From the IMG/VR virus record IMGVR_UViG_3300020048_000014, positions 96,001 through 160,000 of that record: a stretch of DNA of 64,000 bases. One strand, written 5' to 3'. Below, piece by piece: positions 1 through 64,000 of the stretch. Below the pieces are notes generated by a model that saw nothing but the letters and a program-made list of their open reading frames with translations, did no database searches and was not told where the DNA came from. Position 1 is the stretch's first letter; the number at the start of each line of letters is the position of its first letter. The translations under genes were made by a program, and so were the position numbers. The DNA comes from a virus.

Positions 1-375
1 TTCTTAGGTAATGGTGCTGGTAATGGTGCTACTAATGCTTGTTTTTCTAATTTCTTAGGTAGTGATGCTGGTTCTGGTGCTACTAATGTCAATAGTTCTA
101 CTTTTATAGGTAAAGAGTCTGGTAGATTTATAAAAACCGGAAGCAATAACATTATGGTGGGATTAAGTGCAGGAACTTCAAGTCCTAATTTATCTGTAAT
201 ATCTAATTCAATTGCTATTGGAACCGGAGCTACTGTGACAGGTAGCAATCAACTCTCATTAGGATCGACAACAAATCCACTTTCGGTTATTCCCGGAGCT
301 ACCTTCTCTGGATCTCTATCCGGGTTGAAGATTAGAATAAATAATCAATTCTTTACTATCCCTCTTTTAGCATAA
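1..375 (+). CDS. Tail fibre/adhesin-like protein, C-terminal part (5' truncated by window)
   Basis: Frame 1 is open from base 1. It encodes 17-aa repeats FLGNGAGNGATNACFSN / FLGSDAGSGATNVNSST followed by SIAIGTGATVTGSNQLSLGS, typical of beta-helical/YadA-like fibre repeats. Confidence 0.6.
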   Translation, partial: FLGNGAGNGATNACFSNFLGSDAGSGATNVNSSTFIGKESGRFIKTGSNNIMVGLSAGTSSPNLSVISNSIAIGTGATVTGSNQLSLGSTTNPLSVIPGATFSGSLSGLKIRINNQFFTIPLLA

Positions 376-388
376 TACCGTCTATGTT

Positions 389-1168
389 TTAAAAATTGTA
401 ATGAAATTCAGAAAATTTTGAATGTAGAGAGCCTAATATCTCTCTACTATCATCTGCTTGTGGTTTAATAATCGGCCTGATGGTGTGTAGATCAGAAAAT
501 CCATGTTCTGTATCCCTTTCGTGGGTATATTGTTGGACATCATTAAAATTATGATCGAAATATGGCTTATCTAAAAATTTATAGACTTCTAGCATAGAAT
601 TTTTAGGATTCGTGGTCAAAGAATCATAATCTATTAGATGAAATCTATCACTATATCCTCGTAAAAACGCATCTTGGATCGAGTTAAATGCTGATCCGAC
701 TACACCATTGGACCAAGCATTGACTCTGCCTGATAATATAGACATTTCTGGCACTCTTATCATCGGAGAGTTTATATCTTTCAATTCTTTTCTATATAAT
801 TTTTCAAAAGATGCTAAAATACATGTTAATTTTCTTGTAGTCGTCAGAATTTTTACGGGTCTATCTAATGATAATTCCAATAACTCTAATAAATGCGCCC
901 ATCCTCTTGATTTATTAAATACTATCGGTCTATCAGTATCTGAATGGTATGAGTATACCATATCACGAATGATCTGAAGTTGTTTTTCGACTGGTTCTGA
1001 TGCTTTAATAGATGGATGCTTCTGCCAAAGATCATGAATATTTGATACGATATCAGATAAACCACTTGTTGGTGTTACGTGAAAATCAGGATTTTGAGCA
1101 AGAATATTGCAGAGTAACGTAGATCCAGATCTCGGCATTCCATTTATAAATAATATCTCTTTTTCCAT
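389..1168 (-). CDS. PAPS-dependent sulfotransferase
   Basis: N-terminal 5'-PSB loop FINGMPRSGSTLL, plus FNKSR and the downstream LIDYDSLTTNPK motif. ATG start (MEKEILF) at 1168 preferred over TTG at 1204. Confidence 0.85.
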   Translation of the reverse strand: MEKEILFINGMPRSGSTLLCNILAQNPDFHVTPTSGLSDIVSNIHDLWQKHPSIKASEPVEKQLQIIRDMVYSYHSDTDRPIVFNKSRGWAHLLELLELSLDRPVKILTTTRKLTCILASFEKLYRKELKDINSPMIRVPEMSILSGRVNAWSNGVVGSAFNSIQDAFLRGYSDRFHLIDYDSLTTNPKNSMLEVYKFLDKPYFDHNFNDVQQYTHERDTEHGFSDLHTIRPIIKPQADDSREILGSLHSKFSEFHYNF

Positions 1169-1217
1169 ATTACAATAATTTAGTTGTATATTTTCAATAG
1201 TCAATTAAATATTTTCC

Positions 1218-2105
1218 ATGACATCAATTTTTCATATAACAGGTGGATTAGGCAAACATATTTTAGCTAGTAATATTATCAATTCATTTAAAGATAACTT
1301 TCCCGAAAAGGAAATTGTCGTGTCTAGCGCATATCCAAGTGTATTCGAGAGAAATCCAAATGTATCAGAGAGTCTAAATATCGCTAAACATCAATATTTC
1401 TACAAGAATTATATTTTTAACAAAGATGTCGAGATTTTTGCACAAGAGCCATATAAACAAACATCACATATAATCAAAAATAAACATTTAGTGAATACAT
1501 GGTGCGATATGATTGGGATAGAGCTTACTCAAACAGCTTCTATACATTTAAATTTTAGAGAGCTTGAGTTTACTCGAAATAAATTAAGCCAATATGGTGA
1601 TAAACCAATTTTAGTTTTTCAACCTTTTGGTGGAATGCCTAATGATAATCAAAAGTATAGTTGGGCTAGAGATATCCACCCAGAATTAGCTCAAAAAATT
1701 GTAGATAAATTGCAAACCGAATATACAATTTTACATATTTGTAATCCAAGTCACCCACAATTACAAAATTGCATCAGAGTTGACGATAGATTGAATCCAA
1801 ATATGTTATTTGCAATTTTGAGTTTATCTACTAAAAGAATTTTAATTGATTCTTGTTTGCAACATGCTGCGTATGCGCTCAACCTGCCTTCTTTGGTTAT
1901 TTGGAATGTTACGTCACCGAATCAATTCGGTTATGGGTTACATGAGAACATTGTATCTCACAATGAACAGTTGAGTGGTGGTATAAATTCATATTTATTC
2001 AATTATGAGATAGGTGGCATTATTGAAGAATGTCCGTATCAGTCATATGATGATATGTTTGATGTGGATACTATCATGAAACATATAGATAATAACTTCT
2101 TATAA
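1218..2105 (+). CDS. Glycosyltransferase, GT9 (heptosyltransferase-like) GT-B fold
   Basis: ITGGLGKHIL N-terminal motif, LVFQPFGG, and the C-terminal LIDSCLQHAAYALNLPSLVIW motif resembling the GT9 DSGxxHxAxA motif. Confidence 0.65.
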   Translation: MTSIFHITGGLGKHILASNIINSFKDNFPEKEIVVSSAYPSVFERNPNVSESLNIAKHQYFYKNYIFNKDVEIFAQEPYKQTSHIIKNKHLVNTWCDMIGIELTQTASIHLNFRELEFTRNKLSQYGDKPILVFQPFGGMPNDNQKYSWARDIHPELAQKIVDKLQTEYTILHICNPSHPQLQNCIRVDDRLNPNMLFAILSLSTKRILIDSCLQHAAYALNLPSLVIWNVTSPNQFGYGLHENIVSHNEQLSGGINSYLFNYEIGGIIEECPYQSYDDMFDVDTIMKHIDNNFL

Positions 2106-2130
2106 TAGTCAGATATATTAAATAATTCTA

Positions 2131-4806
2131 ATGGCATTATCATTTCAATTAGGATATCCTCTAGTTCCTAGATCTATAACCAATCCTAATGTGATTAGGA
2201 ATGATGCTATTGATGTCGGTGGTCCAATGTCATATTTGACATTTATAAAACTTATAAATGTTTCGTTCGAACCAGATTCTTTACAAGACTATTATAATAC
2301 TTATTTAAATTCTTGGAATATCAAAAACAATTCTCAAGATAATGATAATTCAGATATAATAACTGAGAGATATAGAGACTTTTTAAGAGAAATATCTATA
2401 AAATACACCACACTAGAAGAAAAGGACTTTTTATCTAAAATAAATTTTGATGATCCATATGATCTAGATGTGGTTATGAGTTTTTATGGTGATAAAATCA
2501 AAGAACTTATATCGTATTATAATTCCAAGAGAGATAACATAAAGTTTAGTATTGTCAGGAATAAATTAATCGGCACCAACTTTGGAACCGAGAAAACTCT
2601 GACTGAATTGACATTATCATACTTGAAAAGTATTGATGACGGTAAAATGTTGTTTAATTACGACAATATTGCTCAAAATTTGACTATAAACATAGACGAA
2701 TTGTATGACAATAATTTAAATTATTATAATCAAACCCCTGACATCTACAAATACGATAATAAAGATTTAGATTATGGATTTGATATTTTTTTAAAAAATG
2801 ATCAGGAATTAATCACTGAAATATTTGGAAATATTTCCAATAATCTCCAAGATATAAAGGAAGTCGATCAATTATTCGACAATAAAAGAAAATTAACTGA
2901 GAAATATATCTCAACAGATTTTTATTATTTATCTACTGGCAACACGTTGTCGGATATGGTATCTGGAAAGTTATTTGATAGTGATAATACTATACTTAAT
3001 TTTTTAAATAGAGACTATCCTACCACTGCATCAACAATTAATTCCGATTATTTAATCGATGAAAGAAAACAGGGGTTTTTCAAGCCATCTAAAACATCAA
3101 TAATCTTATTAGACGGGGATAATAAATCATTCTCATTTAATTTACAAAATATTGAACCAAATTCATTATATTATTTTTCAGATCCATCTATTGGTGGTGG
3201 CAATGATAATATATTATCGTTTATAGTCGATACATCATATTTAAAACGAAATTTTTCGTCAGGAATTGCGACTAATCAACCGAAATCGAAGTCGAATGAT
3301 ACAAAATATTACGGATATGTGTCAAACATCGACCCAAATAAGATCAAATATTTTGATACCGTATTCGATTCTGGTTTTATTGAAGATAGTAAATATGATA
3401 TATTCGGAAATCAATTTGGATTATTTAAAAACGATTCCAGATTTAGAAAAAATATAGAATTTATATCAACAACTGATATAAATTCTATGATTATAGACGG
3501 ATATTTTATATATGACGAAATATTTGGAGAGGGTTATAATTTTAATTATACTACCACTAATTCACAAGATGAATATCCACATAGAACTGGTCTATACACT
3601 AAAACATCACCACTATCTAGTGATGATGTAGACGTAGTTATATCTTTCGGCAAATTATTTCAATATGCTGAGCCATATTACGAGTCCCAATTTATCTCAA
3701 ATGAGATAATTGATGTGATTGAAGGAGGATTCGTATCAACATATGATTTAGTGCCTTATCCAGACTCGTCATCATCCGATTTATCATCATATGAATTTGA
3801 TAACGGTGATTTTTATTATGAAGATTTGATTGAGTGTGGACTTCACACCGCAGATCCTCTACAAAGACCACTTTTATCCCCGGTCCTATCGGCTAACTTG
3901 ACCCAATACATTAGAGGATCGGCTTTAAATGTTTTAGACGGTGGAGTTTTCAACGATTCTAGTGATTTTTCATATAGCGTGATCAAAAATGAGTATGCAT
4001 ATAATGATGAAGTATATAATACTACTGAGTTGATGTCATCCACATTTATAGATAATATTATTTCTGAAAATGGGACAATTTTTGTAAAAAACACTCAAAC
4101 TAAACAATGTTTACCGATCTTATTATCTATACCGCACTTACAATATAAGTATAATAATTCTATCGTAAGCGAATTAAGCAGTAGTATACTAAAATTTGAT
4201 ATAAGTAGTAATATACTTTTCATAGAAACATCTTCTTATTTAATTATCGATAAATTAGAGTATAATGGCGTCTTCTTGGATTCCAATATTTCGCCAATAT
4301 CTATAGAATACAATCAAGATAATTTCGATAAACTATCAAATAGATTTAAAGTCGATAATTTCGTATATTTTTGTAAAATGAATACGCTATCTAGTGAAAT
4401 GTATTCAAATAACTTCACATTGTATCCAGAAATATATAGATTGGATATAATCAATTGCATATTAAATAAAATATTTCCATTGTCTGAAACAGACATAACT
4501 CAATCTTCACAATTCTTCAGTGTTTCTGGAGACAATACCCGCTATATATCATTAGATTCCCCTGTTATTACATATAGCAGTAAAAACGATATTTATAATA
4601 TATCATTTTTACTAAAAGATCAAAATAATATGCCCATTATACACGAATATGATTTTTATTTAAATCCTAATGCAAACTTTTTAAACCATAATATAGTAAA
4701 ATTTAATAATTATCAATTATCCAATATATTCGATAATTTATCCACAGTGTCACTATATCTATCATCATCTATCCCTATGACTATACAAGAAGAACTAATA
4801 TTATGA
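2131..4806 (+). CDS. Large putative virion structural protein (891 aa)
   Basis: Long ORF rich in N/D/S/I/Y, with an upstream TAAATA box, in an operon with baseplate/fibre genes. No family recognised. Confidence 0.5.
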   Translation: MALSFQLGYPLVPRSITNPNVIRNDAIDVGGPMSYLTFIKLINVSFEPDSLQDYYNTYLNSWNIKNNSQDNDNSDIITERYRDFLREISIKYTTLEEKDFLSKINFDDPYDLDVVMSFYGDKIKELISYYNSKRDNIKFSIVRNKLIGTNFGTEKTLTELTLSYLKSIDDGKMLFNYDNIAQNLTINIDELYDNNLNYYNQTPDIYKYDNKDLDYGFDIFLKNDQELITEIFGNISNNLQDIKEVDQLFDNKRKLTEKYISTDFYYLSTGNTLSDMVSGKLFDSDNTILNFLNRDYPTTASTINSDYLIDERKQGFFKPSKTSIILLDGDNKSFSFNLQNIEPNSLYYFSDPSIGGGNDNILSFIVDTSYLKRNFSSGIATNQPKSKSNDTKYYGYVSNIDPNKIKYFDTVFDSGFIEDSKYDIFGNQFGLFKNDSRFRKNIEFISTTDINSMIIDGYFIYDEIFGEGYNFNYTTTNSQDEYPHRTGLYTKTSPLSSDDVDVVISFGKLFQYAEPYYESQFISNEIIDVIEGGFVSTYDLVPYPDSSSSDLSSYEFDNGDFYYEDLIECGLHTADPLQRPLLSPVLSANLTQYIRGSALNVLDGGVFNDSSDFSYSVIKNEYAYNDEVYNTTELMSSTFIDNIISENGTIFVKNTQTKQCLPILLSIPHLQYKYNNSIVSELSSSILKFDISSNILFIETSSYLIIDKLEYNGVFLDSNISPISIEYNQDNFDKLSNRFKVDNFVYFCKMNTLSSEMYSNNFTLYPEIYRLDIINCILNKIFPLSETDITQSSQFFSVSGDNTRYISLDSPVITYSSKNDIYNISFLLKDQNNMPIIHEYDFYLNPNANFLNHNIVKFNNYQLSNIFDNLSTVSLYLSSSIPMTIQEELIL

Positions 4807-5300
4807 CTACTTACAATTTAAATTTATCATCTGATTCCACTAGCAACGTAAAAATGTTGCAATTGATAAATTTTGACGATATTACCGAGTTTTCGATAAG
4901 TTTCAATAATATAGACGAAAGTTTTATTCCAATATCAATTCAAATTGATTGGGGTGATGGTAATATAGATTTTTATGATAATAATGTTAACATACAAGAT
5001 CTGACAATAGTCAATAATTTCAATATTAGTCCAATTTTTCTCAATACGTATACTCACAAATATTACCCATCGATCAATTCATTATATAAAACTCTATCTG
5101 GTCAAATTTTGATAAATTACTCCAATTTTGATCAATCTTGGTTTATTTTTCCCATAAAAATACGAACATATGATTATTTTGAATCAGTATATGATTTAAA
5201 ATTGGTCAATACTAATATATTACCATATAATAATAATCCAAAACAGCATCAATTGATAACAGATATTGGAAAATTTTTAGTAGAAGTTCGTAATGATTAA
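4803..5300 (+). CDS. Putative structural protein with PKD/Ig-like domain
   Basis: IQIDWGDG...YTHKY is a PKD-type signature. ATGA overlap with the upstream gene. Confidence 0.5.
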   Translation: MTTYNLNLSSDSTSNVKMLQLINFDDITEFSISFNNIDESFIPISIQIDWGDGNIDFYDNNVNIQDLTIVNNFNISPIFLNTYTHKYYPSINSLYKTLSGQILINYSNFDQSWFIFPIKIRTYDYFESVYDLKLVNTNILPYNNNPKQHQLITDIGKFLVEVRND

Positions 5301-5308
5301 ATATTTTA

Positions 5309-7609
5309 GTGGTAACTTCTACAACATATTTATCTTCGTTCGTAAATGCAAAAATTCAGACAAACACGGACAATTTCGTATTAAAACAATTTCAGCGCAC
5401 TTATCCGGGAAATTACGCTCTAAATTTTGTAGATGCATTATCTAATATTAATGATGTCAATACTAAAAATTATACAAATTTTTATTTGACTAATAATTAT
5501 AAGATATCTGATATTTTCGAACAACCAAAGACTAACAATAAATTGGTTAATATATTCGGAACTTTAATATCTGGGGACGAATTTTTAAAATTTAGCGATA
5601 TTGATCCTATGCCATACGCTATAGTGAACAGATTGGATGAACACTATAATTATGGTGTTCCGGTATTTTCTAATATTAAAGATGAATCAACAAATTTCAC
5701 TATATCCATTTTTAGTGATAATAGATGTAACATATTTTATACAAAAAACTATAAAAAATATTATTTATGTGCGGATATAAATAATAAACTTGTTTTCGTC
5801 AAACAAAATCTTTTAACATTTGATAAAACTTCTACGAATGCTCAAGATTTTCAATTTATATTTTCTGAAGCTAAAAACGAAATTTTTCTGTATAAAAATA
5901 CACAGAGTGGAAATTATTCAGTAGTAAATTATAATAATTCGTTAATATTGAATAATATAATCAGTAATGATTTCATTTCAAATACTTCCACTTCTTTTAC
6001 TATAAGTAGAAGTATATATGATGGTCATTCGACTGTTCCAAATACCTCCTATATCACATATTCTACTGATAATACTATTGATATAGACAAAAGTATATTT
6101 AATTTATCAAATAATATACTATTACACAAAACGTATAGTGTTGAAGACTCTTCAATAGATTCAATAATTTTAAAAAATCAGTTATTGCAGTCTGATATTT
6201 TTTCTTCTTCTAATAATTTATTATCCAGTAATACTAATAATCTATATGTAAATAATTTACGTGAATATTCGTCTATATTTCAAAATATAGACGAAGAAAC
6301 TTCAGAATCATTGGAATTAAATTATGTATACTATAACAAAAATTATAATATACTACCGGGAACTAATCTTTTCACCAGTCCCTCTAGCATGTATCCATAT
6401 AGCAAATTAAATGTTAATGATACTAAATTTGTCGATAGTGGGGCCTTTTCTTATGTAACACCACAATTTTCAGATAAAATTTATCGTTTATCCGATGACA
6501 TCATTAATAATGAAAATGGTCAATATTTATTATGCACATGGTTATCTGGATCTGTGACATCTATTGATAAAATTTGGGTTGATAGATATTATTATCCAGA
6601 CTTAATCGATAAACAGACTGCTATATCCACAGTCAGTGAGTTATATTCGACATATGATAATTATATTGAACAATTAATATCCAATAATAATAATATTTTA
6701 AGTTCTGTCCAGTATAAAAAAATATTTGATAAGAAAAGTGACCTAATTTTTGAACCAAATCAAAATTATCAATATGTTAGAATATCTGATACAATATTTT
6801 CAGAATTATCATCTCAAATTTCAAAAATTGATCCAGAAATTAATTTGAATTACTTTAAATCTATAAATGAGTCGGGAGAATTAATATTAGCGTTTTATTT
6901 CGATGGTGATGAATCATCTTGGAGCGTTAAGAGTGAGAGAAATAATATAAATTCTGGGTTATCTATAGAGAAGAACGGATATGAGATAACTATCACATAC
7001 GATGTATATGATTCTACCATGTTTAATTATGATTTTACGGAGTTTTCTTGGATAAGAAATAGTAAAACCATAAAAATAGAACCATTGCAATCAAATTTTG
7101 TATCTGTTGGAATTAATACCAAAACTAACCAGTGTTATTTTTTTGTAAATAACACTGTTGAGTATCAATTCAATTTACCTGAATATCAATTATACGTTAA
7201 ACATTTATTATACGGTGATTTTTTTGTATACTATGACTCTGATAAAAAGATAAAATTATCGGAATTCGCATATCCTAAAATATATAATATTATTATATCG
7301 AATTCTTATATTCCAGTAGAATTAATTTCCTTTATATTTTTAATGTCGAATAATAAAATTTCGGACAATATTGCTATAACATTACCGTGTGGAATGAGAA
7401 ATAGTAATGATTCTATTGAATTATTGAATAGTATTTGCGGATCATCGACATTTAAATCCAATTTTATTGATATTGATATTAATAATTTGAATATATCCGA
7501 TAAGAATATTTTAGATGGGTTGAGTCAGGTAATTGAAACCAATATATTGGAGGTGTTGCCAGCAAATACTAACATAAATAGTATAAATTATAAGAATTAT
7601 AAATCATGA
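5309..7609 (+). CDS. Large putative virion structural protein (766 aa), possible C-terminal ConA/LamG-like domain
   Basis: GTG start 5 nt after TAAATA. Beta-rich C-terminus (NFVSVGINTKTNQCYFFVNN). Confidence 0.45.
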   Translation: MVTSTTYLSSFVNAKIQTNTDNFVLKQFQRTYPGNYALNFVDALSNINDVNTKNYTNFYLTNNYKISDIFEQPKTNNKLVNIFGTLISGDEFLKFSDIDPMPYAIVNRLDEHYNYGVPVFSNIKDESTNFTISIFSDNRCNIFYTKNYKKYYLCADINNKLVFVKQNLLTFDKTSTNAQDFQFIFSEAKNEIFLYKNTQSGNYSVVNYNNSLILNNIISNDFISNTSTSFTISRSIYDGHSTVPNTSYITYSTDNTIDIDKSIFNLSNNILLHKTYSVEDSSIDSIILKNQLLQSDIFSSSNNLLSSNTNNLYVNNLREYSSIFQNIDEETSESLELNYVYYNKNYNILPGTNLFTSPSSMYPYSKLNVNDTKFVDSGAFSYVTPQFSDKIYRLSDDIINNENGQYLLCTWLSGSVTSIDKIWVDRYYYPDLIDKQTAISTVSELYSTYDNYIEQLISNNNNILSSVQYKKIFDKKSDLIFEPNQNYQYVRISDTIFSELSSQISKIDPEINLNYFKSINESGELILAFYFDGDESSWSVKSERNNINSGLSIEKNGYEITITYDVYDSTMFNYDFTEFSWIRNSKTIKIEPLQSNFVSVGINTKTNQCYFFVNNTVEYQFNLPEYQLYVKHLLYGDFFVYYDSDKKIKLSEFAYPKIYNIIISNSYIPVELISFIFLMSNNKISDNIAITLPCGMRNSNDSIELLNSICGSSTFKSNFIDIDINNLNISDKNILDGLSQVIETNILEVLPANTNINSINYKNYKS

Positions 7610-9411
7610 ATTATTTCAAATATACAAACGGTGAAGCATTCGTATTAGATGGATTTGATTATATCGGTTATTTTAACATAATTGATCAAATTGCATATAC
7701 TGGTAGAATTTTCGATAAAGATTCTCAAATATTAACACCTAAAGACACATTTATATCGGAAGTATATATCGGAAAATATGAAACCAATACAACATATAAA
7801 AATATTCAACCCATTGAAGAAAAATATTCTAATGCGTTTGATATTTTTAATAATGTTGGATTGGCGAATGCGACAGATAATATTAAAAGTAATAATATTA
7901 TCTGCTATAAGAATTTAATTCTGTCTAATCCCACAGTTTACAATTTTCAAGAAAATAACGGAGTATATTATGCTTTATCAAGCATATCTGAAACAAACTC
8001 TTTGAATATTCCATCCAAGAAAAATTATGTCGGTAATTGTGTATTGTTTGCAGACAACACCAATCTAAAATTTATGGATAATATAATATCGGGGGTATTA
8101 TTGGTCAATTCTTCTGAAAAATTTACTTATTTATTAACTGATGGTGAAAAAACTTACACATATAATGGACAGTTTGGAGAAAATACTCCACTAGAATATG
8201 TTAAATCTGTGGATAATATAAGTTTTGGAGTTGATGATTATGCTTATAAAAATCCTGATTACGTATATTCTATATATCAAGATGAGCCAAATAATAAAAT
8301 AATATATGTAAAATCATCAAATATAGAAATTCACGATTCTTTAAACTATAATGATTGTCCTGATACTATATTAGAAGATCGCATATCATTAAAACCAAGT
8401 GAAATTAAATTCATGAAATGGAATAGTTTGGATGAGAAGTTTTCCAATCCTACTATAAAATTTAAATGGAATGAAAAATTCATAATTTATAATGAAAACA
8501 ATCCATCCAGTATAAAATTTGGTTATAACTATAGAACTCAAATAGATAATGTTACTAATACATTGATTATATCTAATAAATATTCATCCGATACTATATA
8601 TAATATTTCATTAAATGCATTGAATATTTTTAATATTATATCAATAGATATACGATCTATTGATGATCACATACTAATTTTACATAAAAACTCTGACAAA
8701 ATTAATATTTCTCATTTTCCAGTTGCTAATATATCTGATATTAAACAGTGGGATATTGAAAGTGTTTTATTATCTTCTAATAATTACAATGTTAAATTTA
8801 CTGAGTATGATTCAGATGTTTTTACATTATCGAATGATTTAGAATATCAAACTAGATTTTTATCGAATCCAACTTATCCATCTGGTAGATTAGAATTGGC
8901 AGAATTGAATTATCCAATCTTCACAGTATGGAACAATACATTGCTATTATGGAATAACAATAATTATATGTGGAATTCACAAAAAAAATCTTCCAATTTT
9001 TATAAAAATATAATATCTTCGACATGTATTAAAAATAATAAGATGTATATGCTATTACATAATGTTGGTAGAATATACACTATATCTCAACCGATAAATG
9101 AAAGATTCTTAGATATAATTCCACTAGATTTGGTTAGACAATTCGGGAATTCGTCATGTGATGACACCTCACTTGGATTAAAATTAAATATAATTTTCAA
9201 AAGCCTAATCGATGACACATTATCCATCCTCAGAAATTCTTCGAATGGTGTGAGCTTCGAAGAAAGAAAAATAATCTATAAACAATTAGAAGATTTTACC
9301 TTAATTTCGGAGAATTTGTATATGAATACCAATGAAACTTTTAATGTGTTAATGATTAGACGAATTTTATTTGAAATATATAAAATTCAATCGAAAATAA
9401 TACCATCATGA
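7606..9411 (+). CDS. Putative virion structural protein (601 aa)
   Basis: Long ORF with ATGA overlap to the upstream gene, in structural context. Confidence 0.45.
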   Translation: MNYFKYTNGEAFVLDGFDYIGYFNIIDQIAYTGRIFDKDSQILTPKDTFISEVYIGKYETNTTYKNIQPIEEKYSNAFDIFNNVGLANATDNIKSNNIICYKNLILSNPTVYNFQENNGVYYALSSISETNSLNIPSKKNYVGNCVLFADNTNLKFMDNIISGVLLVNSSEKFTYLLTDGEKTYTYNGQFGENTPLEYVKSVDNISFGVDDYAYKNPDYVYSIYQDEPNNKIIYVKSSNIEIHDSLNYNDCPDTILEDRISLKPSEIKFMKWNSLDEKFSNPTIKFKWNEKFIIYNENNPSSIKFGYNYRTQIDNVTNTLIISNKYSSDTIYNISLNALNIFNIISIDIRSIDDHILILHKNSDKINISHFPVANISDIKQWDIESVLLSSNNYNVKFTEYDSDVFTLSNDLEYQTRFLSNPTYPSGRLELAELNYPIFTVWNNTLLLWNNNNYMWNSQKKSSNFYKNIISSTCIKNNKMYMLLHNVGRIYTISQPINERFLDIIPLDLVRQFGNSSCDDTSLGLKLNIIFKSLIDDTLSILRNSSNGVSFEERKIIYKQLEDFTLISENLYMNTNETFNVLMIRRILFEIYKIQSKIIPS

Positions 9412-9445
9412 CTTGATAATTGAATCTTCTTGCTAAATAAGTCAA

Positions 9446-10165
9446 ATGAGTTCTTTTTTAGATAAATTTATTGCCGATACCTATAATGGAATACTTCATT
9501 CCGATATTGGATTAGATGAAACATCAATATCACAAATATTCGATGGGGATGGAAATAAGTCCGCATTAAGCCTTGGTAGAGAAAATAATGGTGGTAAAAT
9601 TACCGGACCTCTGGTATCAACTTCATCGACAGTGGAGCAAAATCTATCAGTAGGTGGAGGTATTACTGCTAATAATATATCATCATCATCTATTAATACT
9701 GATAGTATAGTAATTAACAATTCATTGCGAGCATCTAACGTCAATTACCCCGTTTCAGATAATTTGACAAGCCTATTTGCATTAATTTATCCGATTGGGT
9801 CTATATATTTGAACGCTGTAGGTACAAATCCGGGAATTATATTTAGCGGGACGACATGGAGGCAGATATCGCAAGGCAGATTCCTTGTCGGGGTAGGTAC
9901 GGGTAATGATGGTATCAATTCTTCACAGACATTTGCTCCCGGTAATAGTCAGGGTGTATATAAACACCAGATTACAATAGACGAAATGCCAAGGCATAAC
10001 CATACATATCAGACTATTACAGATGCTAATGTAAATCGAGAGTTTGGTGAAACCAAAATCGATGGTTATTTTGATACAAGAGATACATCGTTTGTCGGTG
10101 GCGATCAACCACATACCAATATACCGCCGAGCTTCGGGGTATATATCTGGCAAAGAACAGCTTAA
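9446..10165 (+). CDS. Baseplate wedge / tail-collar type protein (T4 gp10/gp12-like C-terminal domain)
   Basis: YPIGSIYL...NPG...GTTW...QGRFLVGVG...HQITIDEMPRHNH...HTNIPPSFGVYIWQRTA is a classic phage baseplate/collar motif set. Confidence 0.8.
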   Translation: MSSFLDKFIADTYNGILHSDIGLDETSISQIFDGDGNKSALSLGRENNGGKITGPLVSTSSTVEQNLSVGGGITANNISSSSINTDSIVINNSLRASNVNYPVSDNLTSLFALIYPIGSIYLNAVGTNPGIIFSGTTWRQISQGRFLVGVGTGNDGINSSQTFAPGNSQGVYKHQITIDEMPRHNHTYQTITDANVNREFGETKIDGYFDTRDTSFVGGDQPHTNIPPSFGVYIWQRTA

Positions 10166-10177
10166 TATATTTAAAGT

Positions 10178-11398
10178 ATGCCAAATATAAAAATTTCAAA
10201 AATAAAAACAAGGCGCGGGACCAACGAGCAATTAAAAACGACTGCTTTGGATCAAGGTGAGATAGTATCAACAACTGATACTAAACGTTTATATATAGGC
10301 ACTGGTTCCGGGTATGGTGGTTTTGTAGTAGGTAATAAAATACATTCACCCATAGTGAATTATTCATCATTAACTACTTTAATATCGGAAGTTGGTGATA
10401 TCGTAAATGCTAATAATAAATATTATCAGCTAACGTCTGCTGATTATACTAATATAACATCGTGGGGTGATGTATCTACCAAAATAGATCCTATTCTGTT
10501 TAACTATACAGCCACTAATAGCATTACTTTGAATAGTAATTCAATTTCGGCAGCATATATAAAATCTTCCACTGTTTTATCTGGTATTAAGATATCAAAT
10601 GGTGTTCTACAGACCGATATTAACACTAATAGTTTAGAAATATCTTCTAATAAGATTTCTATGAAAGCTGGTGGAATCGGAATTCGAGAAATCAATTCTA
10701 ATTCGTTTGGGCATGGTATAAGCGGGGGTTCTGGTAATACTATATCATTAAATTATGATTTGAGTGGATTAGAAATAATCGGCGGTAAGTTAGCACTACG
10801 GTCTGATGGTGTCGGTGTCAGAGAAATCAATTCTAATTCGTTTGGAGACGGTATAAGCGGGGGTTCTGGTGGCTTAATTGCATTAAGGGTCGAACCTTCT
10901 CAATTTTATTTCGAGTCGTCAGTATTGACATTATCATCGCTTCCAAGTTCTTGGATAGGTGATGGATTAATCTATAACTCTCCGGTTATATCGACTACTT
11001 TGACAAATGTAGATTCTACAATAAGTAAAACCAATACAGGAATAATTGGTTTATGCGCTATATCAATGGCGAGTAGTCATCAGCTTGCAAAGGTGCAGAT
11101 AGATGCTTATGGTAGAACCATAAGCAATGAATCAGCAATATTTGACGTATTGACTGGAAATTCTTCACTAAGTTCCTTCAATAGTAGTAGCTCATTGTCC
11201 ACTATATTCAATGGTCATCCAAATCAATCACTATCTGGTGCTATTCCCGGTCTACAACTAGCTAATTTCACCGCTATATCGGCAAATGGTGCCACTATAA
11301 CGCTATCATCCGCTGGATTTTTATTATTCGATCAACCATCCACAACTAGATCTGGCGCATCTGTTGGGAGATTCGCTATTCCAATTTTTTCTTATTAA
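10178..11398 (+). CDS. Tail fibre protein with Mtd_N-like N-terminal domain
   Basis: KIKTRRGT...LDQGEIVSTTDTKRLYIGTG resembles the major-tropism-determinant N-terminal/fibre anchor motif. Gly/Ser-rich body with an internal repeat. Confidence 0.65.
   Translation: MPNIKISKIKTRRGTNEQLKTTALDQGEIVSTTDTKRLYIGTGSGYGGFVVGNKIHSPIVNYSSLTTLISEVGDIVNANNKYYQLTSADYTNITSWGDVSTKIDPILFNYTATNSITLNSNSISAAYIKSSTVLSGIKISNGVLQTDINTNSLEISSNKISMKAGGIGIREINSNSFGHGISGGSGNTISLNYDLSGLEIIGGKLALRSDGVGVREINSNSFGDGISGGSGGLIALRVEPSQFYFESSVLTLSSLPSSWIGDGLIYNSPVISTTLTNVDSTISKTNTGIIGLCAISMASSHQLAKVQIDAYGRTISNESAIFDVLTGNSSLSSFNSSSSLSTIFNGHPNQSLSGAIPGLQLANFTAISANGATITLSSAGFLLFDQPSTTRSGASVGRFAIPIFSY
10686..10870 (+). repeat. Intragenic direct repeat, 50 bp, 135-bp period
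   Basis: 10686-10735 and 10821-10870 are identical at 47 of 50 positions (REINSNSFGxGISGGSG). Confidence 0.9.
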
Positions 11399-11405
11399 TT
11401 AATAT

Positions 11406-12434
11406 ATGATTATCAATCAAGATACTATTTTAAAACTAGTTTTTCGTCAAGGATCGGAAAATGATCGACGTAAAGTTATCTTTACTTCAGGTGAGCCCGT
11501 TTATACTACAAATTCTAGAAGATTATTCATTGGAAATGGATCATTGAGTGGGGGAGATGTTGTCGGTAATAAGTTTTTGGGGTATGATACAACTCTAGCG
11601 ACCCTAGCGACCAATAAATCACTTGCAGTGGAAGGTGATTTGGGATTTGTTATAGATAGTAATAAATTATATGTATTATCTGGAAATAATGGAAGTGATG
11701 TGAATAGCTGGAAGAATATTGGTGGCATATATACCACAGGAGATTCATATATTGATATATCATCATCGAATGCTATAAAATTGAATACTCTTTCTGCTAA
11801 TACAGTATCATTAGATTTATTACAATCACCATTGACTTTAAATTCTGGAAGAATTGCTTTATTGCCATTATCGGCAAATTATATTTCTTCTGATTTATTA
11901 CAATCACCATTGACTTTAAATTCTGGAAGAATTGCTTTATTGCCATTATCGGCAAATTATATTTCTTCTGATTTATTAACTGGTCCAATTATTTTAACTT
12001 CTGGAAGAATAGGTCTTTCATCTACTATTCCATATCAATCAGTGTCAACTAAGACAGTATTGGTATCAAGTGGTCTAGTATCTACTGCAAATGGAGTTAA
12101 TACTACTGGTATTGCTGTAAATACTCTATCTTCTGATATTGTAATCAAATCGAATCAATTATATGCCAAATATAATGGATTATTAAGCGCAACATCTCCT
12201 GAGTATGGTCAAAACATAACCACTGCATCCAGATTATCATCTGGGCATTATAGATTTACTTTTGGACCACTCCCAACCGCTAATTTAATTCCAAATGTTC
12301 AAATATTTGGGACTGGAGCATTAGGATATGAGGCTAGGACTATTTCAATATCTAATTCATCATGTGATGTTAAGATTTTAAGCAGTAATGGCACAAGCAC
12401 TGATGCCAATATCACTCTTTTAATATCATACTAA
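11406..12434 (+). CDS. Tail fibre protein, paralogue of the upstream gene (Mtd_N-like domain)
   Basis: KLVFRQGS...FTSGEPVYTTNSRRLFIGNG, with 26-aa tandem repeats and a beta-rich C-terminal domain. Confidence 0.65.
   Translation: MIINQDTILKLVFRQGSENDRRKVIFTSGEPVYTTNSRRLFIGNGSLSGGDVVGNKFLGYDTTLATLATNKSLAVEGDLGFVIDSNKLYVLSGNNGSDVNSWKNIGGIYTTGDSYIDISSSNAIKLNTLSANTVSLDLLQSPLTLNSGRIALLPLSANYISSDLLQSPLTLNSGRIALLPLSANYISSDLLTGPIILTSGRIGLSSTIPYQSVSTKTVLVSSGLVSTANGVNTTGIAVNTLSSDIVIKSNQLYAKYNGLLSATSPEYGQNITTASRLSSGHYRFTFGPLPTANLIPNVQIFGTGALGYEARTISISNSSCDVKILSSNGTSTDANITLLISY
11814..11978 (+). repeat. Perfect 78-bp tandem repeat (2 copies plus a diverged third)
   Basis: The unit gatttattacaatcaccattg...tatatttcttct starts at 11814 and 11892. 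A third, diverging copy starts at 11970. It encodes DLLQSPLTLNSGRIALLPLSANYISS. Confidence 0.95.
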
Positions 12435-12437
12435 AAC

Positions 12438-13169
12438 ATGCCATTCCCATCTGACATTTCATTATCATCAACCGCTAAATATTTTGGGATTATAGACCCT
12501 AAAAAGGCTTATAATTTGAATTGGGATGTTGTTTGGAGTTTTACCTATGCTCTCACAGGAACTCAACATGGGTTTTCATCATTTTTAACAACCTCACCGA
12601 CAATTACGGGTGGTTTACCGGGGCAATATTTAGGTTCCGATAATCAAAATATGATTTTATCCATAGGATTTGATTCTACTGGATATTTCGCATTATCTTC
12701 GCCTTTAAGACCGGGTATACCTTTATCGTCAACTATTCCTAATAGTATTATTGTTCGAGATTCTAATGGTAGTGTTATTTTTAATAAATCTTTGTCATCT
12801 TTAGATACATCTTTTATACTTTCCTCTAGTGTAAAAACTTATCAAACATTAAGATTCAGATATTCTAATGCTGGCAGGAAACTCAGCATAGATTTTAAAA
12901 AATCCAATAATAAATATTCAACTTTAACAAGTTTGAATATTACAAGTTTAAATATTACAGATAATTTAACAGTTTATCCCGGATTTTCATTTTGTTCTCC
13001 TATATCTGGTTTAAATATTGAACCTTCCAGTATGTTTATTCAAAATTTTCACACTCAGGGAAATATATTATCACCCACTTATGAGACTTTAGAAATGATA
13101 CCTCTCCCTGGAAATATATTGAATACTTTTACTACAATTTCCGGTATTACTGCTACACCTTTTGTATAA
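12438..13169 (+). CDS. Putative lectin/ConA-like beta-sandwich virion protein
   Basis: WSFTY...GFSSFL...LSIGFDSTG pattern resembles legume-lectin-like domains. Follows the fibre genes. Confidence 0.4.
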   Translation: MPFPSDISLSSTAKYFGIIDPKKAYNLNWDVVWSFTYALTGTQHGFSSFLTTSPTITGGLPGQYLGSDNQNMILSIGFDSTGYFALSSPLRPGIPLSSTIPNSIIVRDSNGSVIFNKSLSSLDTSFILSSSVKTYQTLRFRYSNAGRKLSIDFKKSNNKYSTLTSLNITSLNITDNLTVYPGFSFCSPISGLNIEPSSMFIQNFHTQGNILSPTYETLEMIPLPGNILNTFTTISGITATPFV

Positions 13170-13921
13170 TGAATATATTAGATACTATATTAAGTGAGAC
13201 TATTTGTTCAAATCTAGTGATAGCCGATAACGGAAGTAGATACTGCAAATTTTTAACAAATAATATCGGTAGATTACATCCAACGAGTAAATCTTTTTGT
13301 AATTTAAAATGTAGAAACACTGGTCCCTATAATAATAGGGATATATCTTCAGAAGAAGAAAAAACATTTATAATATCCACTCTGAAAAAATATAATCCAT
13401 TTTTTAACATACAGAAAGAATTTATTGATAGAGTTTTAAAGACGTATAGATTACCTGTTGATATCGTTTCACCAGAAGAGTATTATGATGTTAAAAAATG
13501 TCTAGAGTTTTTAAATCAATATGATGGTTTTAAAAAAATTTTATTAACTGGATCTATTATAACGAAAAACGCAACCACTCCTTTACATGATATTGATATT
13601 GTTTTATGGTTTTCTAATCTAGAAGTTTATATAAATAATAATATTGTATCTAAATTGCCAAAAGAGATAAATGGCATCAAGACTGATTATTTCATCATAA
13701 TAGGCGATAAAGATATATCGTTATCTTCTTTATTTTTTTGTTGCGTATCCCCGGAAGATAAAATATTATATAAATCCAAATGGTTTGAATTAGATTTACG
13801 ATCTATTCCAGACGGGTTTACTATAATTGACGCAGAATGTGAATATTTTGATATAGTCATGAAGGAAATGTTTTTAAACGATAACAAAAAAAATAAAAAA
13901 TGTTGTGGGGGTAAATCATGA
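13169..13921 (+). CDS. Stand-alone Pol-beta-superfamily nucleotidyltransferase with Cys-rich N-terminus
   Basis: ILLTGS...HDIDIVLW...KTDYF gives the hG[GS], DxD and third-Asp catalytic motifs. Confidence 0.7.
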   Translation: MNILDTILSETICSNLVIADNGSRYCKFLTNNIGRLHPTSKSFCNLKCRNTGPYNNRDISSEEEKTFIISTLKKYNPFFNIQKEFIDRVLKTYRLPVDIVSPEEYYDVKKCLEFLNQYDGFKKILLTGSIITKNATTPLHDIDIVLWFSNLEVYINNNIVSKLPKEINGIKTDYFIIIGDKDISLSSLFFCCVSPEDKILYKSKWFELDLRSIPDGFTIIDAECEYFDIVMKEMFLNDNKKNKKCCGGKS

Positions 13922-14610
13922 ACGTTTCTTGTGGAAATAACTTTACAGATTGGAGAAATGGTGTAATAAATGATGAGTGTATATGTACATATTTAGATGA
14001 ATTGAATCCGGGTGAAGATACTGGTTTTCTAGAATCTAGAGCGTTAGAATCTGCCGGAGTCCCATTATTTGGAGAATTTGTATATAATGGAAAAAATTTT
14101 TATGTCAATTCACCACCATTAGAACTTATACCCAGTGGACCGACGGATAACATTGGTAATTTCTATACCATAACTAGGATAGATGATGACACAACTTCTA
14201 CTACTTCTACTACTTCTTCTACTTCTACTACTTCTACTACTTCTACTACACCACCACCTACACCACCACCTACACCACCACCTACTACTACTACTACTAC
14301 TACTACTCCTAATACTACTACTACTCCTTCACCATCGTGTTGTGTGTGTTGCACGACAGCAACACCCATCGTTATAATACCGCCTGTGATTTTTACTCTT
14401 CCGCCAGTAATACCGGGGACTAATATCCCCCTAACTACCACACTACCACCCAATTACACTTCATTAACTTCGGAAGAATTGACAACAACACCGACCACTG
14501 CCACCACAACTGTCAATCCGACGACATTCACATCATCTACGACTACGACCATATTCATTAAACCCACATGCGATTGCAGTGGGAATAATTGCAATTATTT
14601 AGGTTTTTGA
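13918..14610 (+). CDS. Thr/Pro-rich mucin-like protein with Cys clusters
   Basis: TTSTTSTT...TPPP x3...T8 run, plus CCVCC and CDCSGNNC motifs. Confidence 0.75.
   Translation: MNVSCGNNFTDWRNGVINDECICTYLDELNPGEDTGFLESRALESAGVPLFGEFVYNGKNFYVNSPPLELIPSGPTDNIGNFYTITRIDDDTTSTTSTTSSTSTTSTTSTTPPPTPPPTPPPTTTTTTTTPNTTTTPSPSCCVCCTTATPIVIIPPVIFTLPPVIPGTNIPLTTTLPPNYTSLTSEELTTTPTTATTTVNPTTFTSSTTTTIFIKPTCDCSGNNCNYLGF
14191..14337 (+). repeat. Coding microsatellite block (ACTTCTACT units, ACACCACCACCT x3, ACT x8)
   Basis: Read directly from the sequence. 12-bp unit x3 at 14248-14283 and (ACT)8 at 14284-14307. Confidence 0.95.
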
Positions 14611-14621
14611 TAATTATATCA

Positions 14622-15410
14622 ATGAAGAAATTAACCATAGGTATGGCGACTCATGATGATTATGACGGATTATATTTTACTATACAAAATATAAGAATCA
14701 ATCACCGTGAAATTTTAAATGATATTGAATTTGTTATCGTGGATAATAATCCAAATAGTAAGTATGGTATCGCCAATAGAAAACTATTAGAACATATTAA
14801 AGAACCTGTTCAGTATCTACCATTCACAAAACACCAATCGACTACTGTAAAAAATAAAGTATTTGAATTAGCTGATACCCCATATGTGATGTGTATTGAT
14901 AGTCATGTATTCATAGAACCTAACGCTATTAAAAAATTAATAGACTTTTATGACGATAAAAAAGATTTCGGGAATCTTTTACAAGGTCCGTTACTGTATG
15001 ATGACATGACAACAATATCGACACATTTTGATTTAAAATGGTCTAATTATATGTGGGGACAGTGGGGGACTGATGCGAGAGGAATTGATATTAATTCTGA
15101 ACCATTTGAAATTCCCGCTCAAGGTATGGGATTATTTTCATGTCGTAAAGACTCTTGGCTAGGCTTTAATAAAGAATTTAGAGGATTTGGGGGAGAAGAA
15201 GGATATATACACGAAAAATACCGCAAAAATAATAAAAAAACGTTATGTTTACCATTTTTGCGGTGGATTCATCGTTTTGAAAGACCTAATGGTGCTTCTT
15301 ACCCCAATAATCTTAAAGAAAGATATAGAAATTATCATATCGGATTCACCGAGCTTGGTTTAGATACTACAGAGCTAGATGAACACTTTAAAGATGTGAT
15401 AAACCAATGA
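14622..15410 (+). CDS. Glycosyltransferase family 2
   Basis: LTIGMAT...IVDNN...YVMCIDSH (DxH), FRGFGGEEG. ATG at 14622. Confidence 0.85.
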   Translation: MKKLTIGMATHDDYDGLYFTIQNIRINHREILNDIEFVIVDNNPNSKYGIANRKLLEHIKEPVQYLPFTKHQSTTVKNKVFELADTPYVMCIDSHVFIEPNAIKKLIDFYDDKKDFGNLLQGPLLYDDMTTISTHFDLKWSNYMWGQWGTDARGIDINSEPFEIPAQGMGLFSCRKDSWLGFNKEFRGFGGEEGYIHEKYRKNNKKTLCLPFLRWIHRFERPNGASYPNNLKERYRNYHIGFTELGLDTTELDEHFKDVINQ

Positions 15411-15430
15411 TTATTGTCCTTTAGACCACT

Positions 15431-15508
15431 TCAAAGCGTCATATTCACCTTTATACAGGTTAATTTGTAGACGCCCGCTTTTGTCGGGTATTTAGAATGT
15501 CTTACCAT
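15431..15508 (-). pseudogene. Truncated GIY-YIG homing endonuclease remnant
   Basis: The 25-codon ORF MVRHSKYPTKAGVYKLTCIKVNMTL matches the N-terminus of the intact GIY-YIG gene at 23350-24219 (MEEHPKKAGIYKLISKINNKIYIG) but stops before the YIG motif. Confidence 0.6.
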
Positions 15509-15537
15509 CCAAAATATTTATCCATGTGACCTCGAAA

Positions 15538-15774
15538 TTAAATTAAACCCATTTTAATCTCACATTGTACGTCATGAAGCATACTTATGCTTCTTTCTTC
15601 CATGTATTTCTCAATTGCTGCTGGTTTTATCAGCAATTCTAAGTTGTTAATTCCTAATTGTTCTGCTTTTTCTTTAATGAAATCAAAAGCTTCAATTAAA
15701 CAAGCCCATCTTGTAAATTCAGTATCACTCATTGTCTCCACTGACCCATCCCCACGTTCTATTGCCACTGTCAT
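15538..15774 (-). CDS. Hypothetical protein
   Basis: 78-aa ORF in a - strand run. Confidence 0.7.
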   Translation of the reverse strand: MTVAIERGDGSVETMSDTEFTRWACLIEAFDFIKEKAEQLGINNLELLIKPAAIEKYMEERSISMLHDVQCEIKMGLI

Positions 15775-15807
15775 ATATTTTCTATATTATCTATTAGTGT
15801 TTAATGA

Positions 15808-16284
15808 TCAAATATTGGAAATAGACTCGTTTATACTGCGTTGATCTAAAGGTTCGCTAATCAATACCGTATCATAGTTGATATTAACTCGATAATTGTT
15901 TTTACACTTCTCACATTGAACCTCATTAGCTGTATTAGGAGTAAACAGCCCTTTGAAGGTGTTTCCGCCGCAAACACACGGCAATTCGACTAACTGAGTA
16001 TCGAAAATATCCTCATACTCTTTAATAACCTTCAAATGCTCTGTGGTCATTGTCTCATATTCATCAATTACTTCCAATAACCTTTGAGTTTCTTCATCTT
16101 CTTCAATATTTGGATCTTTAGTGATCAAATAAGTAAGAATTCCAGCGGGGATAGCGATTAATATGGGGAATAATTCAATAAATTTAAGCCCGAAGGCTCC
16201 AGAACTTGAGAATAAGGCGATTAATACGCCCCAACCACCAAAAATAATCGCACGTTTCTTCCAATTTGTTGTCATCTGGGTCAT
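15808..16284 (-). CDS. Membrane protein with C-terminal zinc-ribbon
   Basis: Two hydrophobic N-terminal segments, followed by CVCG...CEKC. Confidence 0.7.
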   Translation of the reverse strand: MTQMTTNWKKRAIIFGGWGVLIALFSSSGAFGLKFIELFPILIAIPAGILTYLITKDPNIEEDEETQRLLEVIDEYETMTTEHLKVIKEYEDIFDTQLVELPCVCGGNTFKGLFTPNTANEVQCEKCKNNYRVNINYDTVLISEPLDQRSINESISNI

Positions 16285-16306
16285 TTTAGCAGGATTTTGG
16301 AAGAAG

Positions 16307-16585
16307 TCAATATCTAAATTCTTGATATTGGTACAGAGGAGCCTTTAAATGCTCTAACATATTTTTAAGATCTTCGTAATTATTCAAATTACTCGGATTT
16401 TTAAAATATTCTTCCTTGTGATGTTTATAATACGAGATAGTTCCCTCTAATTTGTGTTCGATGGCGTGACACACTTCTTGAATTTCTGCTTTCATCTTTT
16501 CAAGTTGGGGATTATATCCTGAATCATAGGATGATTTAAAATCTAGGGCTTCATAAATGTTAACTAAGTCTTCTTGAATTTTCAT
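16307..16585 (-). CDS. Hypothetical protein
   Basis: ATG MKIQEDLVNIYE sits immediately after the stop of the upstream gene. Confidence 0.65.
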   Translation of the reverse strand: MKIQEDLVNIYEALDFKSSYDSGYNPQLEKMKAEIQEVCHAIEHKLEGTISYYKHHKEEYFKNPSNLNNYEDLKNMLEHLKAPLYQYQEFRY

Positions 16586-16586
16586 A

Positions 16587-16982
16587 TTAATATAATTCCT
16601 CTTCCATCTGTTCGTCCTCAATATCGTCCATGACATGCTTGGCACCGATAGTATATTTCTCTAAAACATAATCAACATTTTGCATTAGGTATAAAACAAT
16701 CTTCTCAGTGTTCTTCTTAAGCTTAAGAAGTTCCTTCTTATGTTTAACGTCTTTAGTTTTTAAGATGTCTTCGATAGTTTTAGCTGCTTGCATCCCGGCA
16801 TCTACCATTTGACCATAGTAAGTAGGAAGATTTTGCATTTCATAAGGTAAAGCATTTGGACCATTATGGGTTTCACGCTCTTCTTTCTTATAATTCTTCA
16901 TTTGCGTTGAAGGATCACGATCATGATCGATATCAGGTGATGCAAATTTTGTTGAATAGGGAGATTCTCCTTTAGCTGGCAT
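16587..16982 (-). CDS. Hypothetical protein
   Basis: 131-aa ORF with a TAAATA box 5 nt upstream. Confidence 0.7.
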   Translation of the reverse strand: MPAKGESPYSTKFASPDIDHDRDPSTQMKNYKKEERETHNGPNALPYEMQNLPTYYGQMVDAGMQAAKTIEDILKTKDVKHKKELLKLKKNTEKIVLYLMQNVDYVLEKYTIGAKHVMDDIEDEQMEEELY

Positions 16983-16987
16983 AGAAT

Positions 16988-17010
16988 TATTTAATACATT
17001 TGACTAAATA
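16988..17010. promoter_or_regulatory. Back-to-back divergent TAAATA boxes (putative late promoters)
   Basis: tattta at 16988-16993 is 5 nt from ATG 16982. TAAATA at 17005-17010 is 6 nt from ATG 17017. Confidence 0.7.
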
Positions 17011-17016
17011 TACTAT

Positions 17017-17460
17017 ATGAGCAAATTCGCTAGAAATTTCATGACCGTCCTCAGAGAAGCCGATTCATCTGACCTAGAGCGTAAAGCTATGGAAGCATCT
17101 TTAGACGATGGGACCAATCCAGAAGACTTTGATGTTGATGTGACTCCCAACACAAATGCTGTAGTCGATCAACAATCGAAACAAATAGCAGATGCTTTGT
17201 CACAAAAAAATCAGAATATGATTAATGAAATTCAAAGCTGGATTGATACCACTCAAGAATTTTTAGCTTTTCTTAATAGTGAAGACCCAAATTCCATTCA
17301 ATCACGCCTTGCTGCTGCTGAACCTGATACCGTTATGGACAAAATGAAGCAATCCCAACAGACAAAGATCAGTCGGGTTGCTTCAGATTTAGCCTCTCTC
17401 CATCAAAACTTCTTAGGTTTCATGGCCCAGACATCAAACTCAAGATTTAAATATATTTAA
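17017..17460 (+). CDS. Acidic hypothetical protein, candidate head-internal protein
   Basis: MSKFARNFMTVLREAD N-terminus and a late box upstream. Confidence 0.6.
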   Translation: MSKFARNFMTVLREADSSDLERKAMEASLDDGTNPEDFDVDVTPNTNAVVDQQSKQIADALSQKNQNMINEIQSWIDTTQEFLAFLNSEDPNSIQSRLAAAEPDTVMDKMKQSQQTKISRVASDLASLHQNFLGFMAQTSNSRFKYI

Positions 17461-17473
17461 TTTTTGTTAATGA

Positions 17474-18559
17474 TCAACGAGTTATAGAAAATAACATTTT
17501 AAACTTCAAAACAGCACCTTTACCACAGGTGCTGTTTTTCTTTAGCCATTCTGGAGATATCTGATCTAATCCCTTATCCCCACATAATTCATTTAAATCT
17601 TTATATTTCTTACCCCACTTCTCAGGCCAAATGAAAACACATTCCCCGGATTGTAATAATGATAAAGTCTTCTCTCTAGATGTCTGATCTATCCATTGCG
17701 AGTCTAAAACCCATATCTTATCGAACAATTTTAGAGATTCCATTTGATCTTTCTGGGTCTTTGTCAAGGTAAATTCTTTAGCTTTATTGATCCCTGCTAC
17801 TCCTAGACCATTCTGAACAAAAAATGAATCTATTGGCCCTTCAAATAGAAATACAGAATCCAAATTCGGATTAATTTTATCAATACCGTATAGAGTCTTA
17901 TCGGCATTCAGCTTCGATAGATACACCGGGCGATCATCAGACTCAAATAGTCTGCGGGTCTGGAAGAACGCTATATCGCCTTCCTCGTCCTTGAAAGGTA
18001 TCACTAGACGGTCATCCTGAAACTTGTCTTTAAGGCTGATATAGAGGGCGTCGGGGCGGTTTATAGCAGTGTCTAGTCGCCTCTCCTTAAGATAATTCAA
18101 GGCATACTGAACTTTCCAGTTATCCTTGTAATAATTGACCTGATTTTGATCAAAAAGATTGATTGAATCAATTGGAAGAGTATCGACAATAAGCTTGGGT
18201 TCTTCTTCTTCGAAGAAAGAATCGATATATCCAAAATCACCTTCTTCTAAATCATTACACAACTCTTTATGTGTAATTCCTGATACTTCTCTTATCCAAT
18301 TATAAGTAGATAGATTAGAACCACAGTTGTAGCATGATATATTACCATCTACCGGACTATACCAACATCTTTTTTTTCTTCCCCAAGATGCGCCCTCCCT
18401 ACATATAGGGCAACATGAGTTATATTTGCCAGAAGCTTTGTTATGGGTGACTTTATACCCTAACTCATAAAACTTAGATGTTACGTAATCAGATGGGAGA
18501 TTAAAATCAAAGCTTTCCTTCTTTTTGGAATTTAGAAGTGGTAATTTTTTTAATCTCAT
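17474..18559 (-). CDS. gp61: DNA primase (T4 gp61-like)
   Basis: Zn finger CPIC...CYNC and TOPRIM motif FEGPIDS...LDSQ. Confidence 0.92.
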   Translation of the reverse strand: MRLKKLPLLNSKKKESFDFNLPSDYVTSKFYELGYKVTHNKASGKYNSCCPICREGASWGRKKRCWYSPVDGNISCYNCGSNLSTYNWIREVSGITHKELCNDLEEGDFGYIDSFFEEEEPKLIVDTLPIDSINLFDQNQVNYYKDNWKVQYALNYLKERRLDTAINRPDALYISLKDKFQDDRLVIPFKDEEGDIAFFQTRRLFESDDRPVYLSKLNADKTLYGIDKINPNLDSVFLFEGPIDSFFVQNGLGVAGINKAKEFTLTKTQKDQMESLKLFDKIWVLDSQWIDQTSREKTLSLLQSGECVFIWPEKWGKKYKDLNELCGDKGLDQISPEWLKKNSTCGKGAVLKFKMLFSITR

Positions 18560-18788
18560 CTTTTTCTTGTTTAGTTGGTTGAACGGTTGCTAACTCAAGT
18601 ATAGCTGTTCTCACCCCAAAGTCAAAATCCTTTTTAGGAATCCATCGCGTTTCCATTTTGCCATCAAAAACATCACAAAAAGCGTATAAATTACCATGTT
18701 TTTTAACAAAAATCAAGGTATGACCTTTATAAACACCATCAATGACGCCATATGTTTCGCCAAAGTTTATATCTTTTTTCCAAAACAT
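18507..18788 (-). CDS. Hypothetical protein
   Basis: 93-aa ORF in the replication operon. Confidence 0.65.
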   Translation of the reverse strand: MFWKKDINFGETYGVIDGVYKGHTLIFVKKHGNLYAFCDVFDGKMETRWIPKKDFDFGVRTAILELATVQPTKQEKDEIKKITTSKFQKEGKL

Positions 18789-18790
18789 AA

Positions 18791-19090
18791 TTATTCCATT
18801 CTACTCGACATAAATTTACTTATTTGCTCTAAAAAAAGATTATCAAGTGCAGATTTCTCTATTTTTTCTTTATAAATAGTCATATTAATAGGATCTCCAT
18901 TCAAATCGTATCCTATAATTTTATAACAAGTCAAAAACTCACCCAATACTGAAATCATTGCTTGATTTATTTGAATTTTATTCGGTTTTTTTCTTTTTTC
19001 TTTAATTTTAATAGTTAAAGCTTCTTTAAGGATATTGGTGACTTCTTCATCGCTGAATTCTTCTGGAATTTCTTCATCTTCATCCTTCAT
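18791..19090 (-). CDS. Hypothetical protein
   Basis: ATG MKDEDEE at 19090, in the operon. Confidence 0.65.
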   Translation of the reverse strand: MKDEDEEIPEEFSDEEVTNILKEALTIKIKEKRKKPNKIQINQAMISVLGEFLTCYKIIGYDLNGDPINMTIYKEKIEKSALDNLFLEQISKFMSSRME

Positions 19091-19098
19091 ACAAATAT

Positions 19099-19434
19099 TT
19101 AACTTTTTTTCTCGAAAGAACAACCCTCTTGTTTCTGAGGTATTCCTTTCTCAATCAAAGTAGTCACAATAACTTCCATAGATTTGGTTTTAAGATTGAA
19201 GTTTTTAATAAACTTATTTCCACCATCATTAAATTCGAAAATTACTTCTCCTCTGAAGTCCTTGTTTTCATAACAAGTAATGATTAACGATGCCCCACCC
19301 GGATCGACCATGATAGACCATCTACGAGGATCAATAATGCCGTAATCTTTGAATAGACGTATAGTTACGAATCCTGAATCTCTCAGTCTTTTGATAAAAT
19401 AACTTCCAGTAGTGATTTTATTTTTATGTATCAT
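19099..19434 (-). CDS. Hypothetical protein
   Basis: 111-aa ORF with ATGA overlap to the clamp gene. Confidence 0.7.
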   Translation of the reverse strand: MIHKNKITTGSYFIKRLRDSGFVTIRLFKDYGIIDPRRWSIMVDPGGASLIITCYENKDFRGEVIFEFNDGGNKFIKNFNLKTKSMEVIVTTLIEKGIPQKQEGCSFEKKS

Positions 19435-20150
19435 TTGGTCAATGAACTAATAATATAGCAATTCTGTATTGTGTTAGAATCAATTGTAATCTTTCCGATT
19501 CCATTCTTAGATATCTCAAATTTAGCAATATCGGATTCACCAAAATCAATCAGTCGAACATTATCCAAATTCATGATGAATTCATCCATTTCGAAATCAA
19601 CTGGATCGCCAATGATTGTCAGCGTGTCGGTATTCTTCATCGTTCTATCCGCTAATGACCATATCAAGCAATCATCTTCAGTATAGACATATAATTTATT
19701 AGTATCCTTAAAAATACTACTATTTGTCAGTAATGACTTGATGAAGGACTTCTTAATTTCAAATTCATAATCGAATTTTAGTGCTTTAATCTTAGCTAGG
19801 GTAATCTTGGGCTTAGTAAGAATACCATCTTCGTATAGATGGTAAGTAAACTTAGCAATCTTAGATTTATAGTCGAGATTATTATGATTTAGCGTGAATG
19901 AAATATCAGGTGATCCGACCATATCCAAAAGCTTAGATAACTTGGTTAAAGAAGGGAGATTTAATGTAGTCTCTACGTCAAAATCTCCCTTCATTACTGA
20001 CCAAAGAAACATACTCCTATCGTCAGAAGCGGCGATGGAGTATGTTTCGTCAGACTTGATCTCTAAAATTGAAGTATCACTAATCTTTGAAAGACTTTTG
20101 AGGAATTGATTGAATTCCTTTGATTTTAGTTTCAAGTTTGATTGTTTCAT
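19431..20150 (-). CDS. gp45: Sliding clamp (T4 gp45-like)
   Basis: 239 aa with clamp-like pattern (FLKSLSKISDTSIL, LNLPSLTKLSKLL, YIISSL), in replication context. Confidence 0.8.
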   Translation of the reverse strand: MKQSNLKLKSKEFNQFLKSLSKISDTSILEIKSDETYSIAASDDRSMFLWSVMKGDFDVETTLNLPSLTKLSKLLDMVGSPDISFTLNHNNLDYKSKIAKFTYHLYEDGILTKPKITLAKIKALKFDYEFEIKKSFIKSLLTNSSIFKDTNKLYVYTEDDCLIWSLADRTMKNTDTLTIIGDPVDFEMDEFIMNLDNVRLIDFGESDIAKFEISKNGIGKITIDSNTIQNCYIISSLTK

Positions 20151-20589
20151 CTTTGTTCTTGGATTCTAGCAAAGAGATTAGCTTTTGCAAGAGCTTATTA
20201 TTCTTTTCCAACAATTCGTTAGTCTTCTTCTGTTCCGTTAAGCTAAAATCAAATTCTAGCTGTGGATCGAATTGGTTTACCGGATATGCTGGACTCGCTT
20301 CTGGGTAATATTGAGTCGCGGGAAGAGGAATATGGGTCGGTTGAGGCGGGGCAATATATTGCGGCGGGGGTTGAAAAGAAGGAGGGGATTGTGTCCTCAC
20401 TGCCCCTTGGACAATGTTCTCCAATCCCCTCTTCAACTGTTCAGTTCCCGATACAATAGCCCCATTACTGTCTTGGGGTCTGGTTCCCGTCATTCTGTCG
20501 ATCTCTTTCGATTCGGCATATAACGGTCCTGCAATACCCATCAACAATCCAATATCATTTGGATCTAGTGCTTCGTATGGTTCACTCAT
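20080..20589 (-). CDS. Pro/Gln-rich hypothetical protein
   Basis: 169-aa ORF between SSB and clamp. Confidence 0.65.
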   Translation of the reverse strand: MSEPYEALDPNDIGLLMGIAGPLYAESKEIDRMTGTRPQDSNGAIVSGTEQLKRGLENIVQGAVRTQSPPSFQPPPQYIAPPQPTHIPLPATQYYPEASPAYPVNQFDPQLEFDFSLTEQKKTNELLEKNNKLLQKLISLLESKNKDETIKLETKIKGIQSIPQKSFKD

Positions 20590-20595
20590 AATTAA

Positions 20596-21528
20596 TTAAT
20601 CTTCAATATCTAGTCCAGCGAGCAGTTCATCTACATCATCCTCTACAGGTGCTACCTTGACCTTTTTCGGCTCTACTTTTTGGACAGGCTTTTCGAATTG
20701 CATCGGAATATCATCGTCATCATCTTCTACTTCTGGCGCAGATGTTTTGCGCTCTGATAATTGCTTCTTAACTTCCTTTTTTTCTTCTGATTGACAGAAG
20801 AAATGATCGTCAAGAAGCTTATTGAGTTCTTCCTTAGTCTTAACTTGATAGATCGACTTCAGATCATGAACTTGTTCATATACCTTTTCGACTTCATCTT
20901 CATCTAGATTGAGCTTAGACTTACTAGTGAAATACGAACTCTTGAAAGTTGTGTATTCGCCCTGTTCTTCTGCTTTAATCTTGAGATCAGCACCTTCATT
21001 GGATAGATCGAAGATTGCTGCACCAAACTCTTCAGCACGATCACCAGTCATTGCATCATCAACCAATGATTTAATCTGGAATCCCATACGAAGGATCTGA
21101 ACTGTTCCATTTAGTTCTGGATTAGATGGATTATCTACCCATAGTGCATTAACAAGCCATTGCTCCTTGTTAGAAACTGGATTATCGAACTTTGCCTTCT
21201 TCCCATCAGGACCAAGAACTGGATTCGAATTTTGTTTCTTCCAATCTTGGAACAATTTCCAATATAGATTAGTGATTGGATCTTCCTCTCCAAATGTTTG
21301 GAGGGAAATAGCGGAGACATACTTGCCGCTAGAGCGACTTTGCCAACTGTTAATGAAGTGATGGAAGAACGTGTCATCAATATTATCGACATTTGGAATT
21401 AGTCGAATAGTATAGGTGTGTCCTGCTGGGAACTTCATGATATTGGCGAATGAACCGCCACCGTCTGTCTTTTTCAAAGAATCCTTGATCCTGTCAAACA
21501 TGGATGCTGAAAATTTAGTTTTTGCCAT
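20596..21528 (-). CDS. gp32: Single-stranded DNA-binding protein (T4 gp32-like)
   Basis: YTIRLIP...FFHHF...EDPI...NPELNGTVQI...GADLKIK...YFTSKS and an acidic C-tail (DDVDELLAGLDIED). Confidence 0.9.
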   Translation of the reverse strand: MAKTKFSASMFDRIKDSLKKTDGGGSFANIMKFPAGHTYTIRLIPNVDNIDDTFFHHFINSWQSRSSGKYVSAISLQTFGEEDPITNLYWKLFQDWKKQNSNPVLGPDGKKAKFDNPVSNKEQWLVNALWVDNPSNPELNGTVQILRMGFQIKSLVDDAMTGDRAEEFGAAIFDLSNEGADLKIKAEEQGEYTTFKSSYFTSKSKLNLDEDEVEKVYEQVHDLKSIYQVKTKEELNKLLDDHFFCQSEEKKEVKKQLSERKTSAPEVEDDDDDIPMQFEKPVQKVEPKKVKVAPVEDDVDELLAGLDIED

Positions 21529-21595
21529 AATTTATTTTTATTCTGTTGTTTATTGTTAATTTACTTTTATTACTCGCTAGGAGATCTTTATTTAG

Positions 21596-22075
21596 TCAGA
21601 AGCGTGGTTTATAAGGACCAACACCTGTTGGACTTGGATTCTTTAATCGACTTTCTTCCAGTTCTTCTTCTGTGATATCATCAATTTTTTCACCTGAAAG
21701 TCTTCGAATATCAAAATCCACGCTTAAGGGAACCGTCCCAGTCTCTTTCAAGATCTGTGTGGATTGAAGAGAGACATGCACACACCCATTAATGTGGAGT
21801 CTTAGTGAAGTAATGTTGCCCTCGTATCCGCTTGCATTATCTTTAGCATACGATCCGAGAATGTCAACTGGGAGATACGGTGGAGTTACTATAACACCGC
21901 CCTCGACTGATGTATCTACAATCCAACGACCTTCGAGCGGTTCTCCATGTTTTGGACTAACTCCTCTGGGTTGAAAGTAATAATAGATGTTTTCGTTTTG
22001 CTCAACTTGCATGAGAGTAAGCATACCCTCCTGATTAGTTGATTTATCTTTAATAAGTGTTCCTAATTTTAGCAT
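21596..22075 (-). CDS. Hypothetical protein with two-fold internal domain repeat
   Basis: LGTLIKDKSTNQEGMLT is echoed by LGSYAKDNASGYEGNIT. Confidence 0.7.
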   Translation of the reverse strand: MLKLGTLIKDKSTNQEGMLTLMQVEQNENIYYYFQPRGVSPKHGEPLEGRWIVDTSVEGGVIVTPPYLPVDILGSYAKDNASGYEGNITSLRLHINGCVHVSLQSTQILKETGTVPLSVDFDIRRLSGEKIDDITEEELEESRLKNPSPTGVGPYKPRF

Positions 22076-22545
22076 AATATTGTTTCTAATTTTTCTTTAG
22101 CTTTCTTTCCAAAATTTTTCATTCTTTTTGAATTGTAAAACTTTTGCTTTGTCCTCTGATAATTTATGAAGAAGTTTGGTATCACGAATTCCAGTAACTC
22201 GGAGTCTATCACAGATTTGGATAATTGCAAGGCGTGAAGTGTGTGAAAATCAATCGAGTGTTTTTTGAGATGCGCCACCCAGCAGGGCAGGACTTCCTCA
22301 GAATATACCAGATACTCAGCGAATGTCAAATTCTTTTCTTTACAAAATTTAAAAACATACTTTAGTCCAGATTTTAAACGCTCGATTGATTCATCTTTAT
22401 CGGGATCGTCTAAAACTTGACTCTTAACATACTCGACATATAACTTGATAGCTTCCTTTTCTGGGATATCCCATGGGGGTATAGAAGCGAGGAAGTATTT
22501 CCGATTAATGTTGGGATACTTTTGAAATATATGTTTGAGTTGCAT
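22069..22545 (-). CDS. Hypothetical protein (helicase-loader gp59-like only by position)
   Basis: 158-aa ORF near gp32. No decisive motif. Confidence 0.55.
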   Translation of the reverse strand: MQLKHIFQKYPNINRKYFLASIPPWDIPEKEAIKLYVEYVKSQVLDDPDKDESIERLKSGLKYVFKFCKEKNLTFAEYLVYSEEVLPCWVAHLKKHSIDFHTLHALQLSKSVIDSELLEFVIPNFFINYQRTKQKFYNSKRMKNFGKKAKEKLETILC

Positions 22546-23077
22546 CTAATGTTTCAAAGAAATCTGGTGTAATTTTCAGCGGTTTCTCGAATCTCTCAAT
22601 TGTGGATATTATATCCTCGACAATTTTCACCTTGTCTTCTCTAGAGATATGATCCCTACCGTTTTTATAGCAAAACTGATCAACCCCAATGTAAATTTTC
22701 ACGAAAGGCTCTGCATAATCATAATCAAAATTGTTCGGTAATTCTACGATTCTAATAACATAAGAGTCATTATGATTACCATATTTTCCACCAATAGTAT
22801 AAGCCTTATTTTTCGATGTCCAATCCTTAACTGCGTCAATGGATTCGAATCTCTTCGTTGCAAATTCAAAAACACCAACAGTTTTATCTTTATAAATCAA
22901 ACCCACGGGACATTTATCATCCTTGACTCGAAACCCCAAATCTTTGAGTTCTTTAACCGTCAAATCTCTAACGGTTCCATTATCGGGAATTTCTCCGTCT
23001 TTAAACATCCATTCAGTTTTTCCGTTTAAAGGATCTACTATTTCGGTGACTACCATTTGTAATTGATTATTATTCAT
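22505..23077 (-). CDS. Hypothetical protein
   Basis: 190-aa ORF. Confidence 0.65.
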   Translation of the reverse strand: MNNNQLQMVVTEIVDPLNGKTEWMFKDGEIPDNGTVRDLTVKELKDLGFRVKDDKCPVGLIYKDKTVGVFEFATKRFESIDAVKDWTSKNKAYTIGGKYGNHNDSYVIRIVELPNNFDYDYAEPFVKIYIGVDQFCYKNGRDHISREDKVKIVEDIISTIERFEKPLKITPDFFETLDATQTYISKVSQH

Positions 23078-23117
23078 ATTTCGTATTATTTCTTTTTATT
23101 CTGACCATTGATTAGCA

Positions 23118-23366
23118 TCATGCAAACTTCATAGGTTGTTTTGCGATTGCTATAAATGCTGCGTGTATTGTTACCCACCCATCTGAATCTCTTTCTTGAT
23201 AAGTCACGGCCCCAATATGATTCTGTAAACCGGGACGATCTAGCATATTATCGATTTGGTCATAATAATTTTTTCCAAGTTGCCAAGAATCAAATGTGTC
23301 GAGGGACTCGATATACTCTCTGATGTCTTCGACCGAACCCGCAATCAAATCAAATTTTTGAATCAT
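23118..23366 (-). CDS. Hypothetical protein
   Basis: 82-aa ORF overlapping the end of the GIY-YIG gene. Confidence 0.6.
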   Translation of the reverse strand: MIQKFDLIAGSVEDIREYIESLDTFDSWQLGKNYYDQIDNMLDRPGLQNHIGAVTYQERDSDGWVTIHAAFIAIAKQPMKFA

Positions 23367-24219
23367 TTTTTCTTATTTTTTTTGCTATGTAATTCAATCT
23401 CGATTGTCTCATTTTTTCTCTAGTTTCAGAACTTATAACTCGATTTTTATTACATTGTATTAATTTGTCTATATGTTCAGGTGATAATTTCCTTCCTTTA
23501 CTAGCATTTCCAATTTTCTCTTTATGCTCGTCTGAAAGTTTTCTTCCTGTATTGGCCAATCTACACTTTTCTACATGTTCTTTAGATTTAGGCTTTCCTT
23601 TATTACCCATACTAATTTTTAGTTTAGCTTCTTCTGACATTTTCCTCCCCTTTTGAGCCAAACTCATTTTATTTCTAGTTTCTTCAGAAAATGGTTTTCT
23701 TGGTTTTCCCAGAGCCTTATTCAAGGCTTTTGTTTTATTAGTTTTTTCTATAGTTTCTCTAGAATGTGGTTTTCTTGGTTTCCCAGTTTTGGATTTTCTC
23801 ATTTTTTCCACATGTTCTTTAGATTTCGGTTTACCTTTACTTGCTAAACTCATTTTTAATTTTGTTTCATCTGAGAGAGGCACCCCGGTTCTGTCATTCG
23901 ACCATTTGCAAATATTGTAACCCCTTTTCATATCGGTAGACTCATATAAATTAATATAATATGATTCTCTGTCTAAAAGAGCGGAATTGTCTGTATTTTT
24001 ATCAAAATTCTCTAAAACTTCTAATATCTCAACATTGAAAGAATCCCATCCATGTTTTATTATGGAATGGTGTATAGGATGTTTTCCATTTAATTGTTTT
24101 TCACTATTTTTATGCTCATTTAGTCTTTTATACAAATTAATAGCTTTACCGATGTAAATTTTATTATTTATTTTAGAAATCAATTTATAAATTCCTGCTT
24201 TTTTTGGATGTTCTTCCAT
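23350..24219 (-). mobile_element. Free-standing GIY-YIG homing endonuclease with NUMOD3 repeats (Seg-like)
   Basis: GIYKLISKINNKIYIGKA...RLNEH...RESYYI...YNI, followed by multiple S[DE]E[TH]KxK[MI]SxxxKG NUMOD3 units. Confidence 0.92.
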
Positions 24220-24493
24220 TAATATATTTAGCAGACCTTGTGAATTTTGTGACGTATTTAGACTTACTAATGGAATTATCGAACGCTAAAAAGACTCGCA
24301 CCAATTCATAATCACTATCCAAGGATAGCATAGTCTTGGCAACATTTTTCAATTTTTTATCCTGTAAAGTTTGAACAAATACATTTTGGACAGAGAGTTT
24401 CTTTCCTTTCAAGTTCATTACGAATGTGCAGAAACAAAGGAAGAGATGTTCTGACTCGTTTTCTATGAGGTTGTGGCTGGGGTCAGTTGTCAT
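24185..24493 (-). CDS. Hypothetical protein
   Basis: 102-aa ORF with ATGA overlap to the upstream gene. Confidence 0.65.
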   Translation of the reverse strand: MTTDPSHNLIENESEHLFLCFCTFVMNLKGKKLSVQNVFVQTLQDKKLKNVAKTMLSLDSDYELVRVFLAFDNSISKSKYVTKFTRSAKYINGRTSKKSRNL

Positions 24494-25047
24494 ACTGTAT
24501 CATATTCTACGGTGTCCATCCAAAAAACTTTAGTATCTCTGGATTTTAAGTAATTGAATAAAGTATATGGATATCTTGCGTATAACCAATTATCAAAAAG
24601 GGCTATTGATGGATTCTTTCCTCTGATTGCATCTGAACTTATCACAAAAAATGGTTCCATCTGAGTCCAAACCTTTTTAGGATATTTTTCTCTGAAATTA
24701 ATCATATTTCTTTTATATATACCCACACAATATTTTCTATGATATTCTGAAAATGTAATATATGATACAGTTTCGTTCTTAAGTGATTTATATGCAGCTA
24801 AGGTAATTAAAAAAGTAGTTGTTCCAGTTTGCCTATTCATCGACATATGTTTATAATCTTTATTATACCAATCATAAAACATCTTTTGGTCTTTGCTTAT
24901 CGGAAAGCCATTAAATTTATGAAAAAATTCGTAAAAATCTTCTTCGTCCGATTTTATGATTTTAACTTCTTCCGCCTTCGCTTTGATGGTTGTCCCAATT
25001 AAAGCAATTGACGATAATAATCCTCCTATAAAATTTCTTCTCTTCAT
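24490..25047 (-). CDS. Twin-arginine-signal-bearing protein with degenerate terminase-like P-loop domain
   Basis: MKRRNFIGGLLSSIALIG...AKA, then NRQTGTTTFL and IRGKNPSIALFDN. Confidence 0.55.
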   Translation of the reverse strand: MKRRNFIGGLLSSIALIGTTIKAKAEEVKIIKSDEEDFYEFFHKFNGFPISKDQKMFYDWYNKDYKHMSMNRQTGTTTFLITLAAYKSLKNETVSYITFSEYHRKYCVGIYKRNMINFREKYPKKVWTQMEPFFVISSDAIRGKNPSIALFDNWLYARYPYTLFNYLKSRDTKVFWMDTVEYDTV

Positions 25048-25925
25048 AATAAACTCAAATTTGTAGTAAACCCGATGAACTTTTCGGTCATTTGTCCACC
25101 CGATGCCCATTCTCCACCTCCACCATCACATAAATTCTCTGCCATGTACGTGATATCAGCAGTGGAACCTACGGGTTTCCTAAAAGAGACGAACTTTGTG
25201 TCGGGATTGACCACGATAATAACATCAGCTTTGTGATTGTCAATCAACTCCTTGGCGATTTCATTCACAGACAGCTTTGAGAATGCTGCTAGAACCTTCC
25301 AACCCTTGAATTCCCCTGAATAAAGGTCCATTGTCGATACCTCATCATCAATTTCTTTGAAAAATCCTTCTGCGAGGTTAATTTCCTCGTCTGTAAGACC
25401 ATCATACCCATCAAAAAATCTATTTACAAATTTATAGAAGTTTCTATATCCCATTCTACGATAAATCGCATTCAGATACTTGGATTCTTCATGTTTTAGG
25501 AGATATTCGTTGTAATCATCCACATAAACCAGTAATTTCTTAACATTTACCGAAAATTCTTTAATCTTTTTGAACTTTTTGTAGATTAATTTTGAACAAG
25601 ATGTGTATTCTTCAGTGATTAACATAGAATCATAAGCTGTAAGCTTCTCTCCACGATCTGAAATGATCACAAGTCGAGGATCATCAATCTTATTGAGCAA
25701 TCTTTGATCAATAACCATACCAACTACAAAAACTTTATCATAGTTTTCTAAATTGGTCTTAGCCCATTTCCAATATAGTTCCTCAAACTTGCCAAAAAAA
25801 CAAGATTGATATTCAAATTCTTTAAATACCTGTCCTAGTAGGATAACAGAACAAGCCCCGTCTAAATCGGAGTTGGACCAAATAAAAATACGACTATGCA
25901 CGTCGATATTTATAATATTTTTCAT
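25044..25925 (-). CDS. DHH/DHHA1-family phosphoesterase-like protein
   Basis: SDLDGACS motif I and C-terminal DHHA1 (SFRK...GGGGEWASG). The DHH motif position reads SDRG. Confidence 0.7.
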   Translation of the reverse strand: MKNIINIDVHSRIFIWSNSDLDGACSVILLGQVFKEFEYQSCFFGKFEELYWKWAKTNLENYDKVFVVGMVIDQRLLNKIDDPRLVIISDRGEKLTAYDSMLITEEYTSCSKLIYKKFKKIKEFSVNVKKLLVYVDDYNEYLLKHEESKYLNAIYRRMGYRNFYKFVNRFFDGYDGLTDEEINLAEGFFKEIDDEVSTMDLYSGEFKGWKVLAAFSKLSVNEIAKELIDNHKADVIIVVNPDTKFVSFRKPVGSTADITYMAENLCDGGGGEWASGGQMTEKFIGFTTNLSLL

Positions 25926-25934
25926 AAATGTCAA

Positions 25935-27254
25935 TCAATTCTTCGTCAGTCTCTCCAATATGCTCAAATCATCATCCTCCATCAATTCCGCAGATTCTTC
26001 GCTTTGTAATACTGTGAGTGTTTCATATTCTATTCTCATTGGTTGAACCATTCCTCTGGCCCCATATCGATTTTTAATCATTCCTAGTTTGATAATACCC
26101 AATTCCATATCTTCATCCGATTGAAAAATTGACATGATACAGTCAGAAACGTGAGCAATTCCCATGCTTTCTCCGATACCTTCTAAACCGGGATTTTCTT
26201 TACCATATCCCGGTTTAGATAATTGACAAGCTGAAAAAAATGGACATTTAAAAATATAAGATAATGCTCTTATTTGTTCACATATGTATTTCACTCTCTC
26301 ATAAGAGTTTGCTCCCTTCTCAGTCGTCAAAAGACTCAGATAATCTATAACTACCGCATCAATTCTCTCCCCAGAATCGACAATCTTTTTAATAAAGGCT
26401 TCGATTTGTTTCGGGGTTATACTGGATGGGGGAAATTCTTTAATTAGTATTCTACCATCTGGGTTATTCTTTTTCTCATCTATCAACAATGACCTAAGAG
26501 AATGAGTATTGAATTTAAAATCCTTCATCGGAATCTTTGAAATATTAGATGCGATTCTCTTAGCGTAGACCATCTCAGACATCTCCAGCGATATCACAAG
26601 GACGCTCTTACCCTGTTTGGCGATGTTTGCTGCCACATTACCAAGAAAGATACTCTTCCCAATATTAGCCTGTCCTGCGAACATATATAGAGCCTTGCCA
26701 GACTCCAAATATCCACCCCCGAGAGCATCATCTAACCATTCCCACCCAGATGAGATATAGTTTTCAACATTTAGAATATCATCAATAATTGAATCAACAT
26801 CTTTATAAATCTCAATACCTCTATCAATATTCAAACTTATTTTACATATCTCATCAAACGCTTCTAGAACTTTCTGTGGATTCTTTACTTTATCCTCGGC
26901 ATTCTCCGCGATATCTATCATCTGACACCATGTAGCTCTTTCCTTTAAGAACTTCTCGGTGTTTTCATACAATTCATCTTTGTCAAACTCCTTATCTAAG
27001 GTCTTAAATGATTCTAGAAGTTTGCGGAAGTTGTTTTTAAGAATATCATTAGTGAGATATGTTTTAACTTCTGTAAATGTCGGGAGCTTTTTTCTCCTAT
27101 CGTAGAAATCATTTACAATTTTAAAGTATTCGGCTATATTTTGATTCTCAAAGTATTCGGGTTTTACATAATCAGCTATTGTGTTGAGATAAGTGGAATT
27201 AGTAATAGCGTGATAGCATATAATTTTCTCGTATTCGTCTAAATCAATTTGCAT
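25935..27254 (-). CDS. gp41: Replicative DNA helicase (T4 gp41/DnaB-like)
   Basis: AGQANIGKS, VISLEMSE, VVIDYL, SACQL, MIKNRYG. Confidence 0.95.
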   Translation of the reverse strand: MQIDLDEYEKIICYHAITNSTYLNTIADYVKPEYFENQNIAEYFKIVNDFYDRRKKLPTFTEVKTYLTNDILKNNFRKLLESFKTLDKEFDKDELYENTEKFLKERATWCQMIDIAENAEDKVKNPQKVLEAFDEICKISLNIDRGIEIYKDVDSIIDDILNVENYISSGWEWLDDALGGGYLESGKALYMFAGQANIGKSIFLGNVAANIAKQGKSVLVISLEMSEMVYAKRIASNISKIPMKDFKFNTHSLRSLLIDEKKNNPDGRILIKEFPPSSITPKQIEAFIKKIVDSGERIDAVVIDYLSLLTTEKGANSYERVKYICEQIRALSYIFKCPFFSACQLSKPGYGKENPGLEGIGESMGIAHVSDCIMSIFQSDEDMELGIIKLGMIKNRYGARGMVQPMRIEYETLTVLQSEESAELMEDDDLSILERLTKN

Positions 27255-27936
27255 ATTTGTTTAAAAAGTAGGTTTCACCGTCAAGCCACTCTTGGCTTAC
27301 TTCTTGAAGTCCGGGTGATTCATGAGTAATCAAAATATCACCAACTCCGACCCTTAATCCAGCCAAGTGACAAGAAAGTGACATTACCAGATCGTAAAAA
27401 TGGAACTTCGATGGACAATTCTCATCAAATCTCACTGTCTCCATAGCTTTCCTGTTTAATGCCATGAAAACACCGTCAATCATTACTGCTCGATGAGGAT
27501 GTGGTCCAAAAAAGGTTTCATTTTTTCTAATATTATAATTATCATCTTGATAAGTGTGTTGAACACATCCATGCAGATTTCCTCCTTGGAATCCTCCACC
27601 CATCAAATGCCACAATGCTGGCGATTTTAATTCTACTTTAGATGCTCCAGCTACCCCAACTAAATCATAATCATCGAATAATTTCTCTAATTTAGGGATT
27701 GGGTCTTCTTCTAGGATTACATCATCGTGGACTAGGATGAGACAATCTAAATCATTTTCCAATGCCCAAGTTATTCTTTCATTATAAACCTTAGACAGCC
27801 CATCTTCATTATTGATGATTGCTATCGCATTTTTCCATAATTTTGGAAAATTATTTACAAGACTTTTGCATAAGGTGGTTTCGGAAAATACGCTCCCTCT
27901 GGTTGCAGTGACTATTCCATACTTTTTAATCTCCAT
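27244..27936 (-). CDS. Glycosyltransferase (GT-A fold, GT2-like)
   Basis: GLSKVYN...LILVHDDV...IDGVFMAL...FHFYD. Confidence 0.8.
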   Translation of the reverse strand: MEIKKYGIVTATRGSVFSETTLCKSLVNNFPKLWKNAIAIINNEDGLSKVYNERITWALENDLDCLILVHDDVILEEDPIPKLEKLFDDYDLVGVAGASKVELKSPALWHLMGGGFQGGNLHGCVQHTYQDDNYNIRKNETFFGPHPHRAVMIDGVFMALNRKAMETVRFDENCPSKFHFYDLVMSLSCHLAGLRVGVGDILITHESPGLQEVSQEWLDGETYFLNKYAN

Positions 27937-27942
27937 GAACTG

Positions 27943-27971
27943 ACTCTAGCACAGTGGACTCCCCGAGTCAA
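27943..27971 (-). promoter_or_regulatory. Sigma70-type promoter
   Basis: TTGACT-17 bp-TAGAGT with an extended -10 (TGn), 6 nt before ATG 27936. Confidence 0.7.
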
Positions 27972-27975
27972 GGTT

Positions 27976-29145
27976 CTAAATACGCTCAATCACTTGCTGT
28001 GGAACGTAACCAGATTTGTAATTCAGATTCGGATAATATTTCACATAAACCTTGGGAACCAATCCATCTTCCTTCAATTTTCCAAATTCTCCATAATTTT
28101 TTGTATGTTTATGTATAACCAATTTATCTCTGTTAAAATCGGATTTTTTTACAATCTGACCATTATTAAATTGTATTAATTCTTGTCCGTCTAATAATTC
28201 CCCATACATTTTACCATCAAATTTATTTATTTGATGTAGTTGAGTTTCGTAAATATAACCATCTCCAGAGATAACTTTAAAAATCTGTGGATTATTCATA
28301 TTTTCCAATAATTTGATAATTTCCAGTTGTGTCATCTTATGTTCATTTAATTTTTTTATATTTCCTGTCCCATTTAAGTTTGATGTGTAATAAAAAATAG
28401 GAATATTTGTCGGCAAATTTAAAGAATTTATATATGCTTTTAGCCCGCCGATATCAATTCGATTTCTATTTTTGATAATATCATCATAATTCAAATTTTT
28501 CAAATATTGAAATTCATTAGTCAATCTAGACAATTTATCTTCCATCTTATCATAAAGATTTACTAATTTTGGAATATCTGTATCCTTGAATATGTAACCG
28601 TGGGATGACATAATCCTATACAAATCTCCAATAGATTCATATTTTATATTTGTAATATCTAATACGTTTATATATTCCCCATTTCTAGTTTTGGGATATA
28701 AAAATTTATGCATTTTACTATTATATTTTATATCCTCAATATATATAAGAGAATCTATCTTAGATTTTATAGAGTGCATCTTACTATTCAATCTATTTGA
28801 TAAGCTTTTGATATTTTTATCTAAAAAATCCTTTCGTGTTTTTGCCTGTGCTATTTGATCATCATCTAAGTCATCATCATCTTCTCTAAACTCATCTGCC
28901 CCGATCAAAATTGCTTTTGGAGTGTAATTACGATGTTTTAAAACTAATCCATCATTCGAATTATATCCCTTGGATTTAAATTTTATATCAGATTTATCAT
29001 ACATCAAGGTTATACCATCCCCAGTAAAGGACTGATTCGGTAAGCTAGAATCTATAGTAATATTTGAATTTGGTCGAAGACCATTTCTTAATATCGATAC
29101 TAAATCTTCTTCATTTCTTAGAGTGTGTAAAATGCCAGAAATCAT
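27976..29145 (-). CDS. Hypothetical protein, N-terminal ART-like motif
   Basis: LHTLRNEEDLVSILRNGLRP resembles the H-x-T...IL..GL.P start of ADP-ribosyltransferase folds. ATG 29145 lies 7 nt after TAAATA. Confidence 0.45.
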   Translation of the reverse strand: MISGILHTLRNEEDLVSILRNGLRPNSNITIDSSLPNQSFTGDGITLMYDKSDIKFKSKGYNSNDGLVLKHRNYTPKAILIGADEFREDDDDLDDDQIAQAKTRKDFLDKNIKSLSNRLNSKMHSIKSKIDSLIYIEDIKYNSKMHKFLYPKTRNGEYINVLDITNIKYESIGDLYRIMSSHGYIFKDTDIPKLVNLYDKMEDKLSRLTNEFQYLKNLNYDDIIKNRNRIDIGGLKAYINSLNLPTNIPIFYYTSNLNGTGNIKKLNEHKMTQLEIIKLLENMNNPQIFKVISGDGYIYETQLHQINKFDGKMYGELLDGQELIQFNNGQIVKKSDFNRDKLVIHKHTKNYGEFGKLKEDGLVPKVYVKYYPNLNYKSGYVPQQVIERI

Positions 29146-29152
29146 ATCAATA

Positions 29153-29173
29153 TATTTAACACTCAACTAAATA
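29153..29173. promoter_or_regulatory. Back-to-back divergent TAAATA boxes
   Basis: tattta at 29153-29158 and TAAATA at 29168-29173 serve ATG 29145 and ATG 29179. Confidence 0.7.
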
Positions 29174-29178
29174 TACTC

Positions 29179-30819
29179 ATGACTTCTATAAATTTTGACT
29201 ATTTTGTTGAACGTGGGACTATTTTGACAGAAATGGCTAGACTCGCAACATTGTCGGGGGTAAAAAACCCTCCCCCAGCTCTAGTGAAAGCGTATGCAGA
29301 ATTAAGAACTGTTTTAGGAAAGAAATATGGATATGATCGATCATCATCAATTGATTGTATTGTTTTCTCATTCATTTATCAAGAATTATCCAATGATACT
29401 AGTCCTGAACATAATGCTTTGTGGAGAAGTGCTAAAAAAAATTGTCCCCAAAGAAAAAATGCTGCACTATCTATATTAGATGATTTAAATTCCAAAGGAT
29501 ATGATTTCACGGAACTTATTTCAGCAATGCATGATGAAGACAAAGTAAACGGGTTTGTTGAAAGCTGGCAGAATAGTGATGGTTCGAGAAATAAGGGAAT
29601 TGAAAATGTATTGAGCAAAGCTGGCTCTTCTCGAAAAGAATATATGCAATTAGCATCTGAGCTAAAACCCATAATCGCCCAAATGATGAGGGAGATGGGG
29701 TGGAGAAAAACCTCACGAACACGACGAGGAGAAAAATCCAAATATTTCAAAATTCCTTCTTCGACCCCGAAAGAATCAGATAATCAAGAATCATTTGAAT
29801 TAAAATCCGACCCTAATTTTGCAAATACTGAGTTGGTTTTAGATGCCATTGAACTTCTAGAATCCTATAATGATACAGTATCTTCAACTATCAAACAAAT
29901 AAAACAATTATATCAACAGAGATTAGATGATGGTAAACCTATAAGCAGAGAAAAGTTTTTATCACACATGGTGAAAAATATTTCATCTATACCAAATGCT
30001 AATATCAAATCAGAATTAATAGATTTGGTTAAATTATTTAAAGAATTGGAAAGCGATATTGCCGAAATTGAAGACCCCGACACTGAAATGGGTAGTATCG
30101 CCCTAATGATCAATAATATGAATATGTCTGATTCTGTAACATCATCGGACTTACCAGAGAACATATCTATCGACAACGATATTCTTTTAAAATATTTGAA
30201 GGATAGTGATATTTTGAACAAGTTTAAATTATTACTAAATCTGAAAAAGGAATTAGATCAAGACTATGCCTCCAAAAAGCTCGAAAAAATTAAAATGGCG
30301 ACTGAATTTGAACCAGATGTAACAAAATCTTCTTCCGGTAATCAACAAACTATCATATTTGCTAAGGAAAAAGAAATTGAACAAAAGCAAGCATCTGGTG
30401 AAGATGTATCTAAAGATTTGATTGATCTATCCAAGATGAAGAAAAGATTGGAGTATATCGACTCCGCTGCTTCTAGTAATACTCCACAAGTAAAATCAGC
30501 AAATCAACTTGGTGGTCAATTAAAGGCTCTGAATCGACAATTAGAATTATTGCAAAATGATTTAAGTAAAGCTGTGGATGAAGAAGATAAAGCCCCCATT
30601 CAAAGAAAAATTGATGGTCTAGAAAAGCTATATGATAAACTGACAGGTGATTTGATGGACGCTAAGGAACGTGAATCCACAATGTCAGAATCCGTTCTAT
30701 CTTATATGGAAGAACAAGTCTTTAGAGACAACAAATTCGGATCACAAAAAGGTCAATTTGTTGATAGAGGATTCAAGAAATTTAAAAACTATAACCATTG
30801 GTTTAACGCAAATGAGTGA
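29179..30819 (+). CDS. Coiled-coil hypothetical protein, candidate head-internal/ejected protein
   Basis: 546 aa, N-terminus NFDYFVERGTILTEMAR, helical C-terminal half. Confidence 0.6.
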   Translation: MTSINFDYFVERGTILTEMARLATLSGVKNPPPALVKAYAELRTVLGKKYGYDRSSSIDCIVFSFIYQELSNDTSPEHNALWRSAKKNCPQRKNAALSILDDLNSKGYDFTELISAMHDEDKVNGFVESWQNSDGSRNKGIENVLSKAGSSRKEYMQLASELKPIIAQMMREMGWRKTSRTRRGEKSKYFKIPSSTPKESDNQESFELKSDPNFANTELVLDAIELLESYNDTVSSTIKQIKQLYQQRLDDGKPISREKFLSHMVKNISSIPNANIKSELIDLVKLFKELESDIAEIEDPDTEMGSIALMINNMNMSDSVTSSDLPENISIDNDILLKYLKDSDILNKFKLLLNLKKELDQDYASKKLEKIKMATEFEPDVTKSSSGNQQTIIFAKEKEIEQKQASGEDVSKDLIDLSKMKKRLEYIDSAASSNTPQVKSANQLGGQLKALNRQLELLQNDLSKAVDEEDKAPIQRKIDGLEKLYDKLTGDLMDAKERESTMSESVLSYMEEQVFRDNKFGSQKGQFVDRGFKKFKNYNHWFNANE

Positions 30820-31246
30820 ATTTGATAAATTATATAAACAGTTGATGTTGGAGATGGCTAGACCAGTCACAATTCTACAACATAATCAAACATTGCAAGG
30901 TGCCTATGCGAAAGCTTTAAAGGTTATGCGGGCTACTGGACAAAAGAATGCTCCAACCTTTGCTATTTGGGATTATATTTGGAGATGTTTACCAGATTCT
31001 ATAAAAACACAGGATTTAGTTGACCAGAAAAGGAAAACCAGTTCCCCGACTCTTAAATTTTTCATCATAGATATATTAAAAAAGCTGCCTCCCGAAATTG
31101 AGAGACAGCTTATTAATGATTTGGGTGATGATGCTAGAGTAAAACAATACGTTCTTCGTCCTCTTAATGATAGAGGGTCTAGAGCAATCGGAAAAGCTAG
31201 GGCAGTTGGAACAGATTATTCTCCGAAGTCTATTCCTCTGAGGTGA
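30812..31246 (+). CDS. Hypothetical protein
   Basis: ATG MSEFDKLYKQLMLEMAR overlaps the upstream stop and shares EMAR with the upstream gene. Confidence 0.65.
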   Translation: MSEFDKLYKQLMLEMARPVTILQHNQTLQGAYAKALKVMRATGQKNAPTFAIWDYIWRCLPDSIKTQDLVDQKRKTSSPTLKFFIIDILKKLPPEIERQLINDLGDDARVKQYVLRPLNDRGSRAIGKARAVGTDYSPKSIPLR

Positions 31247-32432
31247 CTTCTAGTTTATCGAGTTTATCAGAAACTTTTTTCTTAAGCTTCCTTAGTTCAT
31301 CTAAGGGATTTGAAGGTTTTTCTTCAACTACTTCTTCGATATCATCCTCCTCTTCTGGAAGCTCCTCATCTTCTTTAAGATTACCATAAGACCATTCTTT
31401 TTTAATACGACTCTCAAGTTCGGGTAGAAGTGTATTATCCCATAGATCTTTGTCACCTTTCCAATTCTTATAAAATCCTAATTTTTCCCCGCTCCAATCA
31501 TAATAAATAGATCCTTTATTTTCGACAACGCCCATCCCCTTCATAATCTCAAGCAGACCGTAATATCTATTAAGTCCAGTTGAAAATGATAGATACATTT
31601 CACACTCAAGATACTGCTTCATGAAGCGATTCTTAGTTGTAAGTGCTCTGACTACAATACCGGAGTATTTCTTCTGAGCGACTGCTAGTTTAGAATCCAA
31701 TGTCTTACCATCATCATCAGCTACTAGTTTTCTGGCTAGCTGAACAGTTACCGATGGTAGATAAATACACGATTTACCACATGCGATATTGTTTTCAATA
31801 GATGGAAACATCTGAGCAGGATTATCAAAAACATGATTACTGAAAATAATCGGAGTTTTTGTAATTGTTGACATGTTAGTACAGGTAGTCAGTAATGATT
31901 TAACTGCTTTGGCTTTACTACCCATATCTGACGACACCGATTCCTTTTCCATACGAGTTAGATCCATTTCCGATTGAAGATTAGCCAAGGAATCAATGGC
32001 AATAATAAATTTACCTTCAAGACCCTTTTCTTTAACTCCTTTCAAGAATTTATAGATAGCATTTTTGGTCTGCTCTACAGTTACTGATGTAATATACTTC
32101 ACTTTGCTTGGATCTAATCCAAATGCAATTGCAGTTTTTTGATTGATCGCATTTTCGCTATCAAAAATTACTACAGTCATTCCCATTTTCTGAGCATTTG
32201 CTAGAATCTGTAGAATAAAATAGCTTTTCCCGCACATACTAGGACCAGCGAATTGGACGAGTCTGCCTTTTGGAATACCTCCAAAAAGTGAACCGGAAAT
32301 AATAGCATTTAATGCATAATTTCCAGTATCGATCCATTCATCGACCTCTGATAAAGTCGAGTCGTTCAAAAAAGTAGCGTATGGATTCACGCTATCAATT
32401 TCGGCCAATGCTGACAATATATCTCTATCCAT
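31230..32432 (-). CDS. uvsX: RecA-like recombinase (UvsX)
   Basis: GPSMCGKS, IFDSE, IAIDSL, FSNHV, KNRF. Confidence 0.95.
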   Translation of the reverse strand: MDRDILSALAEIDSVNPYATFLNDSTLSEVDEWIDTGNYALNAIISGSLFGGIPKGRLVQFAGPSMCGKSYFILQILANAQKMGMTVVIFDSENAINQKTAIAFGLDPSKVKYITSVTVEQTKNAIYKFLKGVKEKGLEGKFIIAIDSLANLQSEMDLTRMEKESVSSDMGSKAKAVKSLLTTCTNMSTITKTPIIFSNHVFDNPAQMFPSIENNIACGKSCIYLPSVTVQLARKLVADDDGKTLDSKLAVAQKKYSGIVVRALTTKNRFMKQYLECEMYLSFSTGLNRYYGLLEIMKGMGVVENKGSIYYDWSGEKLGFYKNWKGDKDLWDNTLLPELESRIKKEWSYGNLKEDEELPEEEDDIEEVVEEKPSNPLDELRKLKKKVSDKLDKLEVTSEE

Positions 32433-32434
32433 AA

Positions 32435-32779
32435 TTATAGGTCATCAATAGAAATCACGCGAGGGGAAGATGTTTTTGGTTCTTCTGGTGGAGTGTTAAT
32501 CTTCTCGTATTGAGAGAGAATACGTTCATCGAGAATTACGTTACTAGTAACTACACTTGATTTGGTATATGTCCAAGCATTCTTGTCTCGATTAGCCTTA
32601 TCGATAAACTCAAAGAAGAAGACTGGGAATGTTTGAACTTCAAGTTGACCACTTTGTTGTGGTTGAACATGAAGAATTACTGGATTCTCAATTGTAATTG
32701 TTGAGTCGGTTTCCTCGACTAGTTTTCCAATGATGTTACGACCTACATGGTCGATTAGTGCTACGTGTTTGTTTGTCAT
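32435..32779 (-). CDS. Hypothetical protein (possible Sm/SH3-like beta-barrel)
   Basis: IIGKLVEETDSTITIENPVIL. ATG MTNKH at 32779. Confidence 0.65.
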   Translation of the reverse strand: MTNKHVALIDHVGRNIIGKLVEETDSTITIENPVILHVQPQQSGQLEVQTFPVFFFEFIDKANRDKNAWTYTKSSVVTSNVILDERILSQYEKINTPPEEPKTSSPRVISIDDL

Positions 32780-32798
32780 ACAGTTATAATTTACCATA

Positions 32799-33050
32799 CT
32801 ATTGTTGAGAGTCAACTAATTCTTGACCTTTTTTCAGTTCTTTTCTCGCGTATTTCGCTAAATTACTCTTCGGGTTATTTGCTAATCCATTGACGTAATC
32901 CAATTGAATTTTTAGAGCATTTTTTAATGACTCTAATTTAGGATTATTGAATGTGTCTAGAGGTTGATTATATATCAATTGTGTCAAAATCTTGATTGTG
33001 ATGGCTTCACTATCTTCAAGGCCGCGTATGTAAGCTTCATTTATTGTCAT
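32799..33050 (-). CDS. Hypothetical protein
   Basis: 83-aa ORF. Confidence 0.65.
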   Translation of the reverse strand: MTINEAYIRGLEDSEAITIKILTQLIYNQPLDTFNNPKLESLKNALKIQLDYVNGLANNPKSNLAKYARKELKKGQELVDSQQ

Positions 33051-33219
33051 TGGTGCATTCTTCTAAAAGTTTAATAAAATTGGGTGAGGTGTTCCAGCAA
33101 GCCATTGTAGATAATGACACAATCTCAGCGGAAATAATCTCGGGAAATGTTCTCCTAATCATAGGAATCAAAATCTTGGGCAGTTTATTCTCCATATCTA
33201 TATCTTCATTAATCGTCAT
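33037..33219 (-). CDS. Mini-ORF containing a T4-type major capsid (gp23)-like peptide
   Basis: ILIPMIRRTFPEIISAEIVS resembles the gp23 motif L(I/V)RRxxPxLIAx(D/E)I(V/C)xVQPM. Confidence 0.5.
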   Translation of the reverse strand: MTINEDIDMENKLPKILIPMIRRTFPEIISAEIVSLSTMACWNTSPNFIKLLEECTNDNK

Positions 33220-35767
33220 CGCTTAAGAAATCCTCTAGTTCAATTTTCACATTTTCGTTTGGTTTACGCAGCTTCCAATTAACGACTTCGTAAAATCTTT
33301 GAATTGCTGCGAAAACCATCTTATCAAACATCTTTTCATAATCAACCTGAAAAATATTTTTAAACTCTTCTGGATATTCTTCTCTAAACCCAATGACTGA
33401 TAAATTATACTTATTTGGAGTTTTGACATATACGCTGCGGACCTTATCCCCAGACTTAAACTTTTGATATTTGGAAACCAAGTTCAATTGTCCCATAATA
33501 TAATCATGATGATATGCTGCCTTTAAAGCGAAAGGCATTTTTGATGCGGTTTGTAGCCCAGAACACAACTTCGAATACTTCTCAAAGTTGTTCATACCAC
33601 TAATTTTGCATATATCCTCAATTGGTAAAGTTTTGAATATCTCATATGCTTCATTAAACAGTTTATTTGTCTCTTGTAAGTTCTGAGACAAAATCATATG
33701 TTCGATGATCTTCTTAATATGGGGCTTAATTACCTTCGGCATGGTGGTTTTTACCACATCGACACCTTTATATTTGAACTTATCAACAGGAATTCCCTCA
33801 TCGTCTAGACTATGTAAAACATAGTATTTCTTACCAATAAAAACACCAGAATCACAAATAGCTTCTCTCTTAAAGACGAATCTAGGATCAGTGCTTCTCA
33901 GGCTTTTTGTAGCCCATTTGGTCATACCCTCATTGATATATTCTTCGATTCGATCACATAGAGCATAGAATTCTGGAGTAATTAAACCATTTTCTCCTTT
34001 CAATGGAATATCATAATCCTCAAAAATTTGCAATGAGGTGTAGATACTGTCAGTATCATTATAAATAACCGAGTTGTTTTTCTTTATAGTGTTCGAATCT
34101 TCACAAGCGTCATCTAAAAACTGTAGAAATAGCTTATTACTTTCTTTGATTGCTGCTTGTCCGGTCATCGTGACAGACGTTCCAATATCTTCATCTCCCA
34201 TGGGGGCATACTTGTTCAACATATAACCATAAAGGCTATTCAAGTGAATTTTATAAGCATATTGGATGGTGTCAAATTTTTGTGCTGACTCTTTATCTCC
34301 TCGTTTTTTAGCCTCGGTCATTCTGGCTTTCATTTCTTTACGTTTGGTGTAAAGCATGTCCAAGAATTCTGGCACAATCCCGATTCTTTTCTGCGAAAAC
34401 AAATGACCGGATTTTGATAATGCCGCCTTTTCCTCGCATATATACTTTAAGAAATTCTCCTTCGACAATTCAAAGGTTCTACCAGATACATGATAAATGT
34501 TGACAATATCACCATGTTGTTCGACTCTACCAATTTTGGTTTCCGGTGACAAATTCAATGAAATCATCACAGATGGGTATAGGGAGTTTGCATCAAATGA
34601 TACAATGTTCTTAGAAAATCCAATAATAGGATCTGATACATAGCCTCCGGGTGCTCTATAGTCGGTTACAGGCTTAATGAACGTGGGGATACATTCTCCT
34701 CGTTCTCTTGCCTTAATAGCGATAGCACCATTCATACATGGAACCGTTTTGATGGCGTTTTCCAAGCTACATAAACCAGTATATGCGAGAAATCGTAAGA
34801 GGGAAATATAGTCCAATTTAGCATCTAATTTAACTACTAAATCAACATCGCGGATACAGTAACGGCAAAAAGTATTCCAATCATCCCTAGCCAAATCCCA
34901 AAGACTTCCAGAATACTCTACTTTATTCTCTCCCACTTCAACCTCCCCGATATAATCCAATTTATAGGACTCTTGTTTTTCCATGTTGAATTTCTGATAC
35001 ATCACATAATAGTCCAAACATGACATACCCTCAATTACATACTCAGTGGTGGATTGTCCAAATTTTCCATTAGGGTTCACCTTTTCATAAATTCTTCCAA
35101 TAGGCGATAATTCATCGGCCCAATCTTTCCCTAGTTCAAATGTGATTCGGTTGATTAGATATGGAATATCGAAGTTGTTGCTATTGTAACCGCACAATAC
35201 GTCTGGATAATCCGATGAAATATGACCAATAAATCTTTTCAATAAATCGTGTTCAGATTTACAATGAAAGTAATCAGTAATAGTATCGTCTGGAATGAAT
35301 TTTTTTAACCCAAAAATTGTTCTCCTTTTTGTCAAGGAGTCATAGCAGACAATTAAATTAATTACCTGCTCGGCTAGTGTGGGTTCTGGAAAAACGCCCC
35401 CCGATATATTCGGATTTGATGGACATTCCAAATCCAAAAAACAAACTTTCAATGGATTTTTAGAAAAATCATCATTCTCACAATCTCTGTAATATTCATC
35501 GATTAAGAATTGTTGATACGGTGGTAAGTTTTCGAAGATTCTTTTGATTCCAGACTCTTTTACAAATTTACCCCTATCGTATTGGGTTTCGAATTCTTTT
35601 TTCTTTAGAGGTGTTCCATAGATGCTTTTATCTTTACCATTCTTATCTTCCAGAAGAAGATAAGGTTTGTATGGTATTTCTTGTTTTACCCGATTTCCTT
35701 TTGAATCCCAAGTCCACAAATGGATGGCTTTACTTCTTTGTTCATACACGCAATTCCTGTAACTCAT
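33209..35767 (-). CDS. gp43: Family B DNA polymerase (T4 gp43-like)
   Basis: Exo I FLDLE, GYNSNNFD, YCIRD. Polymerase motifs SFDANSLYPS, KIHLNSLYG, YNDTDS, KKYY, KGVD. Confidence 0.97.
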   Translation of the reverse strand: MSYRNCVYEQRSKAIHLWTWDSKGNRVKQEIPYKPYLLLEDKNGKDKSIYGTPLKKKEFETQYDRGKFVKESGIKRIFENLPPYQQFLIDEYYRDCENDDFSKNPLKVCFLDLECPSNPNISGGVFPEPTLAEQVINLIVCYDSLTKRRTIFGLKKFIPDDTITDYFHCKSEHDLLKRFIGHISSDYPDVLCGYNSNNFDIPYLINRITFELGKDWADELSPIGRIYEKVNPNGKFGQSTTEYVIEGMSCLDYYVMYQKFNMEKQESYKLDYIGEVEVGENKVEYSGSLWDLARDDWNTFCRYCIRDVDLVVKLDAKLDYISLLRFLAYTGLCSLENAIKTVPCMNGAIAIKARERGECIPTFIKPVTDYRAPGGYVSDPIIGFSKNIVSFDANSLYPSVMISLNLSPETKIGRVEQHGDIVNIYHVSGRTFELSKENFLKYICEEKAALSKSGHLFSQKRIGIVPEFLDMLYTKRKEMKARMTEAKKRGDKESAQKFDTIQYAYKIHLNSLYGYMLNKYAPMGDEDIGTSVTMTGQAAIKESNKLFLQFLDDACEDSNTIKKNNSVIYNDTDSIYTSLQIFEDYDIPLKGENGLITPEFYALCDRIEEYINEGMTKWATKSLRSTDPRFVFKREAICDSGVFIGKKYYVLHSLDDEGIPVDKFKYKGVDVVKTTMPKVIKPHIKKIIEHMILSQNLQETNKLFNEAYEIFKTLPIEDICKISGMNNFEKYSKLCSGLQTASKMPFALKAAYHHDYIMGQLNLVSKYQKFKSGDKVRSVYVKTPNKYNLSVIGFREEYPEEFKNIFQVDYEKMFDKMVFAAIQRFYEVVNWKLRKPNENVKIELEDFLSDDD

Positions 35768-35777
35768 TAGTATGCTT

Positions 35778-35805
35778 ACTATACTCAGAGAATCATATTT
35801 GTCAA
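35778..35805 (-). promoter_or_regulatory. Sigma70-type promoter of the DNA polymerase
   Basis: TTGACA-16 bp-TATAGT, 10 nt before ATG 35767. Confidence 0.75.
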
Positions 35806-35847
35806 TACCGAATATCGAAAATACATACGGTATTATTAAATATTGCT

Positions 35848-36567
35848 ATGTTACGAGAAGATGCTCGAAATCTTAAACTTATTTATGAAAGAATGATAAT
35901 CTTACAAGAATCCATAACTTTTGAAATCGAATCAAATGAATATGACACTCCGAAAACTTTATTCGACATATGTTGGATTTTAAATAAAAAGTTTAGGGAA
36001 TATATAATAAATAACTCTAAGTATACTACTCAGACATATCGTTCCAAATTTGGAGATGAAAGAGTCACGCCGGATGGTGAAGATTACGATAAAACATCAG
36101 GTATTATTAATGTATATGTTCATGATTTACCATCCAAGATAATTTCAAAAATTTTATCGATGATAATTTATCATATTGGTGAATATGGTGAAGTTTTACA
36201 AGAACCTTATCTTGATAAATCTAGAGTTCATGGCGGTGGAGTATATCGAATTAAAACGAGAATTGATGTTGATACGCCATCTTTACCATCATTAAATTTA
36301 TCTAATGATAATGCTAATATTATTTTGAAGATATTAGGGTTGGGCAATAATTCTCATCGAATTTTAGCCACAGAATTACTGTCAAAGATTCAAAATGTTA
36401 TAAACAATAAATCATTAATACAAAATTTTACAAGAGATACTGAATCAGTTGAAAATTTCACATCATTCGGATTGACCGAATCGAGAATTAATGATATTTT
36501 ATTGAAATTAAAAAATATTTGCGAGAATGCGATTAAAAGTAATAATGCTTATATAAGCATCGGTTAA
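35848..36567 (+). CDS. Hypothetical protein, candidate head-internal protein
   Basis: ATG MLREDARNLKLIYE lies 5 nt after TAAATA (35837-35842). The longer track ORF overlaps pol and is unlikely. Confidence 0.65.
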   Translation: MLREDARNLKLIYERMIILQESITFEIESNEYDTPKTLFDICWILNKKFREYIINNSKYTTQTYRSKFGDERVTPDGEDYDKTSGIINVYVHDLPSKIISKILSMIIYHIGEYGEVLQEPYLDKSRVHGGGVYRIKTRIDVDTPSLPSLNLSNDNANIILKILGLGNNSHRILATELLSKIQNVINNKSLIQNFTRDTESVENFTSFGLTESRINDILLKLKNICENAIKSNNAYISIG

Positions 36568-36571
36568 TTAT

Positions 36572-37759
36572 TTAATTCCACATCTTTAAGAACTTTCTAT
36601 CTGGACTACTGAAGGGAGTATTCAGGCTTTCCACAAAACTTCCTATATTCTGTTCAAGTTCAAGGAATCGAGAAGCACCAACTTTTCGCAATTCAGGAAT
36701 TAAGCGATAATATCCAGCTTTATTCTTCAGAATTTTTTGGATTTTATCCTCTAAATCTTCTGCTGTTGTAAATCGTAAGAAATCTGGAGCGGTTGAATAT
36801 GTTACAAGATCTTGACATAAACAAGGAATACCTAATTGTGCAGCTTCGATAAATTTAATGTCGGATTTTGACTTATTAAAGTTATTGTCTTGTAGTGGAG
36901 CAATGAATAATTGAGCATTCAAAGAAGCTAAGAATGTGGGGTATTCGAGGAGGTTTTTCCATGGGTGGAACTCAATCTCCCTAGAGACAACATAAGGCTG
37001 TAGAGGTGGCGGATATGCGCCAATAAAGACAAACTGATACTTGTGACGATTATCAATAATAAACTTAACGACATGTTCAAAATCATCCTTTTGACCGACC
37101 GCATTTTTCATGTCAAAATGTGCTCCTGAACCAGCGTAGACGATTCTTGGTTTCTTTTTAAACTTATCGAAACTATTACAAATCTTCTGATAATCATATT
37201 GATGCCCTATCCACCAATAAGGCATAAAATTAGGAACTGCGGTGATTTCTTTCTTTCCGGTTTTTTCGATATAAAGATCACGCATGAATTTACATGTTAC
37301 TGTGACCTCATCAACCATGTTGATCATATCGACACAATTTTGACGAATACTATCATCGTCAAAACCGTGCTTGGACGCATTGTAATCAGGAATTTCTTCA
37401 CGGAAAACGACATCATCTACTTCATAAATCAATTTGAATCCCATTTCTGGTTGAATCGATTTCAGGAATTTTATAAATTCCTTCTGATGATCTGATGCTT
37501 GTCTTTGGAGAGTGATTGTTTTAATATCTCGGTAAAAGGATTTATCTAAAACCATTTTAGTAGTAGACATTGAATCCCCAATACCTGTCATATTTATATG
37601 ATTTTCGACGAATCCTCTGCGATAACTCGCACATCCATCACGACCAGCCAAAAAATTCAAATACCTATTCTCTTTAGGCTGCTGATGTTGAATAATTGAA
37701 ATATTATTCTGATATGGATTACTAGGAAAAGGATTTACAAAAGGTGAATTTGAAAACAT
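36572..37759 (-). CDS. Glycosyltransferase (GT-B fold, GT4/Glycos_transf_1-like)
   Basis: DGCASYR, IYEVDD, IVYAGSGAH, FIAPLQDNNFNKSKSDIKFIEAAQLGIPCL. Confidence 0.85.
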   Translation of the reverse strand: MFSNSPFVNPFPSNPYQNNISIIQHQQPKENRYLNFLAGRDGCASYRRGFVENHINMTGIGDSMSTTKMVLDKSFYRDIKTITLQRQASDHQKEFIKFLKSIQPEMGFKLIYEVDDVVFREEIPDYNASKHGFDDDSIRQNCVDMINMVDEVTVTCKFMRDLYIEKTGKKEITAVPNFMPYWWIGHQYDYQKICNSFDKFKKKPRIVYAGSGAHFDMKNAVGQKDDFEHVVKFIIDNRHKYQFVFIGAYPPPLQPYVVSREIEFHPWKNLLEYPTFLASLNAQLFIAPLQDNNFNKSKSDIKFIEAAQLGIPCLCQDLVTYSTAPDFLRFTTAEDLEDKIQKILKNKAGYYRLIPELRKVGASRFLELEQNIGSFVESLNTPFSSPDRKFLKMWN

Positions 37760-37784
37760 GTCGATATTTATTCGACATGTTTTC
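37752..37784. promoter_or_regulatory. Perfect 13-bp inverted repeat with the TAAATA box as loop, covering the GT start codon
   Basis: gaaaacatgtcga-TATTTAT-tcgacatgttttc. A TTGACA lies 16 bp upstream of the box on the - strand. Confidence 0.85.
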
Positions 37785-37794
37785 TATGTCAATA

Positions 37795-38457
37795 TCAATC
37801 TCCATCTCTTCTCTGCCATGCCGGGACTCTTGGTGGGGGCATACTACTATCCAAGTCGATTGATCTTGTTCTAGGTTTATTACCTGCCATCATATCGGCC
37901 ATTAGTCTTGCATTTTTAGCTTTTTCTCTAGCTTCTTGGTCTATCGCGGATAATTCATCTTCGCCCAATTCATCTTTAACAAACTCATCATATGATTTAA
38001 ATTCATCTTCTTTTCCACTATATAAATTAGGATCAAATTTATATTCGTGATTATAATCTTTTATACGATCTAAAATAGCATCAATAGCAGGTTTATATTC
38101 GGGTCTAAAATTTCTATCCCATGTACTAAAAATTTTAAATTTTGGCCATAATCTAAATTTAGTCTGCCCTGAATAACCTAAATTGTATATATCGTCAAAT
38201 GAATCAAAATTATGTATCAAATCTGGAACATCTTCTAAGTTATTATTTGTTATATACCTTAGTAATGTACTATGTCCTATTATTTGTTTAGACATTAAAA
38301 ATTTACCATTCATATACATGAGTCCAGTATAATTACCAAGATCTGAATTATCATAACTATAATAGTTATCTCCTAAAGTGAGCGTATCTGGATTTTCTTT
38401 TATAATACGAGTATTATACAAATTATATAAAAAATTATTTTCTTCGGAAAGTAGCAT
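37795..38457 (-). CDS. Hypothetical protein, candidate head-internal protein
   Basis: MLLSEENNFLYNLYNTRIIKEN, with TAAATA 5 nt upstream. Confidence 0.65.
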   Translation of the reverse strand: MLLSEENNFLYNLYNTRIIKENPDTLTLGDNYYSYDNSDLGNYTGLMYMNGKFLMSKQIIGHSTLLRYITNNNLEDVPDLIHNFDSFDDIYNLGYSGQTKFRLWPKFKIFSTWDRNFRPEYKPAIDAILDRIKDYNHEYKFDPNLYSGKEDEFKSYDEFVKDELGEDELSAIDQEAREKAKNARLMADMMAGNKPRTRSIDLDSSMPPPRVPAWQRRDGD

Positions 38458-38470
38458 TAATATATTTATC

Positions 38471-40273
38471 TCAATCCACTAATCTTCTAGTAATTTTTCC
38501 AGATTTCTCCAACAAGATTAATTCTCCGTCAATTTTATCTTTTACTTCTTTTCTATGAGAAATCAGGTAAACACAAGTATCGTTTTTATCGATTCTATCT
38601 TTAATAACATTCAGAATCAATTCTACTCCAAGTGAATCTAATCCACCATCTAGTGCTTCATCATAAAATTCCACATTAGAACTTACTTGATTAATCTTTC
38701 TTCTCATATCAGAAAAACTAAAGGCACAAGCAAAATCTAATGATTTCTTTTCTGCGCCTGATGCATTCTTATATGAAAATACCTTACCATCTGCTGTAAT
38801 AATTTCCTCAAAATATTCATCAAATTTGACTCGAACATTTAATCCAAGTTCGATAAGATATTTTTCAATTGTATTATTGAGTAGGTCGAGTAATTTCTTG
38901 ACGACGAAGCTTTTGACCCCTTCTTCACCTAAGATAAACTTACATATATCATAATCTGCGAGTTTTTGCTGAATTTCTTGTAAAGTTTTTGATTCTTCTT
39001 CATTTCTATCCTCAGTATCCTCGATGCTGTTGTCAAAAGAATCAAGAGATAGTGATGATGTCTCTATGTCATTCTCAATATCGGTCAAAGAATTGGTTAA
39101 TGTGATCAAAGTTTTGTTTAGATTTTTGACTGCCATTATGTCTTCCTTAATCTGATCCAGTCTTTCCTCAATTTCTTTACTCTTAATAAGTAATTTACTT
39201 TTTTGAACCTTAAATTTATCAAGTTCTTTCTTCGATTCATCTAAATCATTCTGGTATCCTCTAACAATGGATAATAGATCTTCTTTCTTCTTCTCTAAAT
39301 TTTCTACATGCGAGTGTTCGATTTCTTGGAGACATTTATCACACTTTACACCCTCGTTAATATTCGACAACTTCTTAATGTTGTCATTCCAAGCATCAAT
39401 CTGAAATCCTTTATGGGATATCCAGAACTGTAAGTCTGATAGCTTCTGTTCAATATCTTCCGTTGCTTTCTCTACCTTGGAAAGATCGCTTTCTAATTTA
39501 GATGTGTCTTCTATGGATATATCTCCAATTTCAGATTGGATGGTATCTATTTGTGACACCAAATCATCCTTCCTCTTTTGTAGAACAGCATCTCTTTCAT
39601 CAATCTGTTTCCTGATGATCTCTTTCTGCTCGATTAAAGACTTTAAACTCTTCTCAATTTCAGATACCTTCGCTGCCGATACATCCTTATCCTTTTTAGC
39701 ATCGGATATCATTTTCTTGAGATCTTTTAACATGATCCCGAAGACATCAATATCGAAAATGCTCTCGATAAAGGATCGTTTATCCTTAGCTTCCATCTCC
39801 ATGAAAGGAATAGTGTCTCGGACAGTCATAATATCACAACATCTGTGAATATTGGCGTTGGTGGAAAGTAGATCGCAGATATACTTATCTGTTTCTTTGA
39901 TACTTGATTTTGTTATATCGACATCTCCTAGGAATAACTCAACCTTAGATGCTTTTTTGACATATCTTTTAATAGTATATGATTTTGTTCCTTGAGTGGT
40001 TTCAACATCAAACTCTAAAACAATAAGACCGTCTTTATTTGTAACATTATTTCTGACAAATTCTGACTTGATTTTATTGATAGTTTCACCAAACAAAGCA
40101 AAGAAGTGTGCATTGGCAATGACGGTTTTACCTACTCCATTTTTGCGGTCAGGGATATCAGAATTCATACCATCAATTTGGTTTAATCCTTTTTTGAATT
40201 CTATTTGAATTATATCATTGCCAACACTCAGGAAATTCTGAATTTTTATAGTTTTATACTTAATTTTTTTCAT
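38471..40273 (-). CDS. gp46: Recombination ATPase Rad50/SbcC-like (T4 gp46)
   Basis: NGVGKT, coiled coil with CDKC hook, ASGAE signature, FYDE, LISH. Confidence 0.95.
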   Translation of the reverse strand: MKKIKYKTIKIQNFLSVGNDIIQIEFKKGLNQIDGMNSDIPDRKNGVGKTVIANAHFFALFGETINKIKSEFVRNNVTNKDGLIVLEFDVETTQGTKSYTIKRYVKKASKVELFLGDVDITKSSIKETDKYICDLLSTNANIHRCCDIMTVRDTIPFMEMEAKDKRSFIESIFDIDVFGIMLKDLKKMISDAKKDKDVSAAKVSEIEKSLKSLIEQKEIIRKQIDERDAVLQKRKDDLVSQIDTIQSEIGDISIEDTSKLESDLSKVEKATEDIEQKLSDLQFWISHKGFQIDAWNDNIKKLSNINEGVKCDKCLQEIEHSHVENLEKKKEDLLSIVRGYQNDLDESKKELDKFKVQKSKLLIKSKEIEERLDQIKEDIMAVKNLNKTLITLTNSLTDIENDIETSSLSLDSFDNSIEDTEDRNEEESKTLQEIQQKLADYDICKFILGEEGVKSFVVKKLLDLLNNTIEKYLIELGLNVRVKFDEYFEEIITADGKVFSYKNASGAEKKSLDFACAFSFSDMRRKINQVSSNVEFYDEALDGGLDSLGVELILNVIKDRIDKNDTCVYLISHRKEVKDKIDGELILLEKSGKITRRLVD

Positions 40274-40646
40274 CGTATGCCTTTTTAACTCTCTGAACAG
40301 TTGAGATACCTTTTCCGGTATGTTTAGCTATTTTGCGAATACTTATATTATCCAATAAACATAAATGTATATCTGGATGTTTTTCCAAGAGATTATCACA
40401 TATTTGCTCTCTTTTCATCGAAATTCCCTTGGGTCTTCCAAGCTTAATTCCATCTCTTTTTAATTTCTCTAAAGATTTTTTTATTAAAATAGAATGATTG
40501 GTAAAATTTAAACCATGTATTAATCCATGGCATTTACCACATAATCTGATTGTTTTTTTACCTCCTAAACTTCTCGGAATAATATGGTGTCTATGTAACT
40601 CAACAATACTTCCACATTCGAAACAATTATCATTTGCATCGTTCAT
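40260..40646 (-). mobile_element. HNH endonuclease fused to a resolvase-type arm/HTH
   Basis: CFEC...HRHHIIP...GG...LCGKCHGLIH, then GIKLGRPKG...SIRKIAKHTGKGISTVQRVKK. Overlaps both gp47 and gp46. Confidence 0.8.
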
Positions 40647-41649
40647 ATAAATCTTTCAAAATTGAGTCCACTCTAATACTTTGGTCATTTTTCAGTTTTA
40701 ATTCTTTAGTAAATTCGTCAAACATATCTGGAATATTGATAGAATCGATCTCCTCAACGTTGTCGATGGTAGACTTTGCCACATTATGCTCGATAATCAA
40801 GCGATAAGGTGAGAACTTCCCAAGATAAGCTTTAAACTTGTCTAATTTTTTGTCATCTACCTCCAAATCAACAACCATCTTGACGAAGTTATTCTTCACA
40901 TCGTCTCCAGTGATTGATTTTATTTTAGATAGATTGAACTTTTTAAACTTTGGAGATACAATGTTTTCAAAAAACTCAAGCTCACCCGTTTCAACATCTA
41001 AAATATGATAACCTTTCGCATTATCAACATCTGCGAAATCCATGGGGAAAGTATTGCCAACATAATGAATCATACCCTCGTTATAAATTCCATCACTTCT
41101 TCGGTGGAAGTGTCCAGAAAATACTCTATTGGTCCTAGATGCTAAGAAATCAATTGGTGATAATCCTTTATCACAGACTTTAAAATTATTCATTTTGAAA
41201 CTGACAATCTCAAAATGCCCAAACATATAGTCATACTCCCCATCTGGGAGTTCATTATTCCAAGGGACGAAAGCAAACTTCTTTCCATAATCTTCGAATT
41301 CTAAGTTATGATCAATAATCGTAATATTAGGATACCCCGCAGCTAATCCCATGCTATGAATATCGGATCTATTCTTGTAAAAGGCATCGTGATTACCGAT
41401 CACGCACAACATATTAAAATCCTTGAATTTATTGAGGATTTCTGATGCTACGTGAAGAGTCTGAACTGATATTTCAGACCGATTATCGAAGAAATCTCCA
41501 AGAAAGAAGATATCTTTGATTTTTTTATCATGTAATTCTTCGACAATCCAATCAGCCCATGTTAAGGCGATCTTATGCCAGTCTTCAGAATTATTGTGAA
41601 TTCCAAGATGAAGATCGGAGAATATTGCTACTTTAGATTTTTTTAACAT
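40630..41649 (-). CDS. gp47: Mre11/SbcD-like nuclease (T4 gp47)
   Basis: SDLHLG, LGDFFD, IGNHD, FGHFE, SGHFH. Confidence 0.95.
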   Translation of the reverse strand: MLKKSKVAIFSDLHLGIHNNSEDWHKIALTWADWIVEELHDKKIKDIFFLGDFFDNRSEISVQTLHVASEILNKFKDFNMLCVIGNHDAFYKNRSDIHSMGLAAGYPNITIIDHNLEFEDYGKKFAFVPWNNELPDGEYDYMFGHFEIVSFKMNNFKVCDKGLSPIDFLASRTNRVFSGHFHRRSDGIYNEGMIHYVGNTFPMDFADVDNAKGYHILDVETGELEFFENIVSPKFKKFNLSKIKSITGDDVKNNFVKMVVDLEVDDKKLDKFKAYLGKFSPYRLIIEHNVAKSTIDNVEEIDSINIPDMFDEFTKELKLKNDQSIRVDSILKDLYERCK

Positions 41650-41950
41650 CTATTTTAATTTCATTTAAATTTTTTCTTTCCGTTTTACATATAGAAAAAA
41701 CACGATCAAGCATCCTATTGGCATTTGCTAATAACTTATATGTTCTAAATTCTTCCAGTAAATCATATAATTTAGACATTCTGATATATTCACCATCGGT
41801 CTTTTCTTCATCTAAACGATTTATAATATCATCAACCGATTTCAAATGTCCCCATTCCAATGAATAAGGAATCCGGGTAAATTGGGATTGATGTTGAATC
41901 CAATATTTAACTCTATCTTTCTCAATGATGAATATCGGTTGTTTACTCAT
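41633..41950 (-). CDS. Hypothetical protein
   Basis: 105-aa ORF in the operon. Confidence 0.6.
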   Translation of the reverse strand: MSKQPIFIIEKDRVKYWIQHQSQFTRIPYSLEWGHLKSVDDIINRLDEEKTDGEYIRMSKLYDLLEEFRTYKLLANANRMLDRVFSICKTERKNLNEIKIDVKKI

Positions 41951-42249
41951 GATATTAATCGATTGTATTCTTCTTTATACTCGTCAGTATACTCTATATC
42001 AAATTCATCAAAATTACAAAACTCTCCATCAATTCTTTCTTCGCCGGGTTCTGAAAAATTTCTTTCATTTGGATTGTCTTCACATACTCTAATACCAACA
42101 AAACAAGCTGCTGGATATACTGAATTTTTAATATCTTGATATTCCTCAACTGTCATTCTACGAGATTTATATTTAGAATCTTGATAAAATGCTTCAGTTC
42201 CTTCTTTAAACCATTCTTCTGGTTTGGATATAAATTTAACGTATTTCAT
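41947..42249 (-). CDS. Hypothetical protein
   Basis: 100-aa ORF with ATGA overlaps. Confidence 0.65.
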   Translation of the reverse strand: MKYVKFISKPEEWFKEGTEAFYQDSKYKSRRMTVEEYQDIKNSVYPAACFVGIRVCEDNPNERNFSEPGEERIDGEFCNFDEFDIEYTDEYKEEYNRLIS

Positions 42250-42707
42250 TCGTAATCTCCATCGTTTTCATCACTATCCATCATCGGCTTAACATAAACA
42301 TGTCCTTGGGTGGAAGGATCGTGCATTGCTTCTTCATACATAATTTGTTTATACTCTTCCAATCCATCATGCTGCTTCTTTTCCTTTTTAATTCTGTTGG
42401 AAAAAGCATTCCAAGCAATCTGGTTGAAGTATGAGAATGGATTGAATTCTGAATCCAATCTGAATTTTTTCGATTCTAATGCGGCATACATTTTAACGAT
42501 TGCATCCCCAACCATGTCTTCGCGCCAACTTTTAGTATAATTCAAAAATCTCCAGTTATAACTAAGACCTTCTGCGATCTTAACCACGTTTTCAGCCAAC
42601 TCATTTGTCATTTTATCACTAGCATAGTATATTGTTAATTGCTCACGAAATAATTTTGAGTTTACATAAAATTTTTCCTTAATAGTTTGCTCCACGATCA
42701 CAGCCAT
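42246..42707 (-). CDS. gp55: Late-transcription sigma factor (T4 gp55-like)
   Basis: YVNSK...KIAEGLSY...FLNYT...EDMVGDA...NPFSYFNQIAWNAFSNRIKKEKKQ. Confidence 0.9.
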   Translation of the reverse strand: MAVIVEQTIKEKFYVNSKLFREQLTIYYASDKMTNELAENVVKIAEGLSYNWRFLNYTKSWREDMVGDAIVKMYAALESKKFRLDSEFNPFSYFNQIAWNAFSNRIKKEKKQHDGLEEYKQIMYEEAMHDPSTQGHVYVKPMMDSDENDGDYE

Positions 42708-44110
42708 ACCTCCGTTTCTTTATATGGTATAATTTGTTCATCGTAAAATTGTTTTCTGTGTTCTATATGTTGCATTGAATACTTAAGGTTATCACAGATA
42801 TCAATCAAAGTCAATTTATTTTTCGAATCGTGTAATCTTAATCCTCGTCCGATAGATTGAATGATTCTAATAAAACTTTTACCACCAGCTAAAAACATGA
42901 TATAATGAATATTTTTAATGTTGATCCCTGTAGAAAATATGGAAGACATTGCAATAGTGATTATATTGTTTTGAAGTTCCATCTTTTTAATAATTTCCCG
43001 TCTTTCTTCAACGGGCATTCCACCATGAACAAAGTATACTTGTTTGCCTTCAATAGAACTTAACAAGTCTAAAGTATCCATACCATGTTCAATATGATTG
43101 ACTAGAATTAATGTATTATTTGTTAATTTGGATGCAATCTTTTTAACTATAATATGTCTTGACTCAGATTTATAAACATATTTTAATTCCTGTTTATAAT
43201 CCATCTTTGGAGGATTATTATGATTCAATTTTACTATCTTTATACAAGCTTCTGTTAAGTATCCAGCATCTCTTAATTCTTTGCTTTGTTTTTCAAAAAT
43301 TATAGGTCCGAATGTTCCGATAATTTTCCACCTGTCTATATCTTCCTTTGGTAAGGTTCCAGTGAACCCATATTTATGATGAGTTTTTATTTTAGATATA
43401 TTCTTAGCCAATTGGCCAGAATTTCTAACTTTATGACACTCATCTTGAATTAATAAATCAACATTTTTAATCCAAGGATGTTTATCGAACGATGCGCAAA
43501 AGTTTTCAGTATTGCAAATAACAATTTGAGTATTCTGTAAAGGATTTTTTCCCGTCCACCCTGAATGGGTGAAAGTGACGCCATATTCAATAAAATCGTT
43601 ATTCAACTGTTCGACAAGTGATAGTCCGGGAACTAGAATCAGGCATTTAAAATTATCAGAACACTGAGTCATTTTGATATTCTCAATTAACGAAGCAGTC
43701 AACATAGACTTGCCTGATCCGGTGCTACTTAGCACCGTGCCACAACCACTCTCTAAGGCATTTGAGACAGCTTCTAGTCCATAGTCTCTATGTTTAAGTT
43801 TAAGCCCGTCAAAAATGGTTTCGACATGAAATCCTATATCAACATTTGAGGTATAATTATCGGTGAATTGATAATCAATTTTATTATCGATCAAATATTG
43901 AATAATCTCTTCCCGTAATCCAAAATCAAACATTCCCGTTTTAGGAATTGCGTATTCCCGATCAGGAATGAAATTATTTCTCGCTTTTTTTCGAAGCAAT
44001 CCAATATTTGGGATTTTGACAGAGAAATGTTTTCGGATTTTTTCTAAAGTGATAGAATCAGTTAATAGTTTTCCCCTACTATAAGACTTATTGTAATCGA
44101 TAATAATCAT
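42698..44110 (-). CDS. uvsW: SF2 DNA helicase (UvsW)
   Basis: STGSGKS, QDECH, GFTGT, STGINIK, QSIGRGLR. Confidence 0.93.
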   Translation of the reverse strand: MIIIDYNKSYSRGKLLTDSITLEKIRKHFSVKIPNIGLLRKKARNNFIPDREYAIPKTGMFDFGLREEIIQYLIDNKIDYQFTDNYTSNVDIGFHVETIFDGLKLKHRDYGLEAVSNALESGCGTVLSSTGSGKSMLTASLIENIKMTQCSDNFKCLILVPGLSLVEQLNNDFIEYGVTFTHSGWTGKNPLQNTQIVICNTENFCASFDKHPWIKNVDLLIQDECHKVRNSGQLAKNISKIKTHHKYGFTGTLPKEDIDRWKIIGTFGPIIFEKQSKELRDAGYLTEACIKIVKLNHNNPPKMDYKQELKYVYKSESRHIIVKKIASKLTNNTLILVNHIEHGMDTLDLLSSIEGKQVYFVHGGMPVEERREIIKKMELQNNIITIAMSSIFSTGINIKNIHYIMFLAGGKSFIRIIQSIGRGLRLHDSKNKLTLIDICDNLKYSMQHIEHRKQFYDEQIIPYKETEVWL

Positions 44111-44169
44111 TAATAATAAAGAGTTATTGATGTGGTTGGCATATTATTTTATCGTTTCAAAATTCATAA

Positions 44170-44586
44170 TTAAAACGATTCGGTCTGTAAGGTATGTGCG
44201 GCTATCAAGTTTTTAATATCCTGTGCGATATACGTATACATTTTCACACTAGCTTCTAGATATTCTACTAGGAATTCACAATCTTTTATTTGTTCATTGA
44301 TGGATTCCAACTCGTCAGAATTATCAATAGCAGTCAACATCGATTTATCTAAATTAACAGGAGATTTAGATCCTGCAATTAATTTATCAATTACTGCTTG
44401 TTTGAGTAATTTTTTTTCTTTTTGAAGTTTAAATAAATCTCTTTTCATATCAAAAAGCCTAGCAACAATCCACTGTTTTCTTCCAATTGCTTGCTTGGTC
44501 TTATCTCCAATATTCATTAGATCGATAGAGCACCATTCAGCAGTGTCTTGCTTAAGACGGTCATATTCTTTTTGATAATCTTTCAT
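44170..44586 (-). CDS. uvsY: Recombination mediator (UvsY-like)
   Basis: 138-aa helical protein directly upstream of uvsW. Pattern ...EFLVEYLE...TYIAQDIKNLI. Confidence 0.65.
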   Translation of the reverse strand: MKDYQKEYDRLKQDTAEWCSIDLMNIGDKTKQAIGRKQWIVARLFDMKRDLFKLQKEKKLLKQAVIDKLIAGSKSPVNLDKSMLTAIDNSDELESINEQIKDCEFLVEYLEASVKMYTYIAQDIKNLIAAHTLQTESF

Positions 44587-44590
44587 ATTT

Positions 44591-44606
44591 TATTTATTAT
44601 TAAATA
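44591..44606. promoter_or_regulatory. Back-to-back divergent TAAATA boxes
   Basis: tattta at 44591-44596 and TAAATA at 44601-44606. Confidence 0.65.
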
Positions 44607-44613
44607 ATAACAT

Positions 44614-44865
44614 ATGAGCTTAAGATTGTCAACATTAGAAGAACAAAAACTCGCAAATCTTTATCAGGAGATTCTTGAGGATATGTCTGCTGGTGAGGGA
44701 GGCATGTTTGGGACTCCACAGGATACCGTAGAAGACCTTGGGGAGCCAAATGGTGACAACTATGCCAAAGGCGTTCTAAGTATCCCTAAGTCGATTTTTG
44801 GAGGTAATATTATGTCAAGAAAAGGTTTAATAAAAAGAAAGACTAAAAAGATTAAAAAGTCATAA
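44614..44865 (+). CDS. Hypothetical protein
   Basis: 83 aa, EEQKLANLYQEILED N-terminus and basic C-tail. Confidence 0.65.
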   Translation: MSLRLSTLEEQKLANLYQEILEDMSAGEGGMFGTPQDTVEDLGEPNGDNYAKGVLSIPKSIFGGNIMSRKGLIKRKTKKIKKS

Positions 44866-44886
44866 TATAATATTATATTATATAAG

Positions 44887-45749
44887 ACCAAAGCCCGCCC
44901 GCTACACCACTATTCGACTCCAGCGTTATAATAAACTTCATCTGTTTCCATATTGCTTATTTTTACGATTTTTGTCTTACCTCTAAAGCCAATCGTTCTG
45001 GTAATTCTAACATTAGGAGAAGCTGTTGGATGTTCTGCCATTTTGGGTTTCATGGTATTTAACACATCTACCATCAATTCTTTTAATTCAGGTTGTTTTA
45101 ACAACCACGACGCAACATAAAAACTCCCCTCATTTACAGAGTAGTTATTACGTTTTAGAATTGACATAGCAGTGTCAGCAAATTGCTTTATTTTGACAAT
45201 AGTCTGTTGATTTGGCTTTATTTTGTTTTGTAAACGGTTTAAAATATTAGATACGTAATCTTTAGTATATGGAGAGGTCGGATATCTATATGCATCATAT
45301 GTAACTTCAGCAGCAATACTGAAAATATCATCCTCGTCAGGTGTACCCGATGAAGTAACAACTTGAATTGTAATTAAAATAGGACTACCACCATATTTTT
45401 CTACAGCTTCTTGAGCTGCGAGTCTTGTTGATCTACCGGCTGTCGAAGCCATATAAACTCCACCTAGAGAAGGCATTGAACCTTTAGAATCCCAACTTTT
45501 TTGTTTAGGGTTAGCATCAAGACCAGTTTTTAAAATTGATCGTAAAAACACAGAAGAGGTACCGTGATACATTAATGTCGTTGGTTGAAGTCTTCTTTCA
45601 AAGAGTGTCTCGACTTTAGAGGAAGTAAAACTTTTGAGAATTTTTTCGACAAGTAAATCAAATTTCATATTGTTATTTATAATAAATAAATTATTGAAAG
45701 AATCCAACTGTTGTTTGAAGGTTAATAACCAAAGCCCGCCCGCTACACC
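44887..45749 (+). repeat. Perfect 22-bp GC-rich direct repeat flanking the ART-like gene
   Basis: accaaagcccgcccgctacacc at 44887-44908 and 45728-45749. Confidence 0.95.
44910..45668 (-). CDS. ADP-ribosyltransferase-fold protein (Tpt1/PARP-like motifs)
   Basis: LMYHGTS...SILKTGL...GGVYMAS...AA...PILITIQV...DED. ATG MKFDLLVE at 45668. Confidence 0.7.
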   Translation of the reverse strand: MKFDLLVEKILKSFTSSKVETLFERRLQPTTLMYHGTSSVFLRSILKTGLDANPKQKSWDSKGSMPSLGGVYMASTAGRSTRLAAQEAVEKYGGSPILITIQVVTSSGTPDEDDIFSIAAEVTYDAYRYPTSPYTKDYVSNILNRLQNKIKPNQQTIVKIKQFADTAMSILKRNNYSVNEGSFYVASWLLKQPELKELMVDVLNTMKPKMAEHPTASPNVRITRTIGFRGKTKIVKISNMETDEVYYNAGVE

Positions 45750-45837
45750 CATTAACTATTTTCGATTATTTGATTATCAATAGGGAATTTGAAAATAATT
45801 TAAAATAATTTCATTTGACAGCTTATTAAGTAATAAT

Positions 45838-46299
45838 ATGAGTGATTGGATAGGAATGCCTGATATTATAGACGAAAACATACACTTTAGTATTATATAT
45901 CGTACAACTAATAATATTACTGGTATGAAATATATTGGTAAGAAACAATTATGGTCAAAATTAACTAGACCTCCATTAAAAGGTACAAAGAGAAAAAGAA
46001 AAATTACTAAATCTAGTGATTATTTGAATTATTATGGTAGTTCTGAACAATTAAAAAAAGATTTAGAATTATATGGTAAAGAAAATTTTACTAGAGAAGT
46101 ATTAGATATAGCATCATGTAAGTGGGAATCAGCAATGTTGGAATTATTGTATCAATTACATAATAATGTATTAAACTCTGATGAATTTCTTAATGGAATT
46201 ATTAATATAAGATTAACCAAATGCCCATTACATTTAAAGGATAAATATAAAAATTTTAAGCTTGACTTTAGTTTTAATAATGATATCATCAATTTATAA
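45838..46299 (+). CDS. GIY-YIG nuclease (catalytic domain only, DenA/Seg-like)
   Basis: IIYRTTNNITGMKYIGKK...YYGSS...ENFTREVL...E...NGII. Confidence 0.85.
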   Translation: MSDWIGMPDIIDENIHFSIIYRTTNNITGMKYIGKKQLWSKLTRPPLKGTKRKRKITKSSDYLNYYGSSEQLKKDLELYGKENFTREVLDIASCKWESAMLELLYQLHNNVLNSDEFLNGIINIRLTKCPLHLKDKYKNFKLDFSFNNDIINL

Positions 46300-46838
46300 T
46301 GAATCATTACGAAATTAGTACTGAAGAAAATTATACAAAAATTATTTTTCATGATGATCATGTAATTTTTACAGATATTGACACTCTTTTTAGAGAAACT
46401 AATATATTTTTTGCTAAAATTTTAAAAGGAATGTTTATAGATGTAACATTTGACTTTTCTCAAAAATATAATAGAACAATTTATAAACATGCTTTCTTAA
46501 AAATTATATGTGAACATATACAATCACAAGAATTAAATTATAAATTATATTTCTATAGTAATAATTTAACTAAGGATAAATTTCGTAATACTTTATTAAA
46601 GAAATTAAAAACTATTTTTGGATTTAAAGTTCTTGAAGATGTTATGGACTTTTCAGAAGTTATTGAAAGGATTGAAAATAATAATTGCGAATTAATTGCA
46701 ATACTTGAGTTATTTTTACAAACAGATACTAAACCAAAAACCTTTAAACATATAAAAAGATATTTAGAAAAAGAAGGATTGAAGGATATGGGGGAACATT
46801 TCAAAGATGTATCATCTAAATTAGCAATACTTGGTTAA
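46299..46838 (+). CDS. Hypothetical protein
   Basis: 179-aa ORF with TAATG coupling. Confidence 0.7.
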   Translation: MNHYEISTEENYTKIIFHDDHVIFTDIDTLFRETNIFFAKILKGMFIDVTFDFSQKYNRTIYKHAFLKIICEHIQSQELNYKLYFYSNNLTKDKFRNTLLKKLKTIFGFKVLEDVMDFSEVIERIENNNCELIAILELFLQTDTKPKTFKHIKRYLEKEGLKDMGEHFKDVSSKLAILG

Positions 46839-46847
46839 ATATTATTC

Positions 46848-47291
46848 ATGAGTAAGTTTTTATCCATATTAGAGCAGTATTCACCTGAAAATACTGGAGA
46901 TCCAAAATGGGAGTTGATTGATTTCCTTAAATCTAAAGGTGTTGCAGTTTCCTTGGTTAAGGGAACTGATATGGTGTATATTGATACAGGCAATAAAACT
47001 ATCGCGTTGACGGTTTCCGACAATGAGGAAGAAGCTGAGAGCATCAATGCAGGGATTGGGACTTATGAAGTGGATAAAGAAGTTGAAAAACTTGGCAATA
47101 CCGCAGCATCCGGTATGAAAGGTCTTGCTGCTAGAGGTCTTGGAACATCTGCCCAAAAAGCTAAACAAGCTATGAAGAAACGTCAGACTCTAGCTGGACA
47201 AGCTGTTAAAACATATGAAGATTCTACAAAAAATTTAGAAAGATCATTACAAAATGCCAGAAGGCAAAATTCTATTCGAGTTAATTACTAA
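46848..47291 (+). CDS. Hypothetical protein, candidate head-internal protein
   Basis: MSKFLSILEQY, with TAAATA 6 nt upstream. Confidence 0.65.
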   Translation: MSKFLSILEQYSPENTGDPKWELIDFLKSKGVAVSLVKGTDMVYIDTGNKTIALTVSDNEEEAESINAGIGTYEVDKEVEKLGNTAASGMKGLAARGLGTSAQKAKQAMKKRQTLAGQAVKTYEDSTKNLERSLQNARRQNSIRVNY

Positions 47292-47294
47292 TAT

Positions 47295-47663
47295 ATGAAA
47301 TCAAAAACTTTAAAATTAATCAACGGTTATTTGAAAATCATCAAAGAACAAGGAGAAATGCCTGATATAAGTCAGGAACAGCCTCCAGCACCCCAAGAAG
47401 ATGCTCAGGCAGCACCAGAGACACCCGAACAAGAAACTATGCCATTGTCATCCGCTGGTGAAGACAAGTATATTTCTGATATGATTGATGCTGCTCTATT
47501 CGAGCCATCTCCTGAACAGGCAAATACTCTATTAAATTTGCAATCTCAAATGCAAATGAAAAAATATACTAATGCCAGAGAAGAAATTCTTCCGAGTGTT
47601 CTTGGTATTATTTCGGCATCTACATCCGGTGGCGATTTACGTAAACAGCTTAATAAAATTTAA
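47295..47663 (+). CDS. Hypothetical protein
   Basis: KLINGYLKIIKEQ followed by a Pro/Glu/Gln-rich linker. Confidence 0.65.
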   Translation: MKSKTLKLINGYLKIIKEQGEMPDISQEQPPAPQEDAQAAPETPEQETMPLSSAGEDKYISDMIDAALFEPSPEQANTLLNLQSQMQMKKYTNAREEILPSVLGIISASTSGGDLRKQLNKI

Positions 47664-47678
47664 TTAATAAATAATAAC

Positions 47679-48377
47679 ATGGCCAAGAAATTTAAAACAC
47701 AGGAGAACAATTTAATCTGGGAAAGTTATTCCACACCAAACGACCAGAGCTATGCCGATTCATATAATGACCAATCCTTCGAAGATGCTGAAGACGTATC
47801 TAATTTGCCTAGTTGGGTAAATGAATTTGATGCTGGAGACTTGCTCGCTGGTGTATATTGGTGGGCGTCTGAAAATCATGGTGGTCAATGGTCTGATGGT
47901 TATAGAGCATTATCTATTGCTGGCAACTCTTATCGTCCCGGAAGAATGGCAAATGGGCCAGAACCAGAATCTGGGGAATCATTTGTATATGACCAAATTG
48001 GAAGCGAAGAAGAAGCCTTGGCCATTGCCGAATACGCGAGTGAACAACTTAATGGCGTAGATGAAGATGCAGAAGCAATTATCTCCCTAGCACCTACGGG
48101 ACCAGTTGAAGCTGAAATGGGAGACGATGACATGTTCGAAGATGACGATGATTTATTTGAAGATGATGATGATGACCTAGATAATGAAATTATTGTCAAG
48201 GCTCTTCGTAAACTAATCAAACGTGCTGATATTCTTCTCAATCATTGTGAAAGTGATAAACTAGATACTTGGATGGTCGCTAAAATTATAAAGGCCGAAG
48301 ATTATATTTCTGATGTTTGGAATGAATTAGATGATGTTGCTGATTTTGCAAATGATGGGCCTAAAGACATATTCTAA
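47679..48377 (+). CDS. Highly acidic hypothetical protein
   Basis: ENNLIWESY N-terminus, Asp runs, and C-terminal LDTWMVAKIIKAEDYI. Confidence 0.7.
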   Translation: MAKKFKTQENNLIWESYSTPNDQSYADSYNDQSFEDAEDVSNLPSWVNEFDAGDLLAGVYWWASENHGGQWSDGYRALSIAGNSYRPGRMANGPEPESGESFVYDQIGSEEEALAIAEYASEQLNGVDEDAEAIISLAPTGPVEAEMGDDDMFEDDDDLFEDDDDDLDNEIIVKALRKLIKRADILLNHCESDKLDTWMVAKIIKAEDYISDVWNELDDVADFANDGPKDIF

Positions 48378-48818
48378 ATGATTAGTTTTAAACAATTTTT
48401 TATGGAGAAACTTATCGTAGGATTAGAAGAAATCATTACGCTGGAGGGTATTGGCCCTATAAAGGCTAAACTTGATTCTGGTAATGGTGCATTTAATGTT
48501 CTACATGGAGAAGATATTAAAACTGATGGAAATATTGTGAGATTTACCACAGAAGGTGGAATTAGTGTCGAAAAAGATATTCAGGATACTATTACAATTA
48601 ATCTAGGTGCGGGAAATAAAGAAGAACGTCCAGTTGTTTTGTTTAATGTAAAATTTGGGAATAAAGTATTTAAAGATATACCTTTTTCCATCGGAAACAG
48701 GTCTGAGAATGCTCATAAGGTTTTGATTGGTAAGAGTTTTATTCTGGATTCCTTGGATGCTCTGATTGATGTGGGTTTAAATAATGTGGCAGAGAAAGGA
48801 ATTGAAGTTAATGTCTAA
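48378..48818 (+). CDS. Retropepsin-like aspartic protease (RimK-associated putative Zn-protease family)
   Basis: IKAKLDSGN...ERPVV...FSIGNRS...VLIG. Confidence 0.8.
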   Translation: MISFKQFFMEKLIVGLEEIITLEGIGPIKAKLDSGNGAFNVLHGEDIKTDGNIVRFTTEGGISVEKDIQDTITINLGAGNKEERPVVLFNVKFGNKVFKDIPFSIGNRSENAHKVLIGKSFILDSLDALIDVGLNNVAEKGIEVNV

Positions 48819-49389
48819 AATTTTACAAAAAGATTTACTATCTGAAGGTTTTTGGTCTACTTTGGGTAAAGGTGCCATGGCAGCTACTAAAGGAATTGCA
48901 AAAACTTTAGATTATGTTGCTCCTGAATTAACCAATCCTATTCACGGATTAGAAAAAGGATTGAGAGATATTGGAAGCTCAATCAAACAAGGATGGCAAG
49001 GTGAACAAGGAACCATTAAAAAGAATTTGGAAGATCAGGGTTATAAAGTCGGTAATATGAAAAAAATTGGCGATAACTGGAATGTGAATGTTCAAGAAAT
49101 AACATATGATAATTCCGGTAATGAAATTTTAGGACCGAATAAGGTTAAAGTTGTCAATCCAGAGAAAACAATAAGAACATCCTCTCAGACACAAAGCCAA
49201 TCTCAATCACAAGCACCTTACCAATATCGTGGCAAATATTACGCTCCTGATTATTCTAAACAAGCGGTTCAACGAGGAAGTGATTGGGAGATACCCGGAT
49301 ATCAAGTCGATGCTAATAATTCCAGAGTAAGTAATAGTCAAAATATTATCATAGTTGACCAGAATGGTATTGTGAAAAATATTCGATAA
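48811..49389 (+). CDS. Hypothetical protein
   Basis: ATG MSKILQKDLLSEGF at 48811. Confidence 0.65.
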   Translation: MSKILQKDLLSEGFWSTLGKGAMAATKGIAKTLDYVAPELTNPIHGLEKGLRDIGSSIKQGWQGEQGTIKKNLEDQGYKVGNMKKIGDNWNVNVQEITYDNSGNEILGPNKVKVVNPEKTIRTSSQTQSQSQSQAPYQYRGKYYAPDYSKQAVQRGSDWEIPGYQVDANNSRVSNSQNIIIVDQNGIVKNIR

Positions 49390-49396
49390 AATAAAA

Positions 49397-50143
49397 ATGG
49401 AAAAGTTTAGATCATTTTTTTACGAAAATTGCCCAGAAGAATACGCTCAATGTGGGAGATTTGGCCATACTACTTGGAAGAGAATGGAAGATGAGAAGAT
49501 TCTAACGGAAGGATTAATTACATCTTATTCATTCGAATCAGTGATGAAAATGCTCCACCAAAAATATAAAGAGTATATCACTTATATGCAAGCCGAACCA
49601 ATCGTCTCAAATAAAGGTTCGGGGAAGGCTTGTGGAATAACCGTGTATTTCAAAATTCAAGAAGCTGGTAGTGATTTATTTGATAGGCTATCGGAAGATT
49701 TGAAATTTTATGGTTATTTTATTGGACTCCAAGAGCCACCTGAAAATAATGAAATCGGATTATTCATAGAACCAAAATTTCCATTCGTGGTAGATATGAA
49801 ATATTTGAAAGGATATGATTTTTATCATGTGACTCACAAAGATTACTGGGAAAAAATTAAAGTGAAGGGGTTGCTGCCGATGGATAGTCAAACACATTAT
49901 TCCCATGATGGTAATAGAATTTATTTTATGGCAACAAAGACTCCGATTGTATCTAAAGCACTTGGACAGACTATCGGAAGGTCTAAGGATTGGAATCATG
50001 ATGATGTTGTTGTATTAAAATTAAAAGTTCTTCCGAAAAATATTAAATTTCACATTGACCCAAATTTTCAGGATACTGATTCATATACTGCATTATTCGC
50101 CTTCACTGCGATATATCCAAAAGATTTAGAAGTAGTTGCTTGA
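49397..50143 (+). CDS. ADP-ribosyltransferase-fold protein
   Basis: FYHVT...KIKVKGLLP...RIYFM...VVVLKL...IDPN...AIYPKDL. Confidence 0.65.
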   Translation: MEKFRSFFYENCPEEYAQCGRFGHTTWKRMEDEKILTEGLITSYSFESVMKMLHQKYKEYITYMQAEPIVSNKGSGKACGITVYFKIQEAGSDLFDRLSEDLKFYGYFIGLQEPPENNEIGLFIEPKFPFVVDMKYLKGYDFYHVTHKDYWEKIKVKGLLPMDSQTHYSHDGNRIYFMATKTPIVSKALGQTIGRSKDWNHDDVVVLKLKVLPKNIKFHIDPNFQDTDSYTALFAFTAIYPKDLEVVA

Positions 50144-50167
50144 CATTCATAATTTATATGTCATCAT
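50140..50167 (+). promoter_or_regulatory. Sigma70-type promoter
   Basis: TTGACA-16 bp-(TGt)CATCAT, 6 nt before ATG 50174. Confidence 0.5.
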
Positions 50168-50173
50168 ATCCGT

Positions 50174-50434
50174 ATGAATATTGACATTCAGGCAGCAGAA
50201 GACGATTTTTTTAAAATGAGCGTTGTTAAATTTGGAGAGCAACACTTAGCATCAAACGGGGAGAATATTGCAATCGCGCCTACCCCAGAAGAGGCAATTG
50301 AGAAGGTTGAAGAACAATCTCAACCACAACCTGTGGAAGTTCAAAGAGGACCAAAAGGAGTGCCTCTAAATAATCATAGCAGTTCAAGTCATCATTGGTT
50401 TGAAGGGACATCATGGTCAACTAACAATCGATAA
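50174..50434 (+). CDS. Hypothetical protein
   Basis: 86-aa ORF. Confidence 0.55.
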   Translation: MNIDIQAAEDDFFKMSVVKFGEQHLASNGENIAIAPTPEEAIEKVEEQSQPQPVEVQRGPKGVPLNNHSSSSHHWFEGTSWSTNNR

Positions 50435-50441
50435 TATTATC

Positions 50442-51167
50442 ATGAACTATCATAGTGTAAATAATAACGAGGAAAAATATACAAAACTTAGAACAATTTG
50501 GGAAAATTCTTGTATTATACCCAAATCAGAATTTGATAAATCTTCTACCAGTGAAGAAATTTCAACTAAATTTCAAAAGGTTATAAAGTATTATTACGGG
50601 GTTGAACATAATGTAGATTTTAATAAAATTACAAAAACTTCTGATGATTTATATCTAGAATATAAATTCCCGATGCCCGAAAATCGAAATCGGGGCATTT
50701 GGGATGATCTTAATGACGTATGGGGTTATAATGTGCTTAATAACATTACCGAACATCCAGCAAGATTAAAATCATATGAAGATTTATATGATTTGAGTGA
50801 TATATATGAGGCGCAACTAAAGGACCAAAGTGATACACAGTGTGATAAAATTTTAGATATCTGTAAAAAATATTTAAAATTTATGACTAAGAAAAAATTG
50901 AAGAAATTATTGAACTTGGATAAAGATGGTAACTTCATTGAAGTAGAACAGATAAATTACAAATTGTCTTTATTAGACAAATTTAATAAGAAAAAATCAT
51001 TAAATATTAAAAAATTTCTTCAAAAAAATGGGAAAACTATTTCCAACTTTAATTACGTGAATAATGAATGGGATTCTAAAAATAAAGAAAATATGATATT
51101 TGGAAAAATGAGCAATGAACTAAAAACCGATATGGCGACCTCCGGGTTTAACGATAAATTAGTATAA
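50442..51167 (+). CDS. Hypothetical protein
   Basis: ATG MNYHSV at 50442, Lys-rich. Confidence 0.65.
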   Translation: MNYHSVNNNEEKYTKLRTIWENSCIIPKSEFDKSSTSEEISTKFQKVIKYYYGVEHNVDFNKITKTSDDLYLEYKFPMPENRNRGIWDDLNDVWGYNVLNNITEHPARLKSYEDLYDLSDIYEAQLKDQSDTQCDKILDICKKYLKFMTKKKLKKLLNLDKDGNFIEVEQINYKLSLLDKFNKKKSLNIKKFLQKNGKTISNFNYVNNEWDSKNKENMIFGKMSNELKTDMATSGFNDKLV

Positions 51168-51168
51168 T

Positions 51169-51975
51169 ATGGTAAAATCAATTAAAATTTTAAACGGATT
51201 TCTCACAGAAATGCCCGGTTTTCATCCCGGTATTCAGTTTGATTTCGAGGCTGATAAAGTAAACTGTTTCTTTGGTCCAAATGCGGCAGGAAAAAGCACT
51301 ATTATGAAAATGATCAAATCTTATTGCGGTATCGAGAAAGGTGGATGGTCTAAAATCAGTTCTGAATTAGCTTTGGGTGCTCAGTGTCAGGCGCACTTTC
51401 CTTGGGTCTATAGAGCCTATTCACCAGCATCTAGTGACTGTGTGGTAGAGTGGGACGGTATTGCATCATTTTATAATGATGGAGATATTAAGATTGATGA
51501 ATGGGCATGGTTTTCCAATAATATTTCATTATCTGAGGATGGGATGACTAGCGAATCTGAACAGTTTCAATATTTGATGGACAAGCCATCATCTGGCCAA
51601 TATCGCATGATAAAGATCAACAAACTTCTCAACATGGCGAAGAATCCACCCGATTTGACAGCGTATGTCTCAGCCCATCCGACACAAAGAGCGGAATCTG
51701 ATTATATCAGAACCTTACCCAGAAATGGTAAACCTACACTTATTTTAGATGAACCAGAACGTGCGTTATCTTTACCAAAGCAAATGGAATTGTTTAAACT
51801 TTTAAACGAATTGACAAGCGAGTATCAAATCATCATTGCAACACATTCACCATTTGTTCTGTTCCAAGAAGACATGAAAATCTTCAATATTGAAGAAGGA
51901 TACTCTGATAAGTGTCTGGATATTTTCAGACAATGTGTGGAAACTAATATAAATAAAGAAAATGAAACATTATAA
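51169..51975 (+). CDS. Stand-alone ABC-type ATPase (AAA_21-like)
   Basis: GPNAAGKST, SSGQ signature, LILDEPE, IATHSP. Confidence 0.88.
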   Translation: MVKSIKILNGFLTEMPGFHPGIQFDFEADKVNCFFGPNAAGKSTIMKMIKSYCGIEKGGWSKISSELALGAQCQAHFPWVYRAYSPASSDCVVEWDGIASFYNDGDIKIDEWAWFSNNISLSEDGMTSESEQFQYLMDKPSSGQYRMIKINKLLNMAKNPPDLTAYVSAHPTQRAESDYIRTLPRNGKPTLILDEPERALSLPKQMELFKLLNELTSEYQIIIATHSPFVLFQEDMKIFNIEEGYSDKCLDIFRQCVETNINKENETL

Positions 51976-52195
51976 AGAACCAGATCAAGTTAGTATGGTT
52001 GGTGGAAGACCCGTATTAAACAGCAGTGATTGTAATATCTCGCTTGGATTTCTAGAAGGTATTCTGAATACCAGAGATGGGAGAGCCTTGGGGGAAATTT
52101 ATGAGAATTTTGTTCGACCCGTTGGCTCTATTGTTTTAGAGGAATCTGATGCTGAAGTTAATGGTATTAGTTTTAAAGTTAAACGTTGGTTATAA
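51962..52195 (+). CDS. Hypothetical protein
   Basis: 77-aa ORF overlapping the ATPase end. Confidence 0.6.
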   Translation: MKHYKEPDQVSMVGGRPVLNSSDCNISLGFLEGILNTRDGRALGEIYENFVRPVGSIVLEESDAEVNGISFKVKRWL

Positions 52196-52275
52196 ACTAT
52201 CTAACCATCGGTTTAAAGGTTATAAAATAATACCGTAAGCTCGCAACAGCACAGCTTATAAAAAACTTCTTGCAT

Positions 52276-52309
52276 AAAAAACCCTCTCAGTAATTTGAGA
52301 GGGTTTTTT
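52276..52309. terminator. Bidirectional intrinsic terminator
   Basis: aaaaaaccctctca-gtaatt-tgagagggtttttt between convergent genes. Confidence 0.9.
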
Positions 52310-52324
52310 GTAACTTATTGAATA

Positions 52325-53065
52325 TCAAACACTGAGCACCTGAGTAATATGTTTTAAGATGGCAGATCGAGAGATATCATGTATATCAAATTTCATACAG
52401 TGTATGTTATTCTTTCTAGAGAACTCCGTATCGAATAATTCAAATACATTCATGAATCCCGAATCTCGAATATCGGACTGTTTGGCATCACCACAAATAA
52501 TATATTTCGATCCTCTACCAAATCTGGTCATAATAGTGGTTAACTCGCTCCTAGTAGCGTTCTGAGCTTCATCAATGATAACTACTGCATTATTGAATGT
52601 AAGACCTCTCACGAAGTTTACAGGCATCGCTTTAACATACTCCTGTTCGAACAGCGCATTTACTGTTGTTTTATCTGTAATTTCCGATATTTTTTCGAAT
52701 AACGGTAAGGTATACGCTGCGAATTTTTCATTCTCATCACCCTTAAGATATCCAAGAGATTTTGATGCACTTTCTACCACTGTTCTAATATAGATAATTT
52801 TATCAACTTTTCTATCACGAAGCATTTCCATCGCAGAATAAACTGAAATATAACTCTTCATAGATCCAGCAGGACCATCTAGAAATACCATATTAGTTTT
52901 ATCATTTTGTGTCAGATAATAGAACGACGTATGATTATCTGTGAATGGGAATGGTTTTTTAATTTGTATATTAGAACAGTCGAAGTTCTTTTTATATTGT
53001 TTAGTGAACTCATCCGTAATATCTACCGACTCTTTCCTCTTCCGAGGTACTTTTTTAGGTGTCAT
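52325..53065 (-). CDS. phoH: PhoH-like ATPase
   Basis: GPAGSMKS, YIRTVVE, LGYLKGD...EK, FVRGLTF, IIDEAQN, CGDAKQSD. Confidence 0.92.
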   Translation of the reverse strand: MTPKKVPRKRKESVDITDEFTKQYKKNFDCSNIQIKKPFPFTDNHTSFYYLTQNDKTNMVFLDGPAGSMKSYISVYSAMEMLRDRKVDKIIYIRTVVESASKSLGYLKGDENEKFAAYTLPLFEKISEITDKTTVNALFEQEYVKAMPVNFVRGLTFNNAVVIIDEAQNATRSELTTIMTRFGRGSKYIICGDAKQSDIRDSGFMNVFELFDTEFSRKNNIHCMKFDIHDISRSAILKHITQVLSV

Positions 53066-53104
53066 CCATTAAGTATTTAATATTATAATTTGAATGTCAA
53101 ATAC

Positions 53105-53132
53105 TTGACTTCCGAATTAAATATGCTAAATT
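53105..53132 (+). promoter_or_regulatory. Sigma70-type promoter heading the kinase-glycosyltransferase operon
   Basis: TTGACT-16 bp-(TGc)TAAATT, 6 nt before ATG 53139. Confidence 0.6.
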
Positions 53133-53138
53133 ATTGAC

Positions 53139-53870
53139 ATGCGAGCGTCAATATCGGGCTGTACAAACAGTGGGAAATCAACATTGGTTCAGTCTTTTCT
53201 TCAAAAATGGCCAATGTATCAAACACCCTCTAAAACATATCGTGATGTGATCCTAGAATCAGGTTTAGGCCATAGCACCAATACATCTGCTGAAACTCAA
53301 CTTCTCATTTTAGACTGGATGATGAAAGAACAAGAGAAATTTGGTCCGAAGAGTAATGTGATGTATGACCGTTGCCCACTAGACAATCTAGTATACACTC
53401 TCTATGCTAACTCAAAAGAATTAATTTCTGATGAAGTATGTGCAGCAACTATCTCTTTGGTCAGAGAGTCTCTAAAAGATTTAGATATTATTTTCATGCT
53501 CCGATATGAACCCGGAATTAAAATTGTGAATGACGGTATGCGAGATACTGATTTGGATTTTATTAAAGAAACCGATCAAATTTTTGGAGACTTATATCAT
53601 CAGTATTGTGAAAATCTTGAATCGGATATTTTCTTTCCTGCTGAAGATTGCCCTGCCATTATTCAAGTTGATGGTAAAACTATTGATGATCGGCTATGGT
53701 TCATTGGTGAATTTATCGATTATAAGGGTAACTTAATCGAGACTACCGATAGCATATTAGACCCAACTAATGTTGATCTTCTTGAGAAGATGCTGGGAGA
53801 GCAACAAATCGAACTAGGTAAAGATGCTCAAATCAAAACATTAATGAATCAAATTAAAAAAGGACGATGA
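53139..53870 (+). CDS. P-loop kinase (dNMP/NadR-AAA_28-like)
   Basis: ISGCTNSGKST, YDRCPLDNLVY. Confidence 0.8.
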   Translation: MRASISGCTNSGKSTLVQSFLQKWPMYQTPSKTYRDVILESGLGHSTNTSAETQLLILDWMMKEQEKFGPKSNVMYDRCPLDNLVYTLYANSKELISDEVCAATISLVRESLKDLDIIFMLRYEPGIKIVNDGMRDTDLDFIKETDQIFGDLYHQYCENLESDIFFPAEDCPAIIQVDGKTIDDRLWFIGEFIDYKGNLIETTDSILDPTNVDLLEKMLGEQQIELGKDAQIKTLMNQIKKGR

Positions 53871-54670
53871 GAGAGAAAATAGGAATAGGAATTGTTACTT
53901 GCCGACGACCGGAAATGTTGACAAAATTACTTGAATCTATCAAGTATCGGAATGACTGTGAATTGGTCATTATTAATGATGGGGAACCTCTAGAAGTAGA
54001 GGGTTATAATTTCTATGTTAGAAACAATATTGAAAATCTTGGAGTTGCAAAATCTAAAAACTTAGCTTTAAAACATCTTTCAAATAAAAATTGTGAGCAT
54101 ATATTCTTAATAGAAGACGACATGTTAATCAAGGATGATACTATCTTTGAAAGATATATCAAAGCATCAAAAGCTACTGGTATTCAACATCTAATGTTTG
54201 GATATCATGGTCCAGCTAATAAGAACGGTATTTCCAAAGGAAAGCCATGCCCAAGACTTATTGTCAATTATTCTGATGATGTATCAATTGCATTGAACCA
54301 GCATTGTGTTGGGGCATTCTGCTATTATTCCAGAAAGTCTTTAGAGGAGTGTGGATTGATTGATGAAAAATTCAAGAACGCATTTGATCACGTATCCCAT
54401 AGTTACGAATTAGCTCTCAAAGGTTTCTCTACTCCTTACTGGTGGTGGGCAGATTTAACTAATTCGTGTGATTACATTGAAGAACAAGCATGTTCTGAAG
54501 AATCATCAACTATAAAAACACCTGAGAAGATGTTGCAGTGGAGGACCAATATTGAAGAGTCTATGAAATATTTTAAAGAAAAGTTTGGGTATATGCCATT
54601 TGGTAACGATAGAGTTCCTGATAAATCAGAACAGGAAGTTAGCAGCTTCTTAAAATTTATAAAACCATGA
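53867..54670 (+). CDS. Glycosyltransferase family 2
   Basis: IGIVTCRRP, IINDG, GVAKSKN, FLIEDD. Confidence 0.88.
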   Translation: MREKIGIGIVTCRRPEMLTKLLESIKYRNDCELVIINDGEPLEVEGYNFYVRNNIENLGVAKSKNLALKHLSNKNCEHIFLIEDDMLIKDDTIFERYIKASKATGIQHLMFGYHGPANKNGISKGKPCPRLIVNYSDDVSIALNQHCVGAFCYYSRKSLEECGLIDEKFKNAFDHVSHSYELALKGFSTPYWWWADLTNSCDYIEEQACSEESSTIKTPEKMLQWRTNIEESMKYFKEKFGYMPFGNDRVPDKSEQEVSSFLKFIKP

Positions 54671-55323
54671 AAATTTTAATAAAATTCCCTACCAGAGATC
54701 GGCCAGAAAAATTTTTAAATACTTTAAATAGGTATTATGAAATGTCAGCGAACATTGATAATTTAAATTTTTTAATATCGTGTGATATAGACGATGATAC
54801 TATGAATAATAGTAGAATGTTAGATATACTCAAATCATATAAAAATTTAACAGTAGATTTTAGATCGAATAAGAATAAAATAGAAGCTGTCAATTCAGGT
54901 ATATCCGAGTATACCTCATCATACGATATAATTTTATTAGCTTCTGATGATATGATTCCCGTAGAAGTTGGGTATGATAATATTATTATAAAAGTTATGG
55001 AGAGGTATTTTCCCGATGGTGATGGCGTTTTATGGTTTAACGACGGTTTACAGGGAATGAAATTAAATACCTTATGTATTTTGGGAAAAAAATACTATGA
55101 CAGGTTCGGATATATATATTATCCCGAATATAAGTCACTTTACTGTGATAACGAATTCACAGAGGTTTCTAAAAATTTAGATAAGGTGGTTTATTGTGAT
55201 AAAGTGCTTATAATGCATAATCATCCGGGACATGTCAATTTATTTGATGACCTATATAGGAAAAATGATTCATATGCTAATGAGGATATGTTATTGTGGA
55301 TTACACGTTCAAAATTGATATGA
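54667..55323 (+). CDS. Glycosyltransferase (GT-A fold)
   Basis: FPTRDRP, SCDIDD, LLASDDM, YCDNE. Confidence 0.8.
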   Translation: MKILIKFPTRDRPEKFLNTLNRYYEMSANIDNLNFLISCDIDDDTMNNSRMLDILKSYKNLTVDFRSNKNKIEAVNSGISEYTSSYDIILLASDDMIPVEVGYDNIIIKVMERYFPDGDGVLWFNDGLQGMKLNTLCILGKKYYDRFGYIYYPEYKSLYCDNEFTEVSKNLDKVVYCDKVLIMHNHPGHVNLFDDLYRKNDSYANEDMLLWITRSKLI

Positions 55324-55973
55324 TAATATATACACACTACAGCGAATCACATTTTGATATGTTTAAGGAATACTTTCTCAAATCACTGAGAGTCCTTTAC
55401 ACCAAGGAGGAACTACCACTAAGAGTAGTGTATCATACTCAAACAACAGAGAATGGTGAGTTTATGAGCAACGGGTGGCTTGAGGCAATGGATATTAAAT
55501 TAGATGTAATATTACAGGCTATAGAAGAAAATTATGGAAAATCATTTATATTTTCTGATTCCGATATTCAATTTTTTCAGCCATTCGTGAGCGATATTGT
55601 AGAAAAATTAAAATCTAATGACATTGCTTGTCAAGAAGATCGCGGAACATTATGTGCTGGATTTTTCGGATGTAATGCCAATCAAAATACTAAAAATTTA
55701 TTTGAGACAATTAAAAAAACATTTAAATCGATGGTCAACGATCAAGTATGTTTAAATTATTATAAAAATTTAGTGACTTATACGTTACTTAATAGAGATC
55801 AATTTTATACTATAGGAAATTCATTTGATAATTCAGATGGAACCAATGTCTGGGATAATATAACTGATATTATCCCACCTAAAAGTATATTGATACATCA
55901 CGCGAACTATGTAATCGGTAGAGAAAATAAATTGAAACTTTTAAAGATGATTAAGGATAATTATGGTAATTGA
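55320..55973 (+). CDS. Nucleotide-diphospho-sugar transferase (PF03407-like)
   Basis: FIFSDSDI, LCAGFF, VNDQVCLN, HHANY. Confidence 0.8.
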   Translation: MIIYTHYSESHFDMFKEYFLKSLRVLYTKEELPLRVVYHTQTTENGEFMSNGWLEAMDIKLDVILQAIEENYGKSFIFSDSDIQFFQPFVSDIVEKLKSNDIACQEDRGTLCAGFFGCNANQNTKNLFETIKKTFKSMVNDQVCLNYYKNLVTYTLLNRDQFYTIGNSFDNSDGTNVWDNITDIIPPKSILIHHANYVIGRENKLKLLKMIKDNYGN

Positions 55974-56826
55974 TTTTTTTAAAGATATATTCCAATACGA
56001 AAAATTCCCTGTAGAATATCGTTGCTTTCAACAGCTAGAGAATGTCAGTGACATAAACTATGTCGCTATTCCATGGACCCAGATATTGAATAGTGGATGG
56101 TTAAACTTTCCGGGTAGGCGCAATAGGAATGAGTATCTGAAAGAATTGGCATCCTATAAAATAAATCAATATAATAATTTCACTGTATGTCAGCACGATG
56201 ATTATATGCAATTAATAGAATTTTATAGGCATTTACATATCACAACAGTATTTTCTCCATTACATAATAGATACAATAATATTGAAGGTATTGATATTAT
56301 TCCTATATCATTTACAAATAGCTTCACATTTGAAGAGAAGATTAAAGATATAGATTTTTCATTTGTTGGTGCCTATGTTACTCATCCTATACGTAGATAT
56401 ATGAAAGAGTATATAAATGGGGACAATATAATTTATAGAAACGATTATCATGTAGGAGGAGATATCTCTATAAGTAAACCAATAGAAGAATCTGAGTATA
56501 AAAATATTTTAGAGCGAAGCAAGTTTTCAATTTGTCCAAGGGGGTCATCTCCATCATCTGTCAGATTTTGGGAAAGTATAGCTGCCGGGGCGATACCTAT
56601 ACTAGTTTCAGATGATTGGGTGCTACCTGAGTGGGATTGGGATAATACCATTTTAAAAATTTCAGAGGATCAATTTACGAGTTATGGTTATGATGATATT
56701 TCACATCTCGTAGATCGGGTGTTGAATGATTGTGATAGATATAATAGATTGCAAACCAACTGCAAACTCGCCGCTAATAAATTCAAATCCGACAATTTCA
56801 AGGATTATATATTAAAAAATTTATGA
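55963..56826 (+). CDS. Exostosin-family glycosyltransferase (GT47-like)
   Basis: YKNILERSKFSICPRG...SVRFWESIAAGAIPILVSDDWVLP. Confidence 0.85.
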   Translation: MVIDFFKDIFQYEKFPVEYRCFQQLENVSDINYVAIPWTQILNSGWLNFPGRRNRNEYLKELASYKINQYNNFTVCQHDDYMQLIEFYRHLHITTVFSPLHNRYNNIEGIDIIPISFTNSFTFEEKIKDIDFSFVGAYVTHPIRRYMKEYINGDNIIYRNDYHVGGDISISKPIEESEYKNILERSKFSICPRGSSPSSVRFWESIAAGAIPILVSDDWVLPEWDWDNTILKISEDQFTSYGYDDISHLVDRVLNDCDRYNRLQTNCKLAANKFKSDNFKDYILKNL

Positions 56827-57560
56827 TATTTGCCCACAACATGCCCGGTATAGGACTGGGTAATAAAATGTTTATTAATGCGTTTTGTTACATTATATCT
56901 TTACAAAAAAGTGAAGAGTTTACTACTATACCAATAGAATATTTTCAAAATACTTTAATCAATACACAATACAGACAGTTAAAAAATCCATTGTATACTA
57001 GTTCATTTGGATATCAATATGTCGATATGGAAAAGGTTTTAAACCACTCCGGGGATATTGTTGTGGATTCATACGTTCAAAGATATCAATATTATGATAA
57101 TTATCGGGATGATTTGAAAAGATTTTATGTAGAATCTCAAATACCCTCCACAGGATCTATTGACACTACTCTACATATACGAAATGGTGATTATAAGACC
57201 CTCGATTGGTATCTTGGTTTGGATTCATATTATAAAATATTATCAGAAATAAATTTTAATAGTTTGGACATAGTGGCAAATCATATAGATGATGATGTCA
57301 TGAAATTAAGTGATAAATACAATGCAAATGTATATAATTCAAGCACCATTGAAGATTTTATATTTTTATCAAATTCTAAAAATATAATACTCTCACAATC
57401 AACATATGCATGGTGGGCAGCTTTTTTGGGGAGTCCAGAAAATGTTTATATACCCGTTTCCAGAAAACATATATCTAAAGGTATATGGCTGGATAAGCCG
57501 AGTATTGATGATATTGATTTAGTTGGAGGATTTAAAGAATTTACTAATATTATTTTATGA
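56823..57560 (+). CDS. GT11-like (alpha-1,2-fucosyltransferase-like) glycosyltransferase
   Basis: GLGNKMF, LHIRNGDY, ILSQSTYAWWAAFLG. Confidence 0.8.
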   Translation: MIFAHNMPGIGLGNKMFINAFCYIISLQKSEEFTTIPIEYFQNTLINTQYRQLKNPLYTSSFGYQYVDMEKVLNHSGDIVVDSYVQRYQYYDNYRDDLKRFYVESQIPSTGSIDTTLHIRNGDYKTLDWYLGLDSYYKILSEINFNSLDIVANHIDDDVMKLSDKYNANVYNSSTIEDFIFLSNSKNIILSQSTYAWWAAFLGSPENVYIPVSRKHISKGIWLDKPSIDDIDLVGGFKEFTNIIL

Positions 57561-58114
57561 GAAATTATATAGACATAGGTTGTAATGTTTTGGGTGGTTA
57601 TAATCATCTAACTAGATTAGAAGATTTTTCAAATTTTGAAAAACTGATATTTGTTGAACCGAATCCCGAATGTTGGGAATTTTTGGAAACAAATTTACCC
57701 ATAAAATCTAAATTATTACGAAACGCATTATCAACAAAAGTAGAAGAGGTGGAATTAATAACTAGAGCAGATCAATTAGCTTGCGTAGGTGCTACTATTC
57801 TTGGACAAGAATATTATGATTTTAATCTACATAAGCATAATCTACATGTTGACAAGTATAATAAATATAAAATAACCACCACAACACTGGAGAATATATT
57901 AGTTGAATGTGATATAATACCGGAGCACACTTTATTAAAGATAGATGCCGAGGGTGTAGAATACGATGTATTAGAAGATGTAATCAATAAACAGTTAAGA
58001 TTTGGAAAAATATATTGTGAATTTCATATTCAAAAAAATGTTGACATTGAGAGAAAGGCTGATATCATCAGAAAGATGAATAAATTAGGAACAACCTTAG
58101 TAGAATGGTATTAA
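57557..58114 (+). CDS. FkbM-family SAM methyltransferase
   Basis: YIDIGCN, FVEPNP, LLKIDAEGVEY, IYCEFH. Confidence 0.85.
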   Translation: MRNYIDIGCNVLGGYNHLTRLEDFSNFEKLIFVEPNPECWEFLETNLPIKSKLLRNALSTKVEEVELITRADQLACVGATILGQEYYDFNLHKHNLHVDKYNKYKITTTTLENILVECDIIPEHTLLKIDAEGVEYDVLEDVINKQLRFGKIYCEFHIQKNVDIERKADIIRKMNKLGTTLVEWY

Positions 58115-58117
58115 ATT

Positions 58118-58759
58118 ATGTTAATTGAATTTCAAAATATTAATAAGTATAGTATAACACCTAAAGGTGTAATACATGTGGGGATGCATAAGGCAGAAGA
58201 ATATGAAACGTATATTGCATCCGGTGTATCTTCAATAATCTTCATTGAAGCTAATGAATCTTTATGTAAAGAAGCTGAAACTAAATCAATGGCTGCTTGG
58301 ATAAAACATGCAGCAATTTCCGATAAAAAGGAATTGATTCAATTCAATATCACCAATAATGGTGAAAGTTCATCAATACTTGAACTTGGTGATCATTCTT
58401 ATATATATCCATCAATAGTTAATATTGAAAGTGTTGAGATGATGACATCCACACTAGATGAAATATTTCAGATTGGTGAATATGAGCCTATCGATCTAAT
58501 TGATAGAGTATTTCACCAATTACATCGTTTCAATATACTCAATTTAGATATTCAAGGGGCCGAGTTAAAAGCTATGAAGGGATTATCGGATTGGAGTAAC
58601 ATAGAAGCAATTTTTACCGAGGTAAATTACCGAGAAATGTATAAGGGGTGTCCACTTATAGAAGAAATTGATGAATTCTTATTGGAAAAGAGATTTAAAA
58701 AGGTGGAGGAATCGAATACAGGTGCCGGATGGGGTGATGCCCTATATATTAAAATGTAA
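58118..58759 (+). CDS. FkbM-family SAM methyltransferase
   Basis: VIHVGMH, FIEAN, LNLDIQGAEL, FTEVN, WGDALY. Confidence 0.88.
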   Translation: MLIEFQNINKYSITPKGVIHVGMHKAEEYETYIASGVSSIIFIEANESLCKEAETKSMAAWIKHAAISDKKELIQFNITNNGESSSILELGDHSYIYPSIVNIESVEMMTSTLDEIFQIGEYEPIDLIDRVFHQLHRFNILNLDIQGAELKAMKGLSDWSNIEAIFTEVNYREMYKGCPLIEEIDEFLLEKRFKKVEESNTGAGWGDALYIKM

Positions 58760-58760
58760 T

Positions 58761-59096
58761 ATGTTTGACGCAATAAATTATTTACTACACGAAAAGAATA
58801 AATCCGAATTAGATCCAGATCTTCTTCAGGAATTTAATCCATTCTTCACAGCTAAAGTTTTCTCATATTATGATTCGGGAAAATACTCTGGATATATAAA
58901 CGACACATTAAATCTATACTCGGGGATTTTTAAAACTAAGGAAGAGGAGTTCAAGTTTTTTGATGCTGTTATTCCAAAATTAAAGAGGAGAAAATCGGAG
59001 TATATTAAAAAGCCAGCACCGGGGAAAGTTAAAGAAGAATCCCAACATATACCGGAATTCTTTTCGAGAAGAGAAATTGAATCATATGACAAGTGA
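58761..59096 (+). CDS. gp62: Clamp loader small subunit (T4 gp62-like)
   Basis: MFDAINYLL...FNPFF...SYY...INDTLN...FFDAVIPKLKRRKSEYIKK. Confidence 0.6.
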   Translation: MFDAINYLLHEKNKSELDPDLLQEFNPFFTAKVFSYYDSGKYSGYINDTLNLYSGIFKTKEEEFKFFDAVIPKLKRRKSEYIKKPAPGKVKEESQHIPEFFSRREIESYDK

Positions 59097-59370
59097 CGAA
59101 ATAAAGATAAAAAGATTAGCTATTCAAAAAGAGGAACATTCAGAAAGAAATAAAATTCTTGACCCCCATTATACCAAATATCACAAGATGGAGAAAGATT
59201 TGGAAGCTGAATGCGAATTGATTGGACATTTTTTTCAAAAGGCTTACTATAATTGGGGGAGTTTTGATGAAAGACAATTCACACATGAAACATTCAACTG
59301 TAAATATTGTAGAAAAAGAATACATGTTCATTATTCAGAAGTTGACAACGTAAATAATCATCTTAAATAG
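59086..59370 (+). CDS. Hypothetical protein with CxxC
   Basis: ECELIGH...CKYC. Confidence 0.6.
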   Translation: MTSDEIKIKRLAIQKEEHSERNKILDPHYTKYHKMEKDLEAECELIGHFFQKAYYNWGSFDERQFTHETFNCKYCRKRIHVHYSEVDNVNNHLK

Positions 59371-59374
59371 TCAT

Positions 59375-59806
59375 ATGTCTAATTATACACACCTAGAACA
59401 AGCCCCGATCTCAATTGACTTTGCACCAGTCCAGAAGTCCCATATCGATCTTTCTGATCGCAATCTACCGACAGATTTTGGACTCGATGATTATATCTTT
59501 TCTCAGTTGTTAGACGATATCATCCTAATTGAGTATGCTGACATGGTGATGGATGAGGTCGCAGGTGATTATATTATGCGTGGTGGGATCGCAATTCCGG
59601 TGAATCAGATTCATAATGCTTGGAGGAAGGGTAAAATTATCATCACTGGTCCACAAGTTCGATGGGTTAAAAAAGGTGATATTGTAGTATTTCCAAATAA
59701 CATGGGAATCCCGATTACGAATCTGGAAGTTGAAGACCATGGCAAAATTAAGAATGGATTGTTTTTGAACGAACAACGACTCTTCGGTGTTTGTAAGGTT
59801 AAATGA
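59375..59806 (+). CDS. GroES-like co-chaperonin (T4 gp31 analogue)
   Basis: LLDDIILIE...GGIAIP...GKIIITGPQVRWVKKGDIVVF. Confidence 0.8.
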   Translation: MSNYTHLEQAPISIDFAPVQKSHIDLSDRNLPTDFGLDDYIFSQLLDDIILIEYADMVMDEVAGDYIMRGGIAIPVNQIHNAWRKGKIIITGPQVRWVKKGDIVVFPNNMGIPITNLEVEDHGKIKNGLFLNEQRLFGVCKVK

Positions 59807-59807
59807 T

Positions 59808-60347
59808 ATGAAAGTTTTCCACATGATTCCTTGGAATACCGATAAAAATATCGGGAGGGCGTACAATGAGATGATGTTCCTAGTGGGCGATAATGATTGG
59901 GTCTGCTTTATAGATGGTGATGCTGTTCACACATCACATTTTTTCGGAAAACGGATTGAGGATGTGATCACATCAAACCCCGAATATTCAATGTTTACAT
60001 GCATGACAAACAGGGTGGGTAGACCATATCAAATACCTGCAAATGTCGATACCAAATCAAATGATCAAAAATATCACAGGGAATTTGGCGATTTATTATG
60101 GGATAAAAATGGGGTTAATGTGTTGAATATAACAGATCGCCCAAACCTAAGTGGTGTTATGATTTTGATAAAAAAAACTATGTGGGAAACCGTAGGAGGA
60201 TTTAAAGAAAAGAAGATGATTACCATAGATGGTGATATGCATCAACGAGTTAAATGCTCTGAGGGCAAGGTTGGTTTGATGCGAGGAATATATGTCCAAC
60301 ATTGGTATAGGGGTGGAAACGCCCAAAACAAAAAACATTTACAATGA
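59808..60347 (+). CDS. Glycosyltransferase (GT-A fold)
   Basis: NIGRAYN, WVCFIDGD, LSGVMILI, GGF, IDGD. Confidence 0.75.
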   Translation: MKVFHMIPWNTDKNIGRAYNEMMFLVGDNDWVCFIDGDAVHTSHFFGKRIEDVITSNPEYSMFTCMTNRVGRPYQIPANVDTKSNDQKYHREFGDLLWDKNGVNVLNITDRPNLSGVMILIKKTMWETVGGFKEKKMITIDGDMHQRVKCSEGKVGLMRGIYVQHWYRGGNAQNKKHLQ

Positions 60348-61181
60348 GTATTGAATTGCTTTATCTCTCATTTTAGTGTCTATTATTTCAGGATAGTCAT
60401 ATCCCAACATTTTACTCGCATTAAAGTTATACAAACATCCATTTAATTTACGCCTTATACATTCTTCGGAAAATATCCTATAGTGATAACATAAGAGTGT
60501 AGCATTTTTAATGCCTACCTCATTAAAATTTTGATAATGTATTGATTTTTTTGTAGACATGTTAAAAGGTTCGTTATTGACACTATCAACACTCACAACG
60601 GTATTAATATTATAGGGGGAGTATGGATTATGAGGACCACAGTTTTTAAATTTAATTGGTTTAAAAACTGATTTACATGGTATCAGTTTCGAATAACATC
60701 TGAATTTATATTGAGATAAATGTTTAGATACATGTGGCAGATCGTGATTCCATCTATATGTAGTGTCCTTCAATAAAGATTGTGGATTGTTCACTCTTCC
60801 ATTTCTAGTCATCATAACCCATGGGATCTTAATCCTATCAACATTTTTATAGGTTGTTTCTAAATGTGTTCGGATAGTTTTTTTATCATTGGAGGTAATA
60901 AATTCGTCAACATCAACATTAATAACCCAGTCAAATGATTTAACCTTATTATATAAATGTTTTAAAATTCCACCATTTAAAGTGACCCTATTTGACGTAA
61001 AGGATTTAACATTTAAGATAGTTATATTATCTAAATATTTACTGTCAATTTTATCATATGTCCCTACATCTGAATTATCGTCATATATATAAATTTTATC
61101 GACCCCTTCATTTATATAATATGCTATAAATTCATGTATAAATGGTTCATTTTTACATCTGGTTATTAATGCTAATGTCAT
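60339..61181 (-). CDS. Glycosyltransferase family 2 (Glyco_tranf_2_4/GT92-like)
   Basis: CKNEPFIHEFIAYY...IYIYDDNSD...WVINVDVDEF...KS...HY. Confidence 0.82.
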   Translation of the reverse strand: MTLALITRCKNEPFIHEFIAYYINEGVDKIYIYDDNSDVGTYDKIDSKYLDNITILNVKSFTSNRVTLNGGILKHLYNKVKSFDWVINVDVDEFITSNDKKTIRTHLETTYKNVDRIKIPWVMMTRNGRVNNPQSLLKDTTYRWNHDLPHVSKHLSQYKFRCYSKLIPCKSVFKPIKFKNCGPHNPYSPYNINTVVSVDSVNNEPFNMSTKKSIHYQNFNEVGIKNATLLCYHYRIFSEECIRRKLNGCLYNFNASKMLGYDYPEIIDTKMRDKAIQYSL

Positions 61182-61326
61182 AATGCTCTTGTTGAATATT
61201 TAACCAATTACTAATAAAATTATTAATCCGGTTGTTATATTCAGTTGTCAGATTTATTAAATAAAAAGAGATCAGTTTTCATTAACGATATATCATTAAA
61301 CAGGAAACAAATTTTGCCAAATAACT

Positions 61327-61902
61327 ATGAAACATTACTATAAAAATATACCGGGGTGGTTTACATTTAAACAGTTCTATTCTAAAATTCTAGAAGATTT
61401 ACCCGATAGCGCACATATAGTGGAAATAGGATCTTGGGAAGGACGTTCTGCTATATATATGGGGGTGGAAATACTAAATTCTGGTAAAAAAATTAAATTT
61501 GACTGTGTGGATAAATGGATTGGGATATTACCTCCAACAGAACATAGAAAAAAAGTTGTTTACCACAAAGATGCACTAAAGTCTCCAAATGGTTCATATA
61601 ATTGTTTTTTAAAAAATATTGAACCCCTTAAAGATGTGATCAATCCTGTCCGATGTTCTTCACTAGATGCTGCACTTTTATACAAAAACGAATCTTTAGA
61701 TTTTGTATTTATCGATGCTGACCATTCATATAAAGAAGTTAAAAAAGATATTCTAGCTTGGATGCCGAAAATAAAAAATGGGGGCATACTTTCAGGGCAT
61801 GATTATCCATTTCCAGACGTTAAACGAGCAGTCGATGAAAATGTTGAAGACGTTATTATACTTAAAGATGAAAAGGTTTGGTATAAAAAAATAATCTGTT
61901 AA
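61327..61902 (+). CDS. Class I SAM methyltransferase (Methyltransf_24-like)
   Basis: VEIGSWEGRS, DFVFIDADHSY, GGILSGHDY. Confidence 0.88.
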   Translation: MKHYYKNIPGWFTFKQFYSKILEDLPDSAHIVEIGSWEGRSAIYMGVEILNSGKKIKFDCVDKWIGILPPTEHRKKVVYHKDALKSPNGSYNCFLKNIEPLKDVINPVRCSSLDAALLYKNESLDFVFIDADHSYKEVKKDILAWMPKIKNGGILSGHDYPFPDVKRAVDENVEDVIILKDEKVWYKKIIC

Positions 61903-62417
61903 TGTTCAACGTAAAAGGCTTCTAAAAATTCAGATATTCTTTTATTATATTCAGTGGTTAAGGCAATACCTTTTTCTAATGTAAAATTATTTCGTTTTTG
62001 TAGAGAAATAGCAATGTCCATACTGTTTCTATAACATACTATAAATTGTGGATTGGGTAAATAATTCAACCATACGTCTATGGTTAGACAGGTTCTAGGA
62101 TCTTTAAATCCCCAACTTTCCATATTTTTAGTCTTAGCAGAATCTATTTCTTTAGATATAATAGATTTAATATTTTCCTCATACCTAGCCCCCACCTCTA
62201 GTATTTTTTCTCTTGGTGGTGGATTATGCCAACTGCCACCAGATTGATGTAATATTTTATCATTCAAACGTATTATATCAACGTTTTCATAATGTCCTTT
62301 TGGATTATCTTTTAACCCCAATAATAATTTATCCCCCATATGGACCTCAGAATTTAAAGATCTTGCGACTAATGAAGTCGCAGCCCTATGCATCCCCAAC
62401 ACTACAATTGTTTTCAT
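61899..62417 (-). CDS. Sulfotransferase-family protein
   Basis: VVLGMHRAATS (LGMHRSGTS-type), NPKGHYE, WGFKDPR, VCYRN...A.SL.KR. Confidence 0.8.
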   Translation of the reverse strand: MKTIVVLGMHRAATSLVARSLNSEVHMGDKLLLGLKDNPKGHYENVDIIRLNDKILHQSGGSWHNPPPREKILEVGARYEENIKSIISKEIDSAKTKNMESWGFKDPRTCLTIDVWLNYLPNPQFIVCYRNSMDIAISLQKRNNFTLEKGIALTTEYNKRISEFLEAFYVEH

Positions 62418-63162
62418 TTATATACTTATGTAAAAGTTTTTTATAATCAACATTCCACTTTGGTTGTAGGATAATATCTCCGATTGGAATTTTTCCATCG
62501 TCTTTTAACTTATCTATATGTCTTTTATGTCTGATTAAGATATTTTCTTTATTAGTCGAATCACAACCTCGCCCAGACATATGGTAACTTCGACCGCCCC
62601 ACAAATACATCCAAGATACTTCATCATCTGAGGGGTCTGCATTAATCACTTTACATTTATAATCTTTTTTAATTTTAATTACGAATGACATATCATACCC
62701 AGCATTTTCCAATTCATGTTTTCCCGATCTCTCCCATATTTCTTTAGTATATACGATACCAGAGTTTCCAACACTGTGTAGAGCATCTATCTTCCCATGA
62801 TTTACTGTGGCACCATTTTTCCAATGTAGTAAGTCATATCCCGGAAAATATTTATTGATATTTTCTAGGTGATTTGTTAAAGCTATGTCATCATCATCCC
62901 ATACTGCTATCGTATTATATTTACAATTAGTCACCGCAAAATTTTCCTTTTCTCCGATAGTGTTAAAAGTTTTATCTAAATTTATGATTCTCACATTTGG
63001 GTGGTCAAAATATAATCGTTGTTCGGGGTAGTCGTTCACAATTACCATTTCTTTATCACCATCGTAATCTTGATTCAAAAAGCTATATATTGATTCCTCT
63101 AATAAATCCACCCTACCATAAGTGATACACTTACAAGAAATAGGAAGCTTTTTGATATTCAT
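62386..63162 (-). CDS. Glycosyltransferase family 2
   Basis: CITYGR...FLNQDY...IVND...IGEKEN...AVWDDDD. ATG MNIK at 63162. Confidence 0.85.
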   Translation of the reverse strand: MNIKKLPISCKCITYGRVDLLEESIYSFLNQDYDGDKEMVIVNDYPEQRLYFDHPNVRIINLDKTFNTIGEKENFAVTNCKYNTIAVWDDDDIALTNHLENINKYFPGYDLLHWKNGATVNHGKIDALHSVGNSGIVYTKEIWERSGKHELENAGYDMSFVIKIKKDYKCKVINADPSDDEVSWMYLWGGRSYHMSGRGCDSTNKENILIRHKRHIDKLKDDGKIPIGDIILQPKWNVDYKKLLHKYINENNCSVGDA

Positions 63163-63213
63163 ATGCAATTTATTTATGAAAAGTTCAGAGGATGTCAAAT
63201 ATTAAATAACTAA

Positions 63214-63759
63214 ATGGCTAAAGCATCTGGGAAGGCTCGATACGAAAAAATATGGCGAGATGCTAAAGGAAATCTCCGAGATGCTTGGGGACGTTTCTTA
63301 AAAAGTTGGCAGGAGATTGAAGGATATAAAGAAGAAGAAAACTATCAATCTAAAATTGAACAATCCGATAGACAGATACAAAGAGGAGAGTTAAAAAATC
63401 TACTTACACAGAATGTCTGCGAGATTGTGTTTGTTCGTAGAAGACCCGAGAGAGCACCCGGAAGACCCGAAGTTAGAAGAATGCTATGCACATTGTGTAG
63501 AAACATCCAAGTATCTGAAAGAGGAAAACGATCTCTTTCTTTTGAAGAACCAAAGACAAGTAGGAGGTTGGACGAAGTAAAACACAACATCGTAGTGGTT
63601 TGGGACATAATACAATGCAAATATCGAAACGTGAGTATGGATACATGCTATTTGAGACAGACCATACCCGGAGATGAAACTTTTTGGAAATATTATGATA
63701 AAGTTTTTTCTCCGATGTCTCCACAACAAAGACAACATTGGATAGATTCAATGACTTGA
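63214..63759 (+). CDS. Hypothetical protein with WYL_2/DUF2693-like SH3 barrel
   Basis: VCEIVF...RRMLCTL...VVWDI...YRNV, with TAAATA 5 nt upstream. Confidence 0.5.
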   Translation: MAKASGKARYEKIWRDAKGNLRDAWGRFLKSWQEIEGYKEEENYQSKIEQSDRQIQRGELKNLLTQNVCEIVFVRRRPERAPGRPEVRRMLCTLCRNIQVSERGKRSLSFEEPKTSRRLDEVKHNIVVVWDIIQCKYRNVSMDTCYLRQTIPGDETFWKYYDKVFSPMSPQQRQHWIDSMT

Positions 63760-63789
63760 TTAATTTTATATATCATATAAATAATTTTC

Positions 63790-64000
63790 ATGATAAAACT
63801 TGAGGAGCAGTTGAAAAATATCATTTTAAAAAATGTAGATTTTCAAATTGATGGTAAATCTATTAAACGGGGCAAAATTAAAGTCTATAATAGTAAACAG
63901 TTTTTTATTAGATTTAAGATTGAGAGTGACAATAAAACAATTGAGTATGATTTACCGTATCCATTTAAAATTGTGAAAAATTCTACTGGATATGTTTTCG
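63790..64000 (+). CDS. Hypothetical protein (3' truncated by window)
   Basis: ATG 6 nt after TATAAATA (63776-63783), open to the window end. Confidence 0.65.
   Translation, partial: MIKLEEQLKNIILKNVDFQIDGKSIKRGKIKVYNSKQFFIRFKIESDNKTIEYDLPYPFKIVKNSTGYVF

Follow-up and report, generated by a model that had tools for sequence, protein, structure and literature searches.

Glycan-building enzymes of the phage

The window, by which we mean the whole 64,000-nucleotide stretch analysed here, belongs to a 197-kb T4-like phage genome (an IMG/VR record) and carries glycosyltransferase (GT), sulfotransferase and methyltransferase genes in a main island, in a second islet and at isolated positions, together with a mucin-like ORF and a GT2 gene in a tail-fibre operon (Table 1). 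Glycan-building enzymes make up about one tenth of the phage genes. Specifically, the kit totals approximately 20 soluble enzymes, comprising 11-12 GTs, three O-methyltransferase-type enzymes, two sulfotransferases and three nucleotide-6-deoxyhexose enzymes. Assignments were made by Pfam and PHROGs profile searches, which support 11 of the 12 GTs counted in an earlier, sequence-only reading and leave the twelfth, the GT9-like ORF, weakly assigned. The same searches recover the three methyltransferase-like genes of that reading (two FkbM and one Methyltransf_24) and its two sulfotransferases, the short one of which has an atypical PAPS loop.

Table 1. Glycan genes and associated features, in window numbering unless prefixed G000
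Feature	Position	Strand	Support
Sulfotransferase ST1 (Sulfotransfer_3/_1)	389-1204	-	Pfam E 9e-14
GT9-like ORF, weak GT assignment	1218-2105	+	Glyco_transf_9 E 2.6e-3, below cut-off
Mucin-like protein	13918-14610	+	Translation, proteome-wide S/T scan
GT2 (GT-A), tail module	14622-15410, alternative start 14589	+	Pfam GT2 E 1.7e-8
GT2_5	27244-27936	-	Pfam 3e-11
GT4-type GT-B	36572-37759	-	Pfam weak; PHROG 5e-21
Thymidylate-kinase (Tmk)-like P-loop kinase	53139-53870	+	AAA_28/dNK; PHROG thymidylate kinase 6e-15
GT2	53867-54670	+	Pfam E 3.7e-6
GT	54667-55323	+	PHROG 2e-21 only
PF03407 GT	55296-55973	+	Pfam 1e-9
GT47-like	55963-56826	+	Pfam 4e-14, C-terminal third of domain only
GT11	56823-57560	+	Pfam 8e-9
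FkbM methyltransferase	57557-58114	+	Pfam/PHROG
FkbM methyltransferase	58118-58759	+	Pfam/PHROG
Putative gp62-like clamp-loader subunit	58668-59096	+	Homologues bound variable region in relatives
GT	59787-60347	+	PHROG 9e-29
GT2_4/GT92	60339-61181	-	Pfam 6e-14
Methyltransf_24	61327-61902	+	Pfam/PHROG
Short sulfotransferase, 172 aa	61899-62417	-	Pfam 1e-6
GT2	62386-63198	-	Pfam 4e-7
4,6-Dehydratase (RmlB-like)	G000 59948-60949
RmlA-like, short form, 247 aa	G000 92716-93459
RmlD-like	G000 93456-94352

The genome that carries this kit is that of a tailed phage, as had been proposed, since it encodes T4-type replication and baseplate core genes. In particular, profile searches found gp10 (Gp10_C), gp32, DnaB-type gp41 and family-B gp43, and additionally the gp44 lid domain, gp46/47-like, RecA-type UvsX, UvsW helicase and gp6-like genes. 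The DNA polymerase is approximately 28-30% identical to those of cyano-, pelagi- and Caulobacter T4-like phages, an identity so low that it points to a separate lineage. As judged from sequence, this lineage is large, uncultured, aquatic and T4-like, and may be very abundant; its member described here is predicted to be a lytic phage carrying its own cytoplasmic glycosylation machinery.

No two of the 18 glycan proteins are similar, so recent duplication does not account for them, and none of them contains a hydrophobic span. Neither the priming transferases PF02397 and PF00953 nor the flippase PF01943 occurs in the whole 197-kb genome, which extends beyond the window the lack of a flippase recorded earlier; the combination of priming phosphoglycosyl transferase and flippase that marks a self-contained Wzx/Wzy- or ABC-dependent pathway is thus missing. 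The companion claim, that nucleotide-sugar genes are lacking, is true inside the window only: RmlA-, RmlB- and RmlD-like genes lie elsewhere in the genome. RmlC (PF00908) is absent from the genome, so the four-enzyme RmlABCD set for dTDP-L-rhamnose is incomplete, and the predicted product of the Rml-type genes is some nucleotide-linked 6-deoxyhexose. RmlD, RmlA and gp44 form one operon grouping of sugar genes with a replication gene.

A fixed slot with variable contents

The sequence-only reading had suggested co-occurrence across related phages as a check. Around the main cluster (53139-59096), the gene order in nearly all of 47 related contigs runs from phoH through the Tmk-like kinase–GT2 pair and a 4–8 kb stretch, in which GT, methyltransferase and sugar-nucleotide genes are shuffled, to the putative gp62. 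This order makes the cluster a hypervariable glycan island at a fixed position, which is a new observation. The Tmk-like kinase, the first gene of the island operon, lies behind a sigma70-type promoter kept across relatives; nearly all of the 47 phoH loci have the gene, at 55-81% identity. It is directly followed in nearly all relatives by the first GT2 (53867-54670; 41-82% identity), whose Atlas clusters are mostly viral (78-100% Viruses). Homologues of this GT2 at 24-31% identity occur in lambdoid phages and in 560 mycobacteriophages, Myrna (gp234) and Llij among them. The putative gp62-like ORF forms the conserved distal edge. Between these borders, the variable cassette 54667-58759 is missing from the closest relative (L034/L035), whose slot holds other genes, and the PF03407–GT47–GT11 block is common only to the distant L008/L009, at 50-55% identity. 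A census of 24 loci recorded GT2, GT11, GT17, GT10, GT7C, methyltransferases and epimerases/dehydratases, and the slot is filled almost wholly with glycan enzymes. The second accessory islet (59787-63198) is wholly missing in L009, between the homologues of 59375 and 63214, and largely missing in L034.

The conserved core of the kit consists of the Tmk-like kinase with its GT2, the GT2_5, the GT4 and the tail-module GT2; another share occupies the fixed slot with contents reshuffled from relative to relative. The GT2_5 gene opens the early gp41 helicase operon behind a promoter (TTGAC-N17 -10) kept in relatives, and is 54-61% identical in G001, G002 and G004. The GT4 gene, a lineage core gene sited between gp43 and gp46, follows an early-type promoter (TTGACA-N16-TAAATA), shares 68-88% identity with its counterparts in relatives and falls in virus-only Atlas clusters; its 1,158 homologues lie on contigs that reach 210 kb. 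Its AF2 model (pLDDT 86) matches MshA, BshA, SenB, WaaG and Gtf3 in Foldseek, the structural check proposed earlier, so that the top matches are GT4 GT-B enzymes. Because the families of the conserved GT4 and GT2 are wholly or mostly viral, the GC content is phage-like and the best bacterial identity of RmlA is only ~50%, these are long-resident phage genes rather than fresh host captures.

The sulfotransferase genes belong to the accessory share and are found in 5 of 11 relatives, about half. ST1, which has a PRSGST PAPS loop, probably starts at ATG 1168 (389-1168), a codon preceded by an early-type promoter (TTGACT-N16-TAAATT). It is absent at the syntenic site in G001 and G002, and its 25-28% homologues are annotated in the Synechococcus phages S-SRM01, S-SKS1 and S-SCSM1. 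ST1 is divergent to the GT9-like ORF, and the two are kept together in L211-L213. The GT9-like ORF falls in a PHROG of unknown function, has an AF2 model of pLDDT 51, gave no match in a PDB profile search and is preceded by a -10-only late-type motif, ATTAAATA-N6-ATG, not kept in L211-L213. The loop of the short sulfotransferase, HRAATS, is possibly degenerate. The comparison of exostosin plus sulfotransferase with heparan-sulfate synthesis finds no support: the GT47 match is partial (profile positions 177-280 of 293; EXT1 match of 50 residues, E 1.7e-4), the GT47 gene is not adjacent to either sulfotransferase gene, both of which are Sulfotransfer_3 members, and the scanned ORFs showed neither a GT64 nor a UDP-glucose dehydrogenase.

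A tail-fibre operon that pairs a mucin-like ORF with a GT2

The mucin-like ORF is the penultimate gene of the gp10/tail-fibre operon, which is closed by the tail-module GT2. Its 230 aa include 59 Thr, 19 Ser and 30 Pro; it carries a CCVCC motif and ends in CNYLGF, and this Cys motif and C-terminus are common to the positional orthologues in G001, G002 and G004. The C-terminal Cys…Cys-Asn-x-Leu-Gly-Phe motif, unique within the genome, is present in all 40 close loci, 37 of which also have a T/S/P window of at least 70% in this ORF. The ORF matches no Pfam family, and no domain can be recognised towards its N-terminus; across the close loci its length ranges from 103 to 814 aa. The GT2 always starts 10-13 nt downstream (40 of 40 close relatives), is 67-82% identical in 44 related contigs and belongs to a family of 3,296 metagenomic proteins, with no homologue in GenBank phages. 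At least nine large contigs hold both this pair and the island. The composition and position of the mucin-like ORF suggest that it is a candidate O-glycosylation acceptor. The papers searched hold no description of such a coupling between a conserved GT2 and a mucin-like ORF, and we regard the fixed pair at the tail-fibre operon end, as read from the genes, as new.

Possible destination of the glycans

Since the mucin-like ORF always lies beside the GT2, the sugars may go onto the particle rather than onto the host or DNA. We propose, with a probability of about 0.45, that the kit glycosylates phage proteins. The early genes would enlarge the nucleotide-6-deoxyhexose pool and supply the enzymes of chain elaboration. 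The GT2 that shares a transcript with the tail fibres would attach the first O-linked sugars to the mucin-like protein, and possibly to further virion proteins; the variable island would lengthen the chain, which methyl and sulfate groups would cap. The particle would then wear a glycan brush that differs from strain to strain, has a structure under diversifying selection and could shield the virion or modulate adsorption. The adjacency, fixed gap and unique C-terminal motif of the pair, its place as the last two genes of the gp10/tail-fibre operon, the lack of hydrophobic spans, priming phosphoglycosyl transferase and Wzx, the long-resident viral GT families and the fixed-slot island all argue for glycosylation of phage proteins. 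The virion glycan of the sequence-only reading, a prediction from sequence, thereby gains circumstantial support from the constant pair, the soluble enzymes and the missing export machinery. On the other hand, Thr/Pro-rich linkers also occur unglycosylated, and both the place of the mucin-like protein in the virion and the link between the early island and the late GT2 are hypothetical. The full scheme, in which the GT2 O-glycosylates the mucin-like protein and the hypervariable island adds methylated, sometimes sulfated 6-deoxyhexoses to form a strain-specific brush, is tentative and, as a whole, rather unlikely. If true, such brushes would be phage 'serotypes' under diversifying selection, and the 'LPS genes' described 20 years ago in marine T4-like phages would call for a new interpretation as virion-glycosylation genes.

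Mycobacteriophages offer a precedent for virion glycosylation: PMC12363180 and PMC11256854, both with reference to Freeman 2023, describe phage-encoded GTs that modify the capsid and the tail tube. The cases described in the former are Che8 gp108-110, Corndog gp38 and Myrna, with Che8 gp110 as a GT essential for capsid glycosylation. BLASTP of the 18 glycan proteins against Che8 gp108-110 gave as best match the GT2 at 53867 against gp109 (E 0.002, 21% identity) and no significant match to gp110, which counts against the virion reading. The likeness lies in soluble phage-encoded GTs, which act there on structural proteins in the cytoplasm. The acceptors there are capsid and tail-tube C-termini, whereas the present candidate is a separate tail-module protein, and the present enzyme set is far larger, adding methylation, sulfation and its own sugar-nucleotide synthesis. 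Giant viruses likewise use virus-encoded cytosolic GTs, including exostosin-like and fucosyltransferase-like enzymes, for chlorovirus capsid and mimivirus fibril glycans, along with 6-deoxyhexose nucleotide-sugar synthesis, sugar O-methyltransferases and clade-specific glycan gene clusters. In contrast to these, the present virus is bacterial, and the likeness is one of gene types; the chlorovirus acceptor is an N-linked capsid site, whereas the acceptor here would be O-linked and mucin-like.

It is quite possible, if short of probable, that the enzymes instead modify undecaprenyl-linked O-antigen or capsule intermediates of the host at the cytoplasmic face of the membrane, to be exported by a host flippase or ABC transporter, and so block superinfection or stop progeny from adsorbing to infected cells and debris. 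This is the standard published assumption about equivalent gene sets, a precedent on which the sequence-only reading was silent. GT-rich islands have been known in aquatic T4-like phages since P-SSM2 in 2005, which has 24 'LPS' genes (PMC1079782); a comparable set in pelagimyophages was read as host-surface modification (PMC7029224), and S-SCSM2R has 13 GTs (PMC12801897). Phage sulfotransferases, too, are already annotated, and the bare GT-rich observation is not new in kind. These phages (P-SSM2, S-SCSM1, S-SCSM2R and pelagimyophages) share the T4-like myovirus backbone and carry ten to twenty-odd GT, epimerase/dehydratase and similar genes in plastic regions including the tail-fibre region; the present phage resembles them in its many GTs, three Rml-type genes and island content that varies among relatives. 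It differs in the defined slot from the kinase–GT2 pair to the putative gp62, in the coupling of the mucin-like ORF to a conserved GT2 and in the prominence of GT47, FkbM and Methyltransf_24. Host remodelling would also suit the conserved sigma70-type early promoters before most kit genes, which are of host type, are shared with replication genes and fit that alternative as well as they fit virion glycosylation. A fixed locus with variable content resembles bacterial O-antigen loci, and the best PDB profile match of the tail-module GT2, albeit weak (E 2e-4), is TarP, a prophage-encoded modifier of host teichoic acid. However, the genome encodes no priming transferase or flippase, none of the 18 proteins is membrane-spanning, and the conserved GT families lack close bacterial donors. 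Host remodelling also leaves the strict coupling in the late tail-fibre operon unexplained, late synthesis during lytic growth would leave a GT little time to alter the envelope, and the literature surveyed holds no experimental demonstration for any T4-like phage.

An improbable third explanation separates the late pair from the early island: the island would make a soluble or lipid glycoconjugate or modify host proteins, and the pair would be a tail-fibre assembly or adhesin feature, or a glycopeptide system akin to glycocins. Glycocins are S-glycosylated, and the conserved Cys pairs beside the GT2 recall them. The ~40 kb and the different promoter classes that separate pair and island, and the closest PDB sequence match of the sulfotransferase, a protein-tyrosine sulfotransferase (weak, E 0.009), would fit such a division. 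Against it, every large lineage contig covering both regions has both, the mucin-like ORFs are without leader-peptide architecture, and there is no positive sign of any other acceptor.

The hypermodified DNA offered as an alternative in the sequence-only reading is very unlikely. Oligosaccharides built on a modified base to evade restriction, in the style of T-even glucosyl-hmC or of Yersinia phage YerA41, whose thymidine carries a ~1-kDa, probably oligosaccharide, substituent and whose genome has several GT-motif genes (PMC9023294), would accord with the Tmk-like gene at the island head and with glycan genes in replication operons (RmlD-RmlA-gp44, kinase...gp62 and GT2_5-gp41), an interspersion also seen in T-even phages. 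Unlike T-even phages, which have a-gt, b-gt and the gp42 hydroxymethylase, the genome has no thymidylate-synthase-family hydroxymethylase (PF00303; control worked) and no match to AGT/BGT (BGT control silent) or Tet_JBP profiles (control silent too). The GT4 model is unlike the T4 enzymes, and O-methylation, sulfation and 12 unrelated GTs far exceed any known DNA modification. Additionally, 14 of 52 six-base palindromes have an O/E below 0.2, 11 of them being absent, versus 8 of 3,906 non-palindromes, and GTAC occurs 118 times versus 692 expected; such extreme avoidance is expected only if the DNA can be cut, and indicates DNA visible to restriction enzymes.

Lineage and gene layout

The IMG/VR record comprises 196,721 bp and is judged 96% complete; the window, its bases 96,001-160,000, has a G+C content of about 34%. 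T4 core genes are spread through the window (see the table), and gp44 and a gp6-like protein sit just upstream of it. Because polymerase identity to cyanomyoviruses, pelagimyophages and Caulobacter phage Cr30 reaches only 28-30%, and megablast of 24 kb of this DNA against GenBank phages gave no match, the phage belongs to a deep, uncultured T4-like lineage with no cultured representative. As a clue to the host, the RmlA-like gene was searched against 185,000 genomes; its matches are uninformative, since the best identity is about 50% and they scatter over many phyla.

Features of the window (window coordinates unless prefixed G000:, the whole genome; G001 and G002 are larger related contigs)
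Feature	Position	Strand	Remarks
606-aa repeat protein	G000:94555-96375 (window 1-375)	+	internal repeats; no Pfam match
Sulfotransferase ST1	389-1168/1204	-	
GT9-like ORF	1218-2105	+	divergent partner of ST1
Gp10 C-domain	9446-10165		Pfam; two Mtd_N fibre proteins come next
250-aa ORF	13169-13921	+	between fibre genes and mucin-like ORF; weak NTP_transf_2/Polbeta match; Cys-rich C-terminus (…KKCCGGKS); no G001/G002 homologue
Mucin-like ORF	13918-14610	+	
Tail-module GT2 (GT2_14589)	14589/14622-15410	+	
gp32	20596-21528		Pfam
GIY-YIG/NUMOD3 homing endonuclease	23350-24219	-	
gp41, DnaB-type	25935-27254		Pfam
GT2_5	27244-27936	-	first gene of gp41 operon
UvsX	31230-32432		Pfam
Family-B polymerase	33209-35767		Pfam
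GT4	36572-37759	-	
HNH homing endonuclease	40260-40646	-	between gp46 and gp47; missing there in relatives
Possible ADP-ribosyltransferase	44910-45752	-	280 aa; weak PARP catalytic-domain match (E 2e-4); not in G001/G002
SegE-like homing-endonuclease-type gene	45838-46299	+	
Retropepsin-like "Zn_protease" (PF05618) ORF	48378-48818	+	75-84% conserved in relatives
AAA_21/AAA_15 (AbiEii/OLD-type) ATPase	51169-51975	+	variable stretch adjoining phoH; in some relatives only
Kinase	53139-53870	+	
GT2_53867	53867-54670	+	
gp62-like	58668-59096	+	
gp46/47-like, UvsW, PhoH			further T4 core genes; Pfam

Glycan enzymes and the island slot

The glycosyltransferase (GT), sulfotransferase and methyltransferase genes counted in the sequence-only reading are borne out as real by Pfam and PHROG profiles, apart from a twelfth GT. 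Specifically, 11 ORFs are GTs with solid profile support and belong to unrelated families, namely GT2 (three to four), GT2_5, GT2_4/GT92, PF03407, GT47, GT11 and a GT4-type GT-B, two being assigned by PHROG GT families only. The model of the GT4-like protein (pLDDT 86) has MshA, BshA, SenB, WaaG, HepE and Gtf3 as its top Foldseek matches. The GT assignment of the twelfth, the GT9-like ORF, stays weak: a profile search against the PDB gave no match, and its AF2 model, from a 4-sequence alignment, has a pLDDT of 51, too poor for a structure search. For the kinase, GT2_53867 and the GT4-like protein, PDB sequence searches yielded either no matches or meaningless ones. The two Sulfotransfer_3 proteins comprise one that is apparently complete, with a PRSGST PAPS loop, and one of 172 aa with an atypical loop; the methyltransferases are two FkbM and one Methyltransf_24. 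The analogy once drawn with heparan sulfate is not supported. Pairwise comparison revealed no paralogy among the glycan-kit proteins, none of which has a membrane-spanning segment, and the G+C content of their genes (28-39%) is in line with the phage.

Nucleotide-sugar genes, previously described as absent, are indeed missing inside the window, but genome-wide there are three outside it: a short-form sugar-1-phosphate nucleotidyltransferase and an RmlD-like reductase directly upstream of gp44, and a 4,6-dehydratase about 36 kb upstream. Since these Rml-type genes are present, and RmlC and APS kinase are absent from the genome, the phage can, judging from its gene content, make some nucleotide-6-deoxyhexose, but its PAPS would have to come from the host.

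Comparable gene sets have been described in P-SSM2 (24 "LPS" genes in two clusters; PMC1079782, 2005), in pelagimyophages (162 LPS-related proteins, many in a hypervariable tail-fibre region; PMC7029224) and in S-SCSM2R (13 GTs and epimerases; PMC12801897). In these three studies host-surface modification, and sometimes DNA glucosylation, was inferred without a test. Additionally, sulfotransferase homologues are annotated in S-SRM01, S-SKS1 and S-SCSM1, and a GT47-like gene is also present in S-SKS1. The gene inventory alone is a further example of already described phage gene sets.

Relatives were gathered via gp43, PhoH, the GT47 protein, the tail-module GT2 and the sulfotransferase, and four larger contigs were taken whole. 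Of the 47 PhoH loci, nearly all have a common layout, running from phoH through a divergent thymidylate-kinase-like gene and a GT2 (homologues of GT2_53867, 41-82% identity) and 4-8 kb of variable sequence to a gp62-like gene and a homologue of the 59375 ORF. In the closest relative (PhoH 95% identical) the whole of 54667-58759 is missing, as is the 59787-61899 islet, and different genes occupy both places. The PF03407-GT47-GT11 block was seen again in two distant contigs only, at 50-55% identity. A Pfam census of 140 non-redundant slot ORFs from 24 loci yielded GT2 (28 ORFs), GT11 (11), Methyltransf_24 (9), Epimerase (8), GDP_Man_Dehyd, GT17 and FkbM (7 each), RmlD and GT7C (6 each) and GT10 (4), as well as TylF and C-methyltransferases. 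Taken together, the shared boundaries and the slot content make the slot a lineage-wide hypervariable glycan island. Hypervariable content in a fixed slot would mean strong diversifying selection on the phage-made glycan, whichever its target, and predicts different glycans in different phages.

Outside the island, three core GTs are conserved: the tail-module GT2 (77-78%), GT2_5 (54-61%) and GT4 (68-88%), the last exceeding the polymerase in identity in G001 (88% versus 79%) and level with it in the related contigs G002 and G004. Compared with the nearest relatives, the ST1/GT9-like pair and the Rml genes are inserted; in other members they are found again together. Among 11 larger relatives (four complete, 198-212 kb), epimerase/dehydratase genes occur in 9, Sulfotransfer_3 in 5 and FkbM in 4; the patchiness of the latter two suggests that sulfation and methylation are options within a common toolkit. 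The 606-aa repeat protein, which in the related loci L211-L213 always lies beside the sulfotransferase/GT9-like pair, may be a structural or fibre-like protein tied to this accessory module.

Promoter classes and the mucin-like ORF

Two promoter classes are separable genome-wide. The first is a full sigma70-type promoter (TTGACA-N15-17-TAAATA) with nine perfect cases, including those of phoH, the RmlD-RmlA-gp44 operon, the GT4 gene and the 59375 operon; related TTGACx promoters precede the kinase-headed island, GT2_5-gp41 and ST1, and those of the kinase and GT2_5 are kept in relatives. The second is -10-only, [AT/AC]TAAATA, and precedes baseplate and other structural genes and the GT9-like ORF. 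In both classes TAAATA lies 5-6 nt ahead of the start codon, as at 36572-37759(-), 52325-53065(-), 59375(+), 1218(+), 2131(+) and 5309(+), which implies that the leaders of early and late mRNAs are very short or absent. A "late" class for the GT4-like gene and the 59375 operon was rejected because of their perfect TTGACA -35 boxes. The DNA being AT-rich, a generic sigma70/terminator scan was no better than noise (92 versus 72 expected). Since sigma70-type promoters lie ahead of most kit genes, most of the kit appears to be early, and early expression fails to discriminate between the target hypotheses. The mucin-like ORF and its GT2 have no promoter of their own and are carried on the tail-fibre transcript.

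The mucin-like ORF was singled out by a scan of the whole proteome for Ser/Thr-rich segments. Of the 230 residues of its product, 59 are Thr, 30 Pro and 19 Ser; TTSTTSTT and PPPTPPPT are among its runs, and it bears a CCVCC motif and terminates in CNYLGF. The ORF is the penultimate gene of the gp10/tail-fibre operon, and 11 nt separate its end from the GT2's probable ATG (14622). G001, G002 and G004 each have a Thr/Ser/Pro-rich ORF in the same position with the same Cys motif and C-terminus. The GT2 retrieved 49 loci, 40 of which form a close group (GT2 at least 67% identical) with enough upstream sequence. In all 40, the ORF directly upstream (103-814 aa) ends with C-x(3-5)-C-[NK]-x-L-x-[FY] and is separated from the GT2 by 10-13 nt, stop to start, and in 37 of them Thr/Ser/Pro make up at least 70% of a 30-residue window within it. 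The C-terminal motif is absent from every other ORF of the genome and from five distant loci (GT2 46% identical). No Pfam match was obtained for ten mucin-like ORFs, the 706-814 aa forms among them, and the long forms as BLASTP targets for the genome's proteins returned nothing. Additionally, tblastn with the GT2 found no match among GenBank phages, no GT is annotated in the 97 kb of HTVC008M examined for a comparable pair, and the searchable literature yielded no account of such a pair. These ORFs form a real, conserved gene family. Mucin-like regions are archetypal O-glycosylation substrates, and we propose the mucin-like protein as a specific candidate acceptor for virion glycosylation. The lineage has a further type of mucin-like ORF: in the three related contigs L078-L080, a 190-aa ORF consisting of TTPPPS repeats directly adjoins phoH (about 1126-1698 in L078).

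Candidate targets of the glycan

"LPS" or GT gene clusters have been catalogued in marine and freshwater T4-like phages since 2005, and to our knowledge their target has never been shown. The mucin-like ORF and its GT2, a conserved two-gene cassette, offer a concrete and cheap test. On the genomic evidence, we put the probability that the glycan is attached to phage proteins at about 45%; the virion glycocalyx of the sequence-only reading is plausible and now has a specific candidate acceptor, although no homology of significance to the Che8 virion-glycosylation GTs was found. A virion target would extend glycan shielding of particles beyond mycobacteriophages to abundant aquatic myoviruses, which would matter in nature for adsorption, decay, grazing and the evasion of defences.

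The main rival, that the glycan modifies the host surface, is a serious possibility that we nevertheless doubt. This conventional reading agrees with early expression and with the O-antigen-like diversity, and would make the island a serotype-conversion system carried by a strictly lytic phage. However, the kit includes no priming transferase (PF02397, PF00953), flippase or membrane protein, its conserved GTs come from wholly or mostly viral families of hundreds to thousands of members with no close bacterial donors, and the coupling of mucin-like ORF and GT2 in a late structural operon is left unexplained. A mixed or other target is improbable.

DNA hypermodification, the other half of the sequence-only reading, is very improbable and is retained at that level because YerA41 shows that DNA modified with an oligosaccharide may exist (PMC9023294). 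PF00303 homologues are absent from the genome, which thus has no dCMP/dUMP hydroxymethylase, and there is no match to Tet/JBP (control silent) or AGT/BGT (BGT control silent). Blanket base modification would leave phages under no selection to lose restriction sites. In this genome, among the 52 six-base palindromes expected at least 10 times, 14 show an observed/expected ratio below 0.2, versus only 8 of 3,906 non-palindromes; 11 are wholly absent at expectations of 10-54 (GGATCC, GTCGAC, CAGCTG, CGATCG, CCCGGG, CTGCAG, CTCGAG, GAGCTC, GTGCAC, TCGCGA and CCGCGG), and GTAC occurs 118 times versus 692 expected (0.17). Avoidance this extreme speaks for DNA that restriction enzymes can read. Depletion in the genome extends to the type IIS site GGTCTC.

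What the first reader, a model, noticed from the sequence alone, without database searches (positions are those of the whole stretch)
53105..59370. Kinase + 5 GTs + 2 FkbM methyltransferases + clamp-loader subunit in one tightly coupled operon
Seen: genes joined by ATGA or short overlaps behind a sigma70-like promoter, starting with a nucleotide-kinase-like gene and running into gp62, which is separated from gp45 by about 39 kb (gp44 not seen). Established: dNMP kinases accompany modified-nucleotide pathways, and exostosin, GT11 and PF03407 families build branched glycans. Inference: an early, replication-linked glycan assembly line. The substrate could be DNA bases (multi-sugar hypermodification) or a host-surface polysaccharide rather than the virion.
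Basis: partly seen in the sequence, partly recalled or inferred. Interest (0 to 1): 0.8.

Follow-up and report, generated by a model that had tools for sequence, protein, structure and literature searches.

The report
Swappable sugar-gene cassette in early phage operon
An uncultured freshwater T4-like phage, like its relatives, keeps a swappable block of soluble sugar-adding and methylating enzyme genes inside an early operon that also carries a DNA-replication gene. The block probably builds a strain-variable glycan on the phage's own proteins or the host envelope, not on DNA.

Summary
Window 53139-60347 is an unbroken co-directional array of 13 genes (five ATGA overlaps, no gap over 4 nt). 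It runs: nucleoside/nucleotide-kinase fold, five glycosyltransferases (GT2, PHROG GT, PF03407, GT47, GT11), two FkbM methyltransferases, a real but very divergent gp62, a small ORF, a GroES-like gene and another GT.

The promoter TTGACW-N16-TAAATT-N6/7-ATG is conserved before the kinase in 10 relatives, and the DNA polymerase gene has the same promoter type. That points to early, near-leaderless transcription.

Comparison with 29 related contigs changes the picture. Kinase, GT2a, gp62, GroES-like and helicase form a conserved backbone. The stretch 54671-58756 is a cassette replaced exactly at gene boundaries, and a second cassette lies at 59815-63202. Relatives carry 3-12 other glycan genes in the same slot. 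None of 140 cassette proteins has two or more membrane segments.

The 197-kb genome has no thymidylate-synthase-type hydroxylase and no TET/JBP enzyme, so DNA glycosylation is unlikely. GT2a resembles gp234 of mycobacteriophage Myrna, whose virions are glycosylated. The target is still unproven.

GT islands in T4-like aquatic phages are already described, and this scan has met variable phage glycan cassettes on other DNA. Moderate interest.

The parts
53105..53132 (+). Early sigma70-type promoter: -35 TTGACT (53105-53110), 16-nt spacer with TGn, -10 TAAATT (53127-53132). The ATG lies 6 nt downstream, so the mRNA is near-leaderless.
   Evidence: TTGACW-N16-TAAATT-N6/7-ATG is conserved in 10 relatives whose intergenic sequence otherwise differs. 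The same promoter type precedes the DNA polymerase and helicase genes.
53139..53870 (+). Nucleoside/nucleotide-kinase-fold P-loop protein. Conserved backbone gene; substrate unknown.
   Evidence: AAA_28 at 8.7e-9; dNK 1e-5 (below cut-off); phrog_2107 at 6e-15. AF2 model pLDDT 81. Foldseek hits: deoxyadenosine kinase, NadR ribosylnicotinamide kinase, thymidylate kinase, dCK (E 3e-6 to 1e-4). Relatives are 38-82% identical and always sit at the head of the locus.
53867..54670 (+). GT2a: conserved GT-A glycosyltransferase, the candidate entry enzyme.
   Evidence: PF00535 at 27.4 bits (cut-off 23.3); phrog_2456 at 7e-23. Present in 16 of 18 relatives with at least 7 kb of upstream sequence. 31% identical to Myrna gp234, E 3e-22. 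DNA similarity to relative L007 ends exactly at its stop codon, 54670.
54667..55323 (+). Cassette 1, gene 1: glycosyltransferase (PHROG family only).
   Evidence: phrog_14945 at 2e-21. No significant Pfam match (only Phyto_Pns9_10, E 0.004, 16.8 bits against a cut-off of 27).
55320..55973 (+). Cassette 1, gene 2: nucleotide-diphospho-sugar transferase (PF03407).
   Evidence: PF03407 at 9.8e-10. The ATGA-coupled start is at 55320. Homologues of 53-54% identity in distant relatives L048 and L049.
55963..56826 (+). Cassette 1, gene 3: exostosin-type GT47 glycosyltransferase.
   Evidence: PF03016 at 4e-14. Matches human exostosin-1 chains at 1.7e-4. 50-53% identity in L048 and L049.
56823..57560 (+). 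Cassette 1, gene 4: GT11 (alpha-1,2-fucosyltransferase family).
   Evidence: PF01531 at 7.7e-9.
57557..58114 (+). Cassette 1, gene 5: FkbM-family methyltransferase.
   Evidence: PF05050 at 8.5e-10; TIGR01444 at 3e-12.
58118..58759 (+). Cassette 1, gene 6: FkbM-family methyltransferase. Semi-conserved at the right end of the slot.
   Evidence: PF05050 at 1e-11. 56-68% identical copies in 10 relatives.
58761..59096 (+). Divergent gp62, the clamp-loader small (A) subunit. 111 aa; conserved backbone gene with no promoter of its own.
   Evidence: No direct Pfam or PHROG hit. Family profile against cyanophage gp62: E 1.6e-4. AF2 model: T4 gp62 chains are the top hits, Z 6.7, rmsd 2.3 A over 67 residues, next unrelated chain Z 2.3. 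A profile search gave 195 relatives; PF16790 is the only recurrent Pfam family among 105 of them. Extended family against gp62 family: hhalign 97% probability, E 7e-11.
59086..59370 (+). Small ORF (94 aa) of unknown function, found in close relatives only.
   Evidence: No family hit. 55-68% identity in L007, L009, L010 and L011.
59342..59366 (+). Internal composite promoter before the GroES-like gene: TTGACA (59342-59347), 13-nt spacer, TAAATA (59361-59366), then 5 nt to the ATG.
   Evidence: TTGACA/TAAATA-N5-7-ATG is conserved in about 12 relatives, with the -35 box inside the last codons of the upstream gene.
59375..59806 (+). GroES-like co-chaperonin (T4 gp31 analogue). Conserved backbone gene.
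   Evidence: phrog_3188 at 2.5e-5. 47-87% identical; follows gp62 in the relatives, directly or after the small ORF, with one or two inserted genes in a few.
59808..60347 (+). Cassette 2, gene 1: glycosyltransferase. Last gene of the co-directional array.
   Evidence: phrog_14179 at 9e-29. The ATG lies 1 nt after the GroES-like stop codon.
60339..61181 (-). Cassette 2: GT2_4/GT92-type glycosyltransferase.
   Evidence: PF13704 at 6e-14; PF01697 at 1.7e-9.
61327..61902 (+). Cassette 2: Methyltransf_24 (class I, O-methyltransferase-like).
   Evidence: PF13578 at 3.7e-18.
61899..62417 (-). Cassette 2: sulfotransferase.
   Evidence: PF13469 at 1e-6. 77% identical copy at the same site in L027.
62386..63198 (-). 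Cassette 2: GT2 glycosyltransferase.
   Evidence: PF00535 at 4e-7. 72-84% identical in L018 and L027. DNA similarity to L007 resumes at 63203.

Best explanation
The locus is a dedicated variable-glycan slot inside an early operon of a freshwater T4-like phage clade.

Shown:
- A conserved host-type promoter drives a translationally coupled array.
- Backbone genes (nucleoside/nucleotide-kinase-fold protein, entry glycosyltransferase GT2a, clamp-loader subunit gp62, GroES-like co-chaperonin) bracket a cassette of glycosyltransferases and methyltransferases.
- That cassette is exchanged between relatives exactly at gene boundaries, in the way O-antigen loci are exchanged between conserved flanks.
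- All the enzymes are soluble.

Inferred:
- gp62 and the kinase are linked to the sugar genes by transcription only, not by a shared function. gp62 depends on read-through across the cassette, which means the cassette is expressed early.
- The enzymes build a branched, O-methylated oligosaccharide in the cytoplasm. It may also be fucosylated and sulfated.
- GT2a starts the chain on a conserved acceptor and the cassette enzymes elaborate it into a strain-specific structure.
- The most likely acceptor is the phage's own proteins, that is, the virion, as in mycobacteriophages and chloroviruses.
For: Architecture:
- 13 co-directional genes with five ATGA overlaps.
- No terminator excess.

Early promoter:
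- Conserved in 10 relatives.
- The same promoter type precedes the DNA polymerase and helicase genes.
- gp62 has no conserved upstream element and abuts whichever gene ends the cassette.

Backbone versus cassette:
- 29 related loci share PhoH | kinase | GT2a | variable block | gp62 | GroES-like | two unknowns | helicase | gp3.
- blastn similarity to L007 stops at 54670, resumes at 58757, stops at 59814 and resumes at 63203.
- Distant relatives (kinase 38% identical) share GT77 and GT47 at 50-54%, whereas close relatives (kinase 81%) lack them.
- Cassette 1 has lower GC: 30.2% against 34.5-35.5% in the flanks.

Glycan function of the slot:
- 140 cassette ORFs from 18 relatives include GT2 (28), GT11 (14), epimerase/dehydratase (12), FkbM (11), RmlD-like (11), Methyltransf_24 (9), GDP-mannose dehydratase (8), GT7C (6), GT10 (5) and DegT (3).
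- None of the 140 has two or more membrane-like segments, and none of the window's island proteins has any.

Virion lead:
- GT2a matches 584 cultured-phage records, 550 of them mycobacteriophages.
- Its best-aligned example is Myrna gp234 (E 3e-22). Myrna is one of three phages reported to have glycosylated virions (PMC12363180, citing Freeman 2023).
- Another GT2 closes the tail-fibre gene block at 14589-15410.

gp62 identity.
Against: - No chemistry exists; the acceptor is inferred.
- Enzymes needed only for virion decoration need not be early, though they can be.
- GT2a is not similar to Che8 gp108-110, which include the transferase that PMC12363180 names as essential for capsid glycosylation.
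- I could not read Freeman et al. to check that Myrna gp234 is the responsible enzyme.
- GT2a also has homologues in temperate enterobacterial phages of unknown role.
- Published opinion on similar islands in pelagi- and cyanomyophages favours host O-chain modification (PMC7029224, PMC12801897).
- Deep conservation of the kinase next to GT2a (down to 38% identity) could mean a functional link that I have dismissed.
- Promoter timing is inferred from sequence, not measured.
Confidence: 0.45

Rival explanations
1. Host-envelope remodelling. The soluble phage transferases act at the inner face of the membrane on the host's own undecaprenyl-linked O-antigen, capsule or S-layer-glycan intermediates. 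The host flippase and ligase then export the altered glycan, which changes the cell surface early in infection. This would exclude superinfecting phages or stop progeny from sticking to debris. The cassettes vary because the host glycans vary.
For: - Early promoter, as expected for exclusion functions.
- O-antigen-style families (GT2, GT11, GT25, RmlA/RmlD, GDP-mannose dehydratase, DegT) fill the slot.
- O-antigen transferases are normally soluble or peripheral, so the lack of membrane segments is compatible.
- This is the published reading for GT islands of pelagimyophages and cyanomyophages (PMC7029224, PMC12801897).
- Host hypervariable regions rich in GTs are known in freshwater and marine oligotrophs (PMC12143481).
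Against: - No initiating phosphoglycosyltransferase, flippase, polymerase, ligase or Gtr-type membrane protein appears among 140 cassette ORFs or in the window island.
- A conserved entry enzyme (GT2a) across phages with quite different cassettes fits a conserved phage-encoded acceptor better than variable host intermediates.
- Whole nucleotide-sugar pathways in the cassettes suggest a de novo glycan rather than a small edit.
- Replacing a cell's surface glycan within one lytic cycle is slow.
Confidence: 0.25
2. DNA hypermodification. The kinase phosphorylates a modified dNMP, or a base in DNA, and the transferases build a multi-sugar chain on a hydroxylated pyrimidine to block restriction.
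For: - Early, replication-linked transcription.
- A nucleotide-kinase fold at the head of the operon.
- Poly-glycosylated cytosines made by several phage GTs are now known (PMC13326640; bioRxiv 10.1101/2023.12.21.572611).
Against: - No PF00303 thymidylate-synthase homologue in the 196,721-bp, 96%-complete genome. The first look found zero candidates, while the control search rang in 10 of 14 genomes.
- No Tet_JBP.
- The routes described in PMC13326640 and in the 10.1101/2023.12.21.572611 abstract start from one of these two enzyme types.
- Methyl- and sulfotransferases, fucosyltransferases and GDP-mannose dehydratase are typical of glycoconjugates. None was reported for DNA glycans in the papers read.
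- The kinase has only one weak match in cultured phages, Campylobacter phage CJLB-14.
Confidence: 0.06
3. Another cytoplasmic product. The glycan is built on host proteins, on a lipid or on a small molecule, or is released as a free oligosaccharide (for take-over, signalling or a decoy). The kinase would take part by phosphorylating the acceptor or a sugar.
For: - All enzymes are soluble.
- The kinase-GT2a pairing is conserved down to 38% identity.
- P-loop kinases of this fold include enzymes that act on non-nucleotide hydroxyls (general knowledge).
- The substrate could not be read from the fold.
Against: - I know of no precedent in phages.
- The kinase's best structural matches are all nucleoside or nucleotide kinases.
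- In L048 and L049 a small opposite-strand ORF separates the kinase from GT2a, so the two are not always coupled.
Confidence: 0.14

Closest known systems
Glycosyltransferase/'LPS' gene islands in hypervariable regions of T4-like aquatic myoviruses (pelagimyophages, PMC7029224; cyanophages S-SCSM2R, S-SCSM1 and P-SSM2, PMC12801897)
   Same: - T4-like backbone.
- Many GTs (GT2, GT10, GT11, GT25) with nucleotide-sugar epimerases in non-syntenic regions between conserved modules.
- Function untested.
   Different: - The slot here is fixed and always holds glycan genes.
- It has a conserved entry GT and gene-boundary breakpoints.
- It lies in an early operon that also carries gp62, not in the tail-fibre host-recognition cluster.
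- The phage is only about 29% identical to those groups in its DNA polymerase.
Mycobacteriophage virion glycosylation (Che8, Corndog, Myrna; Freeman et al. 2023, read only as summarised in PMC12363180, PMC12619734 and PMC11256854)
   Same: - Phage-encoded soluble GTs with no export machinery.
- GT2a is homologous to Myrna gp234 (E 3e-22).
- 550 mycobacteriophage records carry a relative of GT2a.
   Different: - No glycan has been shown here.
- There is no similarity to Che8 gp108-110.
- The enzyme set is far larger, and it is variable.
- The host is probably Gram-negative or at least aquatic (unknown).
- Acceptor tails on capsid or tail proteins were not examined.
Bacterial O-antigen/capsule loci (variable serotype genes between conserved flanks)
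   Same: - Conserved flanks with a low-GC variable centre exchanged by recombination.
- Same enzyme families, including nucleotide-sugar pathways, fucosyltransferases and FkbM methyltransferases.
   Different: - No Wzx, Wzy, ABC transporter, initiating transferase or ligase.
- The flanks are phage replication and chaperone genes.
T4 clamp loader gp44/gp62 (PDB 3U5Z, 3U61; Pfam PF16790)
   Same: - The 111-aa protein shares the fold of gp62 residues 40-108 (Z 6.7).
- It joins the PF16790 family through intermediate sequences (hhalign 97%).
- A gp44 partner is encoded in the genome.
   Different: - 111 aa against 187 aa in T4.
- No direct PF16790 hit.
- It lies 61 kb from gp44, whereas the two genes lie within about 1 kb of each other in the two relatives checked.
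- gp44 itself trails RmlD-like and RmlA-like sugar genes.

Membership tests
gp62 clamp-loader small subunit (Pfam PF16790 Phage_clamp_A) | Direct match to the PF16790 model | tested here: not met
   No hit for the window protein or for any of 25 close relatives, even at E up to 10.
gp62 clamp-loader small subunit (Pfam PF16790 Phage_clamp_A) | Homology to recognised gp62 proteins through profiles and intermediate sequences | tested here: met
   Close family against cyanophage gp62 family: E 1.6e-4, probability 51%. The profile search gave 195 relatives. PF16790 is the only recurrent family among 105 of them (6 members, best 1.3e-6). Extended family against gp62 family: 97.1% probability, E 7e-11 over 107 columns.
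gp62 clamp-loader small subunit (Pfam PF16790 Phage_clamp_A) | Fold of T4 gp62 | tested here: met
   AF2 model (pLDDT 71.5). The four best VIA-align rows are T4 gp62 chains (Z 5.7-6.7, rmsd 2.3-2.8 A, 65-68 residues, gp62 residues 40-108). The next chain scores Z 2.3. Only part of gp62 is covered.
gp62 clamp-loader small subunit (Pfam PF16790 Phage_clamp_A) | A gp44 partner in the genome, usually nearby | tested here: inconclusive
   gp44 is present (Gp44_lid, AAA; 35% identical to the HTVC008M protein) but lies 61 kb away. No other gp62 candidate was found. Complex formation cannot be tested here.
Phage DNA glycosylation systems (hmC/hoC/hmU routes, TET routes) | An enzyme that creates the hydroxyl acceptor: a thymidylate-synthase homologue or a Tet/JBP dioxygenase | tested here: not met
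   PF00303 and PF12851 have no match in the whole 196,721-bp record. About 4% of the genome may be missing.
Phage DNA glycosylation systems (hmC/hoC/hmU routes, TET routes) | Modified base in virion DNA | not testable with these tools
   Needs nucleoside LC-MS or restriction tests on virion DNA.
Virion glycosylation systems of phages (mycobacteriophage type) | Phage-encoded soluble glycosyltransferases related to those of phages with glycosylated virions | tested here: met
   GT2a against Myrna gp234: E 3e-22, 31% identity over 197 aa. There is no relation to Che8 gp108-110.
Virion glycosylation systems of phages (mycobacteriophage type) | Glycan covalently bound to capsid or tail proteins | not testable with these tools
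   Needs glycoproteomics of virions. Acceptor motifs on the structural proteins were not examined.
Seroconversion / O-antigen modification modules (Gtr-type, Wzx/Wzy-dependent) | Membrane components: flippase, bactoprenol transferase, polymerase or ligase | tested here: not met
   None of 140 cassette ORFs and none of the window island proteins has two or more hydrophobic segments (crude Kyte-Doolittle scan). No such family appears in the 25 commonest Pfam families of the census (only 25 of 60 families were shown).
GT/'LPS' islands of T4-like aquatic myoviruses | T4-like core genome with clusters of GT and nucleotide-sugar genes in non-syntenic regions between core modules | tested here: met
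   T4-like core: polymerase, gp32, gp44, gp10, gp3, portal. Variable GT block between conserved genes.

The most novel reading that the evidence does not exclude
A whole clade of T4-like phages maintains an O-antigen-like 'serotype locus' of its own. An early-expressed slot with a conserved entry glycosyltransferase receives interchangeable cassettes, and these give each strain a different methylated, fucosylated or sulfated glycan coat on its virion proteins. Essential replication genes (gp62, and in many members gp44) lie downstream of sugar genes, so they cannot be expressed without transcribing those genes. This would be the first self-made, strain-variable glycan coat in T4-like phages, and it would explain the long-puzzling 'LPS genes' of aquatic myoviruses.
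Probability: 0.35. Interest if true: 0.7.

Novelty: new variant of a known kind. Interest (0 to 1): 0.45.

Why it matters
Clusters of sugar-transferase genes in large aquatic phages have been noted for 20 years and are usually filed as 'LPS genes' without any test. This locus gives the question a sharper form:

- one fixed slot;
- one conserved entry enzyme (GT2a) to knock out or express;
- exact cassette boundaries;
- a predicted early, near-leaderless promoter;
- DNA excluded as a likely target.

If the glycan sits on the virion, T4-like phages would carry strain-variable sugar coats. That would affect adsorption, decay, grazing and antibody or lectin recognition. If it sits on the host, it is an exclusion device in a lytic phage. 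Either way, the cassette exchange mirrors the glycan hypervariability of the hosts.

The divergent gp62, and the scattering of clamp and clamp-loader genes behind sugar genes, also bear on how T4-like genomes are organised.

Tried and rejected
**Searches that found nothing**
- Megablast of the region against 50,697 phage records: no match.
- tblastn of the gp62 candidate against phages: no match.
- Pairwise BLASTP of it against S-CRM01 and HTVC008M gp62: not significant.
- phmmer of it against PDB: only noise.
- HTVC008M gp62 and gp45 proteins, and Pfam PF02916 and PF09116, against the phage's own genome: nothing. gp45 therefore rests only on an Atlas look-alike.
- phmmer of the kinase against PDB: nothing useful. 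NCBIfam gave no specific names.
- PDB sequence searches with the GT2a profile, GT47 and PF03407 proteins gave only generic or weak matches and no acceptor clue.
- Scan of bacterial and archaeal genomes for close GT47 relatives, as a host clue: none.
- Rfam and tRNA scans of the region: nothing.
- TATAAATA is not enriched in the window, and terminator-like sites are not enriched in the region.

**Ideas dropped**
- An apparent early promoter before the RmlD-like gene lies inside a conserved 69-aa ORF, so its conservation may come from coding constraint. I do not claim it.
- I considered the kinase as an APS kinase feeding the sulfotransferases. I dropped this because the kinase is universal in the clade, the sulfotransferases are sporadic, and the fold matches are nucleoside/nucleotide kinases.

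**Tools and papers not available**
- Freeman et al. 2023 is not held.

Full report
**Context.** The window is bases 96001-160000 of a 196,721-bp IMG/VR virus record rated 96% complete. It is a distant T4-like myovirus.
- Its DNA polymerase (33209-35767, minus strand) is only about 29% identical to those of cyanophages, pelagiphages and Caulobacter phage Cr30.
- It encodes gp32, gp44, a gp10-like baseplate protein, a tail-sheath stabiliser and a portal.
- No cultured phage record resembles the region at DNA level.
- Earlier notes of this scan call the phage freshwater. I did not verify the habitat.

**Observation.**
- Kinase-like protein, 53139-53870: AAA_28 scores 36.2 bits against a cut-off of 27; dNK falls just below its cut-off; phrog_2107 'thymidylate kinase' gives 6e-15.
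- Five glycosyltransferases: GT2 at 53867-54670; phrog_14945 at 54667-55323; PF03407 at 55320-55973; exostosin/GT47 at 55963-56826; GT11 at 56823-57560.
- Two FkbM methyltransferases: 57557-58114 and 58118-58759.
- Junctions: five ATGA overlaps, two 11-nt overlaps, and gaps of 1-4 nt.
- The co-directional array does not stop at 59370. It runs through a 94-aa ORF, a GroES-like gene (phrog_3188, 2.5e-5) and a further GT to 60347, making 13 genes.
- Four more glycan genes follow on mixed strands up to 63198: GT2_4/GT92, Methyltransf_24, a sulfotransferase and a GT2.
- Then come two unknown genes, a helicase and the structural module.

**gp62.** The 111-aa protein (ATG at 58761, one base after the FkbM stop codon) has no direct Pfam, PHROG, PDB or phage-database match. 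Pairwise BLAST against annotated gp62 proteins is not significant. Three indirect lines agree, however.
1. Its family of 38 metagenomic relatives aligns to a cyanophage/pelagiphage gp62 family with E 1.6e-4.
2. An AlphaFold model (pLDDT 71.5) has T4 gp62 chains as its top Foldseek hits. These are the only VIA-align hits above Z 5 (Z 6.7, rmsd 2.3 A, 67 residues, gp62 residues 40-106). The next chain scores Z 2.3.
3. A profile search of 1.8 billion representatives gave 195 relatives. Among 105 of the more distant ones, PF16790 Phage_clamp_A is the only recurrent Pfam family. Their alignment matches the gp62 family at 97% probability, E 7e-11.

I take it as a genuine, very divergent and short clamp-loader small subunit. 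Its partner gp44 lies 61 kb away, just before the window (genome 91799-92719, minus strand). A possible gp45 lies at 19431-20150 (minus strand), but this rests only on a language-model look-alike. The three genes are therefore scattered, and related contigs show the same separation.

**Promoters.** TTGACT-N16-TAAATT at 53105-32 is a modest consensus match, and such matches are hardly enriched here. Comparison rescues it.
- Ten relatives with otherwise divergent intergenic DNA all carry TTGACW, a 16-nt spacer containing TGn, TAAATT (or a near variant), and the ATG 6-7 nt later.
- The same arrangement, with the start codon 4-11 nt after the -10 box, precedes the DNA polymerase and helicase genes.
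- I infer early transcription by the host polymerase and a near-leaderless message. This is sequence inference, not measurement.
- gp62 has no conserved upstream element. In each relative it abuts or overlaps whichever gene ends the cassette, so it must be transcribed through the cassette.
- The GroES-like gene has its own conserved composite promoter: TTGACA, a spacer, TAAATA, 5-7 nt, then ATG. The -35 box lies in the last codons of the upstream gene.
I found that motif also before 63214, 63790 and the gp3-like gene.
- 'One operon' is therefore slightly too simple.

**Backbone and cassette.** In 29 related viral contigs the order is PhoH (minus strand) | kinase | GT2a | variable block | gp62 | (small ORF) | GroES-like | two unknowns | helicase | gp3.
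- GT2a is present in 16 of the 18 loci with at least 7 kb of upstream sequence. The other two end inside long cassettes.
- The variable block holds 3-12 tightly packed genes, and 139 of 140 are on the same strand.
- Against the closest full relative (L007; flanks about 76% identical in DNA), similarity stops at 54670, the GT2a stop codon. It resumes at 58757, four bases before the gp62 ATG. It stops again at 59814 and resumes at 63203.
- The window therefore carries two replaceable cassettes: 54671-58756 and 59815-63202.
- Cassette content is decoupled from the backbone. Relatives with an 81%-identical kinase have none of the window's cassette-1 genes. Two distant phages with a 38%-identical kinase have GT77 and GT47 at 50-54% identity, in the same order and slot.
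- Cassette 1 has lower GC than its flanks: 30.2% against about 35%.

**What the slot makes.** A Pfam census of 140 cassette ORFs from 18 relatives found:

| Family | ORFs |
|---|---|
| GT2 | 28 |
| GT11 | 14 |
| NAD-dependent epimerase/dehydratase | 12 |
| FkbM | 11 |
| RmlD-like | 11 |
| Methyltransf_24 | 9 |
| GDP-mannose 4,6-dehydratase | 8 |
| GT7C | 6 |
| GT10 | 5 |
| DegT aminotransferase | 3 |

- The slot is dedicated to glycan synthesis, including nucleotide-sugar supply.
- By a crude hydropathy scan, none of the 140 proteins has two or more membrane-like segments, and none of the window's island proteins has any.
- No flippase, polymerase, ligase or initiating transferase is encoded. 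The chain must therefore be built in the cytoplasm, either on an existing acceptor or on host lipid-linked intermediates.
- The window's own enzymes suggest a branched, O-methylated, possibly fucosylated and sulfated oligosaccharide. This is inferred from family names only.

**Which acceptor?**
- *DNA.* The DNA-glycosylation routes described in the papers I read begin with a thymidylate-synthase homologue (hmC, hmU, and the 5-hydroxycytosine route of RB69 and DLP3; PMC13326640) or with a methyltransferase plus TET-type dioxygenase (10.1101/2023.12.21.572611). Neither PF00303 nor Tet_JBP matches anywhere in the genome. I rate DNA at about 6%.
- *Virion.* GT2a, the only transferase conserved across the clade, has 584 matches among cultured phages, 550 of them mycobacteriophages. 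It aligns to Myrna gp234 with E 3e-22. Myrna, Che8 and Corndog are the phages reported to glycosylate capsid and tail-tube proteins (PMC12363180, PMC12619734, citing Freeman 2023, which I could not read). GT2a is not related to Che8 gp108-110. A conserved entry enzyme with variable elaborating enzymes fits a conserved phage-encoded acceptor. A further GT2 closes the tail-fibre gene block.
- *Host envelope.* This remains a serious rival and is the published guess for comparable islands (PMC7029224, PMC12801897).
- My split is virion proteins about 45%, host envelope about 25%, other cytoplasmic products about 14%, and DNA about 6%. About 10% is left unassigned.

**The kinase.**
- Its model (pLDDT 81) matches deoxyadenosine kinase, the NadR ribosylnicotinamide-kinase domain, thymidylate kinase and dCK about equally.
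- The Walker A motif and a D-R motif are invariant in relatives.
- It is a backbone gene at the head of the locus, conserved even in distant members.
- I read it as a nucleoside/nucleotide kinase whose link to the sugar genes is positional. A functional link cannot be excluded.

**A second coupling.** gp44 is the last gene of a co-directional array: a 69-aa ORF, an RmlD-like reductase, an RmlA-like sugar-phosphate nucleotidyltransferase (NTP_transferase, 1.7e-52) and then gp44, joined by 4-nt overlaps between the RmlD-like, RmlA-like and gp44 genes.
- Six of 12 related loci have both sugar genes there, one has only the RmlD-like gene, and five have gp44 alone.
- Sugar genes have thus settled upstream of a clamp-loader gene at two sites. 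This looks like accessory genes exploiting early promoters rather than a mechanistic link between replication and glycosylation.

**Comparison and novelty.**
- GT islands in T4-like aquatic myoviruses are described, and this scan has already met variable glycan cassettes in other phages, mostly inside head operons. One note on this same window lists its 17 glycan genes.
- New here: the defined slot with exact breakpoints, the conserved entry enzyme related to Myrna gp234, the conserved early near-leaderless promoter, the dependence of a divergent gp62 on read-through, and the evidence against DNA as the target.
- I class it as a new variant of a known kind, of moderate interest.

**Limits.**
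- There is no expression or chemical data.
- Promoter timing and acceptor are inferred.
- The membrane scan is crude, and only the 25 commonest of 60 Pfam families in the census were visible.
- The host is unknown.

Noticed in passing
window 59342-59375, and the matching sites in L007, L009, L014, L016, L018, L019, L021, L022, L026 and L029: The GroES-like gene has a conserved composite promoter: TTGACA, a spacer of about 13-17 nt, TAAATA, then 5-7 nt to the ATG. Its -35 box lies inside the last codons of the upstream gene, so the conserved C-terminal ...REID... peptide of gp62 may be partly constrained by that box. The -10 box equals the proposed late-gene motif, which suggests expression both early and late.
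   Followed up: partly
genome 91799-94527 (L005 5799-8527, minus strand), just before the window start: A co-directional array of a 69-aa ORF, an RmlD-like reductase, an RmlA-like nucleotidyltransferase (NTP_transferase, 1.7e-52) and gp44, with 4-nt overlaps between the last three. Both sugar genes are present before gp44 in 6 of 12 relatives, one has the RmlD-like gene only, and 5 have neither. They may co-vary with cassette type.
   Followed up: partly
window 19431-20150 (-), beside gp32 at 20596-21528 (-): A probable, highly divergent gp45 sliding clamp. It has no Pfam hit (PF02916 and PF09116 are negative genome-wide) and only phrog_12062 (unknown function), but Atlas look-alike clusters are named 'sliding clamp' (score 0.96). 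Clamp, gp44 and gp62 are at three separate loci.
   Followed up: partly
window 10178-15410 (+) and 389-1204 (-): Two fibre-like proteins with Mtd_N domains are followed by three unknown genes and a GT2 (14589-15410) in one tight block after a gp10-like baseplate gene. A sulfotransferase (PF13469, 9e-14) sits on the opposite strand at 389-1204. These are further glycan genes next to host-recognition genes.
   Followed up: partly
genome-wide; examples at window 35767 (-), 32779 (-), 27936 (-), 16275 (-), 53139 (+), 64158 (+): A class of TTGACW-N15-18-TAnnnT sites lies only 4-11 nt before start codons of replication-type genes, including the DNA polymerase gene.
   Followed up: partly
window 63776-63792 and 63200-63216: Late-type motifs directly before the two conserved unknown genes: TATAAATA-N6-ATG before 63790 and TAAATA-N5-ATG before 63214. 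The 15-nt gap between the divergent genes at 63198 (-) and 63214 (+) leaves no room for separate upstream promoters.
   Followed up: no
window 51169-51975 (+): An AAA_21/AAA_15 ABC-type ATPase (OLD/AbiEii-like signature; PF13304, 2e-13). It is conserved at 84-87% identity in relatives, just upstream of PhoH. Function in the phage is unknown.
   Followed up: no
window 23350-24219 (-) and 44910-45752 (-): A GIY-YIG/NUMOD3 homing-endonuclease-like gene, and a weak PARP-catalytic-domain match (E 2e-4, below cut-off) that could be an Alt/Mod-like ADP-ribosyltransferase.
   Followed up: no
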